The notes below the pieces were generated by a model, which made no database searches, was not told the origin of the DNA, and saw only the letters and a list, made by a program, of their open reading frames with translations. 64,000 nucleotides of DNA, from assembly GCA_947469885.1 (NCBI GenBank), contig CANIQT010000012.1, positions 4,951 through 68,950 of the forward strand, read 5' to 3'. Positions 1 to 64,000 of this stretch are shown here, piece after piece. Within the stretch, counting starts at the first letter, position 1; every line of letters begins with the position of its first letter. The stretch comes from Bacteroidota bacterium (lineage in GTDB: Bacteria > Bacteroidota > Bacteroidia > 2-12-FULL-35-15). The position numbers and the translations under genes were made by a program.

Positions 1-288
1 TGACCTCTTAAATGAGTTTAGTCCTTCCAAACGCAATGGTGATTGCCTGTTTCCTTTTTCTCTAAGTGTGTATATCGATTTATACACAAACCCCCTTATA
101 TACCAAGCTTGTCCATCGTTAACAGATTCAGTATCTGCAACAGCTAAATCAATAACAACCTTTGCACTATCCAAATTTCCATTCTTCAAAAAGTTATATG
201 CAACAATAACCTTGTCCTCCTGAGCAAAAGAAAGCACTGCTTTTAAAAGCAATATTCCAATAATTATTATTTTTCTACAATTTAACAT
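1..288 (-). CDS. 5'-partial CDS (N-terminus only; continues past window start): signal-peptide protein with TPR-like repeats, possibly a sensor/regulatory protein co-transcribed with the DUF4154 gene
   Basis: The reverse complement of 1-288 is open from the ATG at 288-286 to the window edge. It reads MLNCRKIIIIGILLLKAVLSFAQEDKVIVAYNFLKNGNLDSAKVVIDLAVADTESVNDGQAWYIRGFVYKSIY... A hydrophobic N-terminus is followed by a W/Y/G amphipathic pattern typical of TPR repeats. The ATG lies only 10 bp after the stop of the upstream same-strand gene. Confidence 0.5.
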   Translation of the reverse strand, partial: MLNCRKIIIIGILLLKAVLSFAQEDKVIVAYNFLKNGNLDSAKVVIDLAVADTESVNDGQAWYIRGFVYKSIYTLREKGNRQSPLRLEGLNSFKRS

Positions 289-298
289 TTTTACTACT

Positions 299-829
299 TT
301 AATGCACCGCGAAATTTACCAATGCTGAAGCTACTTTCAACTTATGATTTTCTATATTCTGTTTATTTAATTCGAATTTCAATTTATTTTCAACTATCAC
401 AAAATTTATCCCTGCTCCCAGTTCTGTCATTCCAGGTTTTTCTGTTACAATCAAAGTGTTTTTATTTTTTACCTTTGAAACCACATCACCCAATTGGGTT
501 GAATTGTCAGGAAGAATATATACGATGTGACATTTACCAGCATCCGATGTTGCTGCCAGGTTCATTATTTCTATTTTTCTGTTTTCGGGTTTCTTGTTAT
601 TACTTGCTGCTGTTTTTTGAAGTTCAGTATTCAAAACCGAATTAGTGCCCAAAACACCAAGAATAAAATTACCCGATTTTGCTTCTTCGGGCCACTCAAT
701 GTATTTAATAAAATTATTGATATAAACTGCCTTGAGGTGTGTGCTGGCTTCCTCAGATTGGTCGGGCAATACAACCATCCAAGAGGTGAGAAAAAAAGAA
801 GATAAAAGTATGAATAAAAATTTCTTCAT
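299..829 (-). CDS. DUF4154 (YfiR-like) periplasmic protein
   Basis: 176 aa with a signal peptide (MKKFLFILLSSFFLTSWMVV). The motif AVYINNFIKYIEWP, followed by ...CHIVYI...LIVTE...GAGINFVIVENKLKFELNKQNIE...LVNFA, matches the YfiR/DUF4154 pattern known from those families. Confidence 0.75.
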   Translation of the reverse strand: MKKFLFILLSSFFLTSWMVVLPDQSEEASTHLKAVYINNFIKYIEWPEEAKSGNFILGVLGTNSVLNTELQKTAASNNKKPENRKIEIMNLAATSDAGKCHIVYILPDNSTQLGDVVSKVKNKNTLIVTEKPGMTELGAGINFVIVENKLKFELNKQNIENHKLKVASALVNFAVH

Positions 830-997
830 TTAGCAAAATGCCACTGCTGATTTGTTACTGATTGCCTAAGTTTGCAAATATAGAAATTTTTTAGCTTTCT
901 TTTTACAAAATATAAACCAACAGAAACCTTACTGTTGATTGATTTCCTTTCCATTTTCATGCCACTTTTAGGATATCCCATAAGTCGAAAAATTACC

Positions 998-1005
998 TAC
1001 TTTTG
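998..1005 (+). promoter_or_regulatory. Bacteroidota-type -7 promoter element (TACTTTTG, consensus TAnnTTTG) upstream of the ECF sigma gene
   Basis: TACTTTTG sits 10 bp upstream of the ATG at 1016. This supports the 1016 start over the TTG at 935 or the ATG at 959. Confidence 0.4.
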
Positions 1006-1015
1006 TAGCTTATTA

Positions 1016-1600
1016 ATGCAAATAAAAGACATAGAGACATATACTAATTTGGAATTGGTAAGGCTTTTTAAGCAAACCAATAATAACTATTATGTGGGTG
1101 TTCTTTTTCAAAGACATACTCATCTCATTTTAGGACTTTGTATGAAATACCTAAAAAATGAGGAAGACGCGCAAGATGCAAGTATTTTAATTTTCGAAAA
1201 ACTTCTTAATGACCTTCCGAAATATGAGATAACGAATTTCAAAACCTGGCTCTACTCTTCGTGCAAAACTTTTTGTTTGATGTATATGCGATCTGCGGCT
1301 TCAAAATATAATATTGATAATAAAATCAGAAATAATTTTGACGAAATTATGGAATCTGAATTAAAACTGCATCTATATAATGAAGACAATTTAGAACAAG
1401 AAATTCATCTTACATTTATGGAAGAATGTATGGAAGGTTTAAATAAAGAACAGAGATTATGCTTAGATCTTTTCTTTCTGAAAGAAAAAAGTTATTTGGA
1501 AGTAACAGAACAAACTAAGCTAACTATTAACAATGTAAAAAGTCATATTCAAAACGGAAAAAGAAATTTAAAAAACTGTATTGAGTCAAAAATTGAATGA
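1016..1600 (+). CDS. RNA polymerase ECF-type sigma-70 factor
   Basis: The sigma-70 region-2-like segment reads ...LELVRLFKQTNNNYYVGVLFQRH...ILIFEKLLNDLPKYEITNFKTWLYSSCKTFCLMYMR. The region-4 HTH reads LNKEQRLCLDLFFLKEKSYLEVTEQTKLTINNVKSHIQNGKRNLK. The ORF track extends upstream to a TTG at 935, and a start at 959 is also possible. Confidence 0.8.
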   Translation: MQIKDIETYTNLELVRLFKQTNNNYYVGVLFQRHTHLILGLCMKYLKNEEDAQDASILIFEKLLNDLPKYEITNFKTWLYSSCKTFCLMYMRSAASKYNIDNKIRNNFDEIMESELKLHLYNEDNLEQEIHLTFMEECMEGLNKEQRLCLDLFFLKEKSYLEVTEQTKLTINNVKSHIQNGKRNLKNCIESKIE

Positions 1601-1613
1601 CAATTAATAATTG

Positions 1614-3011
1614 ATGAGTCTCGAATTAAAACATACAATATTTTCGCCTACTGAATGTCTTTCGGAGCAAACGATGTTTGACTACATAGATAATAAGTTG
1701 ACTCCAAAAGAACAACATCTGGTTGAAAAACATTTGCTGAGTTGCGAACTATGCACTGATGCTATGGAAGGGCTGCAACAGTTCAAAAACAGGAATAGAA
1801 TAAATCTGATTAACGAAAAAATAAATCAACGTATTATTCCTGCTATTAGTGAAGAAAGGAAAATTATTTCCATAAATTACAAACTTATTTCATCCATTGC
1901 TGCTGGTTTATTATTATTGATAGGTGGGGTGTTTTTCTTTAATAATTTCGTCACTAAAGAAATGAAAGAAAACGATGTTGCCGAATTAAAACAACCACTA
2001 ATGCCTCCAACTATTTCTCCCGTTGGCAACCCAACTGCTGCAGACTCAGAAGCAACAAGTATTGCTACCGGAAAGGACGAAGAAGGAAAACTGGAAACAG
2101 AAAAAACAGAACAACAAAATCAATTGGCTTTTGCAAAAGAAGAAAAACCAAATCCGGATTCTAAAACAATAGTTGTTACCACTGAAAAAGAGTTAAGTAG
2201 CAATTTGAAGCAAGTGGTGGTTACTAAAATTGACGAGGATAAAAAAGCAAATGATATTCCAGCACAAACCGATGACACAAGAATTGTTTTAGCAGAAACT
2301 CAAAAAAACATAGCTGACAAACCAAAAGAAAAATCGAAAGATGGAAATGGGACTTTAGCAGGGTATGCAACAACAGCTCAGCCTAACTCCCCATCAAAAC
2401 AAAATGAATTCGACACCGATAATGCAGGTGCTGCAGTTGGCTCAGGTTCGAAAAGAACTGGAAACAAAAACATGGAAACAAACAGTCGATATAAGCAACA
2501 AGCATCCCTTGGAAAAAAAGATGTAGCAAAAAAAAATGACGACAAACAAACTGCAGTTGCAGGCAATGCCTCTTCCTCATCTCAATCGGTTGCTGCTGCA
2601 TTTGAACAAAAAGATGAAATGGTAGTTACTTCAACCACTAAATCTACGATTCTAGCAGATTCGCTTTCTGTTCAGATAATGCCCTTGGCAACATTCCCGG
2701 GAGGTGTGGATTCGCTGAACCAATTTGTAATTCGAAATTTTAATTATCCATCCGCTTATTATTCAAGAAATACAAAAGACAGTGATAATAAAATAATAAG
2801 TGAATTTACTATTGACGAAAGTGGTAGAGTAGTAAGTCCAAAAATAATAAAAGGTATAAATTCTGAATTGGACAATGAAGCATTAAGGGTTATTAGGTCT
2901 TTACCAAAATGGTTTCCAGCAATTAAAAATGGCAAACCAATTTCATCTAAATACACTCTTCCCATTCAATTGGACAATGGTAATAACTTAAAACAGGTGA
3001 ATGAAAAATAG
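1614..3011 (+). CDS. Anti-sigma factor (zf-HC2-like N-terminus, single TM helix) fused to a C-terminal TonB-C-like domain
   Basis: The gene starts immediately downstream of the ECF sigma gene. The N-terminus MFDYIDNKLTPKEQHLVEKHLLSCELCTDAMEGL is a putative zinc-finger anti-sigma motif. A TM segment (SSIAAGLLLLIGGVFFF) is followed by a long K/E/T/D-rich low-complexity linker. The C-terminus FPGGVDSLNQFVIRNFNYP...FTIDESGRVVSPKIIKGINSELDNEALRVIRSLPKWFPAIKNGKPISSKYTLPIQL resembles a TonB C-terminal domain. An alternative start is at 1674; the ORF-track start at 1611 is TTG. Confidence 0.7.
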   Translation: MSLELKHTIFSPTECLSEQTMFDYIDNKLTPKEQHLVEKHLLSCELCTDAMEGLQQFKNRNRINLINEKINQRIIPAISEERKIISINYKLISSIAAGLLLLIGGVFFFNNFVTKEMKENDVAELKQPLMPPTISPVGNPTAADSEATSIATGKDEEGKLETEKTEQQNQLAFAKEEKPNPDSKTIVVTTEKELSSNLKQVVVTKIDEDKKANDIPAQTDDTRIVLAETQKNIADKPKEKSKDGNGTLAGYATTAQPNSPSKQNEFDTDNAGAAVGSGSKRTGNKNMETNSRYKQQASLGKKDVAKKNDDKQTAVAGNASSSSQSVAAAFEQKDEMVVTSTTKSTILADSLSVQIMPLATFPGGVDSLNQFVIRNFNYPSAYYSRNTKDSDNKIISEFTIDESGRVVSPKIIKGINSELDNEALRVIRSLPKWFPAIKNGKPISSKYTLPIQLDNGNNLKQVNEK

Positions 3012-3105
3012 CACTCTGATATTAACACTTCGTCTTTGATAACCTTTTTGAAACGATATTTTTAAAACAATTTTCTATTGTAAATTTGAAGAAATACATT
3101 TTTAA

Positions 3106-3660
3106 ATGCTTCTTCTTAAACGTACCTCTACTTTAGTCAATGCTATTTATTTTTTCGTTATTGCGCTATTCATAGCCTCTTGTGGTCCTTCCAAAAACAT
3201 TTCATCCACCAAAGAAAAAGAAAACACTTCATCGTCCTCTAAAATAAAAACAAAATACGCTCAACTATTAGATGTAAACGAAAACAAAATTGACAACCTT
3301 CCGCTATTTACCTTTATTAATGAATGGTATGGTGTAAAATACAAATACGGAGGCAAAACAAAAAAGGGGATTGACTGTTCTGCGTTTACTTCTGTTCTTT
3401 ACCATGATGTTTATAAAAAACAACTGGACGGGACAGCTGCAAGTATTTTTTATCAATGCAAAAACCTTTCAAAAAATAATTTAACAGAAGGTGATTTGGT
3501 ATTTTTTAAAATTGAAAACGATAATATTAATCACATTGGTATTTATTTGCAGAACAATAAATTTGTTCATGCAAGCACAAAAAAAGGCATTATGATTGAT
3601 GATTTAGATGAAGCTTATTACAAAAAATACTTTTTCAAAGCAGGCAGATTAAAAAATTAA
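3106..3660 (+). CDS. NlpC/P60 (C40) family peptidase lipoprotein
   Basis: There is a lipobox (LFIASCG). The motif GIDCSAFTSVLY carries the catalytic Cys. It is followed by ...DLVFF...HIGIYL...FVHAS, which fits the His/His spacing known for NlpC/P60. Confidence 0.8.
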   Translation: MLLLKRTSTLVNAIYFFVIALFIASCGPSKNISSTKEKENTSSSSKIKTKYAQLLDVNENKIDNLPLFTFINEWYGVKYKYGGKTKKGIDCSAFTSVLYHDVYKKQLDGTAASIFYQCKNLSKNNLTEGDLVFFKIENDNINHIGIYLQNNKFVHASTKKGIMIDDLDEAYYKKYFFKAGRLKN

Positions 3661-3743
3661 CTACTAATTTTTTTTCATCATTCAAAAAACATTTATCTTT
3701 ACGCTAAGTTTACATTTATAATCTAATCTTAACATTCAAAAAC

Positions 3744-5432
3744 ATGAAAAACATTTTCTCTCCTACGCATTTTCTTTTTACATTATTCATTTTGTTTGCA
3801 AATTTTTCTTTTGCTCAATGGAACTCCAATCCATCAATAAACACGCCTGTTATAAGGGAAATAGGCAAGCAAATTGATTTACGGATGAGTGAAGACGGCA
3901 AAGGAGGTACTTTTATTTCATGGAAAGATTACCGCGCAGGCCTGCCCGACATTTACATTCAATATATGAATGCTGCTGGTGTTCGCATGTGGGACACTGC
4001 TGGTGTACCGCTCTGCACAGACCCTGCCGACCAAAGTACTCCTGCTATAACAACCGATATGGCTGGTGGTGCAATTGTTACCTTTTCTGATTGGCGCAGC
4101 GGCATTGAGCGTGATGTATATGCTCAGCGAGTTGATTCATTAGGCGTTATTCAATGGACACTAAATGGTGTTGGTATTGCTACTAAAACTGTTCGCGAAC
4201 ACAACGAAAAAATAATATCTGATGATGCTGGTGGTGCTATAATTGTTTGGGAACAACAAAGTGGTGGTCAGTGGGACATTTGGGCACAACGGGTTAATCA
4301 CAATGGAGTTACCCTTTGGACTTTTGGAGGAGTCCCTGTTTGTACGGTGAATGCAAATCGCCTGAATCCAAAAGTACAAAGAGACGGAAGAGGAGGAGCT
4401 TATATTACATGGCAGGACTATCGCAATTTCACAGATTATAATGTGTATGCCCAACGCATAAGCCCTAGCGGAAACCTACTTTGGGGTACGAATGGTATTG
4501 AAATTTGTAATGCTGTTGGTCCTCAAACCGACCCAAAAATAGACCCAGATTCAATTACTGGTGGGGTTTACATTGCATGGGTGGATGGCAGAAACCTTGG
4601 AGATTACGACATCTATGCACAAAAAATAGACTCAACAGGTACTATTCTTTGGGCAAACGATGGGGTGCCTGTTTGTAGTATTGCCGGAAATCAAACAGCA
4701 CAAGACATTCTTAGTACCACTTCCACCAATGGTTTAATTGTCACCTGGAAAGATATACGTTCTGGAAATTACGACATTTATGCACAGCGGCTTGACCAAA
4801 ATGGAGTTCCTCAATGGGCTCTAAACGGCATTGTTGTCTGCAACTCAAACAACGATCAGCTAAATCCAAATATCACTACCGACCATGCCGGAGGAGCTAT
4901 TATTTGCTGGCAAGACTCTAGTTTTGTGGATTGGGATGTGAAAAGCCAACGTATCAGTAACAGCGGTACTGCCCAATGGACGCCAAACGGAGTAAGTGTT
5001 TGCACAGCTGTAAACAATCAAACAAGCCCAAAAAATGTTTCTGACGGACATGGAGGTTCTATCTTTGCATGGCAAGATAAACGAAACGGAGGCATTCAGG
5101 ACATCTATTGCCACCACCTTTTTTCAGATGGTTCTACCAATATGGGGATTAGTGAAAATTCATTGAATGAGGGGATTTCTGTTTCTCCAAACCCTTTTAC
5201 CAACAACTTTACACTCACGATTAACCTGACAACCGATGAAAAAACAAATTTCACTATGACGGATGTGTTGGGACAACAAGTACCTATAACCATTTACGGT
5301 GCATCTGTTCAAACAAAGGGAAAACACGTTATTAATTTCACCACCGACAAAGCTGAACTACCAAAAGGGGTGTATTTTATTAGTATGATTGGAAACAATT
5401 GGATAAAAACCATTAAGGTGGTGAAGTCATAA
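3744..5432 (+). CDS. T9SS type-A C-terminal-domain secreted protein with about 8 tandem ~52-aa beta-propeller-like repeats (D-I/V-Y-A-Q-R motif)
   Basis: There is a signal peptide (MKNIFSPTHFLFTLFILFANFSFAQ). A repeated unit GGAxIxWxDxRxGxxDIYAQRxxxxGxxxWxxNGVxVC occurs about 8 times. The C-terminus SVSPNPFTNNFTLTINL...GVYFISMIGNNWIKTIKVVKS matches a Por-secretion sorting domain. Confidence 0.75.
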   Translation: MKNIFSPTHFLFTLFILFANFSFAQWNSNPSINTPVIREIGKQIDLRMSEDGKGGTFISWKDYRAGLPDIYIQYMNAAGVRMWDTAGVPLCTDPADQSTPAITTDMAGGAIVTFSDWRSGIERDVYAQRVDSLGVIQWTLNGVGIATKTVREHNEKIISDDAGGAIIVWEQQSGGQWDIWAQRVNHNGVTLWTFGGVPVCTVNANRLNPKVQRDGRGGAYITWQDYRNFTDYNVYAQRISPSGNLLWGTNGIEICNAVGPQTDPKIDPDSITGGVYIAWVDGRNLGDYDIYAQKIDSTGTILWANDGVPVCSIAGNQTAQDILSTTSTNGLIVTWKDIRSGNYDIYAQRLDQNGVPQWALNGIVVCNSNNDQLNPNITTDHAGGAIICWQDSSFVDWDVKSQRISNSGTAQWTPNGVSVCTAVNNQTSPKNVSDGHGGSIFAWQDKRNGGIQDIYCHHLFSDGSTNMGISENSLNEGISVSPNPFTNNFTLTINLTTDEKTNFTMTDVLGQQVPITIYGASVQTKGKHVINFTTDKAELPKGVYFISMIGNNWIKTIKVVKS

Positions 5433-5692
5433 CAAAATTGGTTCTACAGGGTTTACTGCGGAACCTGTTAAATATCTGCTAAAACACTCAAAACCTTACT
5501 TAAAGGTTTTGCCCACCCAACAGGCACCTCGACCCTGTGCAGCAAAGGCGAAAAAGTACACCGCCAGATGCTGTCCGAAAACCGATATTTTGATGGGACC
5601 TTCTGAAAACAGTTTACTGTTCATATACATAGAAATATTGATAATCAATCATTTTAGTTTGTCCCAATGACCGTTTCCTAAATGAGATATCT

Positions 5693-5916
5693 CACTTCCT
5701 GTGTGAAATATCTCATTTCTTTTATCCGAGAGCTCCCTTCCCAAACAAGTGAACTCATTTTGGAAACGAAGGTGCTCATTTAAGTAACCACGAGCTTCAT
5801 TTCCTAAAGGAGCAATCGCATTTGGCAAACCGGCAGGGAAACCTATATAATCATTTAATAAATGACGTTGACCATTTGCCAAAGGAGCTCTCCGATATAG
5901 CAAAGGAGATATCTCC
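5693..5916. repeat. Degenerate short-repeat cluster bounded by identical GAGATATCTC palindromes, carrying reiterated CATTTnCnAAAGGAG-like motifs; non-coding
   Basis: TGAGATATCTCA lies at 5693-5704 and GGAGATATCTCC at 5905-5916. Between them are repeated CTCATTT and TTTGGCAAA/TTTGCCAAA units. The 84-aa ORF at 5649..5903 is internally repetitive and is likely an artefact of this repeat. Confidence 0.45.
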
Positions 5917-6085
5917 GAAAGGAAATTCCCGAAAAATTACTGTTCCTTAGAGTTTTGGGCTATTCTTAATATAATCATTACATTTTACGGTTCTAGAAGA
6001 CACTTTAGAGTAGTAAAAATGAAAAGATTAATTATCTTCTTTATCAAAGGCTTGATTGACATTTGTTGGTAGATATCAAAAAAAA

Positions 6086-6111
6086 TCCCTCCCGAAATTA
6101 ATCGGGAGGGA
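6086..6111 (-). terminator. Rho-independent terminator of the giant adhesin gene (bidirectional hairpin)
   Basis: A perfect 9-bp stem TCCCTCCCG / CGGGAGGGA with the loop AAATTAAT. An A8 run lies 5' and a T-rich tract lies 3', so it is U-rich on both strands. It lies 25 bp downstream of the minus-strand stop at 6136. Confidence 0.75.
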
Positions 6112-6135
6112 TTCTTTATTAATATAGAATTTCTT

Positions 6136-6393
6136 CTATTGTTTTATCACCGTTTGAGAGTGAATTACATTTGAATCAACATCCAGTAATCTTACAAAGT
6201 ACATTCCGTCTCTGTATTGTTCAATGTTTGTTTTCATCGTAGTAGTTCCACTCAACACCTGATGTCTTTCATGTATCACTATGTTGCCAAGCACATCATA
6301 CACCTCAACCACCACATCCATATCTTTTTCAGAAGTTACGTCAATTGTAAATTCAGAAGTAGCAGGATTTGGATAAATATCGGTGAAAGTAGC
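6136..6393 (-). other. T9SS type-A C-terminal sorting domain of the giant protein (last ~85 aa)
   Basis: The motif YPNPATSEFTIDV...VEVYDVLGNIV...GMYFVRL...VIKQ. It is paralogous to the C-termini of the 33127..36138 and 3744..5432 proteins. Confidence 0.7.
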
Positions 6394-9300
6394 ACTCGAT
6401 TCAACTTCATTATTCATTGCATTAGGATCTAAACATCTTGTGATGGTTTTTTGGCTTGCCGCAGTAGTAGTACAACCGTTTGAAGCAGTAACCTTCAATA
6501 ATGAAGTCGCTGTGGTGACACCAACACTAGGAGCAATATTCACAATTATAGTGCTGTTACCTTGTTGTGAGCCATTGATGAAAGATTGACCTGTAGCTAA
6601 AGTCCAAGTGTATGTGTGGTTTGCAACAGCTGTAACAGAATAAGTAGCTGTTGTCATACCGCAGGTGTTAGCAGGACCCGTTATAGTGCCAGGTGCAGTT
6701 GAAGTTATTATCAAGTTCAATGTTCTTGCAGTTGGAGAATTTCCACAAGAGTTCACAGCATATACTGAAATACTTCCTGCTGTGGTACCAGACAAGTTAA
6801 CTGTTACAGAAGTTCCTGTGTTAGAACCTGTAATTGTTCCTGCACCTGTAATTGACCATAGATAACTAGTTGCACCAGCTACAGGAGGAGCAGAATAAGT
6901 TGCTGTAGTCATACCGCATACATTAGCCGGTCCTGAAATTGACGCTGGTGGTGACGCAGGTGCTGCTCCTGTTACTGCCAATGTAGCAGCAGGTCCTGGG
7001 AATGAACATGCGTTATTTGCAGTTACTTTCACAGTTCCTGAAACAAACGAAGTGTTGTACTGAGCAACAATTGAAGTTGTTCCTTGTCCACTTACTATGG
7101 TCATACCAGCAGGCACTGTCCAAGTGTAAGCCCCATTAGCTCCGTTAGCAGCTGCACCAACAGTAGTTGTAGTAGAATAAGTTACCTGTGTTCCAATCAT
7201 TCCACACAAAGAAGCTGGTCCTTGAACTGGTGTTGGAGTAGCTGGTGATTTAGATACCCCTATTGAAGCAGTTCCACTGTTACCACAATTGTTAGATGCG
7301 GTGCAAGTCACATTTCCAGAAACAGTTCCTGAGAAGGTAACTGTAATAGAAGTAGTTCCTTGACCTATACCACTCAATGTCATTCCGGTTGAACCAGCAG
7401 ACAATGCCCAAGTATAATTGGTTGCTAGTGGTACCGCAGCAACTGAATATGTTGCGCTACTCAAACCGCAAACTACTGACAATCCTGAAATCACAGGGGT
7501 TGCTGGTATTGCGCCAACCGTTGTGTTCACAACAAGTGGTGCACTTGTACATCCACCACCGTTAGCAACTATTGTGTATTGAACCACACCATAAACGTTT
7601 CCAGAATTAGATAAGACATCCTGAATAGTTGTTCCGCAGTTGCTTGCACAATTTGTGCTACCCAACACTCCTCCAGCAGTTACCAATGAAGTCCAAGTAA
7701 ATGTACTTCCTGATACTGTTGAATTGAGAGAAAGCTGAACGTTAGCTCCATTACAGATAACTCCTGTTCCAGGACCTGTTGCTGTTACAACAGGCGTAGG
7801 GGTTACAGTTACATTTTGAGTAGCTGTAGCAGTGTTACCACTTCCATCAGTTACTGTCCATGTTACTACTGTTGTTCCCACAGGATAAGTAGATGACGGA
7901 TGGTTATTGGTTACCGTATAAGTACAGTTGTCATTAGCTACCGGAGTACCTAATACAACTGGTAAACCATTACAAACCGTTACCGCTGTTGGTGCTGTGA
8001 TAGTTGGTAATTCTGCATCATTAACAGTAATGTTGAATGAGCAAGATGCCACACCACAACCATTTGTTGCAGTTAACGAAACTGTTGTCGTTCCTCTATT
8101 AAATGCAGTACCACTGGCGTTTCCGCTTCCACTTCCTGTAGTTGCACCACTTAATACATAAGTGATGGTTGGAGTGGTTCCACTAGTTGCACTTGAATAG
8201 GTAACCACACTGCTGCAAAGACCCGTTGCAGTGTTTGCATTTATAGTAGCAGGACAGTTAGTGAACAACGGAACCGTACAGTTAGATTCAAAGGTAGCAC
8301 TGATGGTATGAGTAGTGGTTACATTTGTAAATGTATAAGTTCCCGAAGCAATTGCTCCTGAGTTAGAAACTCCATCCACCAATACATCAAGAATATGGAA
8401 TCCTGGATTGGCAGTAATAACATAGATTTGACTTGTTCCTGAACAAGTTGCTGTTGTTCCATTAGGAGTGATACTTCCATTAGCACCTGCCGAAGCAACC
8501 ATGTTAAAGTATGGCAACACTGTTACGTTTTGAGTAGCCGTTGCAGTATTTCCATTTGCATCTTCTGCTGTCCAAGTCACCACCGTGGTACCTACACCAA
8601 ATGTTGCAGGAGCATCACTGCTGTAAGTAACTGTGCCGCAGTTATCACTTCCAGATGGTGTTCCTAACACAACAACTGTTGCGGCTCCTCCACAAACTGT
8701 TATTGAAGCCGGCGCAGAAACTAAAGGCAATTCATCATCAGTAACGGTTATGTCCTGATGACAAGTTGAAGTATTTCCAGCAACATCTGTCACGGTCCAA
8801 TTTACAGTGGTAGTTCCCACCGGATAAGTTCCGCTGGCATCGTCTGTATTTGTATAATCATTGATAACAGTAGCACCTGCAACATTGTCTCCGAATACTG
8901 GGGTTGTTACACTAACAACAGCATTACAAGCTCCCACATCAGCAGTCTGACCTTGAGAACCAGAACAGGTTATGGTAGGTGATTCGTCATCTGTTACAGT
9001 GATATCCTGATGGCAAGTTGATGTATTTCCATTTGCATCCGTTACTTCCCAATTTACAGTTGTTGTTCCTACAGGATAGTTACCACTTGCATCATTTGTA
9101 TTTGTATAATCGTTAGTAATGGTTGCACCAGTGCAATTGTCACCAAAAATTGGTGCCGTAACTGTTACCGCAGCAGTATTTGTTCCTGCATCCGCTGTTT
9201 GAGTTTGTGAACCCGAACAAGTTATTGAAGGGAATTCATCATCTGTCACTTGAACATCCTGATGACAAGATACGGTGTTACCATCAAAGTCGGTTACTGT

Positions 9301-12300
9301 CCATTCTATGGTAGTTATACCTACAGGATAAATTCCGCTTGCATCATCTGTACCTGTTATATTATTAACAATATAAACTCCAGGAGAGTTATCTCCGAAA
9401 ACAGGTGTAGTTACCACAACTGCTGTTTCACACAAGCCTGCATCTGCACTCAGTGTTATAGTTCCATCACAAGCAATAGTAGGCATTTCTCCATCTGTTA
9501 CCGAAATGTCCTGATGACAGGTAGTTGTATTTCCATGTACATCGGTAACCGTCCATTCAATAGTTGTTGTTCCAACAGGATACACGTCAGTTGCATCGTT
9601 TGTACCATTATAACTATTAGCTATTGTAACGGCAGTACAGTTGTCTGAGAAAGTTGGAGTTACCACTGATACAAAGGCTGAACTCTGTCCTGGGTCATTT
9701 ACCTGAGTCTGTGCAACGGCACATACAATCATCGGCAATTGATCATCTGTAACAGTAATATCCTGATGACAGGTAGATGAATTTCCATATCCATCTAATA
9801 CCGTCCATGTCAAGGTAGTTGTTCCAACAGGATATATATCACTTGCATCATTTGTATTATTATAATCGTTAGTGATAGTTAAGCCAGTACAATTATCAGC
9901 TGTTTGAGGAGTTGAAATCGAAACAAAAGCTTCACACATATCCAATTCTGCAGTCTGAAATTGTTCAGAAGGACAAACAATTGTTGGCAACTCATCATCT
10001 GTAACTGTAATGTCCTGATGGCAGGTAGCGGAGTTTCCGTTTCCATCCTCAACCGTCCAAATAATAGTAGTAGTTCCAACTGGATAAACATCACTTGCAT
10101 CTGCTGTATTATTATAATCATTCGAAATTGTTGAACCAGTACAATTATCTGCAATACTTGGCGGAATCACAATTACAAACGAAGAACACTGATTCAAATC
10201 TGCAGTCTGAAATTGTTCAGGAGCACAAGTTATCAGAGGCAACTCATCATCTGTTATTACAATATCCTGGTGGCAGGTTGCGGAATTGCCATGATCATCA
10301 ATTGCAGTCCAAATTACAGTAGTAGTACCAACAGGATAAATACCACTTGCATCTGTACTATTATTATAGTCGTTTGTAAGTGTTGATCCAGAACAGTTAT
10401 CTGTAAACGAAGGAGGGGTTACTGTAATAAAACCGGTACACTGATGTAAATCAGCAGTGTGAGTTTGTTCAGGCGCACAGGTGATGATTGGTAATTCGTC
10501 ATCCGTAACAACAATGTCTTGATGACAAGTTGCAGAGTTTCCATGTCCATCCGTCACGGTCCATATTACGGTTGTTGTTCCAACAGGATACGTATCACTT
10601 GCATCCGGTGAATTATTGTAATCATTTGATATGGTAGATCCGGTACAATTGTCTGAGAAGGTAGGCTGAACAACCGTTACAAAAGTAGTACATTGACTTA
10701 AATCTGCCGTTTCATCCTGCTCAGGTGCACAAGTTATTAAAGGCAATTCATCGTCCGTTATTACAACATCCTGATGACAAGTTACACTGTTTCCGCTTCC
10801 GTCAGTTACTGTCCATATAATTGTAGTTGTCCCAACAGGATAAACATCACTTGCGTCTGCTGTAAAATTATAATCATTTGAAATTGATGCCCCTGGTGAG
10901 TTATCGGAGAAAGCCGGAGGAAACACCGTTACATAACTTGAACACTGTCCTAAATTCGCTGATTGTGTTTGAGAAAGCGAACAAGTAATAATTGGATCCT
11001 GAGTATCTGAAACGGTAACTACTTGCGTTCCTGTTGATGCATTACCACATGCATCGGTTGCTGTCCAAGTTACTGTTGTTGTTCCAACTGGATAAGGACC
11101 TTGAGGATCGTAAGTAATTGTTACAGCCGAACCAATATCAGTCCCGGTTGCTGTTCCAATTGGCTCTGTTGAAGTACCATTCCCTGTGTTTTCCTGAATT
11201 ACGATAGCAGGTGGAACTGTAATAACCGGAGCAATATTGTCTATAATTTTAAATTCAGCATAGGTAGAATTTGAGTAATTACCAGCTTGGTCATATACCT
11301 GGAATCCAACTAAACCACTTCGACCTGTAGTACCGCATTGATTTATCCAGTTGGCAGAGTTATAATCATTTACCCAATAATTATCAAGATGTAAAGCATC
11401 AGTACAATTGTCTGTTGCATCTGCATCTGCCCAATTGGTAATCAACCAATCATAAAACTCATTTACGTTTCCTGCACCGTCAGATTGTACTGTCATATTC
11501 TGCGCTGGCACAGTTATTACTGGAGCTTCTGTATCGTTTATTGTAATATCAAAATCACTTGTAACTGTTCCGCAGAGATTGGTAGCAGAAATGGTGACAG
11601 TGGTGATTCCCAAGCTAAAGAAAGTTCCAGAATTTTCTGAATAAGTAACTGAGGGCGAAGGAATACCTGCAATTGAAGCAGAATAATTAACTATTGCTCC
11701 ACAAACATGTAAATCATTACCAACTGTTATCGGAGAAGGAGGTGTTATTACTGGCATAGTACAATTCAATGCAAATGTCGCATTAATGGTATGGTCTGCA
11801 GATACGTTTATGAATGTATAAGTGTAACTACTTAAACCAATAGCAGCATTAACGGTCACCCCATCCACACTCAAATCATCAATGTGATAATTCGAATTTG
11901 CATTAATTGCATAAGGTGCGTCAGTTCCGTGACATACACCATTATTAGCTCCACTTGGCGAAATAGTTCCATTTGCAGCAGCCGAAGCATTAATGGTAAA
12001 GTTTCTTGGAATAGTCACCGCCACATCCACTGTACTTAATGAAGGACAAGCAGAAGGCTCAGTTGAATTTGAACCTACTGTATATATCACTACCTCGTCA
12101 GTCGTTCCCGAATTGGTTAAAAAGTCAGTAATTGCATTCCCGCATGCACCAGCGCAATCCAACGGTCCATTCACATTGGTAGAATAATTCGGATCCACTG
12201 TCCAGTTAAAGTCAGGGTTACCAGCTGCTGTGATAGAAATATTTGCATTTGTACCACTGCAAACAACGGCAGTAGGAGACACAACTGGGTCAGCTGGTGT

Positions 12301-15300
12301 AATACCTAATGTTGCATGGTGTGTTATCGGTGCTCCAGCACAACCCAATAATCCTATTGTTGAAACAGGAGTAATGATGTATGTTACTGTAGCGTCAGTA
12401 GAACCATTATTAACCAAAGGCTGATTAGTAGTATTTATTTGGTTACCACAACCTGACGTACATGCGCTCCATCCTGTTAAACTAGGAGAAGAGGAAGATG
12501 CTGTCCAAGTGTAAGTAGTACCCGGAGCAGATGCATTAAGCAATGTTACTGGTGCATCACCCGGACAATAGGTTATATCACTAACGTTAAGACCTGGTCT
12601 TGGATTTACAAGCACTGTTCTTGTCAAGGCAGCTCCCGTACATCCGTTCGAAGTTGGTGTTACAGTATATGTAATTGTTTGTTGTGTTGTCACACCATTA
12701 TTACTTGTTACTGTATTATTTAAAGTAGAACTATTTTGTGTAATCAAACTCTCCCCGGTTGTATTAGCATTATTTGCCGCAACCCATGTAAATGTTGAAG
12801 CAATATTTGCTGTTAAAGGAACACTGATTGCGGAACCACTACAAACTGTTGCCATTGGAGTAACATTGGTTACCGTTGGTTTTGGTTTTACGGTTACCGT
12901 TACTGTAAATGGAGTACCTGCACACACATCTGGGCTAGGACTTATAGGAGTCACCGTGTAAACCACATCCTGATTTGTAATCACACCTGTATTTAATGCA
13001 AGTGTATTGGTAATAGTACCAAGGGTTTGATTACTTGTACTTTCTCCGGTTACGTTTGTATTATCAGCCGCCACCCAACTCCAAGTTCCCCCTGGAATTG
13101 AAGAGTTAAGTGCAACAGATGTAGTGGCTCCAGTACATATACTAGCTGTAGTAGCAGTAGTTCCATTGGTAGCTATTGGTTTAATAGTTACCGGAACAGT
13201 TCCCGAAGCATGACAACCGCTACTTGCAGTAGCTGTTACCGTATAAGTGGTAGGCGATGTAATGTTCGATCCTGTTACACTTGGTCCTGTAGTTACACCG
13301 CCAAGGAATGTAACCGGAAGCCAGGAGTAAGTAACTGCAGGGGCTACACCACCTGTTACTGTAATAGTAAAGTCGATTGTAACACCTGAAGTGATGGCAC
13401 TAATACTCGAAACACCTGCTATAGCGTTTGCTGTGATATCCGTATTTCTTATTCTCAAACGGTGATTACCGTTAGGACAAGATGCCGGAATGGTAAGAGC
13501 TGTTACTAATGGATTAACTCCAACAGAACTAGTACATAAAAGTTCAGAAGCATCTTCAAAACTACCATTGTCGTTCATATCAATCCAAACCTTGTAAGAG
13601 TCATTAATGTTAGACTGAACCGAAACAGATGTTGCTGAGTTAGCTGCAAAAGTTCCAACAGTAGTTGTTCTGTTCAAATATCCCGGACTAACAGTAGGAG
13701 TTCCATTGGTATAAGCGAACCCTAAACCTGTAAAATTGGTTATTTCATGGCCTGTACTACCACCATTAGATGATACCGGAGTAGTATAAACTGGAGCTGC
13801 CGCTACACCTGCCGCAAGCACCGAACTGGTGTTGTTACAAATAGAAGCAGGAGTTGCAGTTACATAATTCAAGGTAATACCGGCTGCAACAGTGCTGATA
13901 GTTATTTGCGGAGAAGTAACACTACATCCAAATTCAGTAACAATTACAGAATAAGCTCCTGTAGAACTAGGCGAGAAAGTAGAAGATGTTGCTCCGCCTA
14001 TATTACTTGCTCCAAGTTTCCATTGATATGTTGGTGAACCTGTTGTAGTCGCATCCAAAGGAGCACCTACACCCGAACAGAATGTTGTGTTGTTTGGAGA
14101 TGTAATAACTGCAACTGGAGCATTCGCTGTTGTAATAGGACTTGTTGATGATGAACAGTTTGTTCCACAAGCATCCGTAATACTGCAAGCATAAGTATGT
14201 GTACCCAATCCTGAGTTTATAGTTGCTGTATTACCACCAAATGCTAATCCATCCTGAGTCCATACATAAGTATATGGTGTATTGCCTCCTGTAGGATGAG
14301 CAGTAACCGTTTGAACTCCAAGACAAGTGCTTACACCACCAATTGTCAACGCGCCACATGTTACAGGAGTAGCTCCCGCAACAGTAACCGTTTGAACCGC
14401 ACAAGCACCTGCTGATGTAGCAGTTACAGAATACGTATTTACCGGCAAGTTTGGAGGTGTTACTCCAGTTGGGTTTTGCAATGACGAACTAAAACTATTT
14501 GGTCCTGTCCAAGCATAGGTTGCCACTGGTGGAGTACCTGTTACAGAAACATTATCTACTGCAGGATTTGCAAATGGAGTAACTCCATTACTCTTGAAAG
14601 TAAATACTATCCGAACTGTTGTACCAGCAACACCACTCAATGGAATAGATTGTAAGGTATAGTTAGCAATAGCAGTAGAAGTATTAGTATATACCTGCGT
14701 AAACCCTCCCCCAGGTAATGTTGCTGTTGTATTATAAACAGGGGTATTAGAAGGTGTTGTCGTATAAACATAAAAAATGTCATTATTCGGATCAACAGTT
14801 GGCATTTTATAGTAGAAACTTAAATTCACATTGGTGTAATCAGCTGGAACAACAACATCCCTGTAAAAATGCCCAACACTGTTTGCTGTATTGTTACCAT
14901 TGTAATTATTATTTGTTTCACTGCCCTCATAAGCGGCATAAGTACCTCCCTGAACGCCAGGAGCAGTATTAACACCCCATTGTCTATTTACCGCACCCTG
15001 TGCTTCACTCCAACCACTCGCAGCCAAACCAACTGTGCCACCTTCAAAACCACCGTTTGTGGTAGGATCCAGTAATGTAGGACTCAATGTAGAAACACTT
15101 GCCAACAAATTAATAGTTCCCCCTGCACAAATAGCAGGTGGATTCGAACTAGCTGTTACACCAGAAAGGAAAGGACTCAACGTTACCGTAGCCGTTACCG
15201 GTGTTGCAGGGCAACCTCCGTTGCTTGCATTAATAGTAAATGGCACAGCTGTAGAGGTTCCGTTTGATGTAGTAAAGTTACCACTTATAGTTGTAGCAGT

Positions 15301-18300
15301 TCCACTTGCAGCCGCTGTTGTAGTTATTCCAGATGGGCTTGTTCTTGTCCAAGAGAAAGTAGCACCAGAAGGTGTACTTGTCAGAACAAATGGAGTCATA
15401 CTAGCACCAGAACAAATGGTTTGAGACAATGATGGACTCACATTGATGGTTGGAATGGCGATGAACGACAACGTATTATTAGAAGTAGAACCACAGGTAG
15501 TATTCAAAGAAACAGCAACATTGTTTCCTGATACACTTGCATTTGGAACTACTGTAATAATTGAATTACTGATAATGGTAAGTCCTGTAGTTGCCAATCC
15601 TCCAATGGTTACACTTGTGGTTGTACCTAAGTTGGTACCGTTAATTTGAACAGGAGCACCCGGACAACCCGCATTGAAGCTGGAAATACTTGGTGGTGTA
15701 CTGTTCACATTCACTGCCACCGTACCCGTATTCGTACATCCGTTAGAAGATGTAGTTGTTGTTACCGTATAAGTAGTAGTAGATGAAATACCAGTTACTG
15801 TAGGATTTTGTAAAGTGGATGTTCCACCCAAGAAGGTAGTCGGACTCCAACTGTATCCTAACGTGGCTGCACCTGTAACGGATAACGCAATTGACGAGTT
15901 ACCAGTAGCACAAAGTGTAGCAGGTGTAGCTGTTATCGAATTGATAGTTACACCCGGTAACGGAGTTATAAGCTTGGTTGCTGTTGCAGTACATGAATTA
16001 GCATCTGTAACTGTAGCTGTATAGGTAGTTGCTGAAGAAGGCGTTGCCGTTACGGCTTGTCCAAATGTCGGAGTTAAGCCGGAAGTTGGCAACCAAGAAT
16101 AATTAAGTGTACCTGTTCCTCCGCTTCCTGTAACGTTAAACGAAGCAGAACTTCCTGGAGAACAGAACTGACCGTTTGAAGGTGCTGTTATCAAAGAAAT
16201 GGATGGACTAGGGTTCACATTTACAGTAACCGAAACCCTTGTTGGGTTAGGACAGGTTGCTGTATTTGCTTCTGCCCAATATGTGGTAGTTGTGGTTGGA
16301 GACACAGAGAAATTAGCCCCTGTAGCCGAAGAACCCACCAATGTTCCACCAGTTTGCTGAGTCCACCATTTAATAGTAGAGCCGGTAGAAGAAGTAGCAT
16401 TCAGATTAGCTGAAGTACCAGAACAGATAGTGGTAGGTAAAGCAGTAACACTTGTTGGAGTTAAAGCGCCCGGCAACACTGTTTGATTTACATTGGTTGC
16501 CGTAAGTGGGCTACATCCGTTTAATGATGGAGTAACTTTGTATCTTACCGTTCCGTTTGCTGCTGTAGGATTATTTAATGTCTGAGCAATAGAGGTACCA
16601 CAACTTGACGAACAATTACTATAACCTACCACACTTCCCGCAGAAGTAAGTAATTGTGTTGTCCAAGTAAAGGAAGCACCGGAAGGAGTACTGCTTAAGT
16701 TAATCGCAGTAGTATTTCCACCGCAAAAAGCAGTAGGAGCTGACGGAGAAATGGTTACACTTGGCACCGTATTCACGTTTACTGCTATTGTAGCGGATGG
16801 ACCTGAGCATCCTGCACCGAAATAAGGAGTAACTACATAATTTACAACACCAGTACCTGTTAAGGTTTGAGCTATTGAAGTAACGTTAGCTAGACTTGAA
16901 TTACTGAAACCTGTTGTGGTACCCGAAGCAAGCGATGCTGTCCATTGATAAGTGGCACCTGCAGGAGTACTTGTTAAAGCAATATTACTTACCTGCCCAC
17001 TGCAAGCCTGTTGAGGAGAAGTAGTAGCCACATTTGGTATTACCGGTGAAGTAACAGTAATTGTATAAGGAGAACCAACACAGTTGTTCAAGGTAGGAGT
17101 AACAATGTATTGAATTGTTCCCGCACCACCCAACAATTGTTGAATTGCCGAACCACAAGAACCTGCACACGCACTGTACCCAGTTGAAGTACCGGTAACC
17201 GTACCAATAGTCCACGTAAACGTAGAGTTAGCAGGTGCAGTAGTTAATAATATATTTGAAGTTGCGTTGTTACAAGCACCCACAGCACTTGGAGTAGTCA
17301 TCACAGGAGTTGGTTTTAATGTAGCACTACCATTCATGGTAACGGTACAACTTCCAGATGTAGTTTTAACAGTATAAACTCCAGGAGCACTTTGAACACC
17401 AAAAGAAATTGGAGAACCAGTTCCTGGTAAAGAAGCTCCTGTAGCCACACCATCTAAATATAAATCATAGGTTAAACCGGATTGAGAGCCATTTAAACCT
17501 AATGAGAAATTGCCAGCGGCTGAACAATCAGAACCAGAAGTAGTGATAGAGAAAGCTGTAGGCGAAGGTGATACTACCACAAAGAACGAACAAGTTGAAG
17601 TATTACCTGAAGCATCTGAAGCTATAAATGTATTGGTAGTTGTTCCAACCGGGAAAGAAGACCCGGAAGGTAAACCTGTAGTTTGAACAATGGTTGGGAA
17701 AGTAAGATTCCATGTAATTACCACCTGGCCATTACCTGAAGGATTAAATCCTGCTACATTATTCTGATTTGTACCTGAATTATAGGAACCTCCTCCTCCA
17801 CCATTGGTAGGATTATTCCACGAGGCACCACCACCAGAATATCCACCACCACCACCACCAGCAGTGTTTCCACCGCCTCCGCCACCACCAAATCCACCAT
17901 TACCGGTTGCAGTACAAACAATACCTCCTGTAGCACCATTGACAAAACCGTACCCATAAGTATTAGGGCAGCAACTGGCGTTTGCTTGTCCATTAGACAA
18001 TAAACCTCCTCCATTACCACCGCAAGCACCTCCACCTCCGCTGAAAGTGGTCGCTCCATTACCATTTATACCACCCAAACCATAATTAGCAGGGGTACCT
18101 CCCAAGCCGCTGTATCCATTGACACCAGACGTAGTAGTAACTGCATCCGCACCAACAGGTGTATAAGCATTGGTACTTACTGCAATTCCGCCACCACCTC
18201 CGGCAACAATTAAAGGGGTATTAGTACTTGTGGTAACAAATGAACCACCACCACCACCACCGCCTGAACTGGTAGCCCCATCAGCACCAACTCCTCCAAC

Positions 18301-21300
18301 GAGTACTTTAAGTACCTGACCTGGAGTAACTGCAATATCTCCTTGCATTTTTGCTCCTTTTCCCCCTGCCGGAGTAAATCCAGTGGTAATTCCACCATTC
18401 GCACCAATTGCAGTTATGTTCACAGAATTAACACCTGGAGGAACCGTGAAATTAACTATTCCACCTGTATAATTAAATGTTTGACTTCCTCCACCTGTTG
18501 AAACACAGTTATCACTAACTGTAGGAGTAGCAAATGTTACTGTTGAAAAATTGCAATTTGTATTTGTCGGGAATGCATTAATAGTAGAAGGGCATCCTGA
18601 AATAGTAGGTGCTGTTGCATCATTAACCGTTACTGTAAATACAGCTTGTGTACTACAAACTCCAGTAACTGAAGTTACTGTTACTGTTGTAACACCATTG
18701 TTGAATACAGAACCTGAACCTGTACCGTTTCCACTAGCAATAGTAGCACCTGTTAACGCATAAGTAACCGTACCTGCACTAAAAGTACACGTATAAGTAA
18801 CTGTAGCATCGCAACTGTTCGAATTCGTATTTGCAGTTAAATTGCCTGGATTAGCTGTAACAGTAGGACCAGAACCGCTAAATATAAAGGTTTGACTTCC
18901 GGTACCTGTTCCTGAACCGGTAACAACGGTAATCACTCCTGAAGTACCTGTACCTACCACTGCAGTAATTTGAGTAGCAGAGTTAACAACATAAGATGCC
19001 GCATTGGTACCTCCAAATTTAACTGAAGTTGCATTAATAAAATTAGTTCCTGTGATTATAACAGTTGTATTAGAGCATGCTGAGGTAGGACTGATATTTG
19101 TAACAGTTGGCGCACCCGGACAAGCTGTAGTGGTCACCGAAACAGGACCTACCCATGAACCATGAGTAAATGCAGCACAATTAGAACGAACATATACCTC
19201 TCTAGTTGAATTACAAGGCAATCCAGTTAATACATAATTAACATTTGAACTCGTTGTTAAGATTGTACCTGTACCTGCTGTATGACCCACTGCACCAAAT
19301 TCAACATCCCAAGAAGTTTCAGTACAACCCGCAGCCCAGTTTACGACTGCGTCAAACTGACCAGGAGAAGTAACCGCTAAAGCGGTTGGGATAGGGCAAG
19401 AAGTTGGTGCAGCTATAGTTACTAAATAATCTTCTACTTCTCCAAATGTAGTAGTTGCGCATGGGTCTATTGTTGACCCATTTGCTAAACCGAAAATACA
19501 TCTTACTCTCAACCTGTGCTGACCAACCGGAGGATTACAAGCTAAAGTAACGGGGAATCCAACTGTTGAATTAGCTGGAACAGTAGTAAGAGAATATCCG
19601 ATTCTCTCAGCTGAGGAGAAAGACCCATCGTCATTATAATCTATCCAAGCAGCATAATTTTCGGAAAACGATGATGTTGAAACATTGACTGTATAGGAAG
19701 TGCTCGCCTGAAGAGTACATGTAAAATTTGCACCCAATGCTCCAAAATTAGTATAATCATTATAACCGGAAACTCCTGCAGGACAACCAAGACCGCTAAC
19801 ATTATTTAAAGTAGTGCCTGGAATCTGAACCTGTCCAATAACATCGTTATCGGTGCATCCGAATGTAACGTAAAGATTCGAAGTACAATAGCAAGTCTGA
19901 ACATTATTCATTACCACTTGTGTTGGAGTGGAAGTACCCACATTACCCTGACAGGTAACCAAACATTGGTAATAAGTTGCAACAGATTGCGTAGTTACAT
20001 AAGTAGCCGAAGTAGCACCTGAAATATTAACAAAATTAGAGTTGGTAGGTGACGATTGCCACTGATATGTTAAGCCACCACCGACAGGAGGGGTTGACAA
20101 AGAAAGTGTTAATGAACTAGCCGGACAAACACTTGCAAGCGAAGCTAAAGTAGTTCCCGGTGAAGGAGTACCAACACAAGGTGTAGCTATCGTAGTTACA
20201 GAAGAAGATGCTCCTGGTATATAATAACAATTAGTTATTGAGTTATAATCATAAATAGTAAATGTATAAGATGTTAACTGAGTTAAACCAGTTACATTAA
20301 CTGTATTGTTATAACCATCATACACCACAAAATTACCTCCACCTAAATTACTACCAGCACCAAAAACAGAGCTTGCTGAATAGGTCAACCCACCAATTGG
20401 GTCAACAGCAGTGGTAGAAGTTAAACGAGCAACCACAATTTCTCCGGCAGTCCCGTTACCTTGAATCCAGTTAACTGTAATACCTGTTCCGGTAGTGTTA
20501 TCTGTATATGGTTGAGAAATAGCATTAGCAGAAGGGGCAGAAATGGTAACTGTAGCACCTGTACCACATGTATTAAACCCAGCACAGTTTTCGTAATTTG
20601 CATAATAAGTAGTAGTAGCAGCAGGTCCGTTTAGTCCTGATAACGTAAGCGGACTTCCTGTTCCAACCAACGTTCCACCATTACCTGTACCACATCCTCC
20701 GTTATACCATTTAATCACAGCACCAACACCCGGTGTTCCACCCGATGCAGTTAATGTTACGGTTGGGAATGGAGTACATGATAATGCAATGTTAGAAGAA
20801 GCATTAGTAGTTCCTGTTGACAAGGTAGCCACAGGAATAGTAGTAGTGCTGCTAGGAGCACCCGCACAGCTTCCTGCCACATTAGCTGTAACAGTATAGT
20901 TTTGTGGCGGTGTAATGATTCCGGTTGTTTGAGTTTCGTTTACAGAAGGAGCAGGAGCATTAGAACCTGACCAAGTGTATGTATAATAATTGGATGTAGT
21001 AGAAACTGGAGCACCTACGGAAGTCAAAGGGAAAGCTCCTGTTTTTGAATCCGCAAGTATATTGCTCGAATTCATTTTATAATAGGCTACTAAATTGCTA
21101 AAATTAGGGTGACTTGCCGTTACTTCCCTATTCATCCAGCTTTGAATATCTGCATTTGTTAAGGCTGAATTCCAAACTCTGAATTCGTCAACCTGACCAT
21201 TAAAATACGCACCGCTACCCATATTGGTTCCATCGTTACTACCGATAGCATAATATAAAAGACCGGTATTAGGATTTTGTCTTGGACCTCCGGCTGTTGA

Positions 21301-24300
21301 GGTACCAGACGGTACTCCATTTAACAATCCATCCAACGTACCTCCATTGTATCTTATTACAACATGATTCCAAGTGCCAAAAGAAACTGTTCCGATTTGA
21401 AGAGCAGTCATTGACCAAACCCGAACCATCACTTGTCCGGAAGCAAGCACCTCTATCTGGCTATCGTGCCAACCTGAATTAACAGGAAGATTTCCCTGTT
21501 CAGATACTATAACTCCGGGACCTACTGCCTTGAACCAGATTTCAAGAGTTGTGTTAGCTATTGCCGCATTAGGTAAATTGGGTGTAAGTAAATAATCTGT
21601 TGTCCCATTTAAAGTAACGCCACCACCAGCAGGAGCTAAACCACTTGCAGTTAAAGTAGCGGTACCGTTAGCACACATTGAACCGCTATTAGCAACCACA
21701 GCTGCAGCTGGTGTAGGAAGTATTGAGAATGCAGTGGTTGCTGTTGAAGTAACAGAGCATGCCCCGTTGCTAACCACTACATCATAAATAGCACCCGATT
21801 CAGACAATCCAGGATTAGTAATTGTTAATGTAGCAGAAGTAGCACCGGAATATGGAGCAACATTCGATAAATTAGTTCCATTTTTTCTCCATTGATAACC
21901 TGTAACAGTTCCTGTTGCAGTAACAGAAATAGTTCTGGTTCCGTTACTAACGCAAACAGGTGCAGGAGATACCGGTTGAACGGTAATAACAGGAGTGTTT
22001 ACTGTAACTGTAACCGGAGGACGTGTTGTAGAAGCGCATCCTGAGATATTCCACGAAATAACAACCTGTCCGTTTCCGGTTTGAGCACCTGCAGTGTTAA
22101 CCTGGTTAGTTCCGGAATTGTAGGAACCACCGCCACCACCACCGGTATAAGGTTGAGTACCGGAAGTACTACCACCGGAGTATCCACCTCCACCTCCACC
22201 TTGTCCACCTGTCGACCAACCGCAACCTCCGCCACCAAAACCACCTATTGAAGTACCATTATTGGCACCTGTACCGCCATTCACATAAGCAAGTGGATTT
22301 GCAGACCCACCTGATCCATTTGTTAAAAATCCTGCTCCACCACTTCCGCTTCCAGTAACATTGGTTCCACCATTACCTGCGGTTCCACCAGCAACTAATC
22401 CGTTTCCGCTGGCTGTTCCAGATGTGGTTATTGAGGCATTTAATCCGTCTAACTGACCCGCACCACATGTTGCAATATTATTAGAGGCACCGCCTCCGCC
22501 TCCGGCAATTATTAAAGGTGTGTTTCCTGAAGCAACAACGAATGAGCCACCGCCTCCGCCACCTTCAGAACCATTTGTTAAGCCCTGCTGACCAACAAGT
22601 ACAGACAGTATCTGCCCCGGAGTTACCGCAAAAGTACCCTGCATACTTGCTCCTAAACCACCTGTGTGAGGACAAGTAGTAGTTACGGAGCCACCTTGAG
22701 CTCCTTTGGCAAGAATTGTTACAGTTGAAACACCAACAGGAACTGTAAATGTACTTATTGAACCTGTGTAATTAAAAGTTTGAGAACCCACCGCTCCGTT
22801 ATTTGCTTCCGCATAATAAGTAGTGGTTACAGCTGGTGTAACACCAAAATTGGCTGCCGAAGCGGAAGTACCTAATAGGGTACCATTTGTAGCAGCGTTG
22901 TACCAGAAAATAGAACTTCCTGCAGAAGTAGCATTAAGATTAGCTGCTCCGTTTGCACACACCGAAGTTGGAGTAGCTGTAACCGGTGAAGGAGCTGCAG
23001 GAACTGTATTTACAGTTAATATTCTTGCAGTTGAAGTAACAGTACAAGTTGTTCCATTACCAACCACACAAGTTAAAGAAGCATTATTCTCAGCTGCTGA
23101 AGGGTTTGTAATGGTTAAAGTACTAGTATTAACACCACTATAAGGTGCTGTGTTGGTTAAAGGAGTTACACCTTTATACCATTGATAAGTAGTGGCATTG
23201 GTGGCAGTAACACTTAAAGTTGCTATTCCGGCACCACAAATAGGAGCAGGCGTTACAGGTTGTACTGTAATTGCAGGATAAGTATTAACGTTAACGGTAA
23301 GTGGCACACGAGTAGAAGCACATCCAAGCACATTCCAAGTAATTACAACTTGACCGTTACCAGCATTATTTCCAGCAGTATTAACTTGCGAAGTTCCACC
23401 GTTGTAAGAACCACCTGCATTTCCAATAGTATTAACAGCTACACCCCATCCACTACCTCCGCTATATCCACCACCACTACCAGCTTGCTGATTACAACTT
23501 CCTACATAATTAGCAGCTGTTCCTCCACCAAACCCACCGGTTTGGTAAGAAGCAGCATAAAGTGCAGCAGGAGCACCTCCGGCACCACCTTGTCTGAAAC
23601 CTGCACCTCCAAAGAAACCATAAAGCACGTCATTTCCACCCGAAGTGTAGAAACCACCACCACCACCAACACAACTCATTGCAGGAGCTCCGTTTCCACC
23701 TGTTCCTGGGTTTGTTCCGGTACCCGAGGTTGTAAAAGGAGCACCAGTTCCTGTTGCACCACTATAAGCACCACCACCTCCACCAGCAACAATCAAAGGA
23801 TTTGCTGTTGCGAAACTTGCACCATCTGCAACAAAGGTTCCTCCACCTCCGGCTGGATACAATGTAGTAAGACCTGGACTTTGACCAACTAATATAGAAA
23901 GAACCTGACCTGGTGTAACCGCAAATGTTCCTTGCATGGTTGCTCCATTACCTGCTGTTGAACCAGATGTAAAACCTCCTGATGCTCCTTTAGCAGTTAT
24001 ATTTAATGAGGTTACAGTAGCAGGTACTGTAAAATTAACTATTGAACCTGTATAATTGATAGTCTGAGAACCTGATCCGCCATTGTTTGCCTCAACATAA
24101 TAAGTTGTGTTTACTGTTGGCGTTACAGGAAAATTAGCTGCAGATGCAGAACTTCCATACAATGTTCCGCCAACTGATTGGCTATACCAGTTAATGGTAT
24201 TACCCGTTGATATAGCAGAAAGATTAGCAGTACCACCTGTACAAAGTGATGAAGGATTTGAAGAAACTCCTGATGGAGGAAGCGGAGCTGATGATACCGT

Positions 24301-27300
24301 TACATCCACATTCACCGGGTTGCCCGGACAAACTGCCGAAGCAGGAGTAACCACATATCTTACTACACCTGAAGACCCTGAATTGTTGGTTAATGTTTGA
24401 GCTATTGTTGAACCACTTGACGGAGTAAATCCTGTGATAGTTCCTCCCGAAATTTGAGAAACTGTCCATGAATAGGTGGTGCCTCCGGTTAATGCAATAT
24501 TAGTGGGGATACCACTACATAAAGCTTGAGAAGAAGGAGTAGCTGTTGCAACAGGCGCTGCTTGTAAGGTTACGGTAATTGTTTTAACAGTACCCGGACA
24601 AGAAGCCCCAAAATAAGGTGTAACATTGTATTGAACAGTGCTGCCATTAGCACCTGTTAAAGTTTGACCAATAGTACTATTGCAAGACGTAGCACAAGCA
24701 CTTGCACCTGAAACACCACTAATTGTACCAAGTGTCCATGTATAAGTTGCTCCCGCAGGAGAACTAGCTAATGGAATATTTGCCACCTGACCCGCACATG
24801 CTGGTTGAGCAGCTGCTGTGGTGATTGTTGGAGGGGTACTTACTGTAACGGTAATGGGATAAACAGAACCAGTACATCCGTTAAGGACAGGTGTAACACT
24901 GTAAACAGCGGTTCCACCTAATCCTACAAGCGTGTTGGCAATAGTACTTCCACTTCCGGAAGTTCCACCCGTTACTCCTGTCATCACTGGTGCAGGCCAA
25001 CTAAAGGTTGCTGCCCCTGAAGGGTTGGTTGTTAAAACAATGTTTGAAAGTACATTATTACACGAACCTGCACTGCTTGGTGTTGTTACCACAGGAGTAG
25101 CAAATAAAGTTACATTGCCTGACATTGTAGTAATACATGCTCCTGATGTTGCTTTTACGGTATAAACTCCTGCAACTGTTTGTGTACCGAAAGTGATGGC
25201 ACCTCCTGTTCCTGCTACAGTTGAGCCGCCAACAAGAATTCCATCCTTATATAAATCATAGTTTACACCTGATTGAGAGCCACTAAGGTTGACAACAAAG
25301 TTTGCTGCCGCAGTACAAGTTGAACCTGTTTGAGTAACATTAAATGCTGTTTGGGTTGCTACCGTAACTGTAAAAGATTGGGAGGTAACATTACCCGCAG
25401 CATCAGTTGCTGTAAATGTATTGGTAGTGGTTCCTAAAGGATAGTTAACACCTGATGCCAAACCTGCTGATTGAGTAGGGGCAATAGATGGTGTCAAACC
25501 ATTCCAGGTAATTACGATTTGTCCATTTCCTGTGTTCCCAATAGAGTTACTTTGAGCAGTACCTCCATTATAAGAACCTCCTCCATAACCAACATATGCC
25601 AGACCACCACTGTTCATACCACTGCCGCCACTATATCCTCCACCAGCTCCCGCTTCCATGTTACATGAACCATAGTAATTTGGAGAAGCTCCTCCTCCAA
25701 ATCCACCAGTTGAGTAATTTGTTCCACCACTTCCTCCGGCTCCTCCCTGCTGAAATCCTGCTCCCCCGGTAGCTATAAAACTAGGTGATGTTAAGTTGTC
25801 ATTACCACCAGAAGTATAATAACCTCCTGCACCACCTCCGCAAGAGGTTGTAGGCGCACCATTTCCATTTGTACCCGGTGCTGGTCCGTTACCACTTGTG
25901 GTTAGAGATGCATTACCACCAAGACCTGAAACAGAACCACCACCGCCTCCGGCAACTATCATTGGTGTTGCCGTGGTATTTGAAGCCCCTAATCCCACAA
26001 AAGTTCCGCCACCTCCGGCAGCAAAACTATAATTGTTTGGTGGCTGTTGCCCAACCAAGTAAGACAATACCTGTCCGGGAGTTACCGTAAATGTACCAGT
26101 CATGATTGCTCCCAAACCACCTGTTCCTCCATTCGACCCACCCTGTGCACCTTTGGCTGTTATATTTATTGACGTTACACCGTTAGGAACCGTGAATGTT
26201 CCGATTGATCCTGTATAATTAAATGTCTGGCTTCCAACCACTAAAAAACCACAATTATCTGTAGTAGTAGGAGCGGTATAAGCTACCACTTTTCCATTAC
26301 AAGTTGCATTATCTGCAACAACAGTAATATTAGCAGGCACATTCACTACTGGTGCTGTAACATCGTTTACAGTAACTGTAAACGAAATATTGGCTGTACA
26401 CCCCCCAAAGGTTGCACTTAGAGCAACAGTAGTAACACCTCTGTTAAAAGTAGAGCCCGAGCCATTGCCGGAACCGCTACCAGTTGTTGCACCAGTAAAC
26501 ACATAAGAAAGACTACCCTGTGTGGTAGTAGCAGTATAATTAACTACTGCCTGGCAGGAATTGTTTGCAGCCGCTGTTTGAGGACCTGGATTAGAAATAA
26601 CAGGACCATTAACCGTTACAGCAGAAGATGTTCTTGTTAAAGAAGTACAACCTACAACATTAGGCCATGAAATTATTACTTGACCATTACCAGAACGAAC
26701 ACCACCTTGAGCAAGTAATGTTGATCCATTAATAATGGAACCACCTCCTCCACCAACACCATAATAGGTACCACCTCCACCACCGGAATAGCCACCTCCG
26801 CCTCCGCCTCCTGTCCAGCTTGACCATTCTCCGGCACCTCCGCCACCAAATCCTCCATTACCTGCACCAACTGAAATACCTCCTGCACCTCCATTTGTAA
26901 ATGACCTGCCTCCTGTGCTGGCAGCTATACAATCAGAGCCATTTCCGGTAAGACCACCACCACCTGCACCTTCAGATTGACCAACATAGGCAGGAGCACA
27001 TCCTCCACCTGATCCAGCTGCTCCTCCCACTCCTCCTGTAGTACTTAAATTGGCATAAATACCGGCATTACCCGCTGTAGCGGTAGAACCATTACTATTA
27101 GCAGCAGAATAAGCGCCACCTGAATAATAACCACCGCCACCGCCTCCGGCAACAACTAAAGCCGCATTTGCATTGGTGGTTACAAACGAACCACCTCCGC
27201 CACCACCTTGATTGCCGGAACCACCTTGGCCCCCAACCAGTATTTTTAAAATATCTCCGCCATTAACAGAAACTGTACCCTGCATTCTAGCACCCAATCC

Positions 27301-29370
27301 ACCTGCACCACCGATTCCTGCGCCACCTTGTGCACCATACGCATCAATGGTAATGGAATTGACACCGGCAGGAACTGTAAAATTAACAATAGAGCCTGAA
27401 TAGGAAAATGTTTGTGAACCGGCTTGTGTTCCACTCTGAGTTTCTGCCCAATAAGTTGTTGTTCCGGCAGGGGTTACCGAAAAATTTGCTGCGCTTGCAA
27501 CAGTTCCTAATAATATACCACCTGTAGAAGCATTGTACCAATTAATAGAGTTACCCGCAGATGTTGCATTAAGATTAGCTGACTGTCCCAAACAAATGCC
27601 CGCAGGAGTATTTACTGAAGGCGCGGCTGGACTTAGCAAACCGCTACCAGTTGCCACCACATTTATATTTGGAGCACCGCCTCCGCTAATAACGATATTA
27701 CCAGTATAAGACTGAACAGCAACAGGGCTGAATTTCACAAATATGGTAGTATTGGTAGTTCCTGCCCCCGGAGTAAAAGTTAAAGAAGAAGTATAGGTAC
27801 CATTTGATGTTAATGAATACGAAAAGCCTGAAAGTGCAGCTAAAGTAACACTTGCTGCAGTAAGGTTGCTGCCCGTTAATATAAAAGAGTTAGGACCAGC
27901 TGTTGAACCGGAACATACATTTCCGAATGCCGCAGGAGGAATGGATACTTGCAGAATAGGAGATATAGAAAGTGTGGTAAAGGTACCTTGGGTACTATAA
28001 GAAATACCAGCACCGTCTTGTGCTTTTAAGTGATAATAATAAACAGTGCTTGGAGTGAGTCCTGTAATAGTGGTCGTATAATTAGCAGGACCTCCTGTTC
28101 CGGCCGTAAAAGTTCCTGTACCATTGGCAAAACCATTGGTAGTACTCCTTTCCACACCGTAAGAAATAACTGAAGAACACCCTTGAGTATAAGTTCCTGT
28201 AATCACTGCTCCATTTGAATTAGGATTTACACTGCCCAAGGTAAGGGCAACAGGAGTATTGACCCCTGTACCTGAAGCAGCAACGTTTATAGTTGCAGCA
28301 CCACCACCACCAACCGGAATATTTCCGGTAAATGTGCCGGCACCCGGGGCAGTAAACTTAACGAAAATAGCTTGAGAATAAGCCCCTCCTGCCTGAGCTA
28401 AGGAAAGAGTGCTGGTATAAGTACCGCCAGCAGTGGTTGAATAACTAAAATTTGCTAAAGCACCAACAGTAACATTGGCAGTTGACAAAGATGTACCAGT
28501 AATGGTAAATGAATTAGGTCCGACTGTTGCGCCCGGACAAGCACCAGTGAGCGGAGCCAAAGCCGTGGCTGAAAGACTGGAAGCAAATGCTCCGCTAATC
28601 CATGTAATTGTAGTAGTAGTATTAGCGCTTGCTGTACCACAGCTAACGTTAGTATTAGAGTGGCAATAATAAGTTCCTGCTACTGTAGATGTAAAGATTA
28701 ACGGTGTACCACCTGAAGCAACAATAGGACCGTTAGAAGAACCAGAGTGAATAGTAATCCATGAGGTTGCAGTACTATTGGTATATTTATAGGTTGTAAG
28801 CGCAGCTATACCAGAGATGGTAGTATATTCAGATTGATAACTAGCTGTACTTATTGTTACTGGTCCTGGTGCCACTGAGGTTGGAGCAGTAGCTGAACCA
28901 TAAGCTGAAGCATTTGTACAGCCTCCTGTACCAACAGCACCGCAGGTAACACAACCAATTGCGGTTGTAGTATTTACAGAGGCGGTCCCGCAAGTAGCAT
29001 TGGTATTAGAGTGACAATAATAGGTACCGGCTATTGGGGCGGTAAACACCAATGGTGTTTTTCCAAAAGCAACAACAGGTCCGTTAGATGTGGTTGCATG
29101 AATTGTTATGTACGAAGCTGCAGCACTATTGGTGTAAATATACTTATTCCCAGCAACAATACCACTGACAGTAGTATATTCACTTTGATAACTTGCGGTT
29201 GAAATAGTAACTACAGTTGCATTAGTAGGTGCAGTTGCACTACCATAGGCACTAGCATTAGTACACTGGGCACTCAACCTAGAAGTTGTAAATCCAACTA
29301 AAAGAACTGCACAGATTAACCAACGTGTGATAGTGTTAATTGTTTTTTTAGAATTTGTAAATTTTTCCAT
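6136..29370 (-). CDS. Giant (7,744 aa) multidomain cell-surface adhesin-like protein, a T9SS substrate: five Gly-rich modules, HYR tandem array, LamG, GEVED, MAM-like, Fn3 and Ig/PKD-like domains, type-A T9SS C-terminal domain
   Basis: A single uninterrupted 23.2-kb ORF. It has a signal peptide (MEKFTNSKKTINTITRWLICAVLLVGFTTSRLSAQ). The C-terminus ...FTDIYPNPATSEFTIDV...MYFVRLLDVDSNVIHSQTVIKQ matches a Por-secretion sorting domain. The composition is dominated by T/G/S/A/N/V. The many antisense ORFs in the track are low-complexity artefacts. Confidence 0.9.
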   Translation of the reverse strand: MEKFTNSKKTINTITRWLICAVLLVGFTTSRLSAQCTNASAYGSATAPTNATVVTISTASYQSEYTTVSGIVAGNKYIYTNSAAASYITIHATTSNGPVVAFGKTPLVFTAPIAGTYYCHSNTNATCGTASVNTTTAIGCVTCGAVGTGGCTNASAYGSATAPTSVAPGPVTISTASYQSEYTTISGIAALTTYKYTNSTATSWITIHSGSSNGPIVASGGTPLIFTSTVAGTYYCHSNTNVSCGTASANTTTTITWISGAFASSLSATALAPLTGACPGATVGPNSFTITGTSLSTANVTVGALANFSYSTTAGGTYTSTLSLAQAGGAYSQAIFVKFTAPGAGTFTGNIPVGGGGAATINVAASGTGVNTPVALTLGSVNPNSNGAVITGTYTQGCSSVISYGVERSTTNGFANGTGTFTAGTGGPANYTTTITGLTPSTVYYYHLKAQDGAGISYSTQGTFTTLSISPILQVSIPPAAFGNVCSGSTAGPNSFILTGSNLTAASVTLAALSGFSYSLTSNGTYTSSLTFTPGAGTTNTTIFVKFSPVAVQSYTGNIVISGGGAPNINVVATGSGLLSPAAPSVNTPAGICLGQSANLNATSAGNSINWYNASTGGILLGTVASAANFSVTPAGTTTYWAETQSGTQAGSQTFSYSGSIVNFTVPAGVNSITIDAYGAQGGAGIGGAGGLGARMQGTVSVNGGDILKILVGGQGGSGNQGGGGGGSFVTTNANAALVVAGGGGGGYYSGGAYSAANSNGSTATAGNAGIYANLSTTGGVGGAAGSGGGCAPAYVGQSEGAGGGGLTGNGSDCIAASTGGRSFTNGGAGGISVGAGNGGFGGGGAGEWSSWTGGGGGGGYSGGGGGTYYGVGGGGGSIINGSTLLAQGGVRSGNGQVIISWPNVVGCTSLTRTSSAVTVNGPVISNPGPQTAAANNSCQAVVNYTATTTQGSLSYVFTGATTGSGSGNGSGSTFNRGVTTVALSATFGGCTANISFTVTVNDVTAPVVNVPANITVVADNATCNGKVVAYTAPTTTDNCGFLVVGSQTFNYTGSIGTFTVPNGVTSINITAKGAQGGSNGGTGGLGAIMTGTFTVTPGQVLSYLVGQQPPNNYSFAAGGGGTFVGLGASNTTATPMIVAGGGGGSVSGLGGNASLTTSGNGPAPGTNGNGAPTTSCGGGAGGYYTSGGNDNLTSPSFIATGGAGFQQGGAGGSGGTNYSTGGFGGGASPNYYGSCNMEAGAGGGYSGGSGMNSGGLAYVGYGGGSYNGGTAQSNSIGNTGNGQIVITWNGLTPSIAPTQSAGLASGVNYPLGTTTNTFTATDAAGNVTSQSFTVTVATQTAFNVTQTGSTCTAAANFVVNLSGSQSGVNYDLYKDGILVGGSTVAGTGGAITFGTQTVAGVYTVKATSGACITTMSGNVTLFATPVVTTPSSAGSCNNVLSNIVLTTNPSGAATFSWPAPVMTGVTGGTSGSGSTIANTLVGLGGTAVYSVTPVLNGCTGSVYPITVTVSTPPTITTAAAQPACAGQVANIPLASSPAGATYTWTLGTISGVSGASACATSCNSTIGQTLTGANGSTVQYNVTPYFGASCPGTVKTITVTLQAAPVATATPSSQALCSGIPTNIALTGGTTYSWTVSQISGGTITGFTPSSGSTIAQTLTNNSGSSGVVRYVVTPASAVCPGNPVNVDVTVSSAPLPPSGVSSNPSSLCTGGTANLSAISTGNTINWYSQSVGGTLYGSSASAANFPVTPTVNTTYYVEANNGGSGSQTINYTGSIVNFTVPATVTSLNITAKGASGGFTSGSTAGNGATMQGTFAVTPGQVLSILVGQSPGLTTLYPAGGGGTFVADGASFATANPLIVAGGGGGAYSGATGTGAPFTTSGTGTNPGTGGNGAPAMSCVGGGGGFYTSGGNDVLYGFFGGAGFRQGGAGGAPAALYAASYQTGGFGGGTAANYVGSCNQQAGSGGGYSGGSGWGVAVNTIGNAGGSYNGGTSQVNTAGNNAGNGQVVITWNVLGCASTRVPLTVNVNTYPAITVQPVTPAPICGAGIATLSVTATNATTYQWYKGVTPLTNTAPYSGVNTSTLTITNPSAAENNASLTCVVGNGTTCTVTSTARILTVNTVPAAPSPVTATPTSVCANGAANLNATSAGSSIFWYNAATNGTLLGTSASAANFGVTPAVTTTYYAEANNGAVGSQTFNYTGSISTFTVPVGVSTVTILAKGAQGGSVTTTCPHTGGLGASMQGTFAVTPGQILSVLVGQQGLTNGSEGGGGGGSFVVASGNTPLIIAGGGGGASNNIATCGAGQLDGLNASITTSGTASGNGLVAGGTAGNGGTNVTGSGSGGAGFLTNGSGGSANPLAYVNGGTGANNGTSIGGFGGGGCGWSTGGQGGGGGGYSGGSTSGTQPYTGGGGGGSYNSGTNQVNTAGAQTGNGQVVISWNISGCASTTRPPVTVTVNTPVITVQPVSPAPVCVSNGTRTISVTATGTVTGYQWRKNGTNLSNVAPYSGATSATLTITNPGLSESGAIYDVVVSNGACSVTSTATTAFSILPTPAAAVVANSGSMCANGTATLTASGLAPAGGGVTLNGTTDYLLTPNLPNAAIANTTLEIWFKAVGPGVIVSEQGNLPVNSGWHDSQIEVLASGQVMVRVWSMTALQIGTVSFGTWNHVVIRYNGGTLDGLLNGVPSGTSTAGGPRQNPNTGLLYYAIGSNDGTNMGSGAYFNGQVDEFRVWNSALTNADIQSWMNREVTASHPNFSNLVAYYKMNSSNILADSKTGAFPLTSVGAPVSTTSNYYTYTWSGSNAPAPSVNETQTTGIITPPQNYTVTANVAGSCAGAPSSTTTIPVATLSTGTTNASSNIALSCTPFPTVTLTASGGTPGVGAVIKWYNGGCGTGNGGTLVGTGSPLTLSGLNGPAATTTYYANYENCAGFNTCGTGATVTISAPSANAISQPYTDNTTGTGITVNWIQGNGTAGEIVVARLTSTTAVDPIGGLTYSASSVFGAGSNLGGGNFVVYDGYNNTVNVTGLTQLTSYTFTIYDYNSITNCYYIPGASSSVTTIATPCVGTPSPGTTLASLASVCPASSLTLSLSTPPVGGGLTYQWQSSPTNSNFVNISGATSATYVTTQSVATYYQCLVTCQGNVGTSTPTQVVMNNVQTCYCTSNLYVTFGCTDNDVIGQVQIPGTTLNNVSGLGCPAGVSGYNDYTNFGALGANFTCTLQASTSYTVNVSTSSFSENYAAWIDYNDDGSFSSAERIGYSLTTVPANSTVGFPVTLACNPPVGQHRLRVRCIFGLANGSTIDPCATTTFGEVEDYLVTIAAPTSCPIPTALAVTSPGQFDAVVNWAAGCTETSWDVEFGAVGHTAGTGTILTTSSNVNYVLTGLPCNSTREVYVRSNCAAFTHGSWVGPVSVTTTACPGAPTVTNISPTSACSNTTVIITGTNFINATSVKFGGTNAASYVVNSATQITAVVGTGTSGVITVVTGSGTGTGSQTFIFSGSGPTVTANPGNLTANTNSNSCDATVTYTCTFSAGTVTYALTGATIASGNGTGSGSVFNNGVTTVTVTSVTGVCSTQAVFTVTVNDATAPTISGCPSTINAFPTNTNCNFSTVTFATPTVSDNCVSTGGGSQTFNYTGGIVNFTVPPGVNSVNITAIGANGGITTGFTPAGGKGAKMQGDIAVTPGQVLKVLVGGVGADGATSSGGGGGGGSFVTTSTNTPLIVAGGGGGIAVSTNAYTPVGADAVTTTSGVNGYSGLGGTPANYGLGGINGNGATTFSGGGGACGGNGGGLLSNGQANASCCPNTYGYGFVNGATGGIVCTATGNGGFGGGGGGGNTAGGGGGGYSGGGASWNNPTNGGGGGSYNSGTNQNNVAGFNPSGNGQVVITWNLTFPTIVQTTGLPSGSSFPVGTTTNTFIASDASGNTSTCSFFVVVSPSPTAFSITTSGSDCSAAGNFSLGLNGSQSGLTYDLYLDGVATGASLPGTGSPISFGVQSAPGVYTVKTTSGSCTVTMNGSATLKPTPVMTTPSAVGACNNATSNILLTTAPANSTFTWTIGTVTGTSTGYSACAGSCGSAIQQLLGGAGTIQYIVTPTLNNCVGSPYTITVTSPVIPNVATTSPQQACSGQVSNIALTSTPAGATYQWTASLASGTTTGFSNSSLANVTSIAQTLTGTGVVNYVVTPYFGAGCSGPSATIAVNVNTVPSVTISPSAPTAFCGGNTTAINLSSTPSGASFTWTTQLLTSAGSVVGYSNCSSSCGTSIAQTLNNPTAANGTVRYKVTPSLNGCSPLTATNVNQTVLPGALTPTSVTALPTTICSGTSANLNATSSTGSTIKWWTQQTGGTLVGSSATGANFSVSPTTTTTYWAEANTATCPNPTRVSVTVNVNPSPSISLITAPSNGQFCSPGSSASFNVTGSGGTGTLNYSWLPTSGLTPTFGQAVTATPSSATTYTATVTDANSCTATATKLITPLPGVTINSITATPATLCATGNSSIALSVTGAATLGYSWSPTTFLGGTSTLQNPTVTGISSTTTYTVTTTTSSNGCTNTGTVAVNVNSTPPSISSFNAGCPGAPVQINGTNLGTTTSVTIGGLATTGLTIISNSIITVVPNASVSGNNVAVSLNTTCGSTSNNTLSFIAIPTINVSPSLSQTICSGASMTPFVLTSTPSGATFSWTRTSPSGITTTAAASGTATTISGNFTTSNGTSTAVPFTINASNGGCPATPVTATVTLSPFLSGVTASSNPPAICAGGTINLLASVSTLSPTLLDPTTNGGFEGGTVGLAASGWSEAQGAVNRQWGVNTAPGVQGGTYAAYEGSETNNNYNGNNTANSVGHFYRDVVVPADYTNVNLSFYYKMPTVDPNNDIFYVYTTTPSNTPVYNTTATLPGGGFTQVYTNTSTAIANYTLQSIPLSGVAGTTVRIVFTFKSNGVTPFANPAVDNVSVTGTPPVATYAWTGPNSFSSSLQNPTGVTPPNLPVNTYSVTATSAGACAVQTVTVAGATPVTCGALTIGGVSTCLGVQTVTAHPTGGNTPYTYVWTQDGLAFGGNTATINSGLGTHTYACSITDACGTNCSSSTSPITTANAPVAVITSPNNTTFCSGVGAPLDATTTGSPTYQWKLGASNIGGATSSTFSPSSTGAYSVIVTEFGCSVTSPQITISTVAAGITLNYVTATPASICNNTSSVLAAGVAAAPVYTTPVSSNGGSTGHEITNFTGLGFAYTNGTPTVSPGYLNRTTTVGTFAANSATSVSVQSNINDSYKVWIDMNDNGSFEDASELLCTSSVGVNPLVTALTIPASCPNGNHRLRIRNTDITANAIAGVSSISAITSGVTIDFTITVTGGVAPAVTYSWLPVTFLGGVTTGPSVTGSNITSPTTYTVTATASSGCHASGTVPVTIKPIATNGTTATTASICTGATTSVALNSSIPGGTWSWVAADNTNVTGESTSNQTLGTITNTLALNTGVITNQDVVYTVTPISPSPDVCAGTPFTVTVTVKPKPTVTNVTPMATVCSGSAISVPLTANIASTFTWVAANNANTTGESLITQNSSTLNNTVTSNNGVTTQQTITYTVTPTSNGCTGAALTRTVLVNPRPGLNVSDITYCPGDAPVTLLNASAPGTTYTWTASSSSPSLTGWSACTSGCGNQINTTNQPLVNNGSTDATVTYIITPVSTIGLLGCAGAPITHHATLGITPADPVVSPTAVVCSGTNANISITAAGNPDFNWTVDPNYSTNVNGPLDCAGACGNAITDFLTNSGTTDEVVIYTVGSNSTEPSACPSLSTVDVAVTIPRNFTINASAAANGTISPSGANNGVCHGTDAPYAINANSNYHIDDLSVDGVTVNAAIGLSSYTYTFINVSADHTINATFALNCTMPVITPPSPITVGNDLHVCGAIVNYSASIAGIPSPSVTYSENSGTFFSLGITTVTISATNLCGTVTSDFDITINDTEAPVITVPAQNMTVQSDGAGNVNEFYDWLITNWADADATDNCTDALHLDNYWVNDYNSANWINQCGTTGRSGLVGFQVYDQAGNYSNSTYAEFKIIDNIAPVITVPPAIVIQENTGNGTSTEPIGTATGTDIGSAVTITYDPQGPYPVGTTTVTWTATDACGNASTGTQVVTVSDTQDPIITCSLSQTQSANLGQCSSYVTVFPPAFSDNSPGASISNDYNFTADASDVYPVGTTTIIWTVTDGSGNSVTCHQDVVITDDELPLITCAPEQDETADLSQCTTFVTVVQPTFSDNCTGSTISNDYNNSPDASDTYPVGTTTVIWTVTDGHGNSATCHQDIVVTDDELPIITCAPEQTHTADLHQCTGFITVTPPSFTDNCSGSTLTNDYNNSTDASGIYPVGTTTVIWTAIDDHGNSATCHQDIVITDDELPLITCAPEQFQTADLNQCSSFVIVIPPSIADNCTGSTISNDYNNTADASDVYPVGTTTIIWTVEDGNGNSATCHQDITVTDDELPTIVCPSEQFQTAELDMCEAFVSISTPQTADNCTGLTITNDYNNTNDASDIYPVGTTTLTWTVLDGYGNSSTCHQDITVTDDQLPMIVCAVAQTQVNDPGQSSAFVSVVTPTFSDNCTAVTIANSYNGTNDATDVYPVGTTTIEWTVTDVHGNTTTCHQDISVTDGEMPTIACDGTITLSADAGLCETAVVVTTPVFGDNSPGVYIVNNITGTDDASGIYPVGITTIEWTVTDFDGNTVSCHQDVQVTDDEFPSITCSGSQTQTADAGTNTAAVTVTAPIFGDNCTGATITNDYTNTNDASGNYPVGTTTVNWEVTDANGNTSTCHQDITVTDDESPTITCSGSQGQTADVGACNAVVSVTTPVFGDNVAGATVINDYTNTDDASGTYPVGTTTVNWTVTDVAGNTSTCHQDITVTDDELPLVSAPASITVCGGAATVVVLGTPSGSDNCGTVTYSSDAPATFGVGTTVVTWTAEDANGNTATATQNVTVLPYFNMVASAGANGSITPNGTTATCSGTSQIYVITANPGFHILDVLVDGVSNSGAIASGTYTFTNVTTTHTISATFESNCTVPLFTNCPATINANTATGLCSSVVTYSSATSGTTPTITYVLSGATTGSGSGNASGTAFNRGTTTVSLTATNGCGVASCSFNITVNDAELPTITAPTAVTVCNGLPVVLGTPVANDNCTYTVTNNHPSSTYPVGTTVVTWTVTDGSGNTATATQNVTVTPTPVVTATGPGTGVICNGANVQLSLNSTVSGSTFTWTSLVTAGGVLGSTNCASNCGTTIQDVLSNSGNVYGVVQYTIVANGGGCTSAPLVVNTTVGAIPATPVISGLSVVCGLSSATYSVAAVPLATNYTWALSAGSTGMTLSGIGQGTTSITVTFSGTVSGNVTCTASNNCGNSGTASIGVSKSPATPTPVQGPASLCGMIGTQVTYSTTTTVGAAANGANGAYTWTVPAGMTIVSGQGTTSIVAQYNTSFVSGTVKVTANNACSFPGPAATLAVTGAAPASPPASISGPANVCGMTTATYSAPPVAGATSYLWSITGAGTITGSNTGTSVTVNLSGTTAGSISVYAVNSCGNSPTARTLNLIITSTAPGTITGPANTCGMTTATYSVTAVANHTYTWTLATGQSFINGSQQGNSTIIVNIAPSVGVTTATSLLKVTASNGCTTTAASQKTITRCLDPNAMNNEVESSATFTDIYPNPATSEFTIDVTSEKDMDVVVEVYDVLGNIVIHERHQVLSGTTTMKTNIEQYRDGMYFVRLLDVDSNVIHSQTVIKQ
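8450..11600 (-). repeat. Tandem array of ~13 HYR (hyalin-repeat) domains in the giant protein, period 249 bp (83 aa), approx. coordinates
   Basis: The unit DDELPxITCxxxQxxTADxxQCxxFVxVxxPxFSDNCTGxTIxNDYNxxxDASxxYPVGTTTxxWTVTDxxGNSxTCHQDIxVTD repeats 11 times strictly, with 2-3 more divergent copies. The DNA landmark CATCAGGATAT recurs every ~250 bp from 8741 to 10740. Confidence 0.75.
13330..13800 (-). other. GEVED-like domain 2 within the giant protein (approx.)
   Basis: The segment ...GFAYTNGTPTVSPGYLNRTTTVGTFAANSATSVSVQSNINDSYKVWIDMNDNGSFEDASELL...NGNHRLRIRNTD... resembles the GEVED architecture but lacks the literal GEVEDY motif. Confidence 0.4.
14500..15050 (-). other. MAM-like / galactose-binding-like beta-sandwich domain within the giant protein (approx.)
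   Basis: The segment LLDPTTNGGFEGGTVGLAASGWSEAQGA...GHFYRDVVVPADYTNVNLSFYYKMPTVDPNNDIFYVYTT...VRIVFTFKSNG...AVDNVSVTG. A GGFE...W start and a DNVxV end are typical of MAM and CBM-like sandwich domains. Confidence 0.4.
17700..18570 (-). other. Gly-rich module 5 of the giant protein (FNYTGGIVNFTVPPGV...GGGGGGGSFV...GGGGGSYNSGTNQ...NGQVVITW), approx.
   Basis: CCACC runs at 17800-17900 on the DNA encode GNGGFGGGGGGGNTAGGGGGGYSGGG. Confidence 0.6.
19420..19960 (-). other. GEVED domain within the giant protein (approx.)
   Basis: The segment CYCTSNLYVTFGCTDND...AAWIDYNDDGSFSSAERIG...GQHRLRVRCIF...TTFGEVEDYLVTI carries the signature GEVEDY motif, encoded at ~19424-19445. Confidence 0.6.
21120..21650 (-). 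other. Laminin-G-like / concanavalin-A-like lectin domain (LamG_3-type) within the giant protein
   Basis: The segment ...LEIWFKAVGPGVIVSEQG...WNHVVIRYNGGTLDGLLNGV...AYFNGQVDEFRVWNSALTNADIQSWM. The final DE-x-R-hydrophobic-W motif is characteristic of the domain. Its position was confirmed by back-translating 21121-21210. Confidence 0.6.
22040..27450 (-). repeat. Four further Gly-rich modules (modules 1-4, each ~250 aa) of the giant protein, interleaved with Ig-like/HYR-like domains; approx. module spans 26670-27450, 25480-26250, 23330-24080, 22040-22760
   Basis: Each module begins (S)QTFNYTGSIxxFTVPxGVxSxxIxAKGAQGG, then ...TPGQVLxxLVGQ...GGGGG(S/T)FV...PLIVAGGGGG..., and ends GGSYNxGTxQxN...GNGQVxIxW. 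The DNA shows matching CCACC/CCGCC runs. Confidence 0.65.
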
Positions 29371-29430
29371 TTTGTTTTGTTTTAGGATAGTAATTTAATT
29401 TGTAATTTTTTTGTTATATGTTTTGTTATT

Positions 29431-29533
29431 TGTTTTTGTAGGGATACCGAATTATTACGAATTTACGAATTTGTGTTTGTTTTGTTTTTGTACGGATAAC
29501 TAATTATTACGAATTTACGAATTTGTGTTTGTT
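29431..29533. repeat. Two tandem ~51-bp direct repeats in the promoter region of the giant gene, each containing tandem ACGAATTT octamers
   Basis: Copy 1 is TGTTTTTGTAGGGATACCGAATTATTACGAATTTACGAATTTGTGTTTG (29431-29480) and copy 2 is 29483-29533, about 90% identical. They lie 60-165 bp upstream of the ATG at 29370. A third related copy is at 60277-60311. Confidence 0.6.
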
Positions 29534-29545
29534 GTTATAAATTAT

Positions 29546-29812
29546 TTATTTATGAAAAAAATAGGCTAACATTCCTGCTACCACTGCCACTTGTCCAATC
29601 CAAAATATAAACATCCATTTAATAATTTCTGCTTTTGTATTTGCTAATTCCGTTCTTAATTTAGCTAAGTCTTCTTTTGTTGATAAAATATCTTTATGTT
29701 GAGTTACCTCATTTTTTACTTCCTGCTTAATTCCTTCTACTATCGCCTGAGCTTCCTGCTCTGCAAACTTTCCTTTTAATATATTGTAGAGTGTAATTTC
29801 TGAAACTTGCAT
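29546..29812 (-). CDS. DUF1640 (CCDC90-like) small coiled-coil protein with a C-terminal TM anchor
   Basis: 88 aa. The motif ...LSTKEDLAKLRTELANTKAEIIKWMF is followed by a hydrophobic tail (IFWIGQVAVVAGMLAYFF). The ATG lies 9 bp downstream of the Uma2 stop, giving an operon-like layout. Confidence 0.45.
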   Translation of the reverse strand: MQVSEITLYNILKGKFAEQEAQAIVEGIKQEVKNEVTQHKDILSTKEDLAKLRTELANTKAEIIKWMFIFWIGQVAVVAGMLAYFFHK

Positions 29813-29821
29813 TGTTGTTTT

Positions 29822-30397
29822 TTAACTAATTATTTCACTCAGCTTCAATTCAAATCCGGGTAAAATGTTTTCACCAGAAAGTGTTGTTGTAAAAGGTTGT
29901 TCAGTAATTTCGGTATTTGGTTTATAAATTAATGTTGTTTTATTTTCTATGTCAATAAGCCATGCAAAACGGCAACCATTGGTTATCCATTCTTCCATTT
30001 TTTCTTTTTGTTGTTTTAACGAATCGCTGTCGGAGCGTACTTCAATAACAAAATCAGGACATACATGTGCAAATTTATCTTTCTCTTTTTCTGATAATGA
30101 ATTCCATCTTTCATTCGAAATCCAGGAAACATCTGGTGCCCGCATGGCAGTATTTGGAAGGGTAAAACCTGCACTGGAATCGAATACAATTCCTGATTTG
30201 TTTTTTTTATTCCATACATTAAGTTCGTAGCCAATATTGGAATGGTACATACCTGTTTTTGAAAATGAAGGTGTCATTACTATAATATTTTTATCCTTAT
30301 CTCTCTCTAGGCGCAACTCATTGTTATCAGCACAAAGCATATAGAACTGCTCCTCGGTGAGGTTGGCAGATTGTGTATGTATGGCTATTGGTTGCAT
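29822..30397 (-). CDS. Uma2-family (DUF820) PD-(D/E)xK endonuclease
   Basis: 191 aa. The sequence LTEEQFYMLCADNNELRLERDKDKNIIVMTPSFSKTG...APDVSWIS...CPDFVIEVRSDSDS...W fits the Uma2 pattern, with the PD-(D/E)xK core at PDFVIEVRS. Confidence 0.7.
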   Translation of the reverse strand: MQPIAIHTQSANLTEEQFYMLCADNNELRLERDKDKNIIVMTPSFSKTGMYHSNIGYELNVWNKKNKSGIVFDSSAGFTLPNTAMRAPDVSWISNERWNSLSEKEKDKFAHVCPDFVIEVRSDSDSLKQQKEKMEEWITNGCRFAWLIDIENKTTLIYKPNTEITEQPFTTTLSGENILPGFELKLSEIIS

Positions 30398-31045
30398 TTT
30401 TTATTTCTTCTTTTTCTTAATTATAGATGACATTTATTGTTAAATGGTTGCATTGGTTAGACATATTGTATATTCTAACAAATGAATATCAAAATATGTA
30501 TGATGTATGCTTTGCTTTGTTTTGTGTTGTAATTACTATATGTTTACGCGTTATTTATTTTTATTCTTAACAATAATTTCGTGCAAATTCACTCCACCCC
30601 TAATTTCCGAACAGCAAAGTAATAACATTCTGATTGAAAAAACAAATCTTTCATCTCTTTTTTTACACCATCCTCTCATTTTAAGGGACGTCCATTTTGG
30701 CTTTTTTTAACTGTTTTTTGTTTCCAAAAAAACGTTTGGTTTTATTTTAGAAATTAATAGCACAGCCTAATTGCCCATAAACAGTACATTATACAGCTTT
30801 ACAACAAACACATCATCCGTTTTTATTTCAAACAATCATCTGTTTTAATGAAATAAAATACCGAAATAAATTTTTTATTTTTTTTATTAAAAAAGCATTA
30901 AACCAACCAATTATAACAAAAATCTGGCTTGTTCGCCCCATTTCAATTTCTGTTTGTGTTACACATTTTAAATTATTTTTTATACTTATTATACTTTAAA
31001 AACTCAAAAAGGTTGCGGATTTGTTTGGTGCAAAAACAAAAAAAA

Positions 31046-31070
31046 TCCTGCTCCGAATTTCGGAACAGGA
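31046..31070 (-). terminator. Rho-independent terminator of the 318-aa orphan gene (bidirectional hairpin)
   Basis: The stem TCCTGCTCCG / CGGAACAGGA has one G-U wobble on the minus-strand RNA. An A11 run lies 5' and a T6 run lies 3'. It is 28 bp downstream of the stop at 31098. Confidence 0.65.
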
Positions 31071-31097
31071 TTTTTTGTTTTTTACGCTTGATTTAAC

Positions 31098-32054
31098 CTA
31101 CAAAAAATCGATGGTAAATTCACCTTTATTAATAGTGTCGGGATTGAACACCATTAAAAAATGTTGCGTTGTTACATCTCCCAAATCGCTTGCCAACACA
31201 GTGATGTGACCACCTGCCGGAACAATAATAAACATTGCACCAATGGCTCCATCTCTTACATCCGAAAGATAAATACGCAATTCTGTTACTCCATCGTTTT
31301 CAATCTCCAACTGATCAGTTGCTTCAATGGTGCGCTCTACAACCGTATGCACTGCTTCTTTTTTTACAGCATGTTGAAACACCATTTGTGTAATGTTTCG
31401 AATGGTTAACAAATCGAAAAACGTTCCAATAAACACTTTGTTGCTTACATAATGTGCCATCAACGAACCTAAATCAACATACTGTGCATCGCACATTTCA
31501 ACTCTTGCCGCTTCCAATTCGTTGCTTTTAACTTTTGTAGTTTCGATACTTGTTTTTTGAGTATCCACCGCAAGCGTAATGGCAATGTAAAAATTGTCAA
31601 CATCGAGTTTCACAGCAGCCAAAGCGACATCAGCTCCAATGGCAATACTAAGCGAATTAATTGCTTCCACCTTTTCGTCCTGTGTACCATGCTGAAACGG
31701 CCCATGTCCATTAGGAAACATTTGCTGATATCTCACAGTTCCTTTTGCATAAACACTTGCAATGGCAACATCCCATGCGTTTATTTTTTCAAATCCAAGC
31801 TGAGCAAACATTTCATATAATGCTGCTGTCAAACCTTTCTGAATCCCAAGTTGTGCTTTCCATGCACCATACTTTGCAAGATAAGCCAAATGAAATGGCT
31901 TATACGCATTATACAATGCAAGCACAACTGCATCGGCAATATTTGCCTGAAGCGCGTTGTAGTGTATCCTTGATACACGCAATGCCAATCTGAAAGAGCT
32001 ACCTGTAGCTATTTCGATGACATTCATTAAAAAACTCCATAATCTGGTAGTCAT
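31098..32054 (-). CDS. Hypothetical protein, 318 aa, no recognisable family; acidic, A/V/T-rich, no signal peptide, possibly a structural/shell-type protein
   Basis: A clean ORF with an ATG start and a terminator hairpin. Its codon usage is less AT-skewed than its neighbours. Unlike every other gene in the 6-48 kb block, it has no secretion signal. Confidence 0.55.
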   Translation of the reverse strand: MTTRLWSFLMNVIEIATGSSFRLALRVSRIHYNALQANIADAVVLALYNAYKPFHLAYLAKYGAWKAQLGIQKGLTAALYEMFAQLGFEKINAWDVAIASVYAKGTVRYQQMFPNGHGPFQHGTQDEKVEAINSLSIAIGADVALAAVKLDVDNFYIAITLAVDTQKTSIETTKVKSNELEAARVEMCDAQYVDLGSLMAHYVSNKVFIGTFFDLLTIRNITQMVFQHAVKKEAVHTVVERTIEATDQLEIENDGVTELRIYLSDVRDGAIGAMFIIVPAGGHITVLASDLGDVTTQHFLMVFNPDTINKGEFTIDFL

Positions 32055-32297
32055 GATTTCTATTTATTTAATTGTTATTACTATATTAATTTCTCCGCTT
32101 TACAATTTAATGTAATTTAAAAACTCCATAGAGGCGGTTGAATCTAAAGAGTAGTTTCTGTTTTTAAAATAAGTTGAACCTGCTTATTACAGGCAAAATA
32201 CTGTTTCTTCATGTGTTTAAGTATTAAAGATTAAATCAAAGGAACACTTTCCTCTGCAAAATTTTTGTTTTTCAGTTTTTACTAATCAGGATATATG

Positions 32298-32580
32298 CAA
32301 AACAGTTGTCCGAACACTATGTCAAGCTAAACAATACACTCAGACAGTTGTCTGAGCACATTCGTTAGTTAAACATTAGATTAAGACAAGTGTCTAAGCG
32401 TATTTCCAAGATAGATAATACGCCCAGACTACTGTATTTGCGAATTCCCATAATAGGTAATTGGCTTAGACAGTTGTCTAAGCCAATCCCTAAGATAGCC
32501 TAAAGGCAAAAACAACTGTCCGAACGTATTCCCTTGCTTGACATAAAGCCCAGACAACTGTCTGAATGGGTTCCTAAATT
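32298..32580. repeat. Iteron-like array: 7 direct copies (~42-bp period) of a unit containing the inverted repeat AGACA-nn-TGTCT
   Basis: Cores lie at 32302, 32342, 32384, 32426, 32468, 32512 and 32552. Examples are cAGACAGTTGTCTGAGCacATTCg, AGACAAGTGTCTAAGCgtATTTCC and cAGACAACTGTCTGAAtgggTTCC. Copies 1 and 6 carry the variant ACAgtTGTCCGAAC. The array lies 240-530 bp upstream of the orphan gene start at 32054 and abuts a ~450-bp AT/T-rich tract at 32600-33060. Confidence 0.6.
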
Positions 32581-33061
32581 GGGAAATGCTAAAAGTGATA
32601 GTTAATGATGTTATCAAAAACGAGGGAGAAGGGAAAACCAACCGTTATAGCGTATCCTCCAAATCCAAGAAAAAGAATACCAGTTGATTTTGCCCTTTCC
32701 CAAATAGGAGAAAACATCAAACTATTAAAAGTATTTCAAAGAACTAATGCGTGAATGGTAAGCGTAATTGTAAATGTTGTAATTGTAATCTGTTTGAGAG
32801 TAAAGTTACTTCATGCAGGTAGGGGTTTTTGTGGTTTTTTTGTTGGTTTTAAAATTGTGTTCGGGTATTTTGTTGTTGTCTTTATTGTGCTTTGTTATTT
32901 TATTTTTTTTGATGTTTATGAGTAAGACGATTGAACGTATTAAAAGTTACATCTGAACTTAACTATTTTTATTGTTGTTTACTATCATAACTCAAAAACT
33001 TAAAAAAGATACAGAAATATCGTAATTATTTTTTGAGTAACAGAAATTATGCCAAAAAAAA

Positions 33062-33092
33062 AGTCCCGTTCTTCAAAAAGAAGAACGGGACT
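33062..33092 (-). terminator. Rho-independent terminator of the 1,003-aa gene (perfect 13-bp stem, bidirectional)
   Basis: The stem is AGTCCCGTTCTTC / GAAGAACGGGACT with the loop AAAAA. An A9 run lies 5' and TTTTTATT lies 3'. It is 35 bp downstream of the stop at 33127. Confidence 0.8.
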
Positions 33093-33126
33093 TTTTATTA
33101 ATCCTCCCACCTTTCGGTGAGGTATG

Positions 33127-36100
33127 TTACTGCTTAATCACAGTTCCAGAGTGGATAATATTAGAATCAGCATCTAACAAGCGAACGAAATACATTCCGT
33201 CATTGCTTTGTTCGATGTTTGTATTCATAGTACTAGTACCACTTACAACGTTGTGTTTTTCGCTTATTACTAAGTTACCAAGTATATCATATACTTCAAC
33301 AGTTACCACCTGAGCTTTTTCTGTTGTCACGTCTATAGTGAATACAGTTGAAGCAGGGTTAGGGTAAATGTTAGAGAATGTTGCACTTGATTCTACACCA
33401 TTGTTCATAGCAATAGGGTCGGCACAACGAGTAATAGACAGAGTTTTTTGTGCACTGGTACTTCCGCAAATGTTAGTAGTACTAACTTTTATTGAACCTG
33501 CAGCAGAATTGATGTTAGACAACGGTCCGGTGATGGTGATACTTGAAGTACCCTGTCCGGAAGTAATTGTCCAACCTGTAACCACTATTGCCCAGTTGTA
33601 AGAAGCTATTACTGCTCCCAAGTTAGGAGTTGTATAAGTAGCTGAAGTTAAACCACAAAGATTAGCCGGACCGCTTATAGAAGCTGGTACAGGTGATGTA
33701 ACCACTAAGTTAGCAGTTCTTGGAAGACCTTCTCCGCAAGCACTAACCGCTTTACAAGTTAATACTCCTGTAGTACCTCCAAGTGTAACTGTAGCAGTTG
33801 TTCCGCTACCAACCACCGAGTTTCCTGCTCCTGTTACAGACCAGTTATAACTTGATGCTCCGGCAACTGCTGCCACAGAAACGTTGATAGATGACAATCC
33901 GCATACGTTAGACGGCACACCTGATATAGCAACCGGTGCAGCTGGCACATTTCCGGTAACCACTAAAGTGGTTAAAGGACTGTTAGAACAACTGTTAGTT
34001 GCTTTTACAGTTACGTTACCAGTTACAAACGAAGTGTTATAGTTAATAACAATCGAAGTTGTTCCCTGACCACTAGCTATTGTAGTTCCTGTTGGTACTG
34101 TCCAGGTATAACCTGTTGCACCTTGCGATGTACTGCAAGTGTAAGTAGCTGCACTTAGCGTTCCAACTAAACCACAAAGAGTAGCAGGACCTGAAGTGAT
34201 GGTTGGAGTAAACGGAACTTTAGATACATCAAGAGTTGCTGTACCACCGTCTCCACAGTCGTTAGAAGCATAAACGGTTACCTGACCTAAAATAGTTCCG
34301 GCAGCTACGTTAACAGTAATAGAAGTACTGTTCTGACCACTTGTGATGGTCATACCAGATGGTACTGCCCAAGTGTAAGAAGTTGCCTCCGCTACTGTTG
34401 GTATAGTATAAGTTGTTGCTCCAACAAAACACACTACCTGAAGACCTGAAATAACAGGAGTTGCTGGTAATGCACCTACTGTAGCTGTTACAGTAAATGT
34501 TGAACCACTACAAGTTGCATAAGTAGGAGTAACAGTATAAGTTACCACACCATGAACAGGGTTACCATTGTTTGATAATGTATTAGTAATAGTAGTTCCG
34601 CATCCAGATGCACAATTAGTTGCACCTGTTACAGTTCCTGTAGTTACTGATGAATTCCATGTAAATGAAGTTCCTCCTATGTTAGAAGAAAGCGCAATGT
34701 TTGCAGGGCTTCCATCACAAATAATAACGTTAGATGCAGAACCAACTGGCGAAGCACTTACCACAACATTTTGATTGGCTGTAGTTTGGTGACCAGCAGG
34801 GTCGGTAGCAATCCAAGTGATTACTGTAGTTCCAACAGGATAAGAAACCAACGCACCTGTGTTTGAAATTGAAACAGAACAGTTATCGTTTGCAGTAGGA
34901 GTACCTAAAACAACCGGTGAACCGAAACATACATTTACATCTGCAGGTGCTGTAATTGTAGGGAATTGAGTATCCTGAACGGTTACATCAAAATTACAAT
35001 TAGTTGAACCGTTAATGTTAGTTGCTGTAACAATTACATTGGTAGTACCCACAGGGAAAGATGTTCCCGGATTCTGACTGTAAGTAATTACCGGAGCAGG
35101 AACACTTGAAGAAGTGGCTGCGAAACTCACTGAAGAGTTTGCACACAAACCTGTTGAGTTACTTGCAAGAATGTTAGCAGGACAACTTACAGAAGGAGCA
35201 CTTATGTTACCAATTGCAAATGTGCTTGGAGTACCCATTGCGGTAACCCCTGTACATTGAGTATTGGTTGCATTTTGAGCTCCATTTGTTGTTGCTGACC
35301 ATGTACTTACATCAAGTTTTCTCACAACCATTGTTGAAGTTACAGGGCTACCTACTAAATCACCCGCTACAAAATTAAATGTAGGGCTGTAAGAAGTAAA
35401 TCCTGATACTCCGTTGTTGGTTAAGTTCCACTGTCTGTTAACATACTGAGTTTGGCTGATACCTGAAGCTACTGCCGGTGTACCTGTTACAGTAGCTGCA
35501 TCAATACTTCCTGAACCTGATGGCGTTCCCGCGAAATCAAGAGTTACAGGTGTGTAATTAGACGCATCTCCGATACAGAAAGTAGTAGATAAACTGGCAG
35601 TTGCAGGGATAAATCTGCGCATGTTACCGTTTACATATTTTCCTGTACCTGCACCGCTAACTGTAGCAGCACTGCCAAGTATCACATAGAAACTTCCTGT
35701 GTTGATTTTTCCGGAGGTAAATGTCAATGTTCCGTTTACAACAATGTTACCGGATAAGGTAATACCATTACTGTTGTTAACTACCAGGTTGTTGAATGTA
35801 GTGGTAGTAGTTCCGCCTAAAGCCTGAACTGCTGTTCCATTAAACTCAACTGTACCCGGACTTGCATTTACAAGACCATTCGCATCGTTTGTCCAGTCGC
35901 CTTTGATTTGAACAGCACCGCTGTTATCAATAGCTCCTGAATTCTGGATGTGAATACTTCCATCGGTGTTTATGTAAGCACCTGAACCAACGTTTATTCT
36001 TGAGTTGTCCACATTAATATTTTGTGCACTCAAACGTAAACTGAAAGTAAAACCAACTATCATCGCAGCCACCAAAAGTGCTGCACGGGACAATCCTCTA

Positions 36101-36138
36101 AGGATTGTGTCCGGTGATTTGTGTTGTTGTTTTTTCAT
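33127..36138 (-). CDS. T9SS type-A C-terminal-domain surface protein with an HYR domain and Ig/PKD-like repeats; its C-terminal ~570 aa are paralogous to the C-terminus of the giant protein
   Basis: There is a signal peptide (...LLVAAMIVGFTFSLRLSAQ). The HYR-like segment reads PVITYSQNPGTSFPVGTTNVIVTATNINGSTNCNFDVTVQDTQFPTITAP...NDNCSVSISNTGALVSYPVGTTVITWIATD. Repeated xISGxxxVCGxxxxTYSxxxVxxATSYxWxV units follow. The sorting domain reads ...YPNPASTVFTIDV...MYFVRLLDADSNIIHSGTVIKQ. Confidence 0.85.
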   Translation of the reverse strand: MKKQQHKSPDTILRGLSRAALLVAAMIVGFTFSLRLSAQNINVDNSRINVGSGAYINTDGSIHIQNSGAIDNSGAVQIKGDWTNDANGLVNASPGTVEFNGTAVQALGGTTTTTFNNLVVNNSNGITLSGNIVVNGTLTFTSGKINTGSFYVILGSAATVSGAGTGKYVNGNMRRFIPATASLSTTFCIGDASNYTPVTLDFAGTPSGSGSIDAATVTGTPAVASGISQTQYVNRQWNLTNNGVSGFTSYSPTFNFVAGDLVGSPVTSTMVVRKLDVSTWSATTNGAQNATNTQCTGVTAMGTPSTFAIGNISAPSVSCPANILASNSTGLCANSSVSFAATSSSVPAPVITYSQNPGTSFPVGTTNVIVTATNINGSTNCNFDVTVQDTQFPTITAPADVNVCFGSPVVLGTPTANDNCSVSISNTGALVSYPVGTTVITWIATDPAGHQTTANQNVVVSASPVGSASNVIICDGSPANIALSSNIGGTSFTWNSSVTTGTVTGATNCASGCGTTITNTLSNNGNPVHGVVTYTVTPTYATCSGSTFTVTATVGALPATPVISGLQVVCFVGATTYTIPTVAEATSYTWAVPSGMTITSGQNSTSITVNVAAGTILGQVTVYASNDCGDGGTATLDVSKVPFTPTITSGPATLCGLVGTLSAATYTCSTSQGATGYTWTVPTGTTIASGQGTTSIVINYNTSFVTGNVTVKATNSCSNSPLTTLVVTGNVPAAPVAISGVPSNVCGLSSINVSVAAVAGASSYNWSVTGAGNSVVGSGTTATVTLGGTTGVLTCKAVSACGEGLPRTANLVVTSPVPASISGPANLCGLTSATYTTPNLGAVIASYNWAIVVTGWTITSGQGTSSITITGPLSNINSAAGSIKVSTTNICGSTSAQKTLSITRCADPIAMNNGVESSATFSNIYPNPASTVFTIDVTTEKAQVVTVEVYDILGNLVISEKHNVVSGTSTMNTNIEQSNDGMYFVRLLDADSNIIHSGTVIKQ

Positions 36139-36207
36139 TTTTGATTATTTTATAAATTTATAAAATTATGTTTCCTGCCGTTGGTTTGACAGGAAACACA
36201 ATTAATA

Positions 36208-39990
<3,783 letters not shown>

Positions 39991-40724
39991 TTTTGATTTT
40001 TTTAGTTAATAATTAATTGATTGATTTTTGTTTTTAATTGATTGATTTTTGTTAATTGTTTTTAATTGATTTAATTGTTAAACTTACTTGTTACTTATTT
40101 TATTTACTATTTAATTTAATTTTTCGGGCACTCTCTTCTTCAATTTTGTTTTTCCATCTCGTTTGGGTTTTAGAGTTAAATTTACAACTATTTGAATTAT
40201 CCTTGCTTAAATTTTTACCTAATACTAAGTGTATATATATGTATGTTTTTATCGTGCCTTTCCACCTGCATTTTCCTATTATGGAAAAGACAAATTTATG
40301 GTTTTAAGTGGCAAAGTAAAACTATATATTCCAAAAAAACAAATTTATTTTCTACAAAACTATATATTGTGATGTAAAAGATTGAAATATAATAGTATAA
40401 AAACGAGACATTTTTTTTGAAATTTTATTAATTAACGTTCATTTTGGTTTGTTTGTCGTATACACATTCAACTTTTTACCTAAATAAATTGTGTTAAAAT
40501 AATTAATAATTTCACTTTAAAAAACAGATGACATTTATTAATCCCTTTACCTTAAAGACGCAAATCGGTTGCAAATAGTTGCATGGCATTTAACGTTTTT
40601 TTGTAATTAATATAAACTAAAAACGTATGAAACTCACAAAACCCTTTGTTTTCAACTGTTTCAACAGGATAAGGGTAATGATAAAACGATATGTTGTTTG
40701 TCGCAAATATTCTAAAACGCCCAA

Positions 40725-43700
40725 TTAACGCAATAACATAACACTTCCCTGCTCTTTCACCGTTTCTCCATTACAAAAAGTAACTTCGAGCATATAAGCA
40801 AACTCATCATTGTTCATTGGTAACCCTAGAAAGGTTCCGTCCCAACCCTGCAATATATTTGCTGTTTCGAATACTTTTTCGCCAACACGATCATATATTT
40901 TCAGATTAATAAAGTCTATTCCTCTACCATGAACAAGTAATAAATCATTATTATTATCTCCATTAGGTGAAAAACCGGTAGGCATAAAATAAGTGAAGAT
41001 TGGATTCACAGTTACTACTGTGGTATCAGAGGCAGGGCATCCATTCACATCTTGATAGGTAACATAGTATTGCTGAGTGGCAGAAGGCGAAACTGTTGCT
41101 ATCTGGCAGGTATTGCATGAAATTTGTGCATTAGATGGACCCCACAAATAAGAAAGTCCAGAAGGTTGAGCGGTTAACTCTGTAAATTCACACGAATTGA
41201 TAGAAGTGTTACCAGTAATGGCAACTGGAATAGGAGTTACAATATGAATATAATTAAGTCGGATAAGTGTATCTGCGCCCCCCGAATTGGTAACAATTAA
41301 TACGACCGTATAATCACCAGGAGCGGTGTAACAAACGTTTATTGGTCCGCTGGTATTGGCTGATGCAGGTACTCCACCTGGAAATTGCCAACTCCAAGTA
41401 GTAGGAGGACCAGAACTTAAATCAATAAAATTAACACATCCACTATTACAGATAAGTGTGTCGTCAGCCATAAAATTAGCAGAAGGTGGTGTACAACTGT
41501 TTGCTGTAACCGTTGCAACAGCAGTGGCAGAACATCCATTTGATGTTCCTGTGACCGTATAGGTGGTTGTTCCTAAAGTTCCAGGTGTAGCAGTTGCAGT
41601 GTTTACACCTGAGGCAGTAGCACCTGCACTCCAACCATAAGTGGTGGCCCCTCCAGCGGTTAATGTTGCCGAGGTACCTAAACAAATGGATGGAGAATTA
41701 ACCGTAACAATAGGGATAGGATTTGCAGTTATTGTTACCTGGGAAGTGGTTGGTGAACAAGGTAAACTGGTTATGGTCCATTGAAAAACATTGGCACCAG
41801 CTCCAAGACCAGTTACTCCGGATGTAGGAGAAGTTGGGGTTGTTATTGTTCCTGTACCACTTATTAATGTCCAAAGTCCTGTTCCAACAGTTGCAGTATT
41901 TCCAGCAAGAGTTGCTGTAGTTCCACAAATAGATTGATTAGCCCCTGCAATTGCAGTAGTTGGGGCAGGATTAACCGTAATGGTTACTTGAGCAGAAGTG
42001 GAAGGGCAAGGGGCATTAGAGATGGTCCATTGAAAAACATTGGCTCCTGCACCCAAACCAGTAACAGTAGAGGTAGGAGATGCAGGTGTAGTAATAGTTC
42101 CAGCACCACTTATCAATGTCCATAATCCAGTGCCTATAGTAGCCGTGTTCCCAGCTAATGTAGCAGTAGAAGTACAAATAGATTGATTTGCACCGGCAGT
42201 AGCAACTGTTGGGGTTGTAGCAGAAGTGATGGTAACCTGAGATGTAGAAGCAGGACAAGGAAGGTTATCTATTTCCCATTGAAAAACATTGGCACCTGCT
42301 CCTAAACCAGTAATGGTGGTGGTTGGAGATGTAGGTGTTGTAATTGTTCCCGAGCCGCTGATTAAGGTCCAAAGTCCAGTTCCAACAATAGGTATATTTC
42401 CAGCCATGGTTGCAGATGTCCCGCAAATGGTTTGATTAGGTCCTGCAACAGCCGTAGTTGGTCCGCCTGTGTTCGTAATTGTAACCTGTGATGACGAAGC
42501 AGGACAAGGAGAATTGGAAATGGTCCATTGAAAAACATTCGCTCCTGCTCCTAAACCAGTAACTGTTGATATTTCTGATGAAGGAGTAGTAATTGTTCCA
42601 GCACCACTAATTAATGTCCATAATCCAGTACCCAGTGTCGCTGCATTTGCTGCAAATGTTGCTGAAGTTGAACAAGCTGTCTGATTTGGTCCCGCTACCG
42701 AAACTGTTGGTGCACTTACTGATGTGATAGTTACCTGAGAAGTGCTGGCAGGGCAAGGAAGATTATCTATTTCCCATTGAAATACATTTGCTCCTGCACC
42801 TAAACCAGTAATAGTTGTTGTTTCAGATGTTGGAGTGGTGATGATTCCTGTTCCACTAACCAATGTCCAAAGTCCAGTTCCTACAATAGGTGCATTTCCA
42901 GCCATGGTTGCTGTGTTTCCGCATACAGTTTGATCGGCTCCAGCAACTGCTGTTGTTGGTCCGCCTGTGTTAGTAATGGTAACCTGCGATGATGATGCAG
43001 GGCATGGAGCATTGGTAATGGTCCATTGAAAAACATTGGCTCCTGCACCTAAACCTGTAACTGTTGATACTTCTGATGAAGGAGTAGTTATTGTTCCTGC
43101 TCCACTAATTAATGTCCAAAGTCCAGTGCCCACTGTTGCTGCATTTGCTGCAAATGTTGCTGAAGTTGAACATAAAGTTTGATTTGGTCCTGCAACGGAC
43201 ACAGTGGGCACTCCTACTGAAGTTATGGTTACCTGCGAAGTAGAAGCAGGACAAGGAAGATTATCTATTTCCCATTGAAATACATTTGCTCCTAATCCTA
43301 ATCCTGTTATTCCAGATGTTGGTGAAGTTGGAGTGGTGATGGTTCCTGTTCCGCTTATTAATGTCCAAAGTCCAGTTCCTACAATTGGTGCATTTCCAGC
43401 CATGGTTGCTGTTGCTCCGCAAACTGTTTGATCGACTCCTGCAACTGCTGTTGTTGGTCCTCCTGTATTTGTTATTGTTACTTGTGAGGATGAAGCTGGA
43501 CAAGGAGCATTGGAGATTGTCCATTGAAAAACATTGGCACCAACTCCTAATGCAGTAACTGTTGATACTTCTGATGTAGGAGTAGTAATAATGCCTGCTC
43601 CACTAATTAATGTCCAAAGTCCTGTACCCACTGTTGCTGCATTTGCTGCAAATGTTGCTGATGTGGAACACAAAGTTTGATTTGGTCCTGCAACGGACAC

Positions 43701-46700
43701 AGTAGGTGCCCCTACTGATGTTATGGTTACCTGAGATGTGCTGGCAGGACAAGGAAGATTATCTATTTCCCATTGAAACACATTGGCTCCTGCTCCAAGA
43801 CCTGTTATTCCTGAAGTTGGTGATGTTGGTGATGTAAGTGTTCCTGTTCCGCTTATAAGTGTCCACAAACCAGTACCAATGACAGGTGTGTTTCCAGCCA
43901 TGGTTGCCGTTGTTCCACAAACTGTTTGATTAGGTCCTGCCACCGCAGTAGTTGGTCCTCCAGTATTAGTAATAGTAACCTGTGATGATGATGCTGGACA
44001 AGGGGCATTGGAAATGGTCCATTGAAAAACATTGGCACCAACTCCTAAAGCAGTAACTGTGGATGATTCTGAACTAGGTGTAGTAATTGTTCCAACACCA
44101 CTAATTAAAGTCCATAATCCTGTTCCGGTTACGGCTGTATTTCCTGCAAGTGTTGCAGTTGTTGAACAAAGTGTTTGGTTGGGCCCAGCAACAGCAACCG
44201 TTGGTGCAACTACAGTGGTAATAGTTACTTGAGATGCACTTGGAGCACATGGCAAATTATTAATTTCCCATTGAAACACATTTGCACCTGCTCCTAAACC
44301 TGTAATTGCAGTTGTTGGAGATGTTGGAGTGGTAATGGTTCCTGCTCCACTTATTAACGTCCATAAACCAGCACCAATAACAGGTGCATTTCCAGCCATG
44401 GTTGCTGTTGTTCCGCAAACAGTTTGATTGGTACCTGCAAGTGATGTGGTTGGTCCGCCTGTATTTGTTATTGTTACCTGAGATGATGATGCAGGACAAG
44501 GAGCATTGGATATGGTCCATTGAAAAACATTGGCTCCTAATCCTAACCCCGTCACTGTTGTTGTTGGAGAAGCAGGAGTAGTTATTGTTCCGGCTCCGCT
44601 TATAAGAGTCCATAAGCCTGTTCCTACAACGGGAGAATTACCTACCATAGTTGCTGTTGCCGAACAAAGACTTTGATTGGGACCGGCAACGGATACTGTT
44701 GGCGCTGTTACAGAAGTAATAGTTACCTGCGATGTACTTGCAGGACAAGGAAGATTATCAATTTGCCATTGAAATACATTTGCTCCTAAACCTAATCCTG
44801 TTATTCCTGACGTTGGAGAGGTTGGTGTAGTGATTGTTCCCGTTCCACTTATCAGTGTCCAAAGTCCGGTTCCAACTACTGGTGCATTTCCAGCCATAGT
44901 TGCAGTTGTTCCACAAACTGATTGATTAGTTCCAGCTACTGAAACTGTTGGTGCGGCTGTTACATTAATAGTTACTTGAGAAGTTGATGCAGGGCATGGA
45001 GCATTCGAAATAGTCCATTGAAAAATATTGGCTCCAACCCCTAATCCAGTTATTGTGGTTGTTGGAGATGTTGGAGTTGTTATCGTTCCTGCACCGATAA
45101 ATAAGGTCCATTGTCCTGTGCCGACAACAGGTGCGTTACCAGCCATTGTTGCCGTTGTGCCACATACCGATTGATTGGCTCCTGCATTGGCAATGGTAGG
45201 ACTAGCAACTCTTGTAATGGTAACTTGTGATGAACTGGGAGCGCACGGAAGACTCGCAATTGTCCATTGAAATACATTTGCACCTATTCCTAACCCTGTA
45301 ATGGTTGTTGTTGGAGATGAGGCCGTAGTAATTGTTCCTGCACCGCTAATCAGTGTCCATGTTCCTGTTCCTACCACAGGTGCATTGCCTGCCATGGTTG
45401 CATTAGCGCCACAAACCGTTTGATTAGGTCCGGCAATTGAGGCTGTTGGTCCTGGAGTAATGGTGATGGTAACCTGAGAAGTAGATGCCGGACAAGGTGC
45501 ATTCGTTATTGACCATTGAAACACATTGGCTCCGGCTCCTAATCCTGTTATTGTTGTGGTTGGAGAAGTAGGAGTTGTTATAGTACCTGCACCGCTGATT
45601 AACGTCCACAAGCCTGTTCCAACAACCGGTGCATTGGCTGCCATTGTTGCTGTATTAACACAAACAGATTGATTTGGACCTGCTGCTGCCACTGTTGGAG
45701 CTGCAACAGAAGTAATAGTAACTTGTGTTGAACTTGCCGCACAAGGCAAATTGCTGATGGTCCATTGAAATACATTTGCCCCAACTCCTAGTCCGGTAAT
45801 TGTTGTGGTTGGTGAATTTGATGCTGTGATAGTGCCCGTTCCGCTCACTAAGGTCCACAATCCTGCACCTACCAATGGAGCATTTCCAGCCATTGTAGCA
45901 GTTGTTCCGCAAACTGTTTGATTGGGTCCAGCTACCGAAGTGGTTGGTCCACCAGTATTTGTTATCGTTACTTGAGAAGACGAAGGAGCACAAGGCGGGC
46001 TTGTAATTGTCCACTGAAACACATTGGCTCCTGCTCCTAACCCAGTAACGGTAGTATTTGGTAATAAAGGATTTGTAATGGTTGCTGTTCCACTTACTAA
46101 TGTCCATGTTCCCGTTCCAGTAACAGGAATATTACCTCCAAGGGTAGCCGTTGTGGAACAAACAGATTGATTTGCGCCTGCAACAGAGGCAGTGACGCCA
46201 GGACTTACGGTAACAATAACAGGTTTACGAAAACTTCCGGGACAAATCCCAACATAATAAGTAGTAGTAGCAAATAAAGCGGGTGTTGTGTAGGTTGTTC
46301 CTGTTCCTAAAACAGCGCCACCTGTTGGAGCAGCATACCATGTTACGGTTCCAGGTATCGCGCCAACAATAGTAGCGGTAAGTGTTGCTGTGGCACCTGC
46401 ACAAATTGTTACATTAGCAGTAGTAAGTGTATCAATAGTAATAACTGTTTGAGTTGGAAGCCCAACACCACCTTTAGTGGCACCATTAGGAGGAAACTCA
46501 GTTAACGAATTAGAATTGGTAGTCCCGTTTGTCCCTGCATTTGCTGTTCTGGCAATAGCTCCATTTGAAATTCCGATATATCCTCCTCCTCCTCCTCCTC
46601 CTGGTCCTTCGGCTTCACTCACTGCTCCAACTACCTGACTTCCTCCATTTCCACCATTAGTTGAAATTGAAATTCCTGAAATTGTACCAACAGAATTAAT

Positions 46701-47987
46701 GATTACTGTACCACCAGCTCCTCCTCCTCCTGCTCCATCCACTCCTGAATTGCCTGCTGCCACCCCGTCTGATTTTACGGTGCCAGTACCAGATACAGTC
46801 CCATAACTTAAAATATAAATCAATCCCCCTCCTTTTCCTCCGGCAGTACCTGAACCATTATCGTGATCACCAGCACCTCCACCACCACCCATAAAAATTC
46901 TACCTGTAGAATAGTCCAATGGACGACCGCCCCATCCACCTAAATTGCATCGTGCATATCCACCCCAACCATTAGCCACGCCAACAGTGCCAGGACCCAG
47001 AGTGGTCGCATTTGCATTCGCTGAAGAAAAAGAATACCCTCCTCTTCCTCCGCCTGACGAAACATTGGCCGAAAAACCAGCCGATTCAAGGTTCCAGGCA
47101 TTTGTCCATCCTGCAACAGCATTATCAGGATTACCGTTACCATTCCAACCAGCAATATTTCCGGCATTTCCACCACCACCACCACCACAGTTCCACACGT
47201 TTCCTCCACCGCCCGCATTTGCACCTGCACCTCTGCAATATTTTCCACCGAAAGGTGTATAATCAGTATCATAACCAGCCACTCCTTCTCCTTTATTAGT
47301 GCCTACATCCAGACTAATACAAGAAACTAAAACTGTTTGTGTGTGTGCACCATTCGCCATTAACGCCCCACCCCGAAAGCCTGTTGCATCTGCAGTAATA
47401 ATAGCAGGAGCATTAATTACAATTGTACTTAATGCTTCTATAGCCACTACTCCTCCTGTGGTTCCGTTCCAAACTTGTGTAGTAATGGTTCCAGGAGAGG
47501 TAACAGTAAGATTATTATATCTTGGAACACGCACTATCTGCACCTTTCCGGTTGAAGTATAACTTTTTGTTAATCCGCAATCAATTGTTATTGTTGTTGC
47601 ATTTGGCATAGTAGCCACTTGGCAAAATTCGTAATTTCCACAGTTGTTGTAATTGGTAATACCACCCCATGTAACATCATTAGGATTGCTGATGGTTGGT
47701 GAAAACGTATCGGGCTGACCAAGAATAGTAGCACCTTGCATTTGAATAATCATGATTAAATCTCCGGGAGCCAGTGCAGCGGCAAATCGTGCATTGGCAT
47801 TTAGTCCTGATGCAGCTACTGTGATAGATGTAGCCCCGGCTGCGGCATTAGCAGTGAGGGTAGTAAATTCATTTACTATTTTATTGGCTGTATTAACCGT
47901 TTGGCTTCCATCTTTTCCTCGCTGCGCGAAAGAAAATAAAGAGGCAAAAAGAAAAATTACAACGAGGTATTGTTTACTAAATTTCAT
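40725..47987 (-). CDS. Large (~2,420 aa) surface protein with an N-terminal Gly-rich domain, ~20 tandem Ig-like repeats, a PKD domain and a type-B T9SS sorting domain (CHU_C / gliding-motility-associated C-terminal domain)
   Basis: The preferred start is MKFSKQYLVVIFLFASLFSFAQ (ATG at 47987), which gives a canonical signal peptide. The ORF extends 25 codons further, to 48062. The repeat unit is GxGxWTLISGxGTITTPTSPTTTITGLGxGANVFQWTISNxPCPASxSQVTIT. The PKD segment reads ...TWSWQFPGGVPASANTSGPINVCYTAPGDYTVVLIVTNSGGAD. The C-terminus reads FMPTGFSPNGDNNNDLLLVHGRGIDFINLKIYDRVGEKVFE... Confidence 0.85.
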   Translation of the reverse strand: MKFSKQYLVVIFLFASLFSFAQRGKDGSQTVNTANKIVNEFTTLTANAAAGATSITVAASGLNANARFAAALAPGDLIMIIQMQGATILGQPDTFSPTISNPNDVTWGGITNYNNCGNYEFCQVATMPNATTITIDCGLTKSYTSTGKVQIVRVPRYNNLTVTSPGTITTQVWNGTTGGVVAIEALSTIVINAPAIITADATGFRGGALMANGAHTQTVLVSCISLDVGTNKGEGVAGYDTDYTPFGGKYCRGAGANAGGGGNVWNCGGGGGGNAGNIAGWNGNGNPDNAVAGWTNAWNLESAGFSANVSSGGGRGGYSFSSANANATTLGPGTVGVANGWGGYARCNLGGWGGRPLDYSTGRIFMGGGGGAGDHDNGSGTAGGKGGGLIYILSYGTVSGTGTVKSDGVAAGNSGVDGAGGGGAGGTVIINSVGTISGISISTNGGNGGSQVVGAVSEAEGPGGGGGGGYIGISNGAIARTANAGTNGTTNSNSLTEFPPNGATKGGVGLPTQTVITIDTLTTANVTICAGATATLTATIVGAIPGTVTWYAAPTGGAVLGTGTTYTTPALFATTTYYVGICPGSFRKPVIVTVSPGVTASVAGANQSVCSTTATLGGNIPVTGTGTWTLVSGTATITNPLLPNTTVTGLGAGANVFQWTITSPPCAPSSSQVTITNTGGPTTSVAGPNQTVCGTTATMAGNAPLVGAGLWTLVSGTGTITASNSPTTTITGLGVGANVFQWTISNLPCAASSTQVTITSVAAPTVAAAGPNQSVCVNTATMAANAPVVGTGLWTLISGAGTITTPTSPTTTITGLGAGANVFQWSITNAPCPASTSQVTITITPGPTASIAGPNQTVCGANATMAGNAPVVGTGTWTLISGAGTITTASSPTTTITGLGIGANVFQWTIASLPCAPSSSQVTITRVASPTIANAGANQSVCGTTATMAGNAPVVGTGQWTLFIGAGTITTPTSPTTTITGLGVGANIFQWTISNAPCPASTSQVTINVTAAPTVSVAGTNQSVCGTTATMAGNAPVVGTGLWTLISGTGTITTPTSPTSGITGLGLGANVFQWQIDNLPCPASTSQVTITSVTAPTVSVAGPNQSLCSATATMVGNSPVVGTGLWTLISGAGTITTPASPTTTVTGLGLGANVFQWTISNAPCPASSSQVTITNTGGPTTSLAGTNQTVCGTTATMAGNAPVIGAGLWTLISGAGTITTPTSPTTAITGLGAGANVFQWEINNLPCAPSASQVTITTVVAPTVAVAGPNQTLCSTTATLAGNTAVTGTGLWTLISGVGTITTPSSESSTVTALGVGANVFQWTISNAPCPASSSQVTITNTGGPTTAVAGPNQTVCGTTATMAGNTPVIGTGLWTLISGTGTLTSPTSPTSGITGLGAGANVFQWEIDNLPCPASTSQVTITSVGAPTVSVAGPNQTLCSTSATFAANAATVGTGLWTLISGAGIITTPTSEVSTVTALGVGANVFQWTISNAPCPASSSQVTITNTGGPTTAVAGVDQTVCGATATMAGNAPIVGTGLWTLISGTGTITTPTSPTSGITGLGLGANVFQWEIDNLPCPASTSQVTITSVGVPTVSVAGPNQTLCSTSATFAANAATVGTGLWTLISGAGTITTPSSEVSTVTGLGAGANVFQWTITNAPCPASSSQVTITNTGGPTTAVAGADQTVCGNTATMAGNAPIVGTGLWTLVSGTGIITTPTSETTTITGLGAGANVFQWEIDNLPCPASTSQVTITSVSAPTVSVAGPNQTACSTSATFAANAATLGTGLWTLISGAGTITTPSSEISTVTGLGAGANVFQWTISNSPCPASSSQVTITNTGGPTTAVAGPNQTICGTSATMAGNIPIVGTGLWTLISGSGTITTPTSPTTTITGLGAGANVFQWEIDNLPCPASTSQVTITSATTPTVATAGANQSICTSTATLAGNTATIGTGLWTLISGAGTITTPASPTSTVTGLGAGANVFQWTISNAPCPSTSAQVTITVNPAPTTAIAGANQSICGTTATLAGNTATVGTGLWTLISGTGTITTPTSPTSGVTGLGAGANVFQWTITSLPCSPTTSQVTITANPIPIVTVNSPSICLGTSATLTAGGATTYGWSAGATASGVNTATATPGTLGTTTYTVTGTSNGCSATAVATVTANSCTPPSANFMADDTLICNSGCVNFIDLSSGPPTTWSWQFPGGVPASANTSGPINVCYTAPGDYTVVLIVTNSGGADTLIRLNYIHIVTPIPVAITGNTSINSCEFTELTAQPSGLSYLWGPSNAQISCNTCQIATVSPSATQQYYVTYQDVNGCPASDTTVVTVNPIFTYFMPTGFSPNGDNNNDLLLVHGRGIDFINLKIYDRVGEKVFETANILQGWDGTFLGLPMNNDEFAYMLEVTFCNGETVKEQGSVMLLR
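41480..46250 (-). repeat. ~20 tandem ~245-bp (82-aa) Ig-like repeats with a higher-order two-repeat superunit (approx.)
   Basis: The DNA landmark CCATTGAAAAACATTGGC recurs at ~245-bp spacing from 42026 to 45995. Repeats alternate between the subtypes TISNAPCPASSSQVTITNTGGPTT and EIDNLPCPASTSQVTITSVxAPTV. Confidence 0.8.
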
Positions 47988-48125
47988 TGTTTCATAAAGT
48001 GCTGAGCTTAAAAAGTGTACCAAATTAGAACATTTTTTTGGTTCACAAAAATAATAAAACATTTAATAGATTAATAACCCTTATCTTAGGATAGAAAAAC
48101 GTAAAAAGGTATCTACGACATAAAT

Positions 48126-49385
48126 TCAGGCAAGTTCGGCTGTTTCTTCTTTAAATGGATTTCGTGGAATCCAATCTGTTGGTTTCAGATAGTCAACAAA
48201 TGGTTTGATAATTCGGTTGGACAATGGATTTCTATGTCGCACGTAACATCTGAGTTCATGGGCCTTTGCGCCTATTGTACTTTTTATTTCGGATGCAGTT
48301 CTGCCCAGAAAAAGTTGTTTCGCTTTGTTGTCAATTGCTTCTTTCACATAATCGTAAAGTATGTTTTGATACAACTCTATTTCCTTGTTTACATTATAAT
48401 CCAATCCTATGAAATGGGCTTCCACATCATGTTTCAGAATGTAAGTAGTTTTAAAACCTACTAATTTTTCATTAAAATAATAAGCAACAAAATTAAATTT
48501 ATCCTTCAATTCGTTTTTCATTTCCACAAAATATTCCGGGGATAAAGAAGCCATTCTGAATTTTGCCTTCAGATGAACATTGTTGTATAACTGTCCGATT
48601 TGTTTTGAATTTGCTTTTATTTCTTCAGTCGAAAAATTTCTGCGCTCAATCGCTGTTCCTTTCTTTACAATACCTTTGGCACGGTTGCGATATTTTTTGC
48701 TCATCGAATTCAAATAGTCGTCAAATGTTTTCCATGCTATGTCAACAATCATACTTGGCTCCACCAAAAAATCGTGGTACTTAAATTCTTCTAGTTCTTT
48801 GGAGTGTTTTATTGTATCAGCATAAAAATCTTTAACAAGCACAGCTGCAATTTTTCCTCGTAGTTTTTCTGCTCTGCTGATTCTATAAATCACATCTGCA
48901 AGTGCATCGAAAGCTAGTATTTTATCTATTTCGGGACTAGCTGTAAACCCGTTTTCGCCACTCAAACAAGCGTTTCCACAAATTAACAACCGCATGTTGA
49001 TATTGTCGGCAGTTTTGATAAGATGTCGTGTAATATGTCTCTTAATATAATTTGTAACAACACATCTGAATTCTTCCGATTCGCTTTCAAGCATGTTTGA
49101 GAAACTTTCGGAAGAAAAATCAATTACCTGAAAATAAGCAATGGCAAATGGTTTACGAGCATCGTAAATAATTGAGTAATGAAAACGCATATTTTCAGGA
49201 GGCGTTTTTTCAAGTACGTTGAGATAAGTTAATTGTAAAAATTCGCTTCCGTATTTTACAATTGCATTCCAATGTTCTTTGTTAATCATCGACACAGAAT
49301 CATAAACAGCAAACGAAAAGTCAGACGATTTTTTTCTGACTTCAGATTTCTTTTTATTTGGAATTTTATTGCAATGGATTAGCAT
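48126..49385 (-). CDS. FemAB/GNAT-superfamily-like (Acetyltransf_6-type) protein, tentative
   Basis: 419 aa. Its ATG is 3 nt after the DUF885 stop, suggesting an operon. The C-terminal region ...LYQNILYDYVKEAIDNKAKQLFLGRTASEIKSTIGAKAHELRCYV resembles the FemAB/BioF2-like acyltransferase C-terminus. The family call is weak. An alternative start is at 49289 (MINKEHW...). Confidence 0.35.
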   Translation of the reverse strand: MLIHCNKIPNKKKSEVRKKSSDFSFAVYDSVSMINKEHWNAIVKYGSEFLQLTYLNVLEKTPPENMRFHYSIIYDARKPFAIAYFQVIDFSSESFSNMLESESEEFRCVVTNYIKRHITRHLIKTADNINMRLLICGNACLSGENGFTASPEIDKILAFDALADVIYRISRAEKLRGKIAAVLVKDFYADTIKHSKELEEFKYHDFLVEPSMIVDIAWKTFDDYLNSMSKKYRNRAKGIVKKGTAIERRNFSTEEIKANSKQIGQLYNNVHLKAKFRMASLSPEYFVEMKNELKDKFNFVAYYFNEKLVGFKTTYILKHDVEAHFIGLDYNVNKEIELYQNILYDYVKEAIDNKAKQLFLGRTASEIKSTIGAKAHELRCYVRHRNPLSNRIIKPFVDYLKPTDWIPRNPFKEETAELA

Positions 49386-49388
49386 AGT

Positions 49389-51149
49389 TTATTTCGAATT
49401 CATTTCAGCCAGCATCAACTCTTTGATATATTTAACAGGCGCGCTGCCATAGCTCAAAAACTTTTCGTGAAATTGTTTAAGATTAAATTTATCTCCCAAC
49501 TTTGTTTTCATCTCTTCGCGGAAATCATAAATTTCGGTGAAGCCCGTAAAGTAGCAACACAACTGTACTTGTGTAACCGATACTCTTCTCCATTTATTTT
49601 CAGCTTCTGTTTTTTGTTGAAACGCCTCATTAATCAACAGGTTCATGGCATCTTCTTTACTCATATTTTTGGTGTGAACACTGTAATCCAAAATAGTATT
49701 GCATGTGCTGCGCAAATTCCATTTGTAATACATCAACCACATTTCATCTTCATTATTTCCGTAACCACTCTCCAACATCATTCGCTCTCCATACACCGCC
49801 CAGCCTTCAATCATGGCATTGTTGCCAAACAACGATTTAATTAAACTTGGCGATTGATTGCTGTAAACAAGTTGAGTGTAGTGTCCCGGAATGGCTTCGT
49901 GAATATTTAATATTTGCAAAATGTATTTATTATACTCTCTCAAATAACTTTCTGCTTTGTCTTTTTCCCAACCAGAAAGGCTGCCCACATTGTAATACGT
50001 GTTGCCTCCTTTATCATACGGTCCGGGAGCGGAAATGGAAGCACCTGCTACACCTGCCATATAATCAGGTTCTCTGCGAACCACCAAAGGTTTTGATGGG
50101 TCAATATAAATTAAATCTTTGTCTTTGATAAATTGGATGAGCACCGGCATTTGCTGCTCTATGGCTGATTGAAACGAATCAGGCTTAACATGTATCTCCG
50201 ATAATTTATCAATCACACTTTTTATTTCCACTAATTTATCAGCAGGTTTAGGAGTTTTGTCCATGTACTTTGTCCAGAGTTTATCAGCCAGCTCAAACAT
50301 TTTTTCGTGCAATTCTTTTTTATGTGCAATGGCTTTATCATAGATTTGGTCGATAGTGTAGCCACTTTGAATATCGTACTCAAACTTTTTTACATACAAT
50401 TCTTTGCCTAAACGAAAACTTCTTGGCTTATCATTTTTCATTTTCTTCAACCAATCAGTAAAATTTTTAATTGCCTTTACCGCATCATCAGCGCGTTCCA
50501 GCATTTTACTTTTTTCTTCGTTACTGAGTTTCGATTTTTTTAATGCTTCTTTCAAATCTTTTTCGAACACCGAAATACCACCAAGATTTTGTTCAATAGC
50601 CAGTTTGGTATGCTCTTCGGTTGGGTCTTCAATATTTTTTTTTGCGGCTTTATAGTATTCAGGAATGTTTTTCATTTTCAAATTAAAATTATGCAAACGA
50701 ACATCCAGCGAATCGTAATTGCCATTCAACATTTCGGCAAAAGCTCCACAAACATTGTATTCCGTAGGGTTCCATTCCCACGACTTCATTTCCTTCACCG
50801 ACCAAATAGCAGACAACAATTGATTTTCTATCATGTGATAATCTGTTTTATTGTTATCCGATAGTGAATCTACACTAAACAATTTCAGCGAATCTAAATA
50901 AGCAGCCGCAAATTTTACTTCCGCATCGCGCTCCTTTTCGTCAGGCACCACCAACACATCATCATATTTATGATACCCCTGACTACTAGCCCAACCCGGA
51001 TAAACCTTCCACAGTGCTTCAATAAAACGATTTTTATAATTTTCGAAATGCTCATCCGAAAGTGCATTGTTCGAATTGTTTTTATTTACATCACCTCTAC
51101 CACACGATGCAAGCAAAATGCAAATGATTGGATAAATTATTTTTTTCAT
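49389..51149 (-). CDS. DUF885-family lipoprotein (putative metallopeptidase-like, HExxGH motif)
   Basis: There is a lipobox (ICILLASCG). The motif HEAIPGHYTQ is characteristic of DUF885. 586 aa. Confidence 0.7.
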   Translation of the reverse strand: MKKIIYPIICILLASCGRGDVNKNNSNNALSDEHFENYKNRFIEALWKVYPGWASSQGYHKYDDVLVVPDEKERDAEVKFAAAYLDSLKLFSVDSLSDNNKTDYHMIENQLLSAIWSVKEMKSWEWNPTEYNVCGAFAEMLNGNYDSLDVRLHNFNLKMKNIPEYYKAAKKNIEDPTEEHTKLAIEQNLGGISVFEKDLKEALKKSKLSNEEKSKMLERADDAVKAIKNFTDWLKKMKNDKPRSFRLGKELYVKKFEYDIQSGYTIDQIYDKAIAHKKELHEKMFELADKLWTKYMDKTPKPADKLVEIKSVIDKLSEIHVKPDSFQSAIEQQMPVLIQFIKDKDLIYIDPSKPLVVRREPDYMAGVAGASISAPGPYDKGGNTYYNVGSLSGWEKDKAESYLREYNKYILQILNIHEAIPGHYTQLVYSNQSPSLIKSLFGNNAMIEGWAVYGERMMLESGYGNNEDEMWLMYYKWNLRSTCNTILDYSVHTKNMSKEDAMNLLINEAFQQKTEAENKWRRVSVTQVQLCCYFTGFTEIYDFREEMKTKLGDKFNLKQFHEKFLSYGSAPVKYIKELMLAEMNSK

Positions 51150-51354
51150 TTTTTATTTATTTTTATTGGGCGATAAAGGTAGATATTTTTGCGGAGTGAT
51201 ACTTCCAGTTTTATGTTTCATTTTTGAATTGTTTTTTTCATATAATCTATTTTCAATTCTTTACCACCACTCATCCTCCCCAAACACCAACCATCAAATA
51301 AAAAATATCACATCATTTTATTTTCTACTTTTATCGCCACAAAATAAAAACGCA

Positions 51355-53481
51355 ATGAATAAAAAACTATTCCCAATTATTTTACTTTCCGCACTGGCTG
51401 CATGTAGCAGTGACGAAAAAAAAGAAACAACCAACACTATGAAATACGTGCAAACAAGAAAATGCGACACGGTGGATACTTACTTCGGCACCAGAGTTCC
51501 TGACCCTTACCGTTGGCTAGAGGATGATAAATCAGTAGAAACAGGCGAATGGGTGAAAGCTCAGAATAAAGTTACGTTTGATTATTTAGCTACAATTCCT
51601 TTTCGTGATAAAATAAAAGAACGATTAACGAAGATATGGAACTTCGCAAAGTGCAGCGCACCAAGCAAAAAGAAGAATTATTATTTCTATTCCAAAAATT
51701 CAGGAGTGCAAAATCAAAGTGTGTTGTATGTACAGGAAGGATTGACAGGAACTGCAAGAGTTTTGCTCGACCCAAATACATTGGCTGCTGATGGCACAGC
51801 ATCATTGGGAAGTAGCTCTGTGAGCAAAGATGCCAAGTACATGGCATACACCATCAACCGTGCAGGAAGCGACTGGTCAGAAATTTATGTAATGGAAATA
51901 GCTTCAGGAAAAAAATTATCAGATGAAATTAACTGGGTAAAGTTTTCTGACATAGCCTGGAAAGGCGATGGATTCTACTATTCCGCTTATGATGCCCCTA
52001 ACAAAGATGCACATACGCTTTCTAACAAAAATGAATTTCATAAAGTGTATTACCACAAAGTGGGCACGGAGCAAGGCAAAGATGAGTTGGTATATCAGGA
52101 TAAAGAACATGCACAACGTAATTTTTCGGCAGGAACTACAGAAGACGAAAAACTACTGTTGATTTATGGTTCTGAATCAACATCAGGAAACTCGCTTGCT
52201 GTAAAGGATTTAACAAAACCTAATTCTCCTTTGGTAACTCTTGTGGATAATTTCGAAAACAATTATTCTGTGGTAGGTAATGAAGGAAATAATTTATATG
52301 TGGTTACTGATAAAGGCGCACCAAAATATCAATTACTAAAAATTGATATTACTAAAAACCCAGTGTACGAAACATGGGAAAAATTAATTCCGGAAAGCAG
52401 TGATTTGTTAGAAAGTGTTTCGTTATGCAACGGAAAATTTGTTGCTAAATATTTGAAAGATGTAACCACTCGTTTGTATGTGTATGATAAATCAGGAAAG
52501 AAAGAAAACGAAATTGAACTACCCGGCATTTGCAAGGTGGATGCGTTTGACAGTGATAAAGATGATAGTCTTGCATTTTTTTCTTACAAAACATTTACCG
52601 CACCTGACGTGATTTATAAATACAATATTGTAACCAATAAAATGAACGTTTGGTTCAAGCCCGAAATTGATTTTAAGAGTGATGATTACGAAACCAAACA
52701 AGTATTTTATACAAGCAAGGACGGACAAATAATTCCGATGTTTATTACAAGTAAAAAAGGGTTGGTGTTGGATAGAAACAATCCTTGTTTCTTGTTTGGT
52801 TACGGTGGATTTAATGCTTACTACTCACCCGAATTCAGAATCGACAGAGCTGTTTTTTTAGAAAATGGTGGAGTGTATGCTATCCCTGGTTTGCGCGGTG
52901 GTGGCGACTATGGCGAAGACTGGCACAAGGCAGGAACAAAATGTCAGAAGCAAAATGTGTTTGATGATTTTATTGCAGCAGCCGATTATTTGGTAAAAGA
53001 AAAATATACATCGCACGAAAAATTGGCTATTCACGGGCGTTCCAATGGTGGTTTATTGATTGGAGCAGTAATGACTCAGCGCCCGGATTTAGCTAAAGTA
53101 GCTATTCCAACAGTTGGGGTAATGGATATGCTGCGTTATCATAAGTTCACAATCGGCTGGGCTTGGGCAAGCGATTATGGCAAGAGTGATAACCAGGAAG
53201 AATTTAATTGTATCATAAAATACTCTCCCTTGCATAATATCAAAGAAGCGGAATACCCAGCTACTTTAGTCACTACAGGCGACCATGACGACAGAGTAGT
53301 ACCTGCACATTCGTTTAAGTTTATTTCTACTCTACAGGAAAAACAAAAAGGAACAAACCCTGTATTAGTGCGCATAGATACCAATGCAGGACATGGAGCA
53401 GGAAAACCAACTTCAAAACAAATTGATGAGTACGCTGATATTTGGAGCTTTGTGTTTTATAATTTAGGGATGAAGTACTAG
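51355..53481 (+). CDS. Prolyl oligopeptidase (S9A family) lipoprotein
   Basis: The start MNKKLFPIILLSALAACSS has a lipobox; the ORF-track start at 51166 is TTG. Motifs are YGGFN, the catalytic Ser in GRSNGGLL, the Asp in TGDHDDRV and the His in NAGHGAG. The N-terminal half is beta-propeller-like. Confidence 0.9.
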   Translation: MNKKLFPIILLSALAACSSDEKKETTNTMKYVQTRKCDTVDTYFGTRVPDPYRWLEDDKSVETGEWVKAQNKVTFDYLATIPFRDKIKERLTKIWNFAKCSAPSKKKNYYFYSKNSGVQNQSVLYVQEGLTGTARVLLDPNTLAADGTASLGSSSVSKDAKYMAYTINRAGSDWSEIYVMEIASGKKLSDEINWVKFSDIAWKGDGFYYSAYDAPNKDAHTLSNKNEFHKVYYHKVGTEQGKDELVYQDKEHAQRNFSAGTTEDEKLLLIYGSESTSGNSLAVKDLTKPNSPLVTLVDNFENNYSVVGNEGNNLYVVTDKGAPKYQLLKIDITKNPVYETWEKLIPESSDLLESVSLCNGKFVAKYLKDVTTRLYVYDKSGKKENEIELPGICKVDAFDSDKDDSLAFFSYKTFTAPDVIYKYNIVTNKMNVWFKPEIDFKSDDYETKQVFYTSKDGQIIPMFITSKKGLVLDRNNPCFLFGYGGFNAYYSPEFRIDRAVFLENGGVYAIPGLRGGGDYGEDWHKAGTKCQKQNVFDDFIAAADYLVKEKYTSHEKLAIHGRSNGGLLIGAVMTQRPDLAKVAIPTVGVMDMLRYHKFTIGWAWASDYGKSDNQEEFNCIIKYSPLHNIKEAEYPATLVTTGDHDDRVVPAHSFKFISTLQEKQKGTNPVLVRIDTNAGHGAGKPTSKQIDEYADIWSFVFYNLGMKY

Positions 53482-53553
53482 GGATACGGATAGCGACTAT
53501 TGCCCTGAATTTACTAATTGAAATTATTTGTTTAACAATAAATTTATTTTCAA

Positions 53554-53967
53554 ATGGCAGAACTAAAAACAAAAAAAACAACCGTTAGTGTTGAAGACTT
53601 CATCAACACGATTGCTGATGAACAAAAACGAAAAGACTGTTTCACCATTTTAAAAATGATGGAAAAAGCCACCAAGGAAAAAGCAAAAATGTGGGGACCA
53701 AGCATCATCGGTCTTTGTGATGTTCATCTTAAATATGAAAGCGGCAGAGAACTGGATTGGTTTAAGATTGGTTTTTCGCCACGCAAGGCAAATCTTACTT
53801 TGTATATTTCCGGTGCAGTTAATGGACAACCTGAATTGATTAAAAAACTAGGGAAATATAAAACAAGTAAAGGTTGTTTATACATTAATAAACTTTCAGA
53901 TGTCAACTTGGATGTTTTGAAACAAATAATTGAAAAAGGTCTCAAGGAAAAGCCTTTTCATAAATGA
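53554..53967 (+). CDS. DUF1801 (YdhG-like) domain protein
   Basis: 137 aa. The pattern ...TVEDFINTIADEQKRKDCFTILKMMEKATKEKAKMWGPSIIG...FSPRKANLTLYI... matches DUF1801. Confidence 0.55.
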   Translation: MAELKTKKTTVSVEDFINTIADEQKRKDCFTILKMMEKATKEKAKMWGPSIIGLCDVHLKYESGRELDWFKIGFSPRKANLTLYISGAVNGQPELIKKLGKYKTSKGCLYINKLSDVNLDVLKQIIEKGLKEKPFHK

Positions 53968-54431
53968 TGATAAGGTTCGTTCTTTAAAATAGTCATTGCC
54001 CTGTAAAGCTGCTCTGCAAAGAATAACCGGACCATTTGATGAGAGAATGTCATTTTAGATAAAGAGATTTTTCCGTTGGCTCGTTTATAGATTTCCTCCG
54101 AAAAACCATACGGGCCTCCCACTACAAACACCACATTTTTTATTCCTGAATTCATTTCTTTTTGAATCAATTCTGAAAATCCGACTGAAGTATATTCTTT
54201 CCCGTTCTCATCCAGCAAAATTAATTTATCAGACGATTGAATATTTTTTAGAATCAATTCACCTTCCTTTTGCTTTTGTTGGTCAATGCTCAGGGCTTTT
54301 GTGTTTTTTAAGGCAGAAATTACAATGGTTTCAAAAGATATATAATGTTTCAGCCTCTGTTCATACACCAAAAATCCTTTTATGATATAATCATCTTCTG
54401 TTTTTCCGTTTAGAATAAGTGTTATTTTCAT
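53958..54431 (-). CDS. rlmH: 23S rRNA (pseudouridine1915-N3)-methyltransferase RlmH
   Basis: 157 aa. The motifs ...GKISLSKMTFSHQMVRLFFAEQLYRAMTILKNEPYHH and VFVVGGPYGFSEE match the SPOUT-class RlmH signature. Confidence 0.85.
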   Translation of the reverse strand: MKITLILNGKTEDDYIIKGFLVYEQRLKHYISFETIVISALKNTKALSIDQQKQKEGELILKNIQSSDKLILLDENGKEYTSVGFSELIQKEMNSGIKNVVFVVGGPYGFSEEIYKRANGKISLSKMTFSHQMVRLFFAEQLYRAMTILKNEPYHHL

Positions 54432-54549
54432 ATTTTATTATTAAATCAATTCAAAAAAAATCTATTTTTGTTTCCGATTAACAATTAAAGCAATTATTAT
54501 TTAAAATTATGGCTTAATAATTGCACCTCTTGAGGAAACAAAATTAACA

Positions 54550-54936
54550 ATGAAAACCAAATCGCTACTACTATTATTTATTATATCTTTTTCTTTGATG
54601 TCTTTTCGTTTAGATATAATTGATGATGTAGCTTCTGCCATCCGTTCGGGTAACCCGAAAAATATTTCCAATTACTTTATTGAACGCATTGATATGAAGA
54701 TGATAGACAAGGAAGATGTATACAGCAAACAACAAGCTGAAATGATTCTGAAAGATTTTTTTGATAAACATTCGGTTAAGTCATATACAGTTGCTCACAA
54801 AAGCGAACCCAAAAGTGGTTCTCAGTATGTGATTGGAACTTTGGAAACTTCTAACGGAAAATTCAGAACTTACTTCTTAATAAAAACTACTGGAGACAAA
54901 ACGCTTGTTCAGCAATTCAGAATTGAAAATGAGTAA
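54550..54936 (+). CDS. Small secreted protein, DUF4783-like, typically found upstream of nadC in Bacteroidota
   Basis: 128 aa with a signal peptide. The family call is made from memory of the DUF4783-nadC synteny. Confidence 0.4.
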   Translation: MKTKSLLLLFIISFSLMSFRLDIIDDVASAIRSGNPKNISNYFIERIDMKMIDKEDVYSKQQAEMILKDFFDKHSVKSYTVAHKSEPKSGSQYVIGTLETSNGKFRTYFLIKTTGDKTLVQQFRIENE

Positions 54937-55798
54937 AAAGTTAGTACCCGAATTACTCTATCATTTCGATATCCAACAATTTATTACTACAGCATTAGCC
55001 GAAGACCAAGGCGATGGCGACCATACTTCACTTGCCTGTATTTCTGCATCAGCTCTAGGGAAAGCACAACTGTTAGTAAAAGAAAATGGAATTCTGGCAG
55101 GAGTGGAACTTGCTTTAGAAATATTTAAAACAGTTGATAAAGCTTTAAAAGTAAAAGTATTTATTACTGACAGAAGCAAAATAAAAACAGGAGATTTAGT
55201 ATTAACAGTAGAAGGAAAATCACAATCTATATTATTAGCAGAACGGTTGGTTTTAAATTGTATGCAGCGAATGAGCGGCATTGCAACAAAAACAAATCAG
55301 TTAGTGCGACTTTGTAAAGGCACGAAAGCAAAAGTAATTGATACAAGAAAAACAACTCCTAACATAAGAGGATTGGAGAAATGGGCAGTGGTGCTTGGTG
55401 GAGGAGCGAATCATAGGATTGGTTTGTACGATATGATTTTAATTAAAGACAATCATATTGATTATGCAGGAGGAATAAAACAAGCGATTGATGCTGCCAA
55501 TAACTATTTGAAATCGAAAAAGAAAAAACTCAAAATTGAAATTGAAGCACGTAGTTTAGATGAAGTAAAACAAATACTTGAAATTGGAAACATACATCGA
55601 ATTATGTTAGACAATTTTTCAATTACAGATATTAAGAAAGCTGTAAAGTTAATTGATGGCAAGTATGAAACAGAAGCATCGGGAGGAATTACAGAGCAAA
55701 CTATAAATAGTTATGCAAAGTGCGGAGTTGATTTTATATCGGTTGGTGCACTTACTCACAATATTAAAAGTTTGGATTTAAGTTTAAAAGCAATTTAG
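54929..55798 (+). CDS. nadC: Nicotinate-nucleotide pyrophosphorylase (carboxylating), a quinolinate phosphoribosyltransferase
   Basis: The motifs ...DTRKTTPNIRGLEKWAVVLGGGANHRIGLYDMILIKDNHI... and GDHTSLA. The ORF-track start at 54905 is TTG. The first ATG is at 54929, overlapping the upstream gene by 8 nt. Confidence 0.9.
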   Translation: MSKKLVPELLYHFDIQQFITTALAEDQGDGDHTSLACISASALGKAQLLVKENGILAGVELALEIFKTVDKALKVKVFITDRSKIKTGDLVLTVEGKSQSILLAERLVLNCMQRMSGIATKTNQLVRLCKGTKAKVIDTRKTTPNIRGLEKWAVVLGGGANHRIGLYDMILIKDNHIDYAGGIKQAIDAANNYLKSKKKKLKIEIEARSLDEVKQILEIGNIHRIMLDNFSITDIKKAVKLIDGKYETEASGGITEQTINSYAKCGVDFISVGALTHNIKSLDLSLKAI

Positions 55799-55801
55799 AA
55801 A

Positions 55802-56743
55802 ATGCGACATAAACATATAAAACGATACATCCATTTTCGTCCGGTTTATAGTTTAATAAAGGCAAGCAAACGAATTGTTTTAACCGGCTTTGAAGGACTT
55901 TCGTTTTATGTTGTATCCAAATTTTTCATTAGCGGAATACGAAATGGCACATTAAATATTAGAGCTTCATCATTATCATTTAGTTTTTTTCTTGCCCTTT
56001 TCCCAACAGTTATATTCTTATTTACACTAATCCCTTACATTCCAATTGCACATTTCAAAGAAAATCTTTTTAGTTTGATGCAGAATGTAATGCCGAAGTC
56101 TGCATTTGAAGCAACCAAAGATACAATAGTGGATATTATTCAAAAACGAAGAGGCGGATTATTATCCATAGGATTCTTGTCGGCTTTATATTTTTCAACC
56201 AATGGATTTAATGCAATGATTAATGCATTTAATGAAACTTTCCATGAAATAGAAGCACGTAATTTTTGGCAACAGCGTTTGGTATCCTTATTTATGCTTG
56301 TTGTTTCTTTCCTCCTGATTTCAATTACCATTACTTTATATATAGCAACTGAATACGGGTTGCATCATATTGCACATACTCATCGTGTTTGGTATTTTAT
56401 TTTGCATTTCCTGAAGTGGCTCATTTTATTCGGACTTTGTTATTCCATTATTTCCTTCAATTATTTTGTAGGACCGAAAAAGAAAAAGGGATGGAGTTTC
56501 TTTTCGGCAGGCTCCATGTTTGCAACTATCCTCATCATACTAGCGACAGTTACTTTTTCTTATTACGTAAATAATTTCGGGAATTACAACAAACTCTACG
56601 GCTCAATAGGAACGTTGATTGTGGTGATGATGATAATTTATATCAACTCTTTGATTTTGCTTTTAGGATTTGATTTGAATGCAAGTATTCATCATGCAAA
56701 AAAACATCACGAAATTCACAGAAGAAAGTTAAAAACACCCTAA
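55802..56743 (+). CDS. YihY/BrkB-family inner membrane protein
   Basis: 313 aa, about 6 TM helices. The N-terminus reads ...LTGFEGLSFYVVSKFFISGIRNGTLNIRASSLSFSFFLALFP... A conserved G-loop reads RRGGLLSIGFLSALYFSTNGF. Confidence 0.75.
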   Translation: MRHKHIKRYIHFRPVYSLIKASKRIVLTGFEGLSFYVVSKFFISGIRNGTLNIRASSLSFSFFLALFPTVIFLFTLIPYIPIAHFKENLFSLMQNVMPKSAFEATKDTIVDIIQKRRGGLLSIGFLSALYFSTNGFNAMINAFNETFHEIEARNFWQQRLVSLFMLVVSFLLISITITLYIATEYGLHHIAHTHRVWYFILHFLKWLILFGLCYSIISFNYFVGPKKKKGWSFFSAGSMFATILIILATVTFSYYVNNFGNYNKLYGSIGTLIVVMMIIYINSLILLLGFDLNASIHHAKKHHEIHRRKLKTP

Positions 56744-57507
56744 ATAATATCCCGCTTATCTTCGTTGGTATCTCGCTTTCGTTTGATTTCCTTCCTTCGC
56801 ATTCGTACATTCGTCATCTCCACAAAAAATGAAAATGCAATAGAGATATATACAAATTTTTTGTCAACCTCTTGGTGAAAAGATTCAAGAACAAGCATCA
56901 CACCTATCATTAATAAAAAGGATAATGCCAATATTTTTATTGTTGGATTGTCATTGATAAAATCGCTTACTTTTCCTGAAAACAAAATCATAATTATCAT
57001 TGCTATTATAACAGCTGCGATCATAATTAATAAATTGCTTACCAAACCAACTGCTGTTAATATAGAGTCAAATGAAAAAACAATATCAATTAAAACTATT
57101 TGCAATACAATAGCATTAAAACTTTCTTTATTTGTCTTTATTCCACCTTCGTCATAACCTTCAACTTTATTATGCAACTCTATTGTCGTTTTATATAGCA
57201 AAAACACTCCTCCACAAAATAAAATTAAATCGCGACCTGTAACACCAAAATCAGCAATAGTAAACAAAGCATCTTTCAATCCTGCAATCCAGCTTATGCT
57301 AAATAATAATAAAACACGCATAATTAAAGCAAGCATCAAACCTATTGTACGCGCTTTGCCTTGCTTTGTTTTTGGCAGTTTACCTGAAATAATAGAAATA
57401 AAAATAATATTATCAATTCCTAAAACAATTTCTAAAACAGAAAGTGTAAGTAAACTAATTAATGAACCTATTGTAAAAAGTTCGGAAAAATCTTGGGCTA
57501 AGTGCAT
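56740..57507 (-). CDS. TerC-family integral membrane protein
   Basis: 255 aa. The segment ...LEIVLGIDNIIFISII...ARTIGLMLALIMRVLLL... carries the TerC signature DN-I-F. The gene converges on the YihY gene with a 4-nt overlap. Confidence 0.8.
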   Translation of the reverse strand: MHLAQDFSELFTIGSLISLLTLSVLEIVLGIDNIIFISIISGKLPKTKQGKARTIGLMLALIMRVLLLFSISWIAGLKDALFTIADFGVTGRDLILFCGGVFLLYKTTIELHNKVEGYDEGGIKTNKESFNAIVLQIVLIDIVFSFDSILTAVGLVSNLLIMIAAVIIAMIIMILFSGKVSDFINDNPTIKILALSFLLMIGVMLVLESFHQEVDKKFVYISIAFSFFVEMTNVRMRRKEIKRKRDTNEDKRDII

Positions 57508-57608
57508 ATATAATTTGTTTTTTGCAAAAATACAGAGATTTTAACCATTTCCTCAAAATTTTTTCTCCCTATCAATCAATGAATTAAGAATTATTTTATA
57601 TATTTTTA

Positions 57609-57631
57609 GTACTATGTGATACATGGTACTA
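57609..57631. promoter_or_regulatory. Imperfect 21-23-bp palindrome AGTACTATGTGATACATGGTACT, a candidate PadR operator, in the padR/terC divergent intergenic region
   Basis: ATGT...ACAT half-sites typical of PadR operators, embedded in the GTAC-flanked palindrome. It lies 82 bp upstream of the padR ATG. Confidence 0.4.
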
Positions 57632-57712
57632 CATTTTATATATATCTTTGCATCGCCAATTAAAAATAATTGTTTCTAAGAGTAAATTAAATTAAAAAAT
57701 AAAATAAAAATT

Positions 57713-58042
57713 ATGAATATAGAAAACACAAAAGCTCAAATGAAAAAAGGGGTACTTGAGTTTTGTATTTTATCAGTGCTTTCAAGTGGTGACCAGTATC
57801 CATCAGAAATAATTGAAAAGATGAAAGAAGCAAAACTCATTGTAGTAGAAGGAACTCTTTATCCTTTATTAATGCGATTAAAAAATGATGGCTTGTTAAG
57901 TTATCGGTGGGAAGAATCGTTATCGGGACCACCCAGAAAGTATTATAAACTAACTCCTGTTGGTAAACAATATTTAAAAGAATTGAAAACCACCTGGACA
58001 GAATTAGTGAATGCAGTAAATAAAACAATTGAAAAAAAGTAA
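57713..58042 (+). CDS. PadR-family transcriptional regulator
   Basis: The winged-HTH segment reads ...GTLYPLLMRLKNDGLLSYRWEESLSGPPRKYYKLTPVGKQYLKEL. Confidence 0.85.
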   Translation: MNIENTKAQMKKGVLEFCILSVLSSGDQYPSEIIEKMKEAKLIVVEGTLYPLLMRLKNDGLLSYRWEESLSGPPRKYYKLTPVGKQYLKELKTTWTELVNAVNKTIEKK

Positions 58043-58131
58043 ATAACAAATAGTTAATAGGTAATAGCGAATAGCCAACAGATAATATATTTTAATAATA
58101 AACAAAAATTTAAAACCAAAAACCAAACAAC

Positions 58132-59853
58132 ATGAATAAGACAATAACAATGAACTTAGGCGGCATCATTTTTCATATCGAAGAAGATGCATATGACAAA
58201 TTGAATAAATATCTGAGTACCATCAAGGGATATTTTAAAGACTCCGAAGGCAGAGATGAAATAATGACTGATATTGAATCACGAATTGCGGAGATGCTTC
58301 AGGAAAAAGTAAGCAGTGCAAAACAAGCAGTACTATTAAGTGATGTAGAATCGGTTATTGCTATAATGGGCAAGCCAGAAGATTTTGCAGGAGAAGGAGA
58401 TGGTTCTGAAAGCAAAATTAATACTGAATCTTCTTCGGAAGAAAATAAATTTTCGTATCCAAATAATAAAAGAAGACGTGTGTTCAGAGATGAAGACAAT
58501 AAAATATTAGGTGGCGTGTGTGCAGGTATTTCTAACTATTTTGACTTTGATCCGCTTTGGATACGTGCTGCTTTTGCAATTAGTTTTTTTGCATTCGGTT
58601 CAGGATTTCTGTTGTACCTTATATTATGGATAATAATTCCAAAAGCAAAAACTACTGCTGAGAAGCTAGAAATGCATGGAGAAAAAGTAGATGTTAATAA
58701 CATTGGCAAAGCAGTAAACGAAGAGTTTGAAGATTTTAAAAAAAGAATGAACGATTTTGGTGACAAAGCAAAATCGCCTGAAACAAAGGAAAAAATAAGA
58801 ACAACTGCTCAAAAAGCAACTGAGTTTTTGGGAGATGTGTTTCATAACATGATTAAAGTAGTTGGAAAAATAGTTGCCTTTTTACTTGTATTTATTGGTA
58901 TTGCGTTGATGGTGGGGTTGCTTGCTACTATTTTTGGAAGAGGAACAATTTCTGTTTTTAACTCGCCAACCAGTAATATCCATTTTTCTATATATGAATT
59001 TAGTTCCGCAGTTTTTCCTGCCGATTTACCTGTGGTGTTAGTTATCATTGCGCTTATTCTTTTCTTTGGTGTGCCCCTATTATCATTGATATATGCAGGA
59101 ATCAGACATTTGTTTGGAATAAAACAAAAAAATAAAATTGTAAAATATACTGCCAATTCCTTATGGTTAATCGGACTTGGATTAGTAATATACATTGGTT
59201 TTCAGATTGGAAATGATTTTTCGGAAGAAGCTACTGTAAAACAAAAAATAGAAATCACTCAACCGACTAGCCAAGTTCTTTATCTTGATTTAAAACCTAT
59301 GCCGGATGATGATATAGATCTTACTTACCATCGCAAACGTCATAACATTAATATAGGCGACTGGACAATGATTTCGAAGGATAACAATAAATTCAGCATT
59401 GGCTATCCTATGATGGATATTGTGAGAAGTGAAACGGATAGTTTTCAGATTGTAATAGTAAAAACTGCCAATGGTTATGATAAAAAAGAAGCAGTTTATC
59501 ATGCTAAAAATATTGAATACAGCATCGCTCAAAAGGATTCAACAATATTTTTCAACAGTTTTTTTGATATAATGAATGCGGATAAATTACGTGCCCAGGA
59601 TGTGAAAATAATTGTAAAAGTTCCTTTGAACAAAGTGATTTATTTGAGCAAACGAATGGAAAAAGTAATTTATAATATTCATAATCTTGAAGACGCCATA
59701 GACTATGATATGGTAAACCGCAGATGGATAATGGCAGAGGAGGAACTTAGATGTATTGATTGCAATGGTTTGGTAACAATAAGGAAACATAAAATTGATA
59801 CCACCATTCCAACACCACCTATTGCACCTGTTCCGGCAGAAGTAAAAAAATAA
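58132..59853 (+). CDS. PspC-domain membrane protein (the PadR-associated large PspC-domain protein common in Bacteroidota)
   Basis: The PspC domain reads DNKILGGVCAGISNYFDFDPLWIRAAFAISFFAFGSGFLLYLILWIIIPKA. Further TM helices follow, then a ~300-aa C-terminal region. Confidence 0.8.
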   Translation: MNKTITMNLGGIIFHIEEDAYDKLNKYLSTIKGYFKDSEGRDEIMTDIESRIAEMLQEKVSSAKQAVLLSDVESVIAIMGKPEDFAGEGDGSESKINTESSSEENKFSYPNNKRRRVFRDEDNKILGGVCAGISNYFDFDPLWIRAAFAISFFAFGSGFLLYLILWIIIPKAKTTAEKLEMHGEKVDVNNIGKAVNEEFEDFKKRMNDFGDKAKSPETKEKIRTTAQKATEFLGDVFHNMIKVVGKIVAFLLVFIGIALMVGLLATIFGRGTISVFNSPTSNIHFSIYEFSSAVFPADLPVVLVIIALILFFGVPLLSLIYAGIRHLFGIKQKNKIVKYTANSLWLIGLGLVIYIGFQIGNDFSEEATVKQKIEITQPTSQVLYLDLKPMPDDDIDLTYHRKRHNINIGDWTMISKDNNKFSIGYPMMDIVRSETDSFQIVIVKTANGYDKKEAVYHAKNIEYSIAQKDSTIFFNSFFDIMNADKLRAQDVKIIVKVPLNKVIYLSKRMEKVIYNIHNLEDAIDYDMVNRRWIMAEEELRCIDCNGLVTIRKHKIDTTIPTPPIAPVPAEVKK

Positions 59854-59922
59854 TTTAATAATACTGTAACTTTTAATAATTACCAATCGTCTTAATACAA
59901 AACAAATAAACCAAATTTAAAA

Positions 59923-60243
59923 ATGAAAAAAATAATTATGATTATTGCTATTGTGCTGACAGGCTCAGTGATAGCGCACGCAGGCAACGGAACAAAAATC
60001 AACTCCGTTTTATCTAAACCTCTTCAGATTCCTTCGCAATTAAAAAGTGAGAAGCTGAATGAAAAAGTAAATGTTCAGTTTAAAGTGAATGCCAAAGGCA
60101 AAGCCACAGTGATGAATGTGGAAACCAAAAATCAGGATTTAAAACATTACATCACTGAACAACTTCCTCAAATTGATTTTAATGATGTGAATGATAAAGC
60201 GGAAGAAATATATTTTGTTGACATTAATTTTAAAGTGCTGTAA
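59923..60243 (+). CDS. Small secreted hypothetical protein (106 aa)
   Basis: There is a signal peptide (MKKIIMIIAIVLTGSVIAHA). No family was recognised. Confidence 0.5.
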   Translation: MKKIIMIIAIVLTGSVIAHAGNGTKINSVLSKPLQIPSQLKSEKLNEKVNVQFKVNAKGKATVMNVETKNQDLKHYITEQLPQIDFNDVNDKAEEIYFVDINFKVL

Positions 60244-60276
60244 CTTTTTGTTACTCTTCATCGTCTTAATGGTACA

Positions 60277-60311
60277 GATACGAATTAATCGAATTTACGA
60301 ATCTGCACATG
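60277..60311. promoter_or_regulatory. Third copy of the ~35-bp ACGAATTT-containing motif (GATACGAATTAATCGAATTTACGAATCTGCACATG)
   Basis: It shares GTAC(A/G)GATAC...GAATTA(T/A)T..CGAATTTACGAAT..TG with the two promoter repeats at 29431-29533. Confidence 0.45.
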
Positions 60312-60368
60312 TAAAAAAGAATTAATATTTAAAGAGGGGTTATAAAAATTCGTGCAAAGAAAATAAAG

Positions 60369-60398
60369 GGGAACAGGTTCGTAGCATTTCCTGTTCCC
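60369..60398 (+). terminator. Hairpin (8-bp GC-rich stem GGGAACAG / CTGTTCCC, 14-nt loop): a possible terminator or regulatory structure between the 59923 and 60540 genes
   Basis: Seen directly in the sequence. It is followed by TGCCCCTTTTA rather than an immediate U-run. Confidence 0.3.
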
Positions 60399-60539
60399 TG
60401 CCCCTTTTACTTCTATGGTTACCAATAAACGAATAAAGCTAATTTACTAAACTGTACATCAATGTGGTTTCGTAAATTCGTTTTGATTAGTTTATTCGTA
60501 ACCCTTATTTTTAGTACTTTTGTTGAAACACAAAATGCT

Positions 60540-61238
60540 ATGAAAAAAATAATTTTCTTTTCCATCACTCTTTTTCTTTGTCAACTATGTTTTGCTCAGG
60601 ACACTATTGTGAAATACAATGGTGAACAAATACGCGCCAAGGTTACTGAAATTAACAGTACTGAAATAAAGTTTAAAAAATATGATTTTCTGGATGGCCC
60701 TACTTATGTAGAAAAAAAATCGGAGATTGAATCTATAAGATATTCGACCGGACTGAAAGAACATTTTGAAAAACCAAAACAAAACAACAGCACTTCAAAT
60801 CAGCCGGATTATTATGGAGGTCCGGTGGCAACTAATCCCGGAAATAAAATTTATGAAGTAGGCTCGCGATATCGTTATCAATATGCAATGCTTGGTGAGC
60901 GAGAGATGCAGGGCATTTTGATGCAAACCAATGATAAGCATATTATGGGTTTGGTAACACAAGCCAAACAAGCTAAAGGAATGCAATACATCGGTTTTGG
61001 AGGTATTGCCTGTGGTATTGCTGCGGGTTATTGTTTAGTGCAAAGTATGACTCGTCAACAAGTTTATACTTCAGGTTATTCTACCTACAGATCCAACCCA
61101 AACGAAAAGGCGCTTCAAGCTGGTGCAGCTCTCTTTGCTATTGTAGGTATAGCTTGTCCGGTGGCATCGGGAGTGTATAAAGCCAAGCGATCGAATTACA
61201 ACCGCGATGCTATTAAATTGTATAATCAAAAATATTAA
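60540..61238 (+). CDS. Hypothetical secreted/membrane protein (paralog A): signal peptide, conserved ~60-aa N-domain, two C-terminal TM helices
   Basis: MKKIIFFSITLFLCQLCFAQDTIVKYNGEQIRAKVTEINSTEIKFKKYDFLDGPTYVEKK...EHFEK... is ~45% identical in its N-domain and tail (...LYNQKY versus ...LYNERY) to 63305..63970. The ORF track extends upstream to 60462. Confidence 0.65.
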   Translation: MKKIIFFSITLFLCQLCFAQDTIVKYNGEQIRAKVTEINSTEIKFKKYDFLDGPTYVEKKSEIESIRYSTGLKEHFEKPKQNNSTSNQPDYYGGPVATNPGNKIYEVGSRYRYQYAMLGEREMQGILMQTNDKHIMGLVTQAKQAKGMQYIGFGGIACGIAAGYCLVQSMTRQQVYTSGYSTYRSNPNEKALQAGAALFAIVGIACPVASGVYKAKRSNYNRDAIKLYNQKY

Positions 61239-61418
61239 GTTAGAAATTTCAAACAACTACTTTTAATTCCATATTCGTAATTTTTAATTTCTGCCCTACC
61301 ACCCCTGTCTAGTTTTTGAACTATGACAGGGGTGTATTTTTTTCTTCCCTTTTCCTTTTCAATAAAAATATTTTTTCAGATTTTAGTTTAATTATTAATC
61401 AATTAAACTAAAATAAAA

Positions 61419-61979
61419 ATGAAAAAATTAATTATCAAACATCCTGTAGAGTTTACACTTAACAAAGTTGCAAACGGAACCAACTGCCAACACATTATTT
61501 ATGATAAAGGAAATGAATCTTTTTTAATTATTCGACAAAAGTTAGATGCAGGCGTGGTTCAGCGATTGGAAAACGGTGAAGAAAAACTTATTTTTGATTT
61601 ACAGACTATTAATATGACTGATAGCCCGAAGATGAAACTATTAAAAGAACAAAAATTTTTATTAAAAAATCCTAAAGAAGAAAAGGAGGTGGAAGCGCAG
61701 CATATTTTATACGCTAAATCAGATAATATATATACTGACATCTATTTATCCAATAGTAAACCTTTTACTTTATCAAAGCAGATGAAAGAAACGGAGGCAT
61801 TTTTAAATTCAAAATTATTTATCAGAATACAGAGATGCTATATTATAAACCGATTGCATATAAAGAGCCATAGTAAAGTTCGGGGAAAGTATATTTACAT
61901 CCCTGATGGTTTAAAAATAATGATTGGAGGTAAGTATAAAGAGAGTTTTTTAAAAGAGTTGGATACCAAAATTGATTAA
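61419..61979 (+). CDS. LytTR-family DNA-binding protein (stand-alone, no receiver domain)
   Basis: The C-terminus ...ILYAKSDNIYTDIYLSNSKPFTLSKQMKETEAFLNSKLFIRIQRCYIINRLHIK...KIMIGGKYKESFLK fits a LytTR domain. Confidence 0.65.
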   Translation: MKKLIIKHPVEFTLNKVANGTNCQHIIYDKGNESFLIIRQKLDAGVVQRLENGEEKLIFDLQTINMTDSPKMKLLKEQKFLLKNPKEEKEVEAQHILYAKSDNIYTDIYLSNSKPFTLSKQMKETEAFLNSKLFIRIQRCYIINRLHIKSHSKVRGKYIYIPDGLKIMIGGKYKESFLKELDTKID

Positions 61980-62149
61980 TTCACAAGGTTTTCTTCAAAT
62001 TCACAAGGTTTTACTTTTTTATATTTCAAATATAAATATGTTTGCAACATTATTTATAAAATGTTCTTAAAAATACAGGAAAGGCGGAGGTTTAGGAGGA
62101 AAAACTGGAAGTTAGTTTTCAAAACCCTAAACCTTTTTCTCAAAGTTCA

Positions 62150-62296
62150 GGGAAAAAATTAAAATCTTCCGGGAAAAAAGCGAAATCTTCCAGAAAAAAG
62201 TCAAAATCTTCCGGGAAAAAAGTGAAATCTTCCGGAAAAAAAGCAAAATCTTCCGGGAAAAAAGAGAAATCTTCCGGGAAAAAGTCAAAATCTTCT
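62150..62296 (+). repeat. Seven tandem copies of a 21-bp unit (GGGAAAAAAGNGAAATCTTCC), with a degenerate 8th copy to ~62317, in the leader region of the 62401 gene
   Basis: The 21-bp period keeps a reading frame encoding (G-K-K-x-K-S-S)n. There is no in-frame ATG; the upstream in-frame stop is TAG at 62093. Confidence 0.75.
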
Positions 62297-62400
62297 GGAA
62301 AACTTTGGAAAAAGGTTGGAAAAATGAAAGTAAAGAATGCCGGGATGAAGCAAGAGGTTAAAATAAATCATAATAACAATAATAATTAAAAACAAAACAA

Positions 62401-63078
62401 ATGAGAGAAACAGTAAACTGCCTTCGTGAATATAAAGGATTGCCCGAAGGAGACCAACCAGCCTATCTAATAAGGATGGGGGCAGCATTAACCACCAACA
62501 CAGCTACATTTCCTGACATTCCTTTTGCCGGAACAGTAATTACTGCAAATGCTCCCACATTGCTTACCAAGTTTGGTTTGAAAGACACAAGCGATGCCGC
62601 AATGCTTGCTTATACTACCCTGCGCGATTTAATGGTTACAAAAGTAGAAGCTAATTATGACGATATTGACCTTGTGGCACAAGGCGATGGAGCCATTGTA
62701 GCACAAGGCGGTGTAAGAGGAACCAGTGTAAACACCACCAGAATTGGTACTCCACCGGTAGCTTCGGATTTAAAATTTTCAATTTCTGAACATGCAAACC
62801 AAATGATTATTAGTCATGCTTTTGAAAAATTGGCAACAGGAAGTGTGTATATTACCTTTATAGACCCTTCAATAATTGTTGAATATGCCGGAGATACTCA
62901 ATTAAAAATTACTGTTGGAACTGATAGAACAGTAATTTTAATAGATTTAGATACGGCAAGTAAAACAGTGATTAAAAATGTACTTAAAAAAACAGAGATA
63001 ATTACTATAGCCGCCTTGTTTAACTCTAATGGAATTTCACCTTTGTCAAATCCTATTTCTATGGTGGTACCAAAATAA
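62401..63078 (+). CDS. Hypothetical protein (225 aa), no signal peptide, family not recognised
   Basis: A clean ATG ORF followed by two terminator hairpins. Confidence 0.55.
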   Translation: MRETVNCLREYKGLPEGDQPAYLIRMGAALTTNTATFPDIPFAGTVITANAPTLLTKFGLKDTSDAAMLAYTTLRDLMVTKVEANYDDIDLVAQGDGAIVAQGGVRGTSVNTTRIGTPPVASDLKFSISEHANQMIISHAFEKLATGSVYITFIDPSIIVEYAGDTQLKITVGTDRTVILIDLDTASKTVIKNVLKKTEIITIAALFNSNGISPLSNPISMVVPK

Positions 63079-63107
63079 ATTTCAAGTTTCAAATTTCAAA
63101 TTAAAAA

Positions 63108-63135
63108 AGCCTCGCAGCAATGCGGGGCTTTTTTG
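63108..63135 (+). terminator. Rho-independent terminator (9-bp stem AGCCTCGCA / TGCGGGGCT with a GNRA loop GCAA, then T6)
   Basis: Seen directly in the sequence. It lies 30 bp after the stop at 63078. Confidence 0.75.
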
Positions 63136-63143
63136 TTTTGGAT

Positions 63144-63235
63144 TTAACCACAAAGAACACAAAGGCTCAACACAAAGTTCACAAAAAGCTTTGTGTTCTT
63201 TGTGTATTTTTTTTCTTTGCGAACTTTGTGGTTAA
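63144..63235 (+). terminator. Second, nested inverted-repeat structure: a perfect 16-bp stem (CACAAAGAACACAAAG / CTTTGTGTTCTTTGTG) with a 24-nt loop followed by T8, flanked by an outer 12-bp IR (TTAACCACAAAG / CTTTGTGGTTAA); a tandem terminator or regulatory element
   Basis: Arms lie at 63149-63164 and 63189-63204, with outer arms at 63144-63155 and 63224-63235. A HindIII-palindromic AAGCTT sits in the loop. Confidence 0.5.
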
Positions 63236-63304
63236 TCTTTTCTGCACATCTTTTTTTGTTTAAAAAATAAAATGTAGTTTTGTTGAAGATTAAAAATACT
63301 ACAA

Positions 63305-63970
63305 ATGAAAAACACCTTCATCATTTCCCTTCTTCTTTTATTTTCAACTAAAATTTCTGCACAAGACACAATCATTAAAAACACCGGAGAACAAGTAATT
63401 GCAAAGGTGATGGAAATAACTCCTAAAGAAATAAAATATAAACGATTTGATTTTGTGGATGGACCAATGTATGTAGAAAAGAAAACAAACATTGATTTTA
63501 TTAAATTTTCGAATGGGGTGGTGGAGCATTTTGAAAAAGAAAATAGTATTCCTCCTTCATCCGATAATGCCTATACCTATTACGAAGGAAGACCTTACAT
63601 AAAAAATAGTAAAATAACACCTTTCGGACAAACACGGTGGAACTACAATAATAAACTTGTTTTCGAAAAAGGTTTACTGGCTGTTTTTGAACAAACAGGC
63701 GACCACGAAATAATGAGCCTAGTGACCAAAGCACGAATAAAAAAGAAACAACAATACATTGGTTTCGGAATTATACCTTTAGCAGCAGCATCCATAGCCT
63801 TTGGGGCATTAGCTTCCGATTCAGGCAATGGTAGTCAAATAGTTTATGGCGTTTGTTCAGGACTTTGTGCAGTGGGAGGAGTGGGTTGTATTGTGTTTGA
63901 TATAACAGTTAGTCAGCAACGGAGAGCGTATGTAAACAATGCTTTGCGGTTGTATAACGAAAGGTATTAG
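63305..63970 (+). CDS. Hypothetical secreted/membrane protein (paralog B of 60540..61238)
   Basis: The N-terminus reads MKNTFIISLLLLFSTKISAQDTIIKNTGEQVIAKVMEITPKEIKYKRFDFVDGPMYVEKK...EHFEK... The C-terminus has two hydrophobic helices and ends ...RLYNERY. Confidence 0.65.
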   Translation: MKNTFIISLLLLFSTKISAQDTIIKNTGEQVIAKVMEITPKEIKYKRFDFVDGPMYVEKKTNIDFIKFSNGVVEHFEKENSIPPSSDNAYTYYEGRPYIKNSKITPFGQTRWNYNNKLVFEKGLLAVFEQTGDHEIMSLVTKARIKKKQQYIGFGIIPLAAASIAFGALASDSGNGSQIVYGVCSGLCAVGGVGCIVFDITVSQQRRAYVNNALRLYNERY

Positions 63971-64000
63971 GATGAAAAAAATTGTTTACATAGGTTTTAC

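Follow-up and report, generated by a model that had tools for sequence, protein, structure and literature searches.

Large modular surface proteins comparable to those described here are known among the type A cargo of the T9SS, such as RemA and other large surface proteins of Flavobacterium and Cytophaga, among its type B cargo (TIGR04131 / PF13585) and among SprB-type gliding adhesins. Bacterial collagen-like fibres include BclA of Bacillus anthracis, Scl1 and Scl2 of Streptococcus (NF038329 / NF038330) and Lcl of Legionella; BclA carries Thr-rich GXT repeats and a C-terminal jelly-roll. For type B cargo in F. johnsoniae, a porP/sprF-like shuttle gene downstream of the cargo gene is typical and not obligatory (9 of 12 cases), and orphan cargo with a shuttle encoded elsewhere provides a precedent (PMC12618676).

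Our analysis covered a window of 64 kb, that is, the whole stretch of DNA presented above. The first-pass annotation had described four consecutive same-strand genes in it, three of them with T9SS sorting domains (two type A, one type B) and one for a collagen-like protein with none. We recovered the four large minus-strand genes, here called G7744, H1003, C1260 and B2445, with uninterrupted reading frames and sizes of 7,744, 1,003, 1,260 and, counted from Met26, about 2,420 aa, and the profile scores agree with the assigned sorting domains. The genes lie on the same strand but are not consecutive. Between G7744 and H1003 there are, all on the minus strand, an ORF of 88 aa whose C-terminal part includes a hydrophobic stretch (29546..29812), a Uma2-family nuclease of 191 aa (29822..30397) and a 318-aa protein with no assigned family and its own terminator at 31040-31076 (31098..32054), as well as about 1 kb of non-coding DNA. 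These three genes are unrelated to the surface proteins; the 318-aa protein gave no match in PHROGs and PADLOC. With a probability of about 75% in our estimate, this part of the chromosome of a low-GC uncultured Bacteroidota is a variable slot in which five Sec-exported surface proteins have accumulated as several separate genes.

Sorting domains were assigned with Pfam and NCBIfam, taking Por_Secre_tail/TIGR04183 as type A and CHU_C/TIGR04131 as type B. Read by eye, the N-termini resemble Sec signal peptides, with a basic n-region, a hydrophobic core and an end in ...SAQ, ...YSQ or ...FAQ. The proteins are read as secreted, modular and adhesin-type, with a putative role in adhesion deduced from their HYR, PKD, Ig, beta-helix and collagen domains. 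Following the known T9SS pathway, each protein would be exported by Sec, and those with a sorting domain (CTD) would then cross the outer membrane via the T9SS. Type A cargo would use the PorV shuttle and, after CTD removal, be released or attached to the surface, while type B cargo would use a PorP/SprF-type shuttle whose gene lies at another locus. Once exposed at the cell surface, the proteins may act as long modular adhesins. The 64-kb window contains no gene of the T9SS machinery, such as a porV, sprA or porU-like gene, and T9SS dependence is therefore predicted from CTD homology alone.

Modular cargo of type A and type B

G7744 (6136..29370, minus strand) is a giant mosaic of a putative signal peptide, Ig_7, PKD_5, five Gly_rich_2 modules, Laminin_G_3, two GEVED, about 11 HYR and four PKD_6 domains, with a type A CTD at its extreme C-terminus (PF18962 48.0 bits, cut-off 27; TIGR04183 34.6, cut-off 23). 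Like H1003 and a 562-aa protein encoded on the plus strand (3744..5432; Por_Secre_tail 33.3 bits, cut-off 27, aa 481-555), it shares with type A cargo such as RemA a signal-peptide-like N-terminus, the modular Ig/PKD/HYR stalk and a CTD above the cut-offs, from which export is predicted. It differs from such cargo in its extreme size and its five Gly_rich_2 modules. The gene for the 562-aa protein is convergent with that of G7744, belongs to the same variable block and constitutes a fifth cargo/surface gene.

The Gly_rich_2 (PF21722) modules of G7744, mapped by regular expression to 17710..27408 on the minus strand, occupy aa 655-902, 1050-1289, 1771-2012, 2199-2440 and 3632-3887. They have in common the pattern FxYTGxxxxFTVP...GAxGG...ILVGxxG...GGGGG...GNGQVVITW and are 47-51% identical to each other, as measured by aligning the other four with module 1. 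Module 4 passes the PF21722 gathering cut-off marginally (25.5 bits against 24.3), and module 1 scanned singly gave no PF21722 match, probably owing to the HMMER composition filter. The match to the ALK/LTK glycine-rich domain (PF12810, ALK_LTK_GRD) was non-significant (E = 0.33), and the Gly_rich_2 profile found no match among the sequences of solved structures. The tandem HYR array (8521..11253, minus strand) consists of about 11 copies of an 84-aa (252-nt) unit with 60-73% DNA identity.

H1003 (33127..36138, minus strand) consists of a putative signal peptide, a 283-aa head (aa 38-320), HYR, PKD_5, four PKD_6 and a type A CTD at aa 924-1003 (PF18962 53.4 bits, cut-off 27; TIGR04183 42.4, cut-off 23). 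Its head, which combines a beta-helix with a beta-sandwich, looks adhesin-like and sets the protein apart from described type A cargo; it had no match in the Pfam copy scanned. A 100%-identical cluster representative of H1003 is present in a protein collection (from ENA, with 3.5 kb as the longest contig; possibly the same assembly), although an exact-sequence look-up of H1003 returned no match. In composition-corrected BLASTP, G7744 and H1003 were the only two of the proteins with homologous sequence in common; their alignment extends over 716 aa at 51% identity (E = 9e-149) and covers HYR, PKD_5, the four PKD_6 and the CTD. The alignment points to the last ~700 aa of G7744 (aa 7039-7744; 6139..8256, minus strand) as a paralogue of the H1003 stalk (aa 319-1003).

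B2445 (40725..48062, minus strand) spans 2,445 aa in its longest form. Its start is probably Met26 at 47987, which gives 2,420 aa; 66 nt ahead of this codon there is a -7 box of the Bacteroidota type, TATTTTTG, which supports the earlier figure of about 2,420 aa. The protein has a Gly-rich AgmC_N-like head, Ig_7, 18 tandem 83-aa PKD-like repeats (41728-46260), PKD_4 and a CHU_C CTD (40728-40985) at aa 2360-2443 of 2445, which scored 42 bits with CHU_C (cut-off 27) and 38.8 with TIGR04131 (cut-off 35). It thus resembles type B cargo in being a large repeat protein with a CTD above the cut-offs, and more precisely the orphan class that has no sprF-like gene. No PorP/SprF gene was found downstream, where 735 bp contain no minus-strand ORF of at least 40 aa, or among the window genes scanned. 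Because no porP/sprF-like gene directly follows, B2445 can be classed as a putative orphan type B substrate. It lacks the repeats of SprB-type gliding adhesins; PF13573 matched none of the four proteins.

The B2445 head (aa 48-345) aligned with positions 29-302 of the 412 in NF047640 (gliding_AgmC_N) at 158.4 bits, below the cut-off of 275, and we regard it as related to the myxobacterial AgmC_N without being a member. A literature search on AgmC yielded nothing usable. Homology between this Gly-rich head and Gly_rich_2 of G7744 was considered and rejected (hhalign probability 1.2%), and H1003 contains no Gly-rich module. The Gly-rich character shared by B2445 and G7744 is compositional and not homologous. 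The earlier proposal that the three T9SS-sorted proteins share Gly-rich and/or Ig-like module types therefore has to be abandoned for the Gly-rich modules, and that of module shuffling within the locus holds for the stalk of G7744 and H1003 only.

A collagen-like fibre and its neighbour

C1260 (36208..39990, minus strand) comprises a putative signal peptide, an N-terminal domain of the probable PTL_trimer type (aa 37-110), a GXY region (aa 108-1083) and a tip of about 175 aa. The GXY region contains 319 triplets in 8 runs, Thr-rich at position Y, and these long uninterrupted runs give 422 bits over 11 stretches with PF01391 (Collagen), the only sorting or Pfam domain matched; a T9SS CTD is absent. 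The protein is predicted to form a fibre about 280 nm long, built as a collagen triple helix. In its long GXY region with Thr at Y and its globular ends it resembles BclA, Scl1/Scl2 and Lcl. It differs from them in its Bacteroidota PTL_trimer-type N-terminal domain, its rare tip family and its Gram-negative host, and it lacks the LPXTG sortase signal of Scl1/Scl2. The NCBIfam scores for SclB (406 bits) and Lcl stem from the GXY repeats alone. Likewise, the search with full-length C1260 was swamped by these repeats and served just to recognise the N-terminal domain. In that domain, aa 31-112 are 37-61% identical to more than 20 proteins, nearly all with a precomputed PF26696 assignment (a model outside the Pfam copy scanned). 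The PTL_trimer profile had no match among the sequences of solved structures, and nothing usable was found in the literature on PTL_trimer/PF26696.

The tip is a rare beta-sandwich: an exhaustive HMMER search of 1.84 billion representatives found 10 relatives, while a k-mer search found nothing. With a pLDDT of 60 overall and 74-84 over the final ~105 aa, the structural model of the tip is only moderately reliable, and the similarity it shows to TNF/TL1A, CBM6/35/36 and phage knobs (TM about 0.4) does not decide on a fold family.

The weak resemblance of the tip model to phage fibre knobs bears on the possibility that a prophage or a phage-tail-like particle left behind the collagen-like gene and the genes next to it, which would then encode tail fibres instead of cell-surface adhesins. 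Moreover, PTL_trimer relatives occur fused to Peptidase_S74 (PF13884) domains, and in some relatives the shaft is built of short tandem repeats and the C-terminal tip is a different one. However, genes for phage structure, replication or lysis are absent from the window, and PHROGs matches are negligible. Furthermore, every member of the fibre family that was read at full length has a signal-peptide-like N-terminus, which argues for cellular export, and on chromosomes up to 8 fibre genes are found in tandem. We therefore consider a phage origin very unlikely and treat C1260 as a predicted cellular surface fibre.

C1260 and H1003 form a gene pair that recurs at other loci. In one relative (L081), an orthologue of H1003 with 68% identity and an upstream fibre gene lie near murA/grpE/dnaJ, an unrelated locus. 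In all four type A cargos with an N-terminal H1003-type head (the window, P0122/L081, P0132/L086 and P0130/L168), a PTL_trimer fibre gene lies upstream, on the same strand and 0.07-2 kb away, and the N-terminal stretch of C1260 is 47-68% identical to the N-termini of the fibre proteins of L081, L086 and L168. No such upstream gene was seen in the three cases with the head module further inside the protein. This difference (4/4 against 0/3) is the basis of a speculative and rather improbable piggy-back arrangement, in which C1260 and other PTL_trimer fibres that lack a CTD would be brought to the surface, or kept there, by the type A partner of the H1003 family encoded immediately downstream. 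Whether PTL_trimer genes generally have T9SS-CTD neighbours was tested as well; among 80 metagenome loci such neighbours were found upstream in 9/30, downstream in 4/27 and elsewhere in 15/152, a weak association (p = 0.006 upstream, 0.5 downstream).

A variable slot between conserved flanks

On one side the block is bordered by yfiR/NlpC and on the other by Fem419 (our name for a 419-aa gene, after a weak, sub-threshold FemAB-like match), followed by DUF885 and S9 peptidase genes; both flanks are conserved. The flanking genes are about 47 kb apart here, compared with 0.7-2.5 kb in several relatives, where Fem419 is followed by yfiR within this distance (L022, L024-L027, L038 and L045; in L038 also by NlpC, and the block between NlpC and Fem419 is missing there). 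In about 20 other relatives the slot holds only an orthologue of B2445. No tRNA or Rfam element marking an integration site was found. The contigs of the relatives were read 10 kb outward, and the nearest relative is 83% identical in one flanking protein; the giant gene could therefore be located elsewhere in these genomes.

B2445 is a lineage-conserved gene at this position, with orthologues of 1,572-2,386 aa at the same site in about 20 relatives and heads that are 51-79% identical. Its repeat number varies, from 18 here to 9 in L011 and 6 in L031. Furthermore, the middle region of the orthologue is replaced in L012, L015, L033 and L040, and in L033 and L040 the orthologue is directly followed by opposite-strand genes that match none of the other window genes. 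The comparison of relatives that had been suggested for presence, copy number and synteny thus revealed a variable slot, a variable number of B2445 repeats and the C1260-H1003 pair at a different place. The locus would diversify as internal repeats expand, domains are duplicated and tips are exchanged.

It is highly improbable that the giant ORFs are artefacts of metagenome assembly in which repeats collapsed or unrelated sequences were joined into chimeras. The source is evidently uncultured, with a best flank match of 83% to a MAG, and contigs of relatives often break inside B2445 orthologues (L001, L017). However, near-identical repeats are absent, as B2445 units reach at most 81% DNA identity and the HYR units are more diverged still, and because of this divergence assembly collapse is unlikely. 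Also against an artefact are the intact frames of all four genes, the identical copy of H1003 in the protein collection, if independent of this assembly, and the synteny of B2445, which is repeated in many assemblies.

The five surface genes appear to form several separate transcription units. Terminator hairpins follow the genes for G7744, H1003 and the 318-aa protein; directly downstream of G7744, the folded stretch 6010-6135 contains a strong hairpin (-37.4 kcal/mol, z -6.3 for the whole stretch). These terminators, a further hairpin within the 69-nt spacer between C1260 and H1003 and the -7 box in front of Met26 of B2445 all point to separate units. A sigma-70 promoter scan gave hits at chance level.

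Base composition argues against a foreign source. GC3 of the big genes is 0.11-0.25 compared with 0.22-0.37 in the flanks, and thus native or lower, so nothing indicates that the block came from a GC-richer donor. The high GC of the block reflects amino-acid composition and not foreign origin.

These data also bear on the original proposal of an adhesin/surface-fibre island, taken here as four co-regulated and co-inherited genes that were acquired and kept as a block. All four are same-strand genes for modular proteins predicted to be secreted, and some relatives have nothing in the slot that holds them. Nevertheless, terminator hairpins and three unrelated genes interrupt the block, B2445 occurs alone at the site in relatives, the C1260-H1003 pair is found at a different locus in L081, GC3 is native, and the four genes were not seen in the same order in the relatives examined. 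A single island is therefore unlikely; the adhesin-type character of the proteins and the variability of the block stand, whereas the idea of one unit or operon does not. In the variable slot that we favour instead, the parts have separate histories.

Overall, the type of locus is ordinary for the phylum. Since giant T9SS adhesin clusters are already common in environmental Bacteroidota, the locus by itself changes little. It illustrates clearly how such regions evolve, combining a conserved anchor gene with strain-specific additions, changes in repeat number, duplication of a stalk and swapping of tips, and it cautions that high GC in such blocks should not be taken as horizontal transfer. 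Moreover, it raises the question of how the abundant PTL_trimer/collagen fibres that bear a signal peptide and lack a CTD are exported, for which the H1003-type neighbour is a candidate partner. If this were true, Bacteroidota would possess a "piggy-back" or anchor system of two partners that serves long filaments of the collagen or tail-fibre-like kind.

Gene content and sorting domains of the surface-protein block

The first-pass annotation described four large minus-strand genes, which are real and for the most part correctly described. All four are present as uninterrupted ORFs: the giant mosaic adhesin G7744 (6136..29370, 7,744 aa), the adhesin-type cargo H1003 (33127..36138, 1,003 aa), the collagen-like fibre protein C1260 (36208..39990, 1,260 aa) and the Ig/PKD-repeat protein B2445 (40725..48062, 2,445 aa). 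Their N-termini resemble Sec signal peptides, judged by inspection, which agrees with the earlier assignment. The true length of B2445 is probably the 2,420 aa proposed before, since Met26 has a Bacteroidota-type -7 box (TATTTTTG) 66 nt upstream. Contrary to the earlier statement, the genes do not directly follow one another: between G7744 and H1003 there are ~1 kb of non-coding DNA and three ORFs, which encode an 88-aa protein, a Uma2-family nuclease and a 318-aa protein of unknown family. A fifth surface-protein gene (3744..5432, plus strand) carries a type A C-terminal T9SS sorting domain (CTD). Spurious ORFs overlap the large genes at 23260..23892 (opposite, plus strand) and 45655..46107 (minus strand, another frame).

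Collapse of repeats during assembly is unlikely because the repeat units have diverged: the HYR units of G7744 (252 nt each) are 60-73% identical, and in B2445 the 18 units of 249 nt, which alternate between an A and a B type, do not exceed 81% identity. The protein collection also contains a 100%-identical H1003, of ENA source with a longest contig of 3.5 kb; that contig may or may not be independent of the window assembly.

The proposed distribution of sorting domains, two of type A, one of type B and none on the collagen protein, was borne out. G7744 ends in a type A CTD (PF18962, 48 bits; TIGR04183, 34.6 bits) and contains four PKD_6, many PKD_5, a tandem array of ~11 HYR units, Ig_7, two GEVED and one Laminin_G_3 domain. 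Its five Gly-rich modules (~245 aa each, 47-51% mutual identity) include one that passes the Pfam Gly_rich_2 cut-off; their sequence pattern resembles the ALK/LTK glycine-rich domain, but the Pfam model of that domain scores only E = 0.33. Within this span (17710-27408), every module except the second is directly preceded by sequence homologous to the Ig_7 segments of G7744. H1003 combines HYR, PKD_5, four PKD_6 and a type A CTD. B2445 has a type B CTD (CHU_C, 42 bits; TIGR04131, 38.8 bits), Ig_7, 18 tandem 83-aa PKD-like repeats and PKD_4; its Gly-rich head stays below the NCBIfam gliding_AgmC_N cut-off (158 vs 275 bits) and shows a likeness only. Collagen is the sole domain-model match of C1260, and a scan of this protein found neither a CTD nor an LPXTG motif.

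From established T9SS biology, the proteins would be exported by Sec, and the type A cargo would be recognised via its CTD and then released or attached to the surface. B2445 belongs to the "orphan" type B class, as no porP/sprF-like gene lies downstream of it, and might use a shuttle encoded elsewhere. In Flavobacterium johnsoniae, orphan type B proteins have such a shuttle and are directed to the gliding machinery (PMC12618676).

A variable slot with probably several transcription units

Our synteny comparison covered 80 related loci, in line with the check proposed in the first-pass annotation. The order S9 peptidase, DUF885 protein (best match 83% identical, from an uncultured Bacteroidetes MAG) and Fem419, a 419-aa flanking gene, is conserved, and the content after Fem419 varies. 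The 83% match indicates an undescribed low-GC member of the Bacteroidota as the source of the window. A B2445 orthologue (1,572-2,386 aa) directly follows Fem419 in ~20 relatives, with a head 51-79% identical and a type B CTD wherever the whole gene is readable. It is followed by a second type B protein (~985 aa) in L011, L018 and L031, and by opposite-strand genes matching no other window gene in L033 and L040. In seven loci (L022, L024-L027, L038, L045), yfiR lies 0.7-2.5 kb after Fem419, in L038 together with NlpC; in the window, ~47 kb separate yfiR and NlpC from this gene. This makes the block a variable slot with B2445 as its conserved resident, and the H1003 orthologue of a relative occupies another locus. 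B2445 itself varies in repeat number (18 in the window, 9 in L011, 6 in L031), and in further orthologues the middle region is replaced.

The block has a GC content of 0.41-0.51 vs 0.30-0.37 in the flanks. Because the GC3 of the large genes (0.11-0.25) equals or falls below that of the flanks, the rise is put down to codons for Gly, Ala, Thr and Pro and not to foreign origin.

Downstream of H1003 (17 bp, -36 kcal/mol, z -7.6), of G7744 (-37.4 kcal/mol, z -6.3) and of the 318-aa gene lie strong hairpin-plus-U terminators. Moreover, the 69-nt C1260-H1003 spacer contains a 13-bp hairpin followed by an A/U-rich tract (folded spacer -21.8 kcal/mol, z -7.4) and may act as a leaky terminator. This arrangement points to several transcription units rather than one operon. 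The proposal of a single adhesin or surface-fibre island is only partly borne out: surface-protein genes are gathered in one slot, but these T9SS surface-protein genes form a variable collection, each part with a history of its own, and not one island.

The intergenic DNA contains further elements. Upstream of the 318-aa gene (31098..32054, minus strand), positions 32300-32570 carry ~6-7 copies of the palindrome AGACARYTGTCT in 42-bp phase; the 64-kb window has no matches beyond the four here (three exact, one with a single mismatch), where 0.77 would be expected by chance. The array has the appearance of a set of operators or of a degenerate 42-bp tandem repeat, placed before a gene of unknown family with its own strong terminator. 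A 52-bp direct repeat (29429-29533, two copies, 94% identity) occupies part of the 175-bp spacer that precedes the G7744 start codon. The Uma2-family nuclease (191 aa), which matches PADLOC candidate-system models PDC-S03 (E = 2e-9), and the 88-aa protein with its hydrophobic C-terminal stretch form a tight pair inside the block (29546-30397, minus strand).

Sequence shared between the four proteins

In composition-corrected BLASTP, homologous sequence among the four proteins was limited to G7744 and H1003: G7744 aa 7039-7744 and H1003 aa 319-1003 are 51% identical over 716 aa, and short single-domain matches also link these two. Uncorrected matches among all four were rejected as low-complexity artefacts. 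Module sharing, earlier read as shuffling within the locus, therefore holds for the G7744/H1003 stalk, but Gly-rich modules are not common to the T9SS members, because a profile of the five Gly_rich_2 modules failed to match the B2445 head (hhalign probability 1.2%). B2445 and G7744 have domain families in common (Ig_7, PKD-like) without recently exchanged sequence.

In other Bacteroidota (L084 1-12107, L083 1354-14200, L169 9001-16502), a PKD_6/type A giant of >5,294 aa is directly followed by a shorter H1003-like paralogue, and two to four Por_Secre_tail genes can stand in a row. Stalk and CTD together thus appear to be commonly duplicated in tandem.

The collagen-like fibre and its H1003-type neighbour

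C1260 contains 319 GXY triplets (aa 108-1083), and Thr occupies 35% of the Y positions. At 0.286 nm per residue, the 976 residues would give a triple helix ~280 nm long. This region (36742-39669) has regular interruptions, four 4-residue "S[TV]VP" breaks, the first three each followed 7-9 triplets on by a single-residue insertion; the breaks would kink the fibre at even spacing. Many Bacteroidota proteins have a terminal domain 37-61% identical to residues 31-112 of C1260, and nearly all of these proteins carry the annotation PF26696 ("PTL_trimer"). The C-terminal tip (~175 aa) is related to only 10 of 1.84 billion representative proteins. Of the seven that were read, six bear the tip on other shaft types, and five of these six start with a segment resembling a signal peptide and a PTL_trimer-like N-terminus; the remaining one is a repeat protein of another kind. 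AF2 models the tip with moderate confidence as a 7-strand beta-sandwich, whose matches to jelly-roll folds are weak.

An H1003 orthologue (P0122, 68% identical) occupies another locus, close to murA, grpE and dnaJ. Immediately upstream of it, in L081 (3219-9928), the public gene calls overlooked a collagen-like gene of >1,493 aa in favour of ORFs such as one on its reverse strand. Over its first 109 aa this gene shows 68% identity to C1260. Beyond a scaffold gap it probably extends into a C-terminal part that is rich in repeats and not collagen-like, so that one fibre gene is probably divided into two ORFs by a run of N. Metagenome annotations may mis-call collagen-like genes systematically.

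A PTL_trimer fibre gene also precedes an H1003-type protein with an N-terminal head in two further cases (P0132 in L086, P0130 in L168); this order is absent in the three cases with the head further inside the protein (P0125, P0131, P0152). Across 80 PTL_trimer loci sampled more broadly, only four of 84 fibres had their own CTD, and CTD-bearing neighbours were only weakly enriched (upstream 9/30, downstream 4/27, vs 15/152 elsewhere). The fibres often stood in tandem arrays, with up to eight in L154 (374-16183), one of five metagenome contigs (also L089, L113, L138, L144) with 3-8 paralogues on one strand. From the repeated gene order and the weak enrichment, we therefore conclude that the C1260-H1003 pairing is a real but lineage-limited gene neighbourhood.

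Overall, the locus adds further members to already known kinds of surface protein, and the sole lead here worth following is the recurrent combination of a CTD-less collagen or PTL_trimer fibre with a T9SS protein of the H1003 type.

Follow-up and report, generated by a model that had tools for sequence, protein, structure and literature searches.

Metazoan proteins such as sea-urchin hyalin carry HYR domains (Pfam PF02494) in tandem, there in a eukaryotic extracellular-matrix context unlike that of the bacterial array described here. For hyalin, work quoted second-hand reports that a cell-surface receptor recognises it through the HYR modules (cited in PMC3723904). Among bacteria, HycP of Clostridium (Ruminiclostridium) cellulolyticum encompasses 23 HYR modules and a CBM3, and its mutant showed neither an adhesion nor a growth phenotype (PMC3723904). 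HycP resembles the present case as a secreted bacterial protein that consists mostly of HYR modules in a long tandem array and has its binding module apart from them, whereas it differs in its Firmicute origin, in an N-terminal anchor or signal without a type IX secretion system (T9SS), in modules of about 75 aa and in the C-terminal position of its binding module, the CBM3. To our knowledge, no function has been established by experiment for bacterial HYR arrays, HycP being the one studied case, and no literature joining type IX secretion with HYR domains was found.

The extenders of giant RTX adhesins, such as the Aeromonas hydrophila tetra-tandem repeat (6xi1), are likewise tandem Ig-like beta-sandwiches with short linkers, which form a rod projecting ligand-binding domains. 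However, no sequence relationship between these extenders and the array was detectable, and RTX adhesins are T1SS substrates, anchored by the N-terminus and stiffened by Ca2+, while the protein described here has a T9SS C-terminal domain (CTD) at its C-terminus, where an RTX/T1SS signal is absent. Periscope proteins (Rib, SasG, Sgo_0707 SHIRT arrays) are similarly surface-anchored, with tandem small structured domains acting as a stalk, and are recognised by a repeat identity of at least 80%, adjacent SHIRT domains being 82–100% identical (PMC8201768). In addition, Bacteroidota multi-HYR proteins annotated as 'HYR domain-containing' or 'gliding motility-associated-like' (P0001, P0004, P0009 and P0026) have, like the array, an 84-aa four-cysteine unit with the motif D-x-E-x-P-x-I-x-C ... 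C ... D-N-C ... Y-P-V-G-T-T ... G-N ... C; they carry 9–14 tandem units, are 43–58% identical to the array across all nine of its strict units, and possess T9SS CTDs and a similar adjacent-unit identity. Most of the listed Bacteroidota matches differ in having a type B (CHU_C, PF13585) sorting domain instead of type A, and most do not exceed about 1,300 aa or are partial, whereas the array here forms a single module within a protein of 7,744 aa, with the limit that the homologue search listed only proteins of up to ~1,322 aa, without the 7,744-aa protein itself, and giant orthologues may escape it. The array also has its own invariant C-H-Q-D motif after the last cysteine (C77) of the unit.

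Array layout and host protein

The array is located on the minus strand within a single ORF of 7,744 aa (6136..29370) that encodes a giant multi-domain surface protein, in a window (the whole stretch of DNA analysed) of 64 kb. The array domains are HYR domains: a family HMM built from 1,493 homologous units identified 13 contiguous HYR-like units (aa 5870–6951, 8518–11763), in agreement with the about 13 head-to-tail HYR domains of an earlier sequence-only reading, and Pfam HYR PF02494 matched the C-terminal third of the ORF in 12 stretches with 276.6 bits (E=7.3e-84), the gathering threshold being 21.7 bits and the strict unit U11 reaching 44.4 bits on its own. Nine strict, in-register units (U3–U11, 8740..11007, minus strand), each of exactly 84 aa or 252 bp and joined by a D-D-E-x-P linker of about five residues, and four divergent units make up the array, so that the mixture of strict and divergent units proposed earlier was recovered with other counts than eleven and 2–3, the figure of eleven probably reflecting the 11 copies of a 62-nt conserved core that recurs at 63–77% identity. 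Base identity at an offset of 252 was 0.674 against ~0.32 at other offsets, far above chance, which replaces the previously proposed period of ~249 bp.

The four divergent units, all on the minus strand, differ in their degree of conservation. The first unit of the array (aa 5870–5944, 11539..11763) is HYR-like by the family HMM (E=4.7e-10) and has no Pfam match; it reaches partly beyond position 11600, so that the extent of 8450–11600 given earlier does contain the array but stops ~160 bp short of its end at 11763. The next unit (aa 5946–6043, 98 aa, 11242..11535) is a weak HYR-like or Ig-like unit with insertions (family HMM E=1.3e-4), which opens with a DTEAPVITVP motif and shows only a weak Big_3_2 match in Pfam, and the two flanking units at 11242–11535 and 11536–11793 both miss the Pfam HYR threshold. 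U2 (78 aa, 11008..11241; Pfam HYR 28.3 bits) lacks C9, C22 and C77, and the last unit, U12, has 75 aa (8515..8739; 34.7 bits). Downstream, a spacer domain of about 80 aa (8281..8514, minus strand) with a weak Flg_new_2 (InlB B-repeat-like) match below cutoff (E=0.0019) connects the array to two more HYR-like units at aa 7031–7116 and 7118–7189 (7804..8280, minus strand), with Pfam scores of 16.3 bits (sub-threshold) and 33.8 bits (scored on 7771–8019) and family HMM E-values of 1.6e-8 and 5.4e-21, respectively.

The whole protein contains 21 HYR-like units, along with Ig_7, PKD_5, PKD_6 (four domains), GEVED, Laminin_G_3 and glycine-rich ALK_LTK_GRD-like domains. An ML domain match (PF02221, E=8e-19) was set aside as the sum of weak similarities to the repeated motif, with zero significant stretches, and an Rfam scan of the whole window gave no family reaching its gathering score. 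The N-terminus, judged by eye from the translation, has a signal-peptide-like segment, MEKFTNSKKTINTITRWLICAVLLVGFTTSRLSAQ (29266..29370, minus strand), with a basic n-region, a hydrophobic core and ...LSAQ, while the extreme C-terminus (6148..6378, minus strand) matches the type A sorting domain Por_Secre_tail by PF18962 (52.1 bits, cutoff 27) and by TIGR04183 (38 bits, cutoff 23; residues 465–544 of the last 544), by which the protein is predicted to be T9SS type A cargo. Several genes adjoining the ORF also encode T9SS CTDs, and T9SS machinery genes (PorU/V, SprA, etc.) were absent from the window.

Divergence, origin and stability of the units

DNA identity across all pairs of the nine strict units ranges from 54 to 74% with a mean of 64%, and protein identity from 45 to 79% with 25 invariant positions, while adjacent units share 51–76% of residues and 59–73% of bases. 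TRF recovered only 4.6 copies at 71% matches, and a repeat search over whole units gave 60–72% identity. Within 8450–11600 no k-mer of 23 nt or more is found twice, and a single 22-mer is, so the recurring 25–30-mers and near-identical DNA repeats described by the sequence-only reading were not recovered, and the strict units fall below the ~80% identity under which that reading took its own proposal of unequal recombination to be refuted. Moreover, the same codon is used at conserved residues with a frequency of 0.52 against the 0.47–0.50 expected, which places synonymous sites at chance. The array DNA is too diverged for homologous unequal recombination today, because divergence has randomised the synonymous sites and left no present-day substrate for crossing-over; their saturation likewise leaves no dN/dS test of diversifying selection.

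These values bear directly on the possibility of a periscope-type stalk, in which RecA-mediated unequal recombination would alter the number of units and thereby tune the projection of an adhesin. Tandem duplication did build the array, U6–U8 show a slight excess of same codons (0.61–0.69 against 0.47 expected), and near-identical units do exist in other HYR proteins, such as P0007 (adjacent identity 1.00), P0002 (0.94), P0012 (0.94) and P0047 (0.93), and as one pair at 97% DNA identity on metagenome contig L080. The present units, however, with adjacent identities of 51–76% in protein and 59–73% in DNA, lie under the periscope threshold of at least 80% (PMC8201768); long exact DNA tracts that could serve as a recombination substrate are lacking between units, the longest run of 22 nt occurring once; synonymous sites are overall at chance; and the clean short-read assembly would be unexpected if the 252-bp repeats were near-identical. 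Periscope proteins also vary in repeat number by strain, and no variation was observed among three assemblies of this locus, which are near-clonal. A stalk of variable length at this locus is thus very improbable, and it would be mistaken to annotate the array as a contingency or length-variable locus.

The three assemblies are independent short-read metagenome assemblies from different samples; they contain an identical array with 0–1 mismatch over 15,432 nt, and the 7,744-aa product was called identically in independent assemblies. The source samples include ERZ27263719, ERZ28613009 and ERZ27280173, with related runs. Constant copy number among the three assemblies is weak evidence for stability, as the near-clonal assemblies represent effectively one strain. 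Repeats from metagenomic sources are error-prone in general, so that a mis-assembled or collapsed array with a meaningless unit number might be suspected; such an artefact is hardly credible in view of the agreement of the three assemblies, a reading frame that stays open over 23 kb, and the ~36% of bases that differ among units and make each unit unique to the reads. Orthologues were sought with two queries. In GTDB representative genomes, which do not include the species itself, the C-terminal 544 aa retrieved no true orthologue, seven loci representing smaller proteins with only PKD_6 and the CTD in common and 0 to 5 or more HYR units; in JGI metagenomes, the 248 aa that directly follow the array retrieved no usable orthologue, the best match (L014) being 47% identical with only two or three HYR units nearby. 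A strain at 99.7% was seen on contig L005, which ends before reaching the gene.

With regard to origin, each strict unit has its nearest relative among its siblings, and none of the 1,493 family units from elsewhere comes closer; the array therefore grew, long ago, by tandem duplication in situ of a single ancestral unit of 252 bp. A homogenising force or a strong constraint may also act on the units, because their adjacent protein identity (51–76%) exceeds that of adjacent domains in multidomain proteins, which is usually below 50% (PMC8201768). Arrays of 12–49 units on other contigs display adjacent DNA identities of 0.61–0.69, matching the array here, and the ~63% identity of the 46–49-unit arrays fits ancient amplification followed by divergence and does not fit ongoing homogenisation, a pattern to be read with the caveat that short-read assemblies under-sample near-identical arrays. 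Long arrays had been regarded as typical of eukaryotes and rare in bacteria, which does not hold: the array has matches in more than 2,000 bacterial proteins, among the best 120 of which about half carry 9–14 units, metagenome ORFs reach at least 46–49 contiguous HYR units, and HycP has 23. Long HYR arrays in bacteria are thus not a eukaryote-like oddity.

Predicted structure and role of the array

An AlphaFold2 model of the consecutive units U8–U10 was obtained with high confidence (pLDDT 95.1, pTM 0.73), and displays an all-beta fold with eight strands per 84-aa unit and short linkers, according to which the strict HYR unit is predicted to be an all-beta immunoglobulin-like module of about 80 residues. 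The best Foldseek matches of this three-unit model in the PDB were elongated tandem arrays, such as cadherin ectodomains (7sz8, E=5.6e-10) and the Aeromonas RTX adhesin extender 6xi1 (E=1.2e-9), the latter giving the best superposition, over three domains (TMq 0.47), although TM-scores of the matches ranged only from 0.26 to 0.47. The kind of matches and the short linkers suggest that the array is rod-like. A single-sequence search returned no solved HYR structure, and a profile search of solved structures went no further than weak matches to PKD, cadherin or adhesin entries, with E=6e-4 at best.

The most probable reading, to which we assign a probability of roughly 0.65, is that the array represents a fixed-length, rod-like extender of 13 Ig-like HYR domains, part of a surface protein of 7,744 aa that is exported by T9SS. 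Type A cargo of Porphyromonas gingivalis loses its C-terminal sorting domain after secretion and is attached to the outer membrane by the new C-terminus. The anchoring and orientation of the 7,744-aa protein are taken by analogy from such cargo: following export by the Bacteroidota T9SS, its sorting domain would be cut off and its new C-terminus fixed to the outer membrane. A membrane-proximal shaft would result, made of the HYR array together with the four PKD_6 domains, and this shaft would hold the N-terminal ~5,800 residues, with glycine-rich, LamG, GEVED, PKD and Ig modules as the likely binding parts, tens of nanometres off the cell. A stalk or spacer role is plausible because the array lies in the C-terminal quarter, near the expected anchored end, and its model matches rod-like tandem arrays; of the length-variable stalk proposed earlier, the stalk is thus retained, while the length variation is contradicted by the diverged DNA. 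On this reading the array is a diverged HYR stalk of the usual kind, carried by a giant T9SS-exported surface protein in an uncultured Bacteroidota, and its importance would hardly go further than correct annotation.

Alternatively, the HYR units might themselves be adhesive, each having diverged for a ligand or for several related ligands. Such a multivalent binding array would be in line with the receptor recognition reported, in the work quoted second-hand, for hyalin HYR modules (PMC3723904) and with cadherins, among the closest structural analogues, which bind via their domains, and the 25 invariant core positions with the remainder varying down to 45% identity are compatible with diversified surfaces. 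We regard it as rather unlikely, since the HycP mutant had no adhesion defect (PMC3723904) and the array adjoins the anchored end, presumably the least accessible position. We also know of no ligand for any bacterial HYR domain, which counts against it as well.

Cysteine pattern of the strict units

The strict unit has four cysteines, C9, C22, C37 and C77, which show different levels of conservation. All nine strict units retain C9 and C77, and the two co-occur over the 1,493 family units (odds ratio ~2,300, p=4e-280); they behave as an obligate pair, for which a disulfide is predicted. The inner cysteines are frequently lost, C37 in three units (DNSPG in U3 and U9, in keeping with the Cys-to-Ser replacement of DNCTG noticed earlier, and DNVAG in U11), and C22 in U8 and U10, which had gone unnoticed. 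One inner cysteine is therefore missing from five of the nine strict units against a background of 8.4% single C22 or C37 losses among the 1,493 family units (binomial p=3.9e-4), and this is the single statistically unusual feature of the array. Micro-conversion between U3 and U9 as the source of the common DNSPG was rejected, as the codons differ (TCA CCA GGG and TCT CCT GGA), which also indicates that the losses were independent.

If C22 and C37 are normally joined by a disulfide at each domain's distal pole, such losses would leave unpaired thiols on the shaft, and these orphan thiols might link adjoining molecules in a disulfide-bonded surface mesh or confer a redox-sensitive stiffness on the shaft, which we consider a long shot. 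By the strand order of the model, the loops that bear C22 and C37 would both be at the C-terminal pole of a domain, which puts the orphan cysteines of adjacent units about one domain length apart; inter-domain disulfides between them were rejected on this topology. Apart from the HYR array, a second, separate array with a 249-bp period was observed at 41776–46127 of the window.

Architecture of the giant protein and its HYR units

The region 8450-11600 lies entirely within a minus-strand ORF at 6136-29370 (7,744 residues), and its translation displays a repeat of about 84 residues, with the anchor motif Y-P-V-G-T-T occurring nine consecutive times at a spacing of exactly 84 residues. Within the C-terminal third of this giant protein, the repeats were matched by Pfam to HYR (PF02494; E=7.3e-84, 276.6 bits, 12 stretches), and the extreme protein end carries a Por_Secre_tail T9SS C-terminal sorting domain (52.1 bits), also matched by NCBIfam TIGR04183. 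The remaining protein is a Pfam mosaic of Ig_7, PKD_5, PKD_6, GEVED, Laminin_G_3 and glycine-rich modules. The ML domain (PF02221, E=8.1e-19) was also returned for the C-terminal third (6139-14370) and was rejected, with zero individually significant stretches and a summed weak match on the repeated T-C-x-Q-D region of the HYR units. Many homologs carry this accession in their precomputed Pfam annotations, so HYR arrays probably trigger it spuriously and systematically. The T9SS sorting domains indicate that the DNA comes from a member of the Bacteroidota.

Nine strict units, U3 to U11, are exactly 84 aa (252 bp) long and in register (8740-11007, minus strand), and are flanked by two shorter divergent units on the same strand, U2 (11008-11241) and U12 (8515-8739), which score above the Pfam threshold on their own (28.3 and 34.7 bits, respectively). 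Two upstream minus-strand units invisible to Pfam, at 11242-11535 (E=1.3e-4) and 11539-11763 (E=4.7e-10), were detected with a family HMM built from 1,493 homologous HYR units, by which the contiguous HYR-like units number 13 (aa 5870-6951, 8518-11763). After a spacer of ~80 aa beyond the array, two further HYR units are located at 7804-8280 (minus strand), and six more HYR-like units or half-units were recognized by the same HMM elsewhere in the giant protein, for a total of 21. The figure of about 13 units in the sequence-only reading is thus retained, but as nine strict plus four divergent units and not eleven plus two or three; the array overruns the end of the described region 8450-11600 by ~160 bp.

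The canonical unit contains four cysteines, C9, C22, C37 (in the 'DNC' motif) and C77. The DNSPG variants reported previously are present in U3 and U9, U11 reads DNVAG, and U8 and U10 lack C22 instead. Among 1,493 unique family units, the presence of C9 and C77 is coupled (odds ratio ~2,300, p=4e-280), as would be expected of a disulfide pair, and C22 and C37 are unassociated (odds ratio 1.7, p=0.12). Single-loss states form a regular minority of these units (C-CC in 92, CC-C in 33); they account for five of nine units here versus a background of 8.4% (binomial p=3.9e-4). Apart from this excess, nothing about the array is even mildly unusual.

Two other HYR domains of the giant protein seem to be split, at ~25360-26364 (minus strand, aa 1003-1337) and ~17572-18621 (minus strand, aa 3584-3933), where the N-terminal half, reaching to the 'DNCG' loop, gives way to a ~200-aa glycine-rich (ALK_LTK_GRD-like) domain before the C-terminal half resumes (HMM positions 45-83 and 33-83, respectively); the glycine-rich domain looks nested in the HYR domain's DNC loop, and PF02494 and PF12810 are also combined in one homologous protein (P0106). 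An unsupported 132-aa ORF with a TTG start (9250-9648, plus strand) runs antisense to the array; the antisense frame of this repetitive gene has few stops, and the ORF most likely arose there by chance. A 52-bp direct repeat (29429-29533; two copies, 94% matches), which may be a regulatory element, lies in A/T-rich intergenic sequence, 60-160 bp upstream of where the giant gene's coding sequence starts.

Divergence and origin of the units

Base identity reaches 0.674 at an offset of 252, compared with ~0.32 at neighbouring offsets, which sets the period at 252 bp and not ~249 bp; a separate 249-bp array at 41776-46127 may explain the latter value. The strict units share 54-74% of their DNA in pairwise comparison (mean 64%) and 45-79% of their protein sequence (mean 60%), at odds with a description as near-identical DNA repeats. 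Tandem Repeats Finder recovered just 4.6 copies with 71% matches, and whole-unit identities of 60-72% were obtained by a separate repeat search. The recurring 25-30-mers reported earlier were not recovered: no k-mer of 23 nt or longer is repeated in 8450-11600, the longest being one 22-mer that occurs twice. The recurring element is a 62-nt core coding for Y-P-V-G-T-T...W...D..G-N, present in 11 copies with 63-77% identity, and these copies are probably what had been counted as eleven strict units.

When 1,504 unique HYR units are compared, all nine strict units have their nearest relative among their siblings in the array, with no foreign unit closer, so the array originated by tandem duplication in situ, and this happened long ago. 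The same codon is used at 52.1% of shared-residue positions, against 46.7% expected from gene-wide and 50.0% from array codon usage; third bases at four-fold sites agree in 41.7% of cases versus 35.5% expected, and the mild codon-sharing excess is limited to U6-U8. The two DNSPG variants are written in different synonymous codons and thus do not form a conversion tract. With codon sharing near expectation as well, nothing points to recent duplication or gene conversion, and homologous unequal crossing-over has no substrate here. The proposal of a variable, recombining stalk, for which the DNA was considered similar enough for unequal recombination, is largely refuted, as the identities fall under the ~80% that the sequence-only reading had itself named as the lower limit.

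Occurrence of HYR arrays in bacteria and across assemblies

Of just 8,000 candidates scored against the nine-unit query, 2,098 proteins matched at E<=1e-10; almost all come from Bacteroidota or other bacteria, and 'HYR domain-containing protein' and 'gliding motility-associated-like protein' are frequent names among them. About 65 of the 120 best matches contain 9-14 units, many being partial and all ~1,322 aa or shorter. The 120 listed homologs were all <=1,322 aa and the 7,744-aa query protein, itself in the collection, was not returned; the search thus seems blind to very long proteins, and the absence of giant orthologs there is uninformative. Among 80 metagenome loci, uninterrupted ORFs hold at least 46, 47 and 49 contiguous HYR units, each truncated at a locus edge; these are loci L063, L067 and L073 (contigs Ga0163111_10000113 and Ga0163111_10000059), with adjacent DNA identity of only 0.62-0.63, and their arrays greatly exceed the present one in length. 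HycP of Clostridium cellulolyticum has 23 HYR modules, and multi-HYR proteins occur mostly in marine and freshwater bacteria according to its authors (PMC3723904). Such arrays are hence not rare in bacteria, contrary to the sequence-only reading, and the present one is a real, ordinary instance of a very common bacterial surface-protein module.

Adjacent-unit DNA identity is 0.61-0.69 in arrays of 12-49 units and 0.59-0.73 here, and the array is typical in all measured respects. Near-identical units were observed in a minority of homologs, such as proteins P0007 (1.00) and P0002, P0012 and P0047 (0.93-0.94), and in one pair of locus L080 (97% DNA); judged by these identities, recently amplified HYR arrays exist, and the studied array is not among them.

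The exact product of a neighbouring gene is present on ten contigs from several samples, and the array is covered by three independent assemblies (ERZ27263719, ERZ28613009 and ERZ27280173), whose gap-free alignments to the window span 15,432 nt and contain 0, 0 and 1 mismatch. Unit number is reproducible across them, and an assembly artefact is excluded by this concordance and by every unit being unique in sequence. The three effectively represent one strain and are thus weak evidence for an invariant unit number. No diverged ortholog was found in one-genome-per-species GTDB contigs or JGI metagenomes. The nearest related loci in the GTDB contig search are all Bacteroidota MAGs, and related proteins share the C-terminal module of PKD_6 and sorting domain and have anywhere from no HYR unit to five or more, a pattern that indicates modular shuffling, not orthology.

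Predicted structure, likely role and neighbouring genes

A confident AlphaFold2 model of U8-U10, made from 41 in-register three-unit sequences, displays an eight-strand beta module per unit (pLDDT 95.1, pTM 0.73), with ~5 residues (D-D-E-x-P) between the last strand of one unit and the first of the next. No solved structure for HYR units was found by sequence or profile search. The best fold matches are elongated tandem arrays, namely cadherin ectodomains (7sz8, E=5.6e-10) and an Aeromonas RTX-adhesin extender (6xi1, best TMq 0.47), with the T9SS grappling-hook protein GhpA of Aureispira (9fly) further down the list; TM-scores are modest (0.26-0.47), in line with differing inter-domain angles.

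Cleavage of the sorting domain in type A T9SS cargo leaves a new C-terminus, which becomes attached to the outer membrane. With such anchoring, the PKD_6 domains and HYR array would form a membrane-proximal shaft, and the N-terminal 5,800 residues would lie distally and presumably bind ligands. The giant protein fits fibrillar adhesins as defined in the literature, which are long and combine a binding region with a repetitive stalk and an anchor; it also agrees with the comment that stalks do not always consist of highly identical repeats (PMC9210967). Periscope proteins need >=80% repeat identity and repeat-number variation between strains, and the array, at 54-74% DNA identity, lies outside this subclass as so defined (PMC8201768). 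The sequence-only observation thus holds for the protein and fails for the DNA, and its stalk interpretation stays plausible, shorn of recombinogenic near-identity, length variability and rarity. The HYR units may also act as multivalent binding elements, perhaps alongside a spacer role, although the HycP mutant has no adhesion phenotype (PMC3723904) and no ligand is on record for bacterial HYR.

T9SS cargo genes are clustered in the window. A further giant repeat protein (2,445 aa; 40725-48062, minus strand) has K319L-like PKD domains (Pfam) and a type B (CHU_C) T9SS sorting domain at its end; its array at 41776-46127 comprises ~17.5 tandem copies of the 249-bp unit. Matches reach 67% at period 249 and 76% at a super-period of 498 bp, which suggests that units were duplicated two at a time. 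The C-terminal module of the first giant protein has a 1,003-aa paralog (33127-36138, minus strand) with one HYR, PKD_5, four PKD_6 and a type A sorting domain, and Por_Secre_tail is also found at 3744-5432 (plus strand). Between two T9SS cargo genes, a 1,260-aa protein (36208-39990, minus strand) consists almost wholly of collagen triple-helix G-X-Y repeats (Pfam Collagen E=1.3e-129, 11 stretches) and accounts for many 9/18/27-bp Tandem Repeats Finder rows. About 100 bp upstream of the ORF at 62401-63078, a 21-bp tandem repeat (62146-62302; ~7.5 copies, 82% matches) without an Rfam match carries in each unit a palindromic core, TTCCGGGAA, with an A-run after it, and resembles a series of putative protein-binding sites.

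Follow-up and report, generated by a model that had tools for sequence, protein, structure and literature searches.

What are the glycine-rich segments of a giant Bacteroidota surface protein, how are they built into the chain, and what might they do? The protein in question is encoded in the 64,000-nucleotide stretch of DNA analysed here (the window). According to Pfam, it consists of many HYR, PKD_5, PKD_6, Ig_7 and GEVED domains, together with Laminin_G_3 and Por_Secre_tail domains. The N-terminus, read directly from the sequence, is hydrophobic and signal-like, so that the protein carries both the N-terminal signal and the C-terminal Por_Secre_tail by which type IX secretion system (T9SS) cargo is recognized and, on these sequence features, is predicted to be such cargo; the genes adjoining it encode further T9SS cargo. 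The protein thus resembles the giant T9SS-exported surface proteins of Bacteroidota of the SprB or CHU large-protein type, with which it shares a sorting domain at the C-terminus, Ig-like repeats arrayed in tandem over thousands of residues and the presence of further T9SS cargo genes nearby. Compared with these proteins, the glycine-rich modules are an extra element, and a role in adhesion or motility is here only putative.

Table 1. Features of the giant protein, its glycine-rich modules and their host domains, and the neighboring reading frame (coordinates are those of the window)
Feature	Coordinates	Strand	Residues	Remarks
Giant ORF	6136..29370	-	7,744 aa	Single uninterrupted reading frame; signal-peptide-like N-terminus
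T9SS C-terminal sorting domain (Por_Secre_tail)	6148..6378	-		E 1.5e-12; extreme C-terminus of the giant protein
Ig_7 host of M1, N-terminal part	27433..27630	-		Intact protein: Pfam profile positions 1-66 of 84
Module M1, TG-type (TNF-like sandwich plus Gly-rich subdomain)	26656..27423	-	650-905	36% Gly; HMM i-E 1.2e-45
Ig_7 host of M1, last strand (PNVVGCTSLTRTSSAVTVNG)	26605..26664	-		Joined flanks: Ig_7 1-83 of 84, E 1.6e-14
HYR host of M2, N-terminal half	26233..26364	-		Ends ...DNCGFLVVG; joined flanks: HYR 2-81 of 81, E 3e-9
Module M2	25495..26238	-	1045-1292	HMM i-E 2.3e-46
HYR host of M2, C-terminal half	25357..25503	-		Joined-flank HYR match
Ig_7 host of M3, N-terminal part	24070..24285	-		Intact protein: profile positions 5-68 of 84
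Module M3	23326..24075	-	1766-2015	HMM i-E 9.7e-53
Ig_7 host of M3, last strand	23281..23334	-		Joined flanks: Ig_7 5-83 of 84, E 2.5e-15
Ig_7 host of M4, N-terminal part	22786..23001	-		Joined-flank Ig_7 match
Module M4	22042..22791	-	2194-2443	Modelled alone
Ig_7 host of M4, last strand	21994..22050	-		Joined flanks: Ig_7 1-83 of 84, E 3e-14
HYR host of M5, N-terminal half	18487..18621	-		Joined-flank HYR match
Module M5	17701..18492	-	3627-3890	Modelled with HYR flanks
HYR host of M5, C-terminal half	17569..17709	-		Intact protein: profile positions 41-81 of 81; joined flanks: HYR 2-81 of 81, E 3.5e-11
Neighbor ORF	40725..48062			Likely start 47987; Gly-rich N-terminus

Exactly five such modules, each of 245-260 amino acids, were identified both by motifs and by profile search, as an earlier note on this DNA had proposed, and the interval that they occupy (17701-27423) agrees with the span of 17700-27450 given there. 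In particular, the lead-in motif [FI]x[YF][TS]G[SG]IxxFTVP occurs five times in the giant protein (aa 655, 1050, 1771, 2199 and 3632), as does the exit motif GNGQ[VI][VI]I[TS]W (ending at aa 902, 1289, 2012, 2440 and 3887). A module HMM, built with the five modules themselves included, detected exactly five domains among all six-frame ORFs of the window (i-E 1e-45 to 1e-75, HMM positions 2-241) and no further copies at E<=10 in this set. The module is thus discrete, well-bounded and, according to the confident structural models described below, folded.

Together, the modules comprise about 1,270 residues, with a Gly content of 27-36%. In the five-module alignment, 78 columns are invariant, and the pairwise identity is 47-65%, or 30-54% when Gly-Gly columns are excluded. 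The conserved Gly runs are GGGGG[ST]FV, PL[IV][IV]AGGGGG, GGFGGGG and GGGGGYSGG; the variable, indel-rich segments correspond to M4 positions 35-43, 69-75, 104-114, 143-148, 160-166, 177-182, 192-196 and 212-216, with invariant Gly runs between them. Divergence among the five copies is greatest in the loops, and conservation is highest in the Gly lattice. At the DNA level, identity of 64-82% between modules is confined to short stretches, which marks the modules as old, diverged copies rather than products of recent duplication or an assembly artefact.

The modules were previously thought to sit directly after an Ig or HYR domain; the sequence comparisons show instead that they are inserted inside one. 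In the intact giant protein, the host domains yield only partial matches to the respective profiles (Ig_7 for M1, M3 and M4, HYR for M2 and M5), whereas excision of the module in silico and joining of the flanks brings the host match back to full length for all five modules (Table 1). The insertion point lies between the last two strands of Ig_7 and just after the conserved DNC of HYR. Each module is thus nested within an Ig-like host domain, and this nesting is the new element here. The same arrangement is found in other genomes, where 3 HYR-hosted and 8 Ig_7-hosted modules among the 50 that could be tested are nested in this way, and it is also present in the relatives P0010, P0013, P0017 and P0133. 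Similarity among the modules of the giant protein does not follow the type of host: M2 (HYR) and M3 (Ig_7) share 65% identity, and M4 (Ig_7) and M5 (HYR) share 58%.

The template-free AlphaFold2 (AF2) model of M4 alone has a pLDDT of 92.7 and a pTM of 0.92. It contains nine beta-strands, located at both ends of the module; residues 97-227, 40% of which are Gly, form no helix or strand according to DSSP, with pLDDT of 77-98. When M5 was modelled, also without templates, together with its flanks, the module reached a pLDDT of about 90 and the whole flanked model a mean of 83.6, the host-domain flanks being predicted with moderate confidence (pLDDT 58-83). In a Foldseek search of the PDB with the M4 model, the top 21 matches are all TG domains of the receptors ALK and LTK (E 5e-11 to 1e-5, probability 1.0, TMq up to 0.70), followed by the tail tip of mycobacteriophage Bxb1 and the fibre of cyanophage Pam3; the flanked M5 model likewise matches ALK/LTK (E 1.8e-11; for the TG domain of LTK, TMt 0.62). 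Agreement with ALK is moderate, with TM-scores of 0.55-0.70 and an rmsd of 4-9 Å, owing to extra insertions in ALK. According to these models, about 95 residues from the start of the module and about 25 from its end make up a TNF-like beta-sandwich, with a central Gly-rich part of about 130 residues (40% Gly). By homology with ALK, the central Gly runs probably form a compact bundle of polyglycine-II (PGII) helices held by backbone hydrogen bonds. PGII helices have phi/psi angles near -75/145 degrees and pack hexagonally. There are 14 of them in human ALK and 10 in the C. elegans protein (bioRxiv 10.1101/2023.11.25.568672).

The structure predictions thus yielded a folded domain and not disorder, and they did not bear out the beta-helix or beta-roll that had been suggested as an alternative to a flexible spacer. 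The high Gly content and the regular spacing of the Gly runs would be compatible with a Ca2+-binding beta-roll or beta-helix, or with a low-complexity spacer, as the earlier note had it; all these are now extremely improbable. With 0-1 GGxGxD motifs and 1-5 Asp and Glu residues per module, the RTX pattern of tandem GGxGxDxUx nonapeptides with Asp ligands is absent, and the beta-roll was ruled out on these motif and composition counts; no beta-roll was matched in Foldseek either. The confident template-free models, with a sandwich-plus-bundle topology like that of ALK/LTK, argue against both a spacer and a beta-solenoid, and a spacer is further disfavored by the 78 invariant columns that persist at the observed level of overall identity.

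The relationship to ALK and LTK is also detectable in the sequence. The five-module profile matches the solved TG domains of ALK (E 1.8e-8) and LTK (4.2e-3), and M4 alone matches ALK in a phmmer search (2.2e-4). The aligned region takes in sandwich strands as well as Gly runs, although E-values of Gly-rich sequences are possibly inflated by composition. The anchors common to the modules and ALK include non-Gly positions: VP...I..GA.GG, L.iLVGQQG, PLIIA(A/G)GGGG, GGFGGGG and GGGGGY.GG. Among the Pfam families, PF21722 (Gly_rich_2) has a gathering score of 24.3, which M4 exceeds with 25.7 bits over profile positions 6-225 of 226, whereas M2 stays under it with 14.7 bits; M1, M3 and M5 have no match at E<=0.1, so that M4 is the only one of the five to pass a Pfam gathering threshold. 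PF12810 (ALK_LTK_GRD), now named 'ALK/LTK, Glycine-rich domain' in Pfam, reaches 8.5-11 bits in a scan of M4 and M5 with a relaxed cutoff, and no NCBIfam model matches the five modules at E<=1. The similarity to PF12810-like Gly-rich families that was noticed from the sequence is thus supported by profiles that span most of the module.

On the combined sequence and model evidence, we identify the modules as bacterial homologs, at the level of the domain only, of the TG (TNF-like plus glycine-rich) supradomain, whose structure was first determined for the extracellular parts of the animal receptor kinases ALK and LTK (PDB 7LRZ, 7MZY, 7N00, 7NWZ, 7NX1, 7NX4 and 7LIR). Sequence homology extends over most of the module, the predicted fold is the same beta-sandwich with a Gly-rich, non-alpha, non-beta insert, both are extracellular, and the Gly signatures PLIIAxGGGG, GGFGGGG and GGGGGYxGG are shared. 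The modules are shorter (about 250 aa versus about 310 aa) because they lack ALK-specific insertions. In the metazoan receptors, TG precedes an EGF-like domain, a transmembrane helix and a tyrosine kinase, none of which appears in the Pfam domain list of the giant protein. The modules belong to prokaryotic T9SS cargo, with five copies per chain, each of them nested, and no known ALKAL-type ligand.

Numerous relatives of the modules were found in searches of sequence databases. At E<=1e-3, the family includes 11,842 representatives (50% identity clusters), many of which carry PF12810, from many bacterial phyla, DPANN archaea and phages and from many habitats; multi-copy proteins are common. Close homologs (40-50% identical) carry PF12810, PF21722 or both. 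Typical relatives are proteins of about 385 aa with one module and a Por_Secre_tail, other proteins, such as P0133, contain ten or more near-tandem copies, and the secretion signals are of the T9SS, IPTL-CTERM or pilin type. Compared with PF21722 and the bacterial entries annotated 'glycine-rich protein', the module here is nested and occurs five times in a chain of 7,744 aa. The search result is thus to a large extent the one that the earlier note had named as counting against its view, a common, annotated domain, and the earlier description of it as uncharacterized does not hold for the structure, given the match of ALK/LTK TG structures in both sequence and fold; for function, it stands with respect to the bacterial members, on which full-text literature searches for PF12810/PF21722 and for Gly-rich/T9SS/polyglycine terms returned no paper. 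Pfam and the PDB already document the domain family, its fold and its occurrence in bacteria, and no new principle is involved; what is new is the nesting of TG modules in Ig-like hosts, and the same nested units are observed elsewhere.

Several phage families are related to the modules. M5 matches phrog_22713 at 2.1e-31, PHROG 7388 is a further related family, and the matching PHROG families are annotated as 'unknown function'. Among the viral models of BFVD, there are 151 matches (best TM 0.82, 36% identity), and on viral contigs the module-bearing proteins adjoin tail-fibre and virion structural genes. A tblastn search of phage GenBank records with M4 gave one weak match, probably due to the low-complexity filter. 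Structurally, phage fibre proteins (Pam3 gp24, 7YPX and 7YFW; S16 gp38, 6F45; Bxb1 tail tip, 9D93) are matched by Foldseek with E 3e-4 to 1e-3, the similarity of M4 to Pam3 gp24 itself being weak (E 1e-3, TM about 0.37). The Pam3 tail fibre gp24 combines TNF-like and Gly-rich domains and superposes on C. elegans ALK, and its variable distal tips have been proposed to bind the host receptor (PMC9608196). Like the modules, the phage fibre tips combine a Gly-rich lattice, conserved Gly motifs, variable loops and a TNF-like sandwich (PMC9608196). In the trimeric phage fibres, the Gly-rich lattice lies distally, at the C-terminus, with hypervariable tip loops and often with dependence on a chaperone, whereas the modules are internal and nested within a cellular T9SS protein.

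The Gly-rich N-terminus of the neighboring protein, which had been described as related to the modules, shows no detectable relationship to them: hhalign gives a probability of 3.9%, and the module HMM has no match in this region at E<=10. Instead, it resembles the NCBIfam family gliding_AgmC_N (NF047640; 8.8e-53, below the family cutoff), which none of the five modules matches at E<=1. A sequence search of the PDB with this N-terminus yielded no match.

Taken together, we consider it fairly probable that the modules are TG homologs mounted sideways on a T9SS-displayed adhesin as rigid binding heads. Under this scenario, the 7,744-aa protein would be exported by the T9SS and displayed on the surface of a Bacteroidota-type cell. 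Each TG module, seated in a loop of its Ig-like host, would stand out to the side of the rod that the tandem Ig, HYR and PKD domains form. The conserved Gly lattice might provide a rigid, side-chain-poor scaffold and the variable loops that join the helices the putative binding surfaces, such that the five diverged modules could act as lateral heads for adhesion or ligand recognition that differ in specificity. Binding is the most likely function by analogy with the phage tail-fibre relatives and with ALK, in which the glycine-rich domain binds the peptide activators of the receptor (bioRxiv 10.1101/2023.11.25.568672). Given that the ALK and phage-fibre domains are not nested, the binding geometry of the modules may differ.

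The same fold might also be purely architectural, that is, a rigid, protease-resistant bulk or spacer that stiffens or thickens the fibre or shields the surface without a specific ligand, a possibility to which we assign a low yet appreciable probability. The conservation of the Gly lattice over all other parts of the module is compatible with such a role, as is the composition of the giant protein, in which structural repeats of the Ig, PKD and HYR types predominate, and the ten or more near-tandem copies in P0133 are suggestive of a building block more than of a specific receptor. However, the nested modules are side branches and so do not lengthen the stalk, the loops are the part in which the five copies have diverged most, and the characterized relatives, ALK, LTK and Pam3 gp24, all use the domain for recognition (PMC9608196; bioRxiv 10.1101/2023.11.25.568672).

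Oligomerization through the TNF-like sandwich, by which giant proteins would be bundled, or a single chain folded back, into a surface lattice, appears improbable. The TG domains of ALK, which have a similar TNF-like fold, join ligand-induced dimers, chains with several modules each could be zipped to one another, and the Pam3 fibre with its TNF-like fold is a trimer (PMC9608196); that trimer, however, is held mainly by an N-terminal helical bundle, with only loose contacts between the TNF-like domains (PMC9608196), and the modules here are accompanied by neither a coiled coil nor a helical bundle. Binding of ice or minerals by flat faces of the PGII bundle, as in springtail antifreeze proteins, is very improbable. 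In snow-flea antifreeze proteins, PGII bundles do serve as the scaffold for ice binding (bioRxiv 10.1101/2023.11.25.568672), and a resemblance of the accession prefix to that of MAG records with lake names at related loci weakly hints at a cold-capable freshwater habitat. Nevertheless, there is no sequence or fold match to antifreeze proteins, the bundle, judging from ALK/LTK, probably packs in part on the beta-sandwich, unlike a two-layer sheet with both faces free, and the family is found across many habitats and in phages.

With the assignment of the modules to the TG family, about 1,270 residues of what was formerly an 'uncharacterised low-complexity region' gain a defined predicted fold, where a standard Pfam run leaves four-fifths of them unannotated. 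PGII bundles are usually listed as a few rare cases, namely antifreeze proteins, Obg, gp38 and ALK/LTK. The size of the TG family suggests that they are abundant in prokaryotic and phage surface proteins. The nested unit lends itself to a simple model in which putative binding heads would be mounted on the side of an adhesin stalk, and it offers small, well-bounded constructs for structural work and scaffold engineering. The similarity of M2 to M3 and of M4 to M5 across host types is a hint of cassette shuffling. More broadly, the nested TG modules of bacterial surface proteins and their phage tail-fibre relatives could represent the ancestral form of the metazoan ALK/LTK ligand-binding domain, which metazoans would have acquired horizontally, with the bacterial modules being loop-programmable receptors for peptides or surface molecules on a PGII scaffold and the cassettes of Ig-like host and nested TG module being shuffled between proteins and host types; this proposal is speculative, and we regard it as unlikely. 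If true, such shuffling would diversify adhesin specificity, and the family provides a starting point for work on the origin of the ALK/LTK ligand-binding domain.

The five Gly-rich modules (M1-M5) of the giant T9SS cargo protein are almost certainly homologs of the TNF-like plus glycine-rich (TG) domain of ALK/LTK that are nested inside Ig-like host domains. The protein, encoded in an uninterrupted reading frame of 7,744 aa, contains a C-terminal Por_Secre_tail T9SS sorting domain, preceded by HYR (12 or more), PKD_5, PKD_6, Ig_7, two GEVED and one Laminin_G_3 domains (Pfam). Both the lead-in motif (aa 655, 1050, 1771, 2199 and 3632) and the exit motif GNGQ[VI][VI]I[TS]W (ending at aa 902, 1289, 2012, 2440 and 3887) occur five times, delimiting modules of 248-264 aa. 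In agreement with the number and positions reported in the earlier note, an HMM of 50 family members, including M1-M5, run against the window's ORFs in all six frames, identified exactly five domains (i-E 1e-45 to 1e-75, HMM positions 2-241) and no further copies at E<=10.

Coordinates of the features in the window, with the Pfam match of the joined flanks after in silico excision of each module
Feature	Position	Strand	Evidence	Host restored
Giant T9SS cargo ORF	6136-29370	-
M1	26656-27423	-	lead-in + exit motifs	Ig_7 1-83 of 84, E 1.6e-14
M2	25495-26238	-	lead-in + exit motifs	HYR 2-81 of 81, E 3e-9
M3	23326-24075	-	lead-in + exit motifs	Ig_7 5-83 of 84, E 2.5e-15
M4	22042-22791	-	lead-in + exit motifs	Ig_7 1-83 of 84, E 3e-14
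M5	17701-18492	-	lead-in + exit motifs	HYR 2-81 of 81, E 3.5e-11
Laminin_G_3 (concanavalin-like lectin), giant aa 2588-2743, between M4 and M5	21142-21609	-	E 2.6e-19
210-aa ORF antisense to M3	23260-23892	+
Duplicated segment, giant aa ~36-260	~28590-29265	-
ECF-type sigma factor, then zf-HC2/TonB_C anti-sigma-like protein	935-3011	+
T9SS cargo, 562 aa	3744-5432	+	no other recognised domain
Uma2-family putative endonuclease	29822-30397	-	3.6e-35
318-aa ORF	31098-32054	-	no Pfam match
Bacterial collagen-like protein, 1,260 aa	36208-39990	-	Pfam Collagen 1.3e-129, 11 Gly-X-Y stretches
CHU_C (type-B T9SS CTD) protein, 2,445 or 2,420 aa	40725-48062, likely start 47987	-

The modules interrupt the Ig/HYR domains rather than following directly after them as had been proposed. 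In the intact protein, Pfam recognizes truncated Ig_7 domains before M1 (profile positions 1-66 of 84) and M3 (5-68 of 84), and a truncated HYR domain after M5 (41-81 of 81); excision of a module and joining of its flanks restores the host domain in each of the five cases. The insertion site in Ig_7 is located between ...TTYY(A/V)EA.. and the last strand, GC.S.R..V.V, and that in HYR directly after the conserved DNC. An AlphaFold2 model of M5 with its flanks places four strands before the module and three after it, the flanks being predicted at moderate confidence (pLDDT 58-83). Among 50 testable modules in loci of other genomes, joining of the flanks restored HYR in 3 and Ig_7 in 8. Three small T9SS proteins (P0010, P0013 and P0017) consist of HYR[module] and a CTD, and a 7,819-aa T9SS protein (P0133) contains ten or more near-tandem HYR[module] units and, after these, long arrays of other repeats; amplification of the nested cassette as a whole is thus possible. 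Similarity among the modules cuts across the kind of host: the HYR-hosted M2 is 65% identical to the Ig_7-hosted M3, and the Ig_7-hosted M4 58% identical to the HYR-hosted M5, a weak hint, from five sequences only, that modules or hosts might have been exchanged. We found no description of this architecture in the searchable literature outside the key ALK papers.

The modules contain 27-36% Gly and show 47-65% pairwise identity (30-54% without the Gly-Gly columns), with 78 invariant columns. At the DNA level, identity is 64-82% and only in short stretches, so that these are old, diverged copies and not the product of a recent duplication or an assembly artefact. A Cys pair (module positions ~133-135 and ~192-194) is common to M2 and M3 and absent from M1, M4 and M5. 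The ORF opposite M3 is most likely a shadow ORF of the GGN-rich coding strand read backwards and not a gene.

The affinity with ALK/LTK is detectable in both sequence and predicted structure. The only match of M4 alone among PDB sequences is the ALK extracellular ligand-binding region (E 2e-4), and a profile of the five modules retrieves ALK (1.8e-8) and LTK (4e-3). The ALK alignment extends beyond Gly-against-Gly pairing to non-Gly residues: the module pattern TVP...I.A.GA.GG...G.s..G.F.v.pgq.L.vLVGQQG aligns with ALK KVPATDTYSISGYGAAGG, and the Gly runs correspond as PLIIAGGGGG/PLIIAAGGGG, GGFGGGG/GGFGGGG and GGGGGYSGG/GGGGGYIGG. The likeness to PF12810-like families suggested in the earlier note holds: PF12810, now named 'ALK/LTK, Glycine-rich domain', and its sister model PF21722 ('Gly_rich_2') each cover most of the module (PF21722 positions 6-225 of 226), and relatives 40-50% identical to the modules carry these annotations. 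In the Pfam search itself, only M4 exceeds a gathering score (PF21722, 25.7 bits against 24.3); M2 remains below it (14.7 bits), and M1, M3 and M5 have no Pfam match at E<=0.1. The modules fall in the twilight zone of these models, probably owing to composition corrections.

Built without templates from an alignment of 50 sequences, the AlphaFold2 model of M4 is a confident fold and not disorder (mean pLDDT 92.7, pTM 0.92). All nine beta-strands are in residues 2-96 and 228-247; residues 97-227 are 40% Gly and have no DSSP helix or strand, with block pLDDT still at 77-98. In a Foldseek search of the PDB, the top 21 matches are ALK/LTK TG structures (E 5e-11 to 1e-5, probability 1.0, query-normalised TM up to 0.70); behind them rank the tail tip of mycobacteriophage Bxb1 and the tail fibre of cyanophage Pam3. 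The flanked M5 model agrees (E 1.8e-11, and a TM of 0.62 when normalised to the TG domain of LTK). Released in 2021, the ALK/LTK structures postdate the AlphaFold2 training cut-off, and hence the agreement is not memorisation. The beta-roll proposed earlier is rejected on the basis of 0-1 GGxGxD motifs and 1-5 acidic residues per module, and the flexible or disordered spacer conflicts with the confident models and the strong column conservation; we give these readings practically no credence. Nor is the module structurally uncharacterised, as had been supposed: Pfam (PF12810 and PF21722) and the PDB (7LRZ, 7NX1 and others) already document the family, its fold and its occurrence in prokaryotes.

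The earlier note took a common, annotated domain to speak against its own reading, and with such annotated relatives and 11,842 proteins at E<=1e-3 (5,093 at <=1e-10 and 826 at <=1e-30) in an exhaustive search across 1.84 billion representatives of 50%-identity clusters, this is essentially the case. Many of these matches are giant proteins with 3-10 matched stretches, and giant multi-copy proteins are common; P0133 comes from this set. A word-indexed search retrieved at least 1,961 proteins with the module at E<=1e-5, many of them ~385-aa proteins with one module and a T9SS sorting domain, others with an IPTL-CTERM end or a type-IV-pilin-like start. In one-genome-per-species contigs, the domain is found in Bacteroidota, Gammaproteobacteria, Myxococcota, Planctomycetota, Acidobacteriota, Verrucomicrobiota, Zixibacteria and DPANN archaea, and some ORFs in the 6-kb loci carry 2-4 modules. 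Archaeal MAG contigs (L021, L049, L051 and L057, labelled Woesearchaeota, Nanohalarchaeota or 'uncultured archaeon') encode TG modules, up to three per ORF; if the binning is correct, the domain extends beyond bacteria and their phages. It is also frequent in viruses, with at least 42 viral contigs encoding the module, 151 matching BFVD models at E<=1e-3 (best TM 0.82, 36% identity), and matches to phage families phrog_22713 and phrog_7388 (E down to 2e-31).

The genes around the giant ORF encode more surface or secreted proteins, including a 1,003-aa PKD/HYR T9SS protein and the collagen-like protein. The latter begins with a signal-like segment and ends in a non-collagen domain of ~200 aa, and its gene explains the local GC of 0.51 and the strong GC skew. 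The Gly-rich N-terminal ~300 aa of the CHU_C protein, thought earlier to be related to the modules, is judged by sequence comparison to be a distinct Gly-rich domain: it matches NCBIfam gliding_AgmC_N (8.8e-53; 179.7 bits, below the cutoff of 275), has an hhalign probability of 3.9% against the modules, no module-HMM match and no relative in a PDB sequence search. Proteins identical to the neighbours are present on metagenome contigs and in MAG GCA_947472355.1. The Uma2 gene and the 318-aa ORF separate the giant gene from the next gene for a T9SS protein; the sigma/anti-sigma pair and the 562-aa T9SS cargo are encoded just past the giant gene's 3' end. At its N-terminus, the giant protein carries two tandem copies of a Cys-containing segment of ~115 aa (CTNASAYGSATAPT...YYCHSNTN..CGTAS) that has no Pfam match at E<=0.01.

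By analogy with the solved relatives, the Gly runs would form a polyglycine-II (PGII) helix lattice, such as the fourteen helices of human ALK and LTK and the ten of C. elegans ALK; the glycine-rich domain of ALK binds its peptide activators (bioRxiv 10.1101/2023.11.25.568672). The tip of cyanophage Pam3 gp24, which is proposed to recognise the host receptor, is a TNF-like plus Gly-rich unit that structurally resembles C. elegans ALK; its Gly stems are conserved and its distal ends variable (PMC9608196). The connectors between the conserved Gly runs of the modules are variable and indel-rich (M4 residues 35-43, 69-75, 104-114, 143-148, 160-166, 177-182, 192-196 and 212-216). Module-bearing proteins on viral contigs directly adjoin tail-fibre and virion-structural genes. 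In particular, on two contigs (L077, 3695-7606; L078, 3674-7544) a phrog_5342 tail-fibre gene is directly followed by genes for three paralogous ~340-aa proteins that carry a TG module at the C-terminus, with a small ORF (phrog_13558) after the first of the three, a layout that recalls the Pam3 gp24 fibre and gp25 chaperone. Under such a scheme, T9SS would display the giant protein as an adhesin stalk, on which the five modules would be rigid, side-mounted binding heads, each with its own loop repertoire.

We lean slightly toward this binding role, which is argued from the ALK and phage relatives. Purely architectural modules are a fairly unlikely alternative, oligomerisation of the TNF-like kind through the modules is improbable, and binding of ice or other surfaces via flat PGII faces is very hard to credit. 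The Laminin_G_3 and two GEVED domains are further candidate binding elements of the giant protein. That prokaryotic and phage TG cassettes, acting as loop-programmable receptors, were the source of the metazoan ALK/LTK ligand-binding domain is a doubtful proposition. The present analysis leaves the understanding of the family unchanged; its contribution is the nested Ig_7[TG] and HYR[TG] architecture, together with the recurrence of both, which is of use for annotation and provides a good target for structural biology.

Follow-up and report, generated by a model that had tools for sequence, protein, structure and literature searches.

An exactly 42-bp-phased dyad array accompanies a family of uncharacterized ~316-aa proteins in Bacteroidota

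INTRODUCTION

A 64-kb stretch of Bacteroidota DNA (the window, by which we mean this whole stretch) contains a regularly spaced array of short inverted repeats upstream of a gene for a 318-aa protein. Does this array belong to the gene next to it and, if so, what might it do? A sequence-only reading of the window had taken the array either for the iterons of a plasmid replication origin (oriV), beside an unwinding element and an orphan gene that could encode the replication protein, or for a multi-operator array bound by a dimeric protein. Here, we compare the locus with those of its relatives and weigh these and other readings of the array.

RESULTS

Seven dyad-bearing units lie in exact register upstream of a 318-aa gene

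A repeat search and a direct reading of the DNA both place seven copies where the sequence-only reading had seen them (Table 1). AGACANNTGTCT is present exactly four times in the 64-kb window (at 32342, 32384, 32468, and 32552), each time within the array and with spacings of 42, 84, and 84 bp; degenerate copies of the dyad are ACAGTTGTCC at 32302, AGACTACTGTAT at 32426, and ACAACTGTCC at 32512. When the gene strand is written in rows of 42 nt, all seven dyads share one column, and the period is therefore exactly 42 bp. Hence, the earlier view that the units lie roughly four helical turns apart on one face of the helix stands, but the 40- to 44-bp spacing assigned to them does not. The A dyads, all of the AGACA-NN-TGTCT type, are centered at 32305.5, 32347.5, 32389.5, 32431.5, 32473.5, 32515.5, and 32557.5, with an eighth, decayed dyad position centered at 32263.5. 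The B segments (22–26 bp) are more variable and have a weaker dyad. A short inverted repeat had been claimed for every unit, and a dyad is indeed found at each of the seven positions; the two unit variants that had been distinguished, ..TGTCTGAG and ..TGTCCGAAC, are both present.

The self-identity of the array at a lag of 42 is 0.62 over 168 nt, compared to a maximum of 0.47 among shuffled sequences (0 of 500 shuffles reach 0.62). Its units are only ~48% identical to one another, which is why Tandem Repeats Finder, when run on the window, did not report the array. The eighth unit is identical to that of a related locus, L004, at 35 of 42 positions, and the hairpin or dyad within it has a G·T pair in the window where L004 has a G-C pair. 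Three other, independent assemblies of the species have exactly this array, which is therefore stable rather than hypermutating. We ruled out that it encodes a 14-aa repeat, as stops interrupt every frame. Elsewhere in the same 64-kb window, there is a second, 21-bp array that is clearly A-tract-phased.

Table 1. Coordinates of the array, the linked gene, and the surrounding elements in the window
Feature	Position	Strand	Description
Intrinsic terminator of the 318-aa gene	31040..31076	-	17 pairs, then a T run
318-aa protein gene	31098..32054	-	Unannotated Bacteroidota family
Recombination patch in the gene	31530..31830	-	Codons ~75-175, tip of the helical bundle; synonymous sites saturated versus L004
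Proximal region	32055..32230	-	74-98% identical to L004
Eighth, decayed unit	32231..32272	.	CAAAAATTTTG in register; then the conserved hairpin/dyad AGAGGAA-AGTG-TTCCTTT at 32237-32256
Array of seven 42-bp units	32273..32566	.	A dyad and B segment in each unit; exact register over 294 bp
Distal conserved block	32596..32870	.	91% identical to L004/5/6; four-fold sites 70% identical
Solitary motif TTTCAAAGAACTAAT	32733..32747	+	One A half-site plus core (CAAAGAAC)
T-rich spacer	32871..33054	.	Poorly conserved, with indels relative to L004
Bidirectional intrinsic terminator	33055..33099	.	20-nt arms, 95% complementary

The linked protein belongs to a large family with a predicted new fold

The 318-aa gene had been described as an orphan. 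An exhaustive profile search instead recovered 1,229 representatives at 50% clustering (E ≤ 0.001; 543 of them with E ≤ 1e-30), whereas a word-indexed search for relatives returned only 21 clusters. The gene therefore belongs to an unannotated family of 1,229 clusters at 50% identity. Its members are ~316 aa long, with almost all of the 150 best-scoring representatives at ~315 aa, and those that carry a name are each a "hypothetical protein" from Bacteroidia, Bacteroidales, or "Bacteroidetes" MAGs. Neither the 318-aa protein nor any of 30 diverse relatives matched Pfam, PHROGs, NCBIfam, or PADLOC.

To judge from a confident AlphaFold model built on a 76-sequence alignment (pLDDT 95.5, pTM 0.75), two antiparallel helices of ~60 residues each (42–101 and 143–201) form a long helical bundle, with an inserted tip that bears an invariant P119-F120-x-x-G123 loop (P-F-Q-x-G), and a C-terminal 8-strand jelly-roll follows (225–317). 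No PDB chain matches the model at E ≤ 0.001 in a fold search, the weak matches being to PirA, cupins, Ena pilus subunits, and Tc-toxin shells, and the predicted combination of helical bundle and jelly-roll appears to be novel. The sequence-only reading had found the protein not obviously DNA-binding, and this impression held: no nucleic-acid-binding fold is recognizable in the model. The protein is acidic (pI 5.5).

The 42-bp period travels with the gene family

We fetched the DNA around relatives of the gene from metagenome and MAG contigs, which yielded 16 loci whose upstream DNA could be read. In the 1 kb before the start codon, the strongest self-similarity lag is 42 in 15 of the 16 loci and 84 in the remaining one (L024), whose array alternates between two unit variants. 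In 14 of the 16 loci, no shuffle out of 500 reaches this self-similarity; the exceptions are L019 (24/500) and L023 (4/500), each with only ~220–270 nt of upstream DNA. The array is always 5′ of the gene in the loci examined, and their proteins are 30%–81% identical to that of the window (only 30%–45% in L020–L025). Gene and array had been suspected to belong together, and they do, with an array of this kind at 16 of 16 loci. Hence, across the loci examined, a 42-bp-phased array is obligately linked to this gene family. In the literature, our searches met no relevant description of a 42-bp repeat in Bacteroidota.

What else travels with the array? Neighboring genes are not conserved among distant family members, and the gene and its upstream region therefore form an autonomous unit; a giant T9SS cargo gene lies downstream of the 318-aa-type gene in the clade of the window. 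No conserved regulator gene is found near the array among the loci examined. A 91-aa ORF upstream of the L001 array looks HTH-like by eye and has no Pfam match. Two of the loci, L024 and L025, share the locus-tag prefix VIH57_ and are therefore paralogs in one MAG, which holds a third paralog, L026. The arrays of L024 and L025 differ from each other; indeed, the repeat sequence differs completely between lineages and between paralogs in one genome.

Dyad arms differ among lineages yet remain complementary

In consensus units, the A dyad commonly reads CAAAnGA-AC-TCnTTTG and, in the window, TCAGACA-AC-TGTCTGA. Most lineages have a second (B) dyad 21 bp out of phase with the first: the two centers fall at columns 9.5 and 30.5 in L009, L008, and L018, the dyads of L020 are 21 bp apart by a reading of its consensus, and L022 has three dyads per unit. 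Examples of B dyads are CATTCCC-GAGTTG-GGGAATG, CTATTTTAAAATAG, ATCTTTT-TTTT-AAAAGAT, and TCTGTTCGAACAGA. Each dyad measures 14–16 bp with an unpaired center of 0–6 nt, and an array has 6–16 of them. The arms change from lineage to lineage and still pair, while the best conserved part is the innermost A-NN-T, often AACT or AGTT. Segments between dyads are repeated within arrays, and entire units are near-identical in L009, L021, and L022. Since 42 bp (4 × 10.5) make 4.0 turns of B-DNA and 21 bp make 2.0, all dyads lie on one helical face.

Arms that are free to change while symmetry and period are kept could also belong to an intrinsic DNA-structure element with no dedicated binder, in which curvature, cruciform potential, or supercoil sensitivity would tune the promoter and template-switch (quasi-palindrome) mutation would keep the palindromes symmetric. 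The phased A/T tracts in the arms of many lineages, e.g., GCAAAAAG..CTTTTTGC and CTATTTTAAAATAG, agree with such an element, as does the presence of an A-tract-phased array elsewhere in the window. However, the array in the window itself has no A-tracts, arms of 6–8 bp are short for cruciform extrusion, and the conserved center motif, together with a solitary half-site motif outside the array, suggests sequence recognition. We regard a purely structural element as distinctly unlikely.

The repeat sequence turns over while the register is fixed

Between the window and L004, the proteins are 81% identical and four-fold sites differ by 29.5%. The distal block is 91% identical and the proximal 230 bp are 74%–98% identical; with four-fold sites at ~70% identity, both flanks are thus more constrained than silent sites. 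The arrays in between behave otherwise. Aligned in register from either flank, their rows share only 11–19 of 42 positions (~33%, where chance alone would give 27%); inside each array, units are 46%–48% identical, with one more unit in L004 than in the window. The register runs through these 7–8 units without an indel, although indels normally accompany that much substitution, and we infer selection on the spacing. In a second pair (L009 and L011, dS ~0.27), the arrays are ~78% identical, near the neutral rate, and the distal blocks are 95%–100% identical. A third pair, L018 and L019, is 100% identical from −118 through the whole CDS, save for a 1-nt frameshift in L019, and the arrays are only ~45% identical with the same register.

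A functionless, decaying minisatellite, which the sequence-only reading had also entertained, would account for window units that are only ~48% identical and for a repeat sequence that is not conserved in the closest relative. It would not account for an array that is found in this position in 16 of 16 loci, with a 42-bp period (84 in L024), in a family diverged to ~30% identity, nor for a register that is unbroken despite sequence saturation, nor for an array that is the same in independent assemblies of one species. The comparative data contradict a decayed minisatellite, which we consider hardly credible.

The gene itself is a mosaic in comparison to L004: pS is 0.70 (saturated) in codons ~75–175, and dS is ~0.2 on either side. 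In an otherwise young locus, then, two patches are old, the array and the helical-tip segment, and for this reason the two could be functionally coupled. When we compared array type with the N, M, and C regions of the protein in 13 loci, we saw only a weak hint of co-variation; L004 is closer to L009 than the window is, in both the array and the M region. The L018/L019 pair, with identical genes and different arrays, speaks against array-protein coupling.

The flanks and the AT-rich tract do not support a replication origin

The proximal region, presumed to be the core promoter and 5′ leader, includes CATGAAGAAAC (32203–32213) and the hairpin CCTGTAATAAGCAGG (32179–32193); both are found again in L018/L019, where one pair has changed in a compensatory way, from C-G to A-T. 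The distal block has neither a conserved ORF nor an Rfam match at or near the gathering score. A solitary half-site plus core ([CT]AAAGAAC) is present 20–260 bp distal of the array in five lineages. On the far side, the bidirectional terminator ends the upstream 1003-aa T9SS-cargo gene and marks the outer edge of the module. Shared 8-mers between the array and the CDS are no more frequent than chance. We rejected a 49-aa ORF (32605–32751, +) as a gene because only the sister lineage retains it, with an interruption in L004, and the other loci lack it. A 56-aa ORF (32755–32925) falls in a region with indels.

The tract from 32600 to 33054 is AT-rich (GC 0.25–0.33) and T-rich on the + strand. 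An AT/T-rich tract is therefore present beside the array, as had been noted, but it is not uniform: the conserved block extends to 32870 and is followed by a variable, indel-bearing spacer. In the oriV reading, this tract would be the unwinding element and the 318-aa protein would be the Rep, and it is true that repeats phased at 21/42 bp adjoin both the tract and a Rep-sized gene. Several observations argue against an origin, however. First, the loci lie on chromosomal contigs of up to 517 kb, between secreted-adhesin genes, and there are several copies per genome. Second, the stretch from 32055 to 33126 lacks a DnaA box (≤1 mismatch), and there is no GC-skew switch. Third, Pfam, NCBIfam, PHROGs, PADLOC, and fold searches gave no match to a Rep, winged-helix, or other replication initiator. 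Finally, the sites are dyads rather than direct iterons, and the AT-rich tract is not conserved at other loci. The sequence-only reading had proposed a search of plasmid and phage databases; neither the array nor the protein matched any of 72,556 plasmids (PLSDB) or 50,697 phages (INPHARED), and the protein had no match in IMG/VR. Iterons and an unwinding element at an oriV are, in our view, extremely unlikely here.

The array has no consistent signature of an RNA element

Could the array work as RNA? It would then be transcribed with or just ahead of the gene as tandem hairpins, two per 42 nt, and would serve as a leader or as a scaffold for a protein, e.g., in translational autoregulation or processing. 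The dyads themselves lend some weight to this possibility: arms covary and are hypervariable whereas the center is best conserved, a hairpin-loop-like pattern that differs from that of a classical operator and counts against a double-stranded DNA reading. On both strands (z = −11.3 and −6.3), the window array also folds much more stably than shuffled sequences do, and no consistent terminator separates array and gene across loci. On the gene strand, the proximal leader has one compensatory pair and one G·U-compatible change.

Promoter positions can be read in either direction. We searched all loci for the canonical Bacteroidota promoter (TTTG-N19-21-TAnnTTTG) and found none in the window or in L004. 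A canonical promoter (TTG-N20-TAATTTTG) lies distal of the array in L009 and L011, where the array may consequently be transcribed, and canonical promoters are proximal in L021–L023; the search therefore does not settle whether the array is transcribed. The L021 array starts ~25 nt after the terminator of the upstream gene, which leaves no room for a promoter upstream of it.

Other features are at odds with a structured RNA. Of 13 consensus dyads listed, 7 are complementary to within 0–2 nt of their center, and the L020 B dyad, read as TCTGTTCGAACAGA, is an eighth; such centers leave no space for a hairpin loop. Among 836 arm positions, gene-strand mismatches show no excess of G·T (51, versus 42 A·C). 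We folded both strands of 14 arrays as RNA: the gene strand is more stable in five (the window, L008, L013, L020, and L021), the opposite strand in another five (L009, L011, L012, L022, and L024), and the remaining four differ by <4 kcal/mol. There is thus no strand preference across loci, and the strong z-scores of the window array come from self-complementarity, as in any dyad array. The asymmetric center has no fixed orientation with respect to the gene. It flips within arrays (window, L004) and also differs between loci: the gene strand reads AGTT in L012, L013, and L022 but AACT in L001, L009, L011, and L018. A fixed period of exactly 42 is not explained by RNA. No Rfam match approaches its gathering score: a scan of positions 29000–34000 with Rfam 15 gave only weak, sub-threshold matches (E 0.04–0.7), mostly on the flanking terminators, with mir-4662 overlapping the array (22.7 bits versus a gathering score of 97). 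We favor a double-stranded DNA platform over an RNA-level element, which we consider unlikely.

DISCUSSION

What, then, might the array do? The reading that we favor, with a probability of about one half, is a double-stranded DNA platform in which dyad sites on one helical face support a cooperative protein assembly that controls the gene. The array would be the variable core of a ~1-kb upstream control region of the ~316-aa family. A dimeric factor would bind each dyad, neighboring dimers would touch along the shared face to build a cooperative, higher-order nucleoprotein complex, and this complex would switch the promoter of the downstream gene. Protein binding, cooperativity, and a transcriptional-control output are thus what we infer; the period, the dyads, the obligate link to the gene family, the rapid turnover of repeats in a kept register, and the constrained flanks are what we observed. 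Of the two proposals of the sequence-only reading, the multi-operator array for a dimeric binder fits best, given the dyads, their four-turn and two-turn phasing, the lack of an RNA-strand signature, and the upstream position. This operator-array reading is the best supported, with binding as its prediction from sequence.

Which protein would bind? The gene's own product is the only constant partner of the array and a candidate binder. Against it, this sole linked protein is acidic and lacks a recognizable DNA-binding fold, and the L018/L019 pair, with ~45% identity between arrays upstream of identical genes, is hard to reconcile with a sequence-specific cognate binder. A bolder and more tentative proposal, which we think unlikely, is that the ~316-aa protein, with its putative new fold, recognizes its own upstream phased dyads via the recombining tip (codons ~75–175) and polymerizes along one DNA face, making the locus a self-contained nucleoprotein module. 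If so, these would be DNA-binding proteins of a new class, and the module would act as a heritable switch or addressing system that has diversified into mutually orthogonal paralogs within single genomes.

What is new here is the family-wide, obligate coupling of an exactly 42-bp-phased, fast-turnover dyad array with a large, uncharacterized protein family. What looked like an orphan gene and a minisatellite becomes a defined and widespread module that spans at least 1,229 protein clusters and, in one or more genomes, is present several times. It can be recognized by a sharp, testable signature: its repeat sequence changes faster than silent sites, and its period stays at four helical turns. 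The module also provides an entry point to a large set of proteins annotated as "hypothetical." Standard tandem-repeat finders overlook arrays of this kind, in which the period is exact and the units have diverged. If a protein reads these arrays, they would constitute a new Bacteroidota DNA-recognition system with naturally orthogonal variants, one that could serve as a toolbox of orthogonal parts and would bear on how genes are regulated in a phylum that is ecologically dominant.

Among known systems, the closest architectural match is sopC of the F plasmid, which has 12 repeats of 43 bp; SopB binds the 16-bp inverted repeat present in each of them (PMC3177203). That sopC is an established protein-binding array speaks for our favored reading. 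Both have many copies of a unit of nearly the same length (42 bp here) with dyads of similar size (14–16 bp here), next to a gene that encodes the binding protein in sopC and a putative one here. In contrast, the repeats of sopC hardly differ from one another and follow sopB in the sopAB operon of a plasmid, whereas our units are ~48% identical, mostly have a second dyad, and lie upstream of a single chromosomal gene. Could the array be a centromere-like or chromosome-organizing site that nucleates a partition or bridging complex? Its rapid diversification resembles incompatibility-driven divergence, and paralogs within one genome have different arrays. But no ParA NTPase, ParB/RHH gene, or other NTPase is linked in any locus examined, the family has no ParB domain, and the fold of the protein is neither that of ParB or RHH nor any other known for centromere binding; moreover, a genome has three or more copies, and the array always directly precedes one gene. 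We consider a centromere-like role very improbable.

Iterons of theta-replicating plasmids (RepE, pi, TrfA, RepA) are direct repeats bound by a monomeric winged-helix Rep at an origin with DnaA boxes. Our arrays share with them the phased sites, a two-turn (21–23 bp) sub-period, an AT-rich stretch (in the window), and a gene of ~300 aa, and related iteron replicons carry lineage-specific repeat sequences, as do the array lineages. They differ in having dyads, no winged-helix fold, no DnaA box, and a chromosomal, multi-copy context.

TIGR arrays consist of 36-nt units with box C/D motifs and two spacers, beside Nop-domain Tas proteins, and stem-loop TIGR arrays have palindromic flanks with little sequence conservation (10.64898/2026.09.09.750476). 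Like TIGR-Tas, the locus in the window is a non-CRISPR tandem array beside a compact ~300-aa protein; unlike TIGR-Tas, it has 42-bp units, 0- to 6-nt centers with no room for a spacer, and no strand bias. No Nop domain matched at E ≤ 1 in Pfam (window protein and 30 members), there was no Nop5/snoRNP fold match, and we saw no consistent box C/D-like motif in the arrays by eye. In CRISPR arrays, spacers are unique, which is a misfit with the repeated inter-dyad segments described above, and no Cas family was found among the scanned ORFs adjacent to the array.

BrickBuilt of Porphyromonas gingivalis is a species-specific 23-nt direct repeat in a mobile MITE, with 19 per genome, whose copies adjoin unrelated genes (PMC4596501). 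It too is an intergenic tandem repeat in a Bacteroidota member, with a proposed promoter or regulatory activity (PMC4596501). The 42-bp array, in contrast, accompanies a single protein family throughout the class and occurs only once in the 64-kb window. With regard to REP/BIME elements, the dyad is confined to this array within the window, and no HUH/RAYT transposase domain was detected in the linked protein (Pfam; PDB fold search, E ≤ 0.001).

Phased operator arrays, such as those for Lrp at pap, NrdR boxes, and ArgR boxes, have 2–6 conserved sites and a known regulator family. Our arrays have more dyads (6–16), with arms that turn over faster than synonymous sites. They resemble these operators in having dyads placed integral helical turns apart upstream of a gene, and the dyad spacing and upstream position of the generic class of phased dyad operators are found at 16 of 16 loci (42 bp, or 84 bp in L024).

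A recombination patch in the gene and possible allelic replacement of an array

Compared with its closest relative (L004; 81% protein identity), the 318-aa gene shows a sharp recombination patch. Third-position differences amount to 7–10 of every 15 inside the patch, versus 0–4 of 15 in the remaining gene. Because dN/dS is 0.09 within the patch, it is an old allele under purifying selection that has been set into a young background.

Two lake-metagenome contigs (L018 and L019) are 100% identical in CDS and leader, yet their arrays (L018, 1–175; L019, 1–160) are unrelated, and the switch falls directly after the conserved CATGAAGAAAC motif. In addition, the L019 gene carries a frameshift of 1 nt near codon 143. 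The array difference reflects either a real allelic replacement or an assembly chimera.

Arrays and their flanking sequences

Since 42 is a multiple of three, arrays of this period readily stay open in one frame. The ORFs called across the arrays of two relatives, L021 and L024, are probably spurious annotations that hide these arrays in public records.

In two further relatives (L009 and L011), the 100%-conserved block distal to the array contains a sigma-A promoter of the canonical Bacteroidota type (TTG-N20-TAATTTTG) directed toward the array and gene; neither the window nor L004 has an equivalent. Immediately beyond the conserved module, L009 has tandem repeats, each with a hairpin (AAGCTCCGTTAGGAGCTT), that are absent from L011 and resemble a REP-like or MITE-like element.

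The window holds another periodic array, between a LytTR-domain gene (61419–61979) and a 225-aa ORF (62401–63078) without a Pfam match. Its lag-21 identity is 0.74, its A-tracts recur about every 10.5 bp, and its consensus includes a mini-palindrome, TTCCGGGAA. The repeats may represent either curved DNA or a series of LytTR-type sites.

Features of the window and of related loci
Feature	Location	Strand	Detail
ORF called through 42-bp array	L021:4306-4911	-	201 aa
ORF called through 42-bp array	L024:2298-2600	+	100 aa
Recombination patch vs L004	window 31530-31830		codons ~75-175
Sigma-A promoter	L009 ~1806		about -793
Sigma-A promoter	L011 ~5244		about -751
84-nt tandem repeats	L009:1280-1550		n=3; about -1320 to -1065 from ATG
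21-bp direct repeats	window 62140-62300		n=8; consensus CGGGAAAAAAGnnAAATCTTC
Uma2-family putative endonuclease and coiled-coil ORF	window 29546-30397		191 aa; 88 aa
Very large ORF	window 6136-29370	-	7,744 aa
Very large ORF	window 36208-39990	-	1,260 aa
Very large ORF	window 40725-48062	-	2,445 aa

Gene neighborhood

The window contains three very large minus-strand ORFs. Approximately 11 collagen triple-helix stretches in the 1,260-aa protein account for a 63-bp DNA periodicity at 37.4–39.4 kb, and the 1003-aa neighbor combines PKD domains with a T9SS C-terminal sorting domain. The Uma2-family protein also matches the PADLOC candidate system PDC-S03. In the window, the Uma2-family gene and the 88-aa ORF separate the 318-aa gene from the 7,744-aa ORF. 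The family gene of other lineages is directly followed by a giant T9SS cargo gene.
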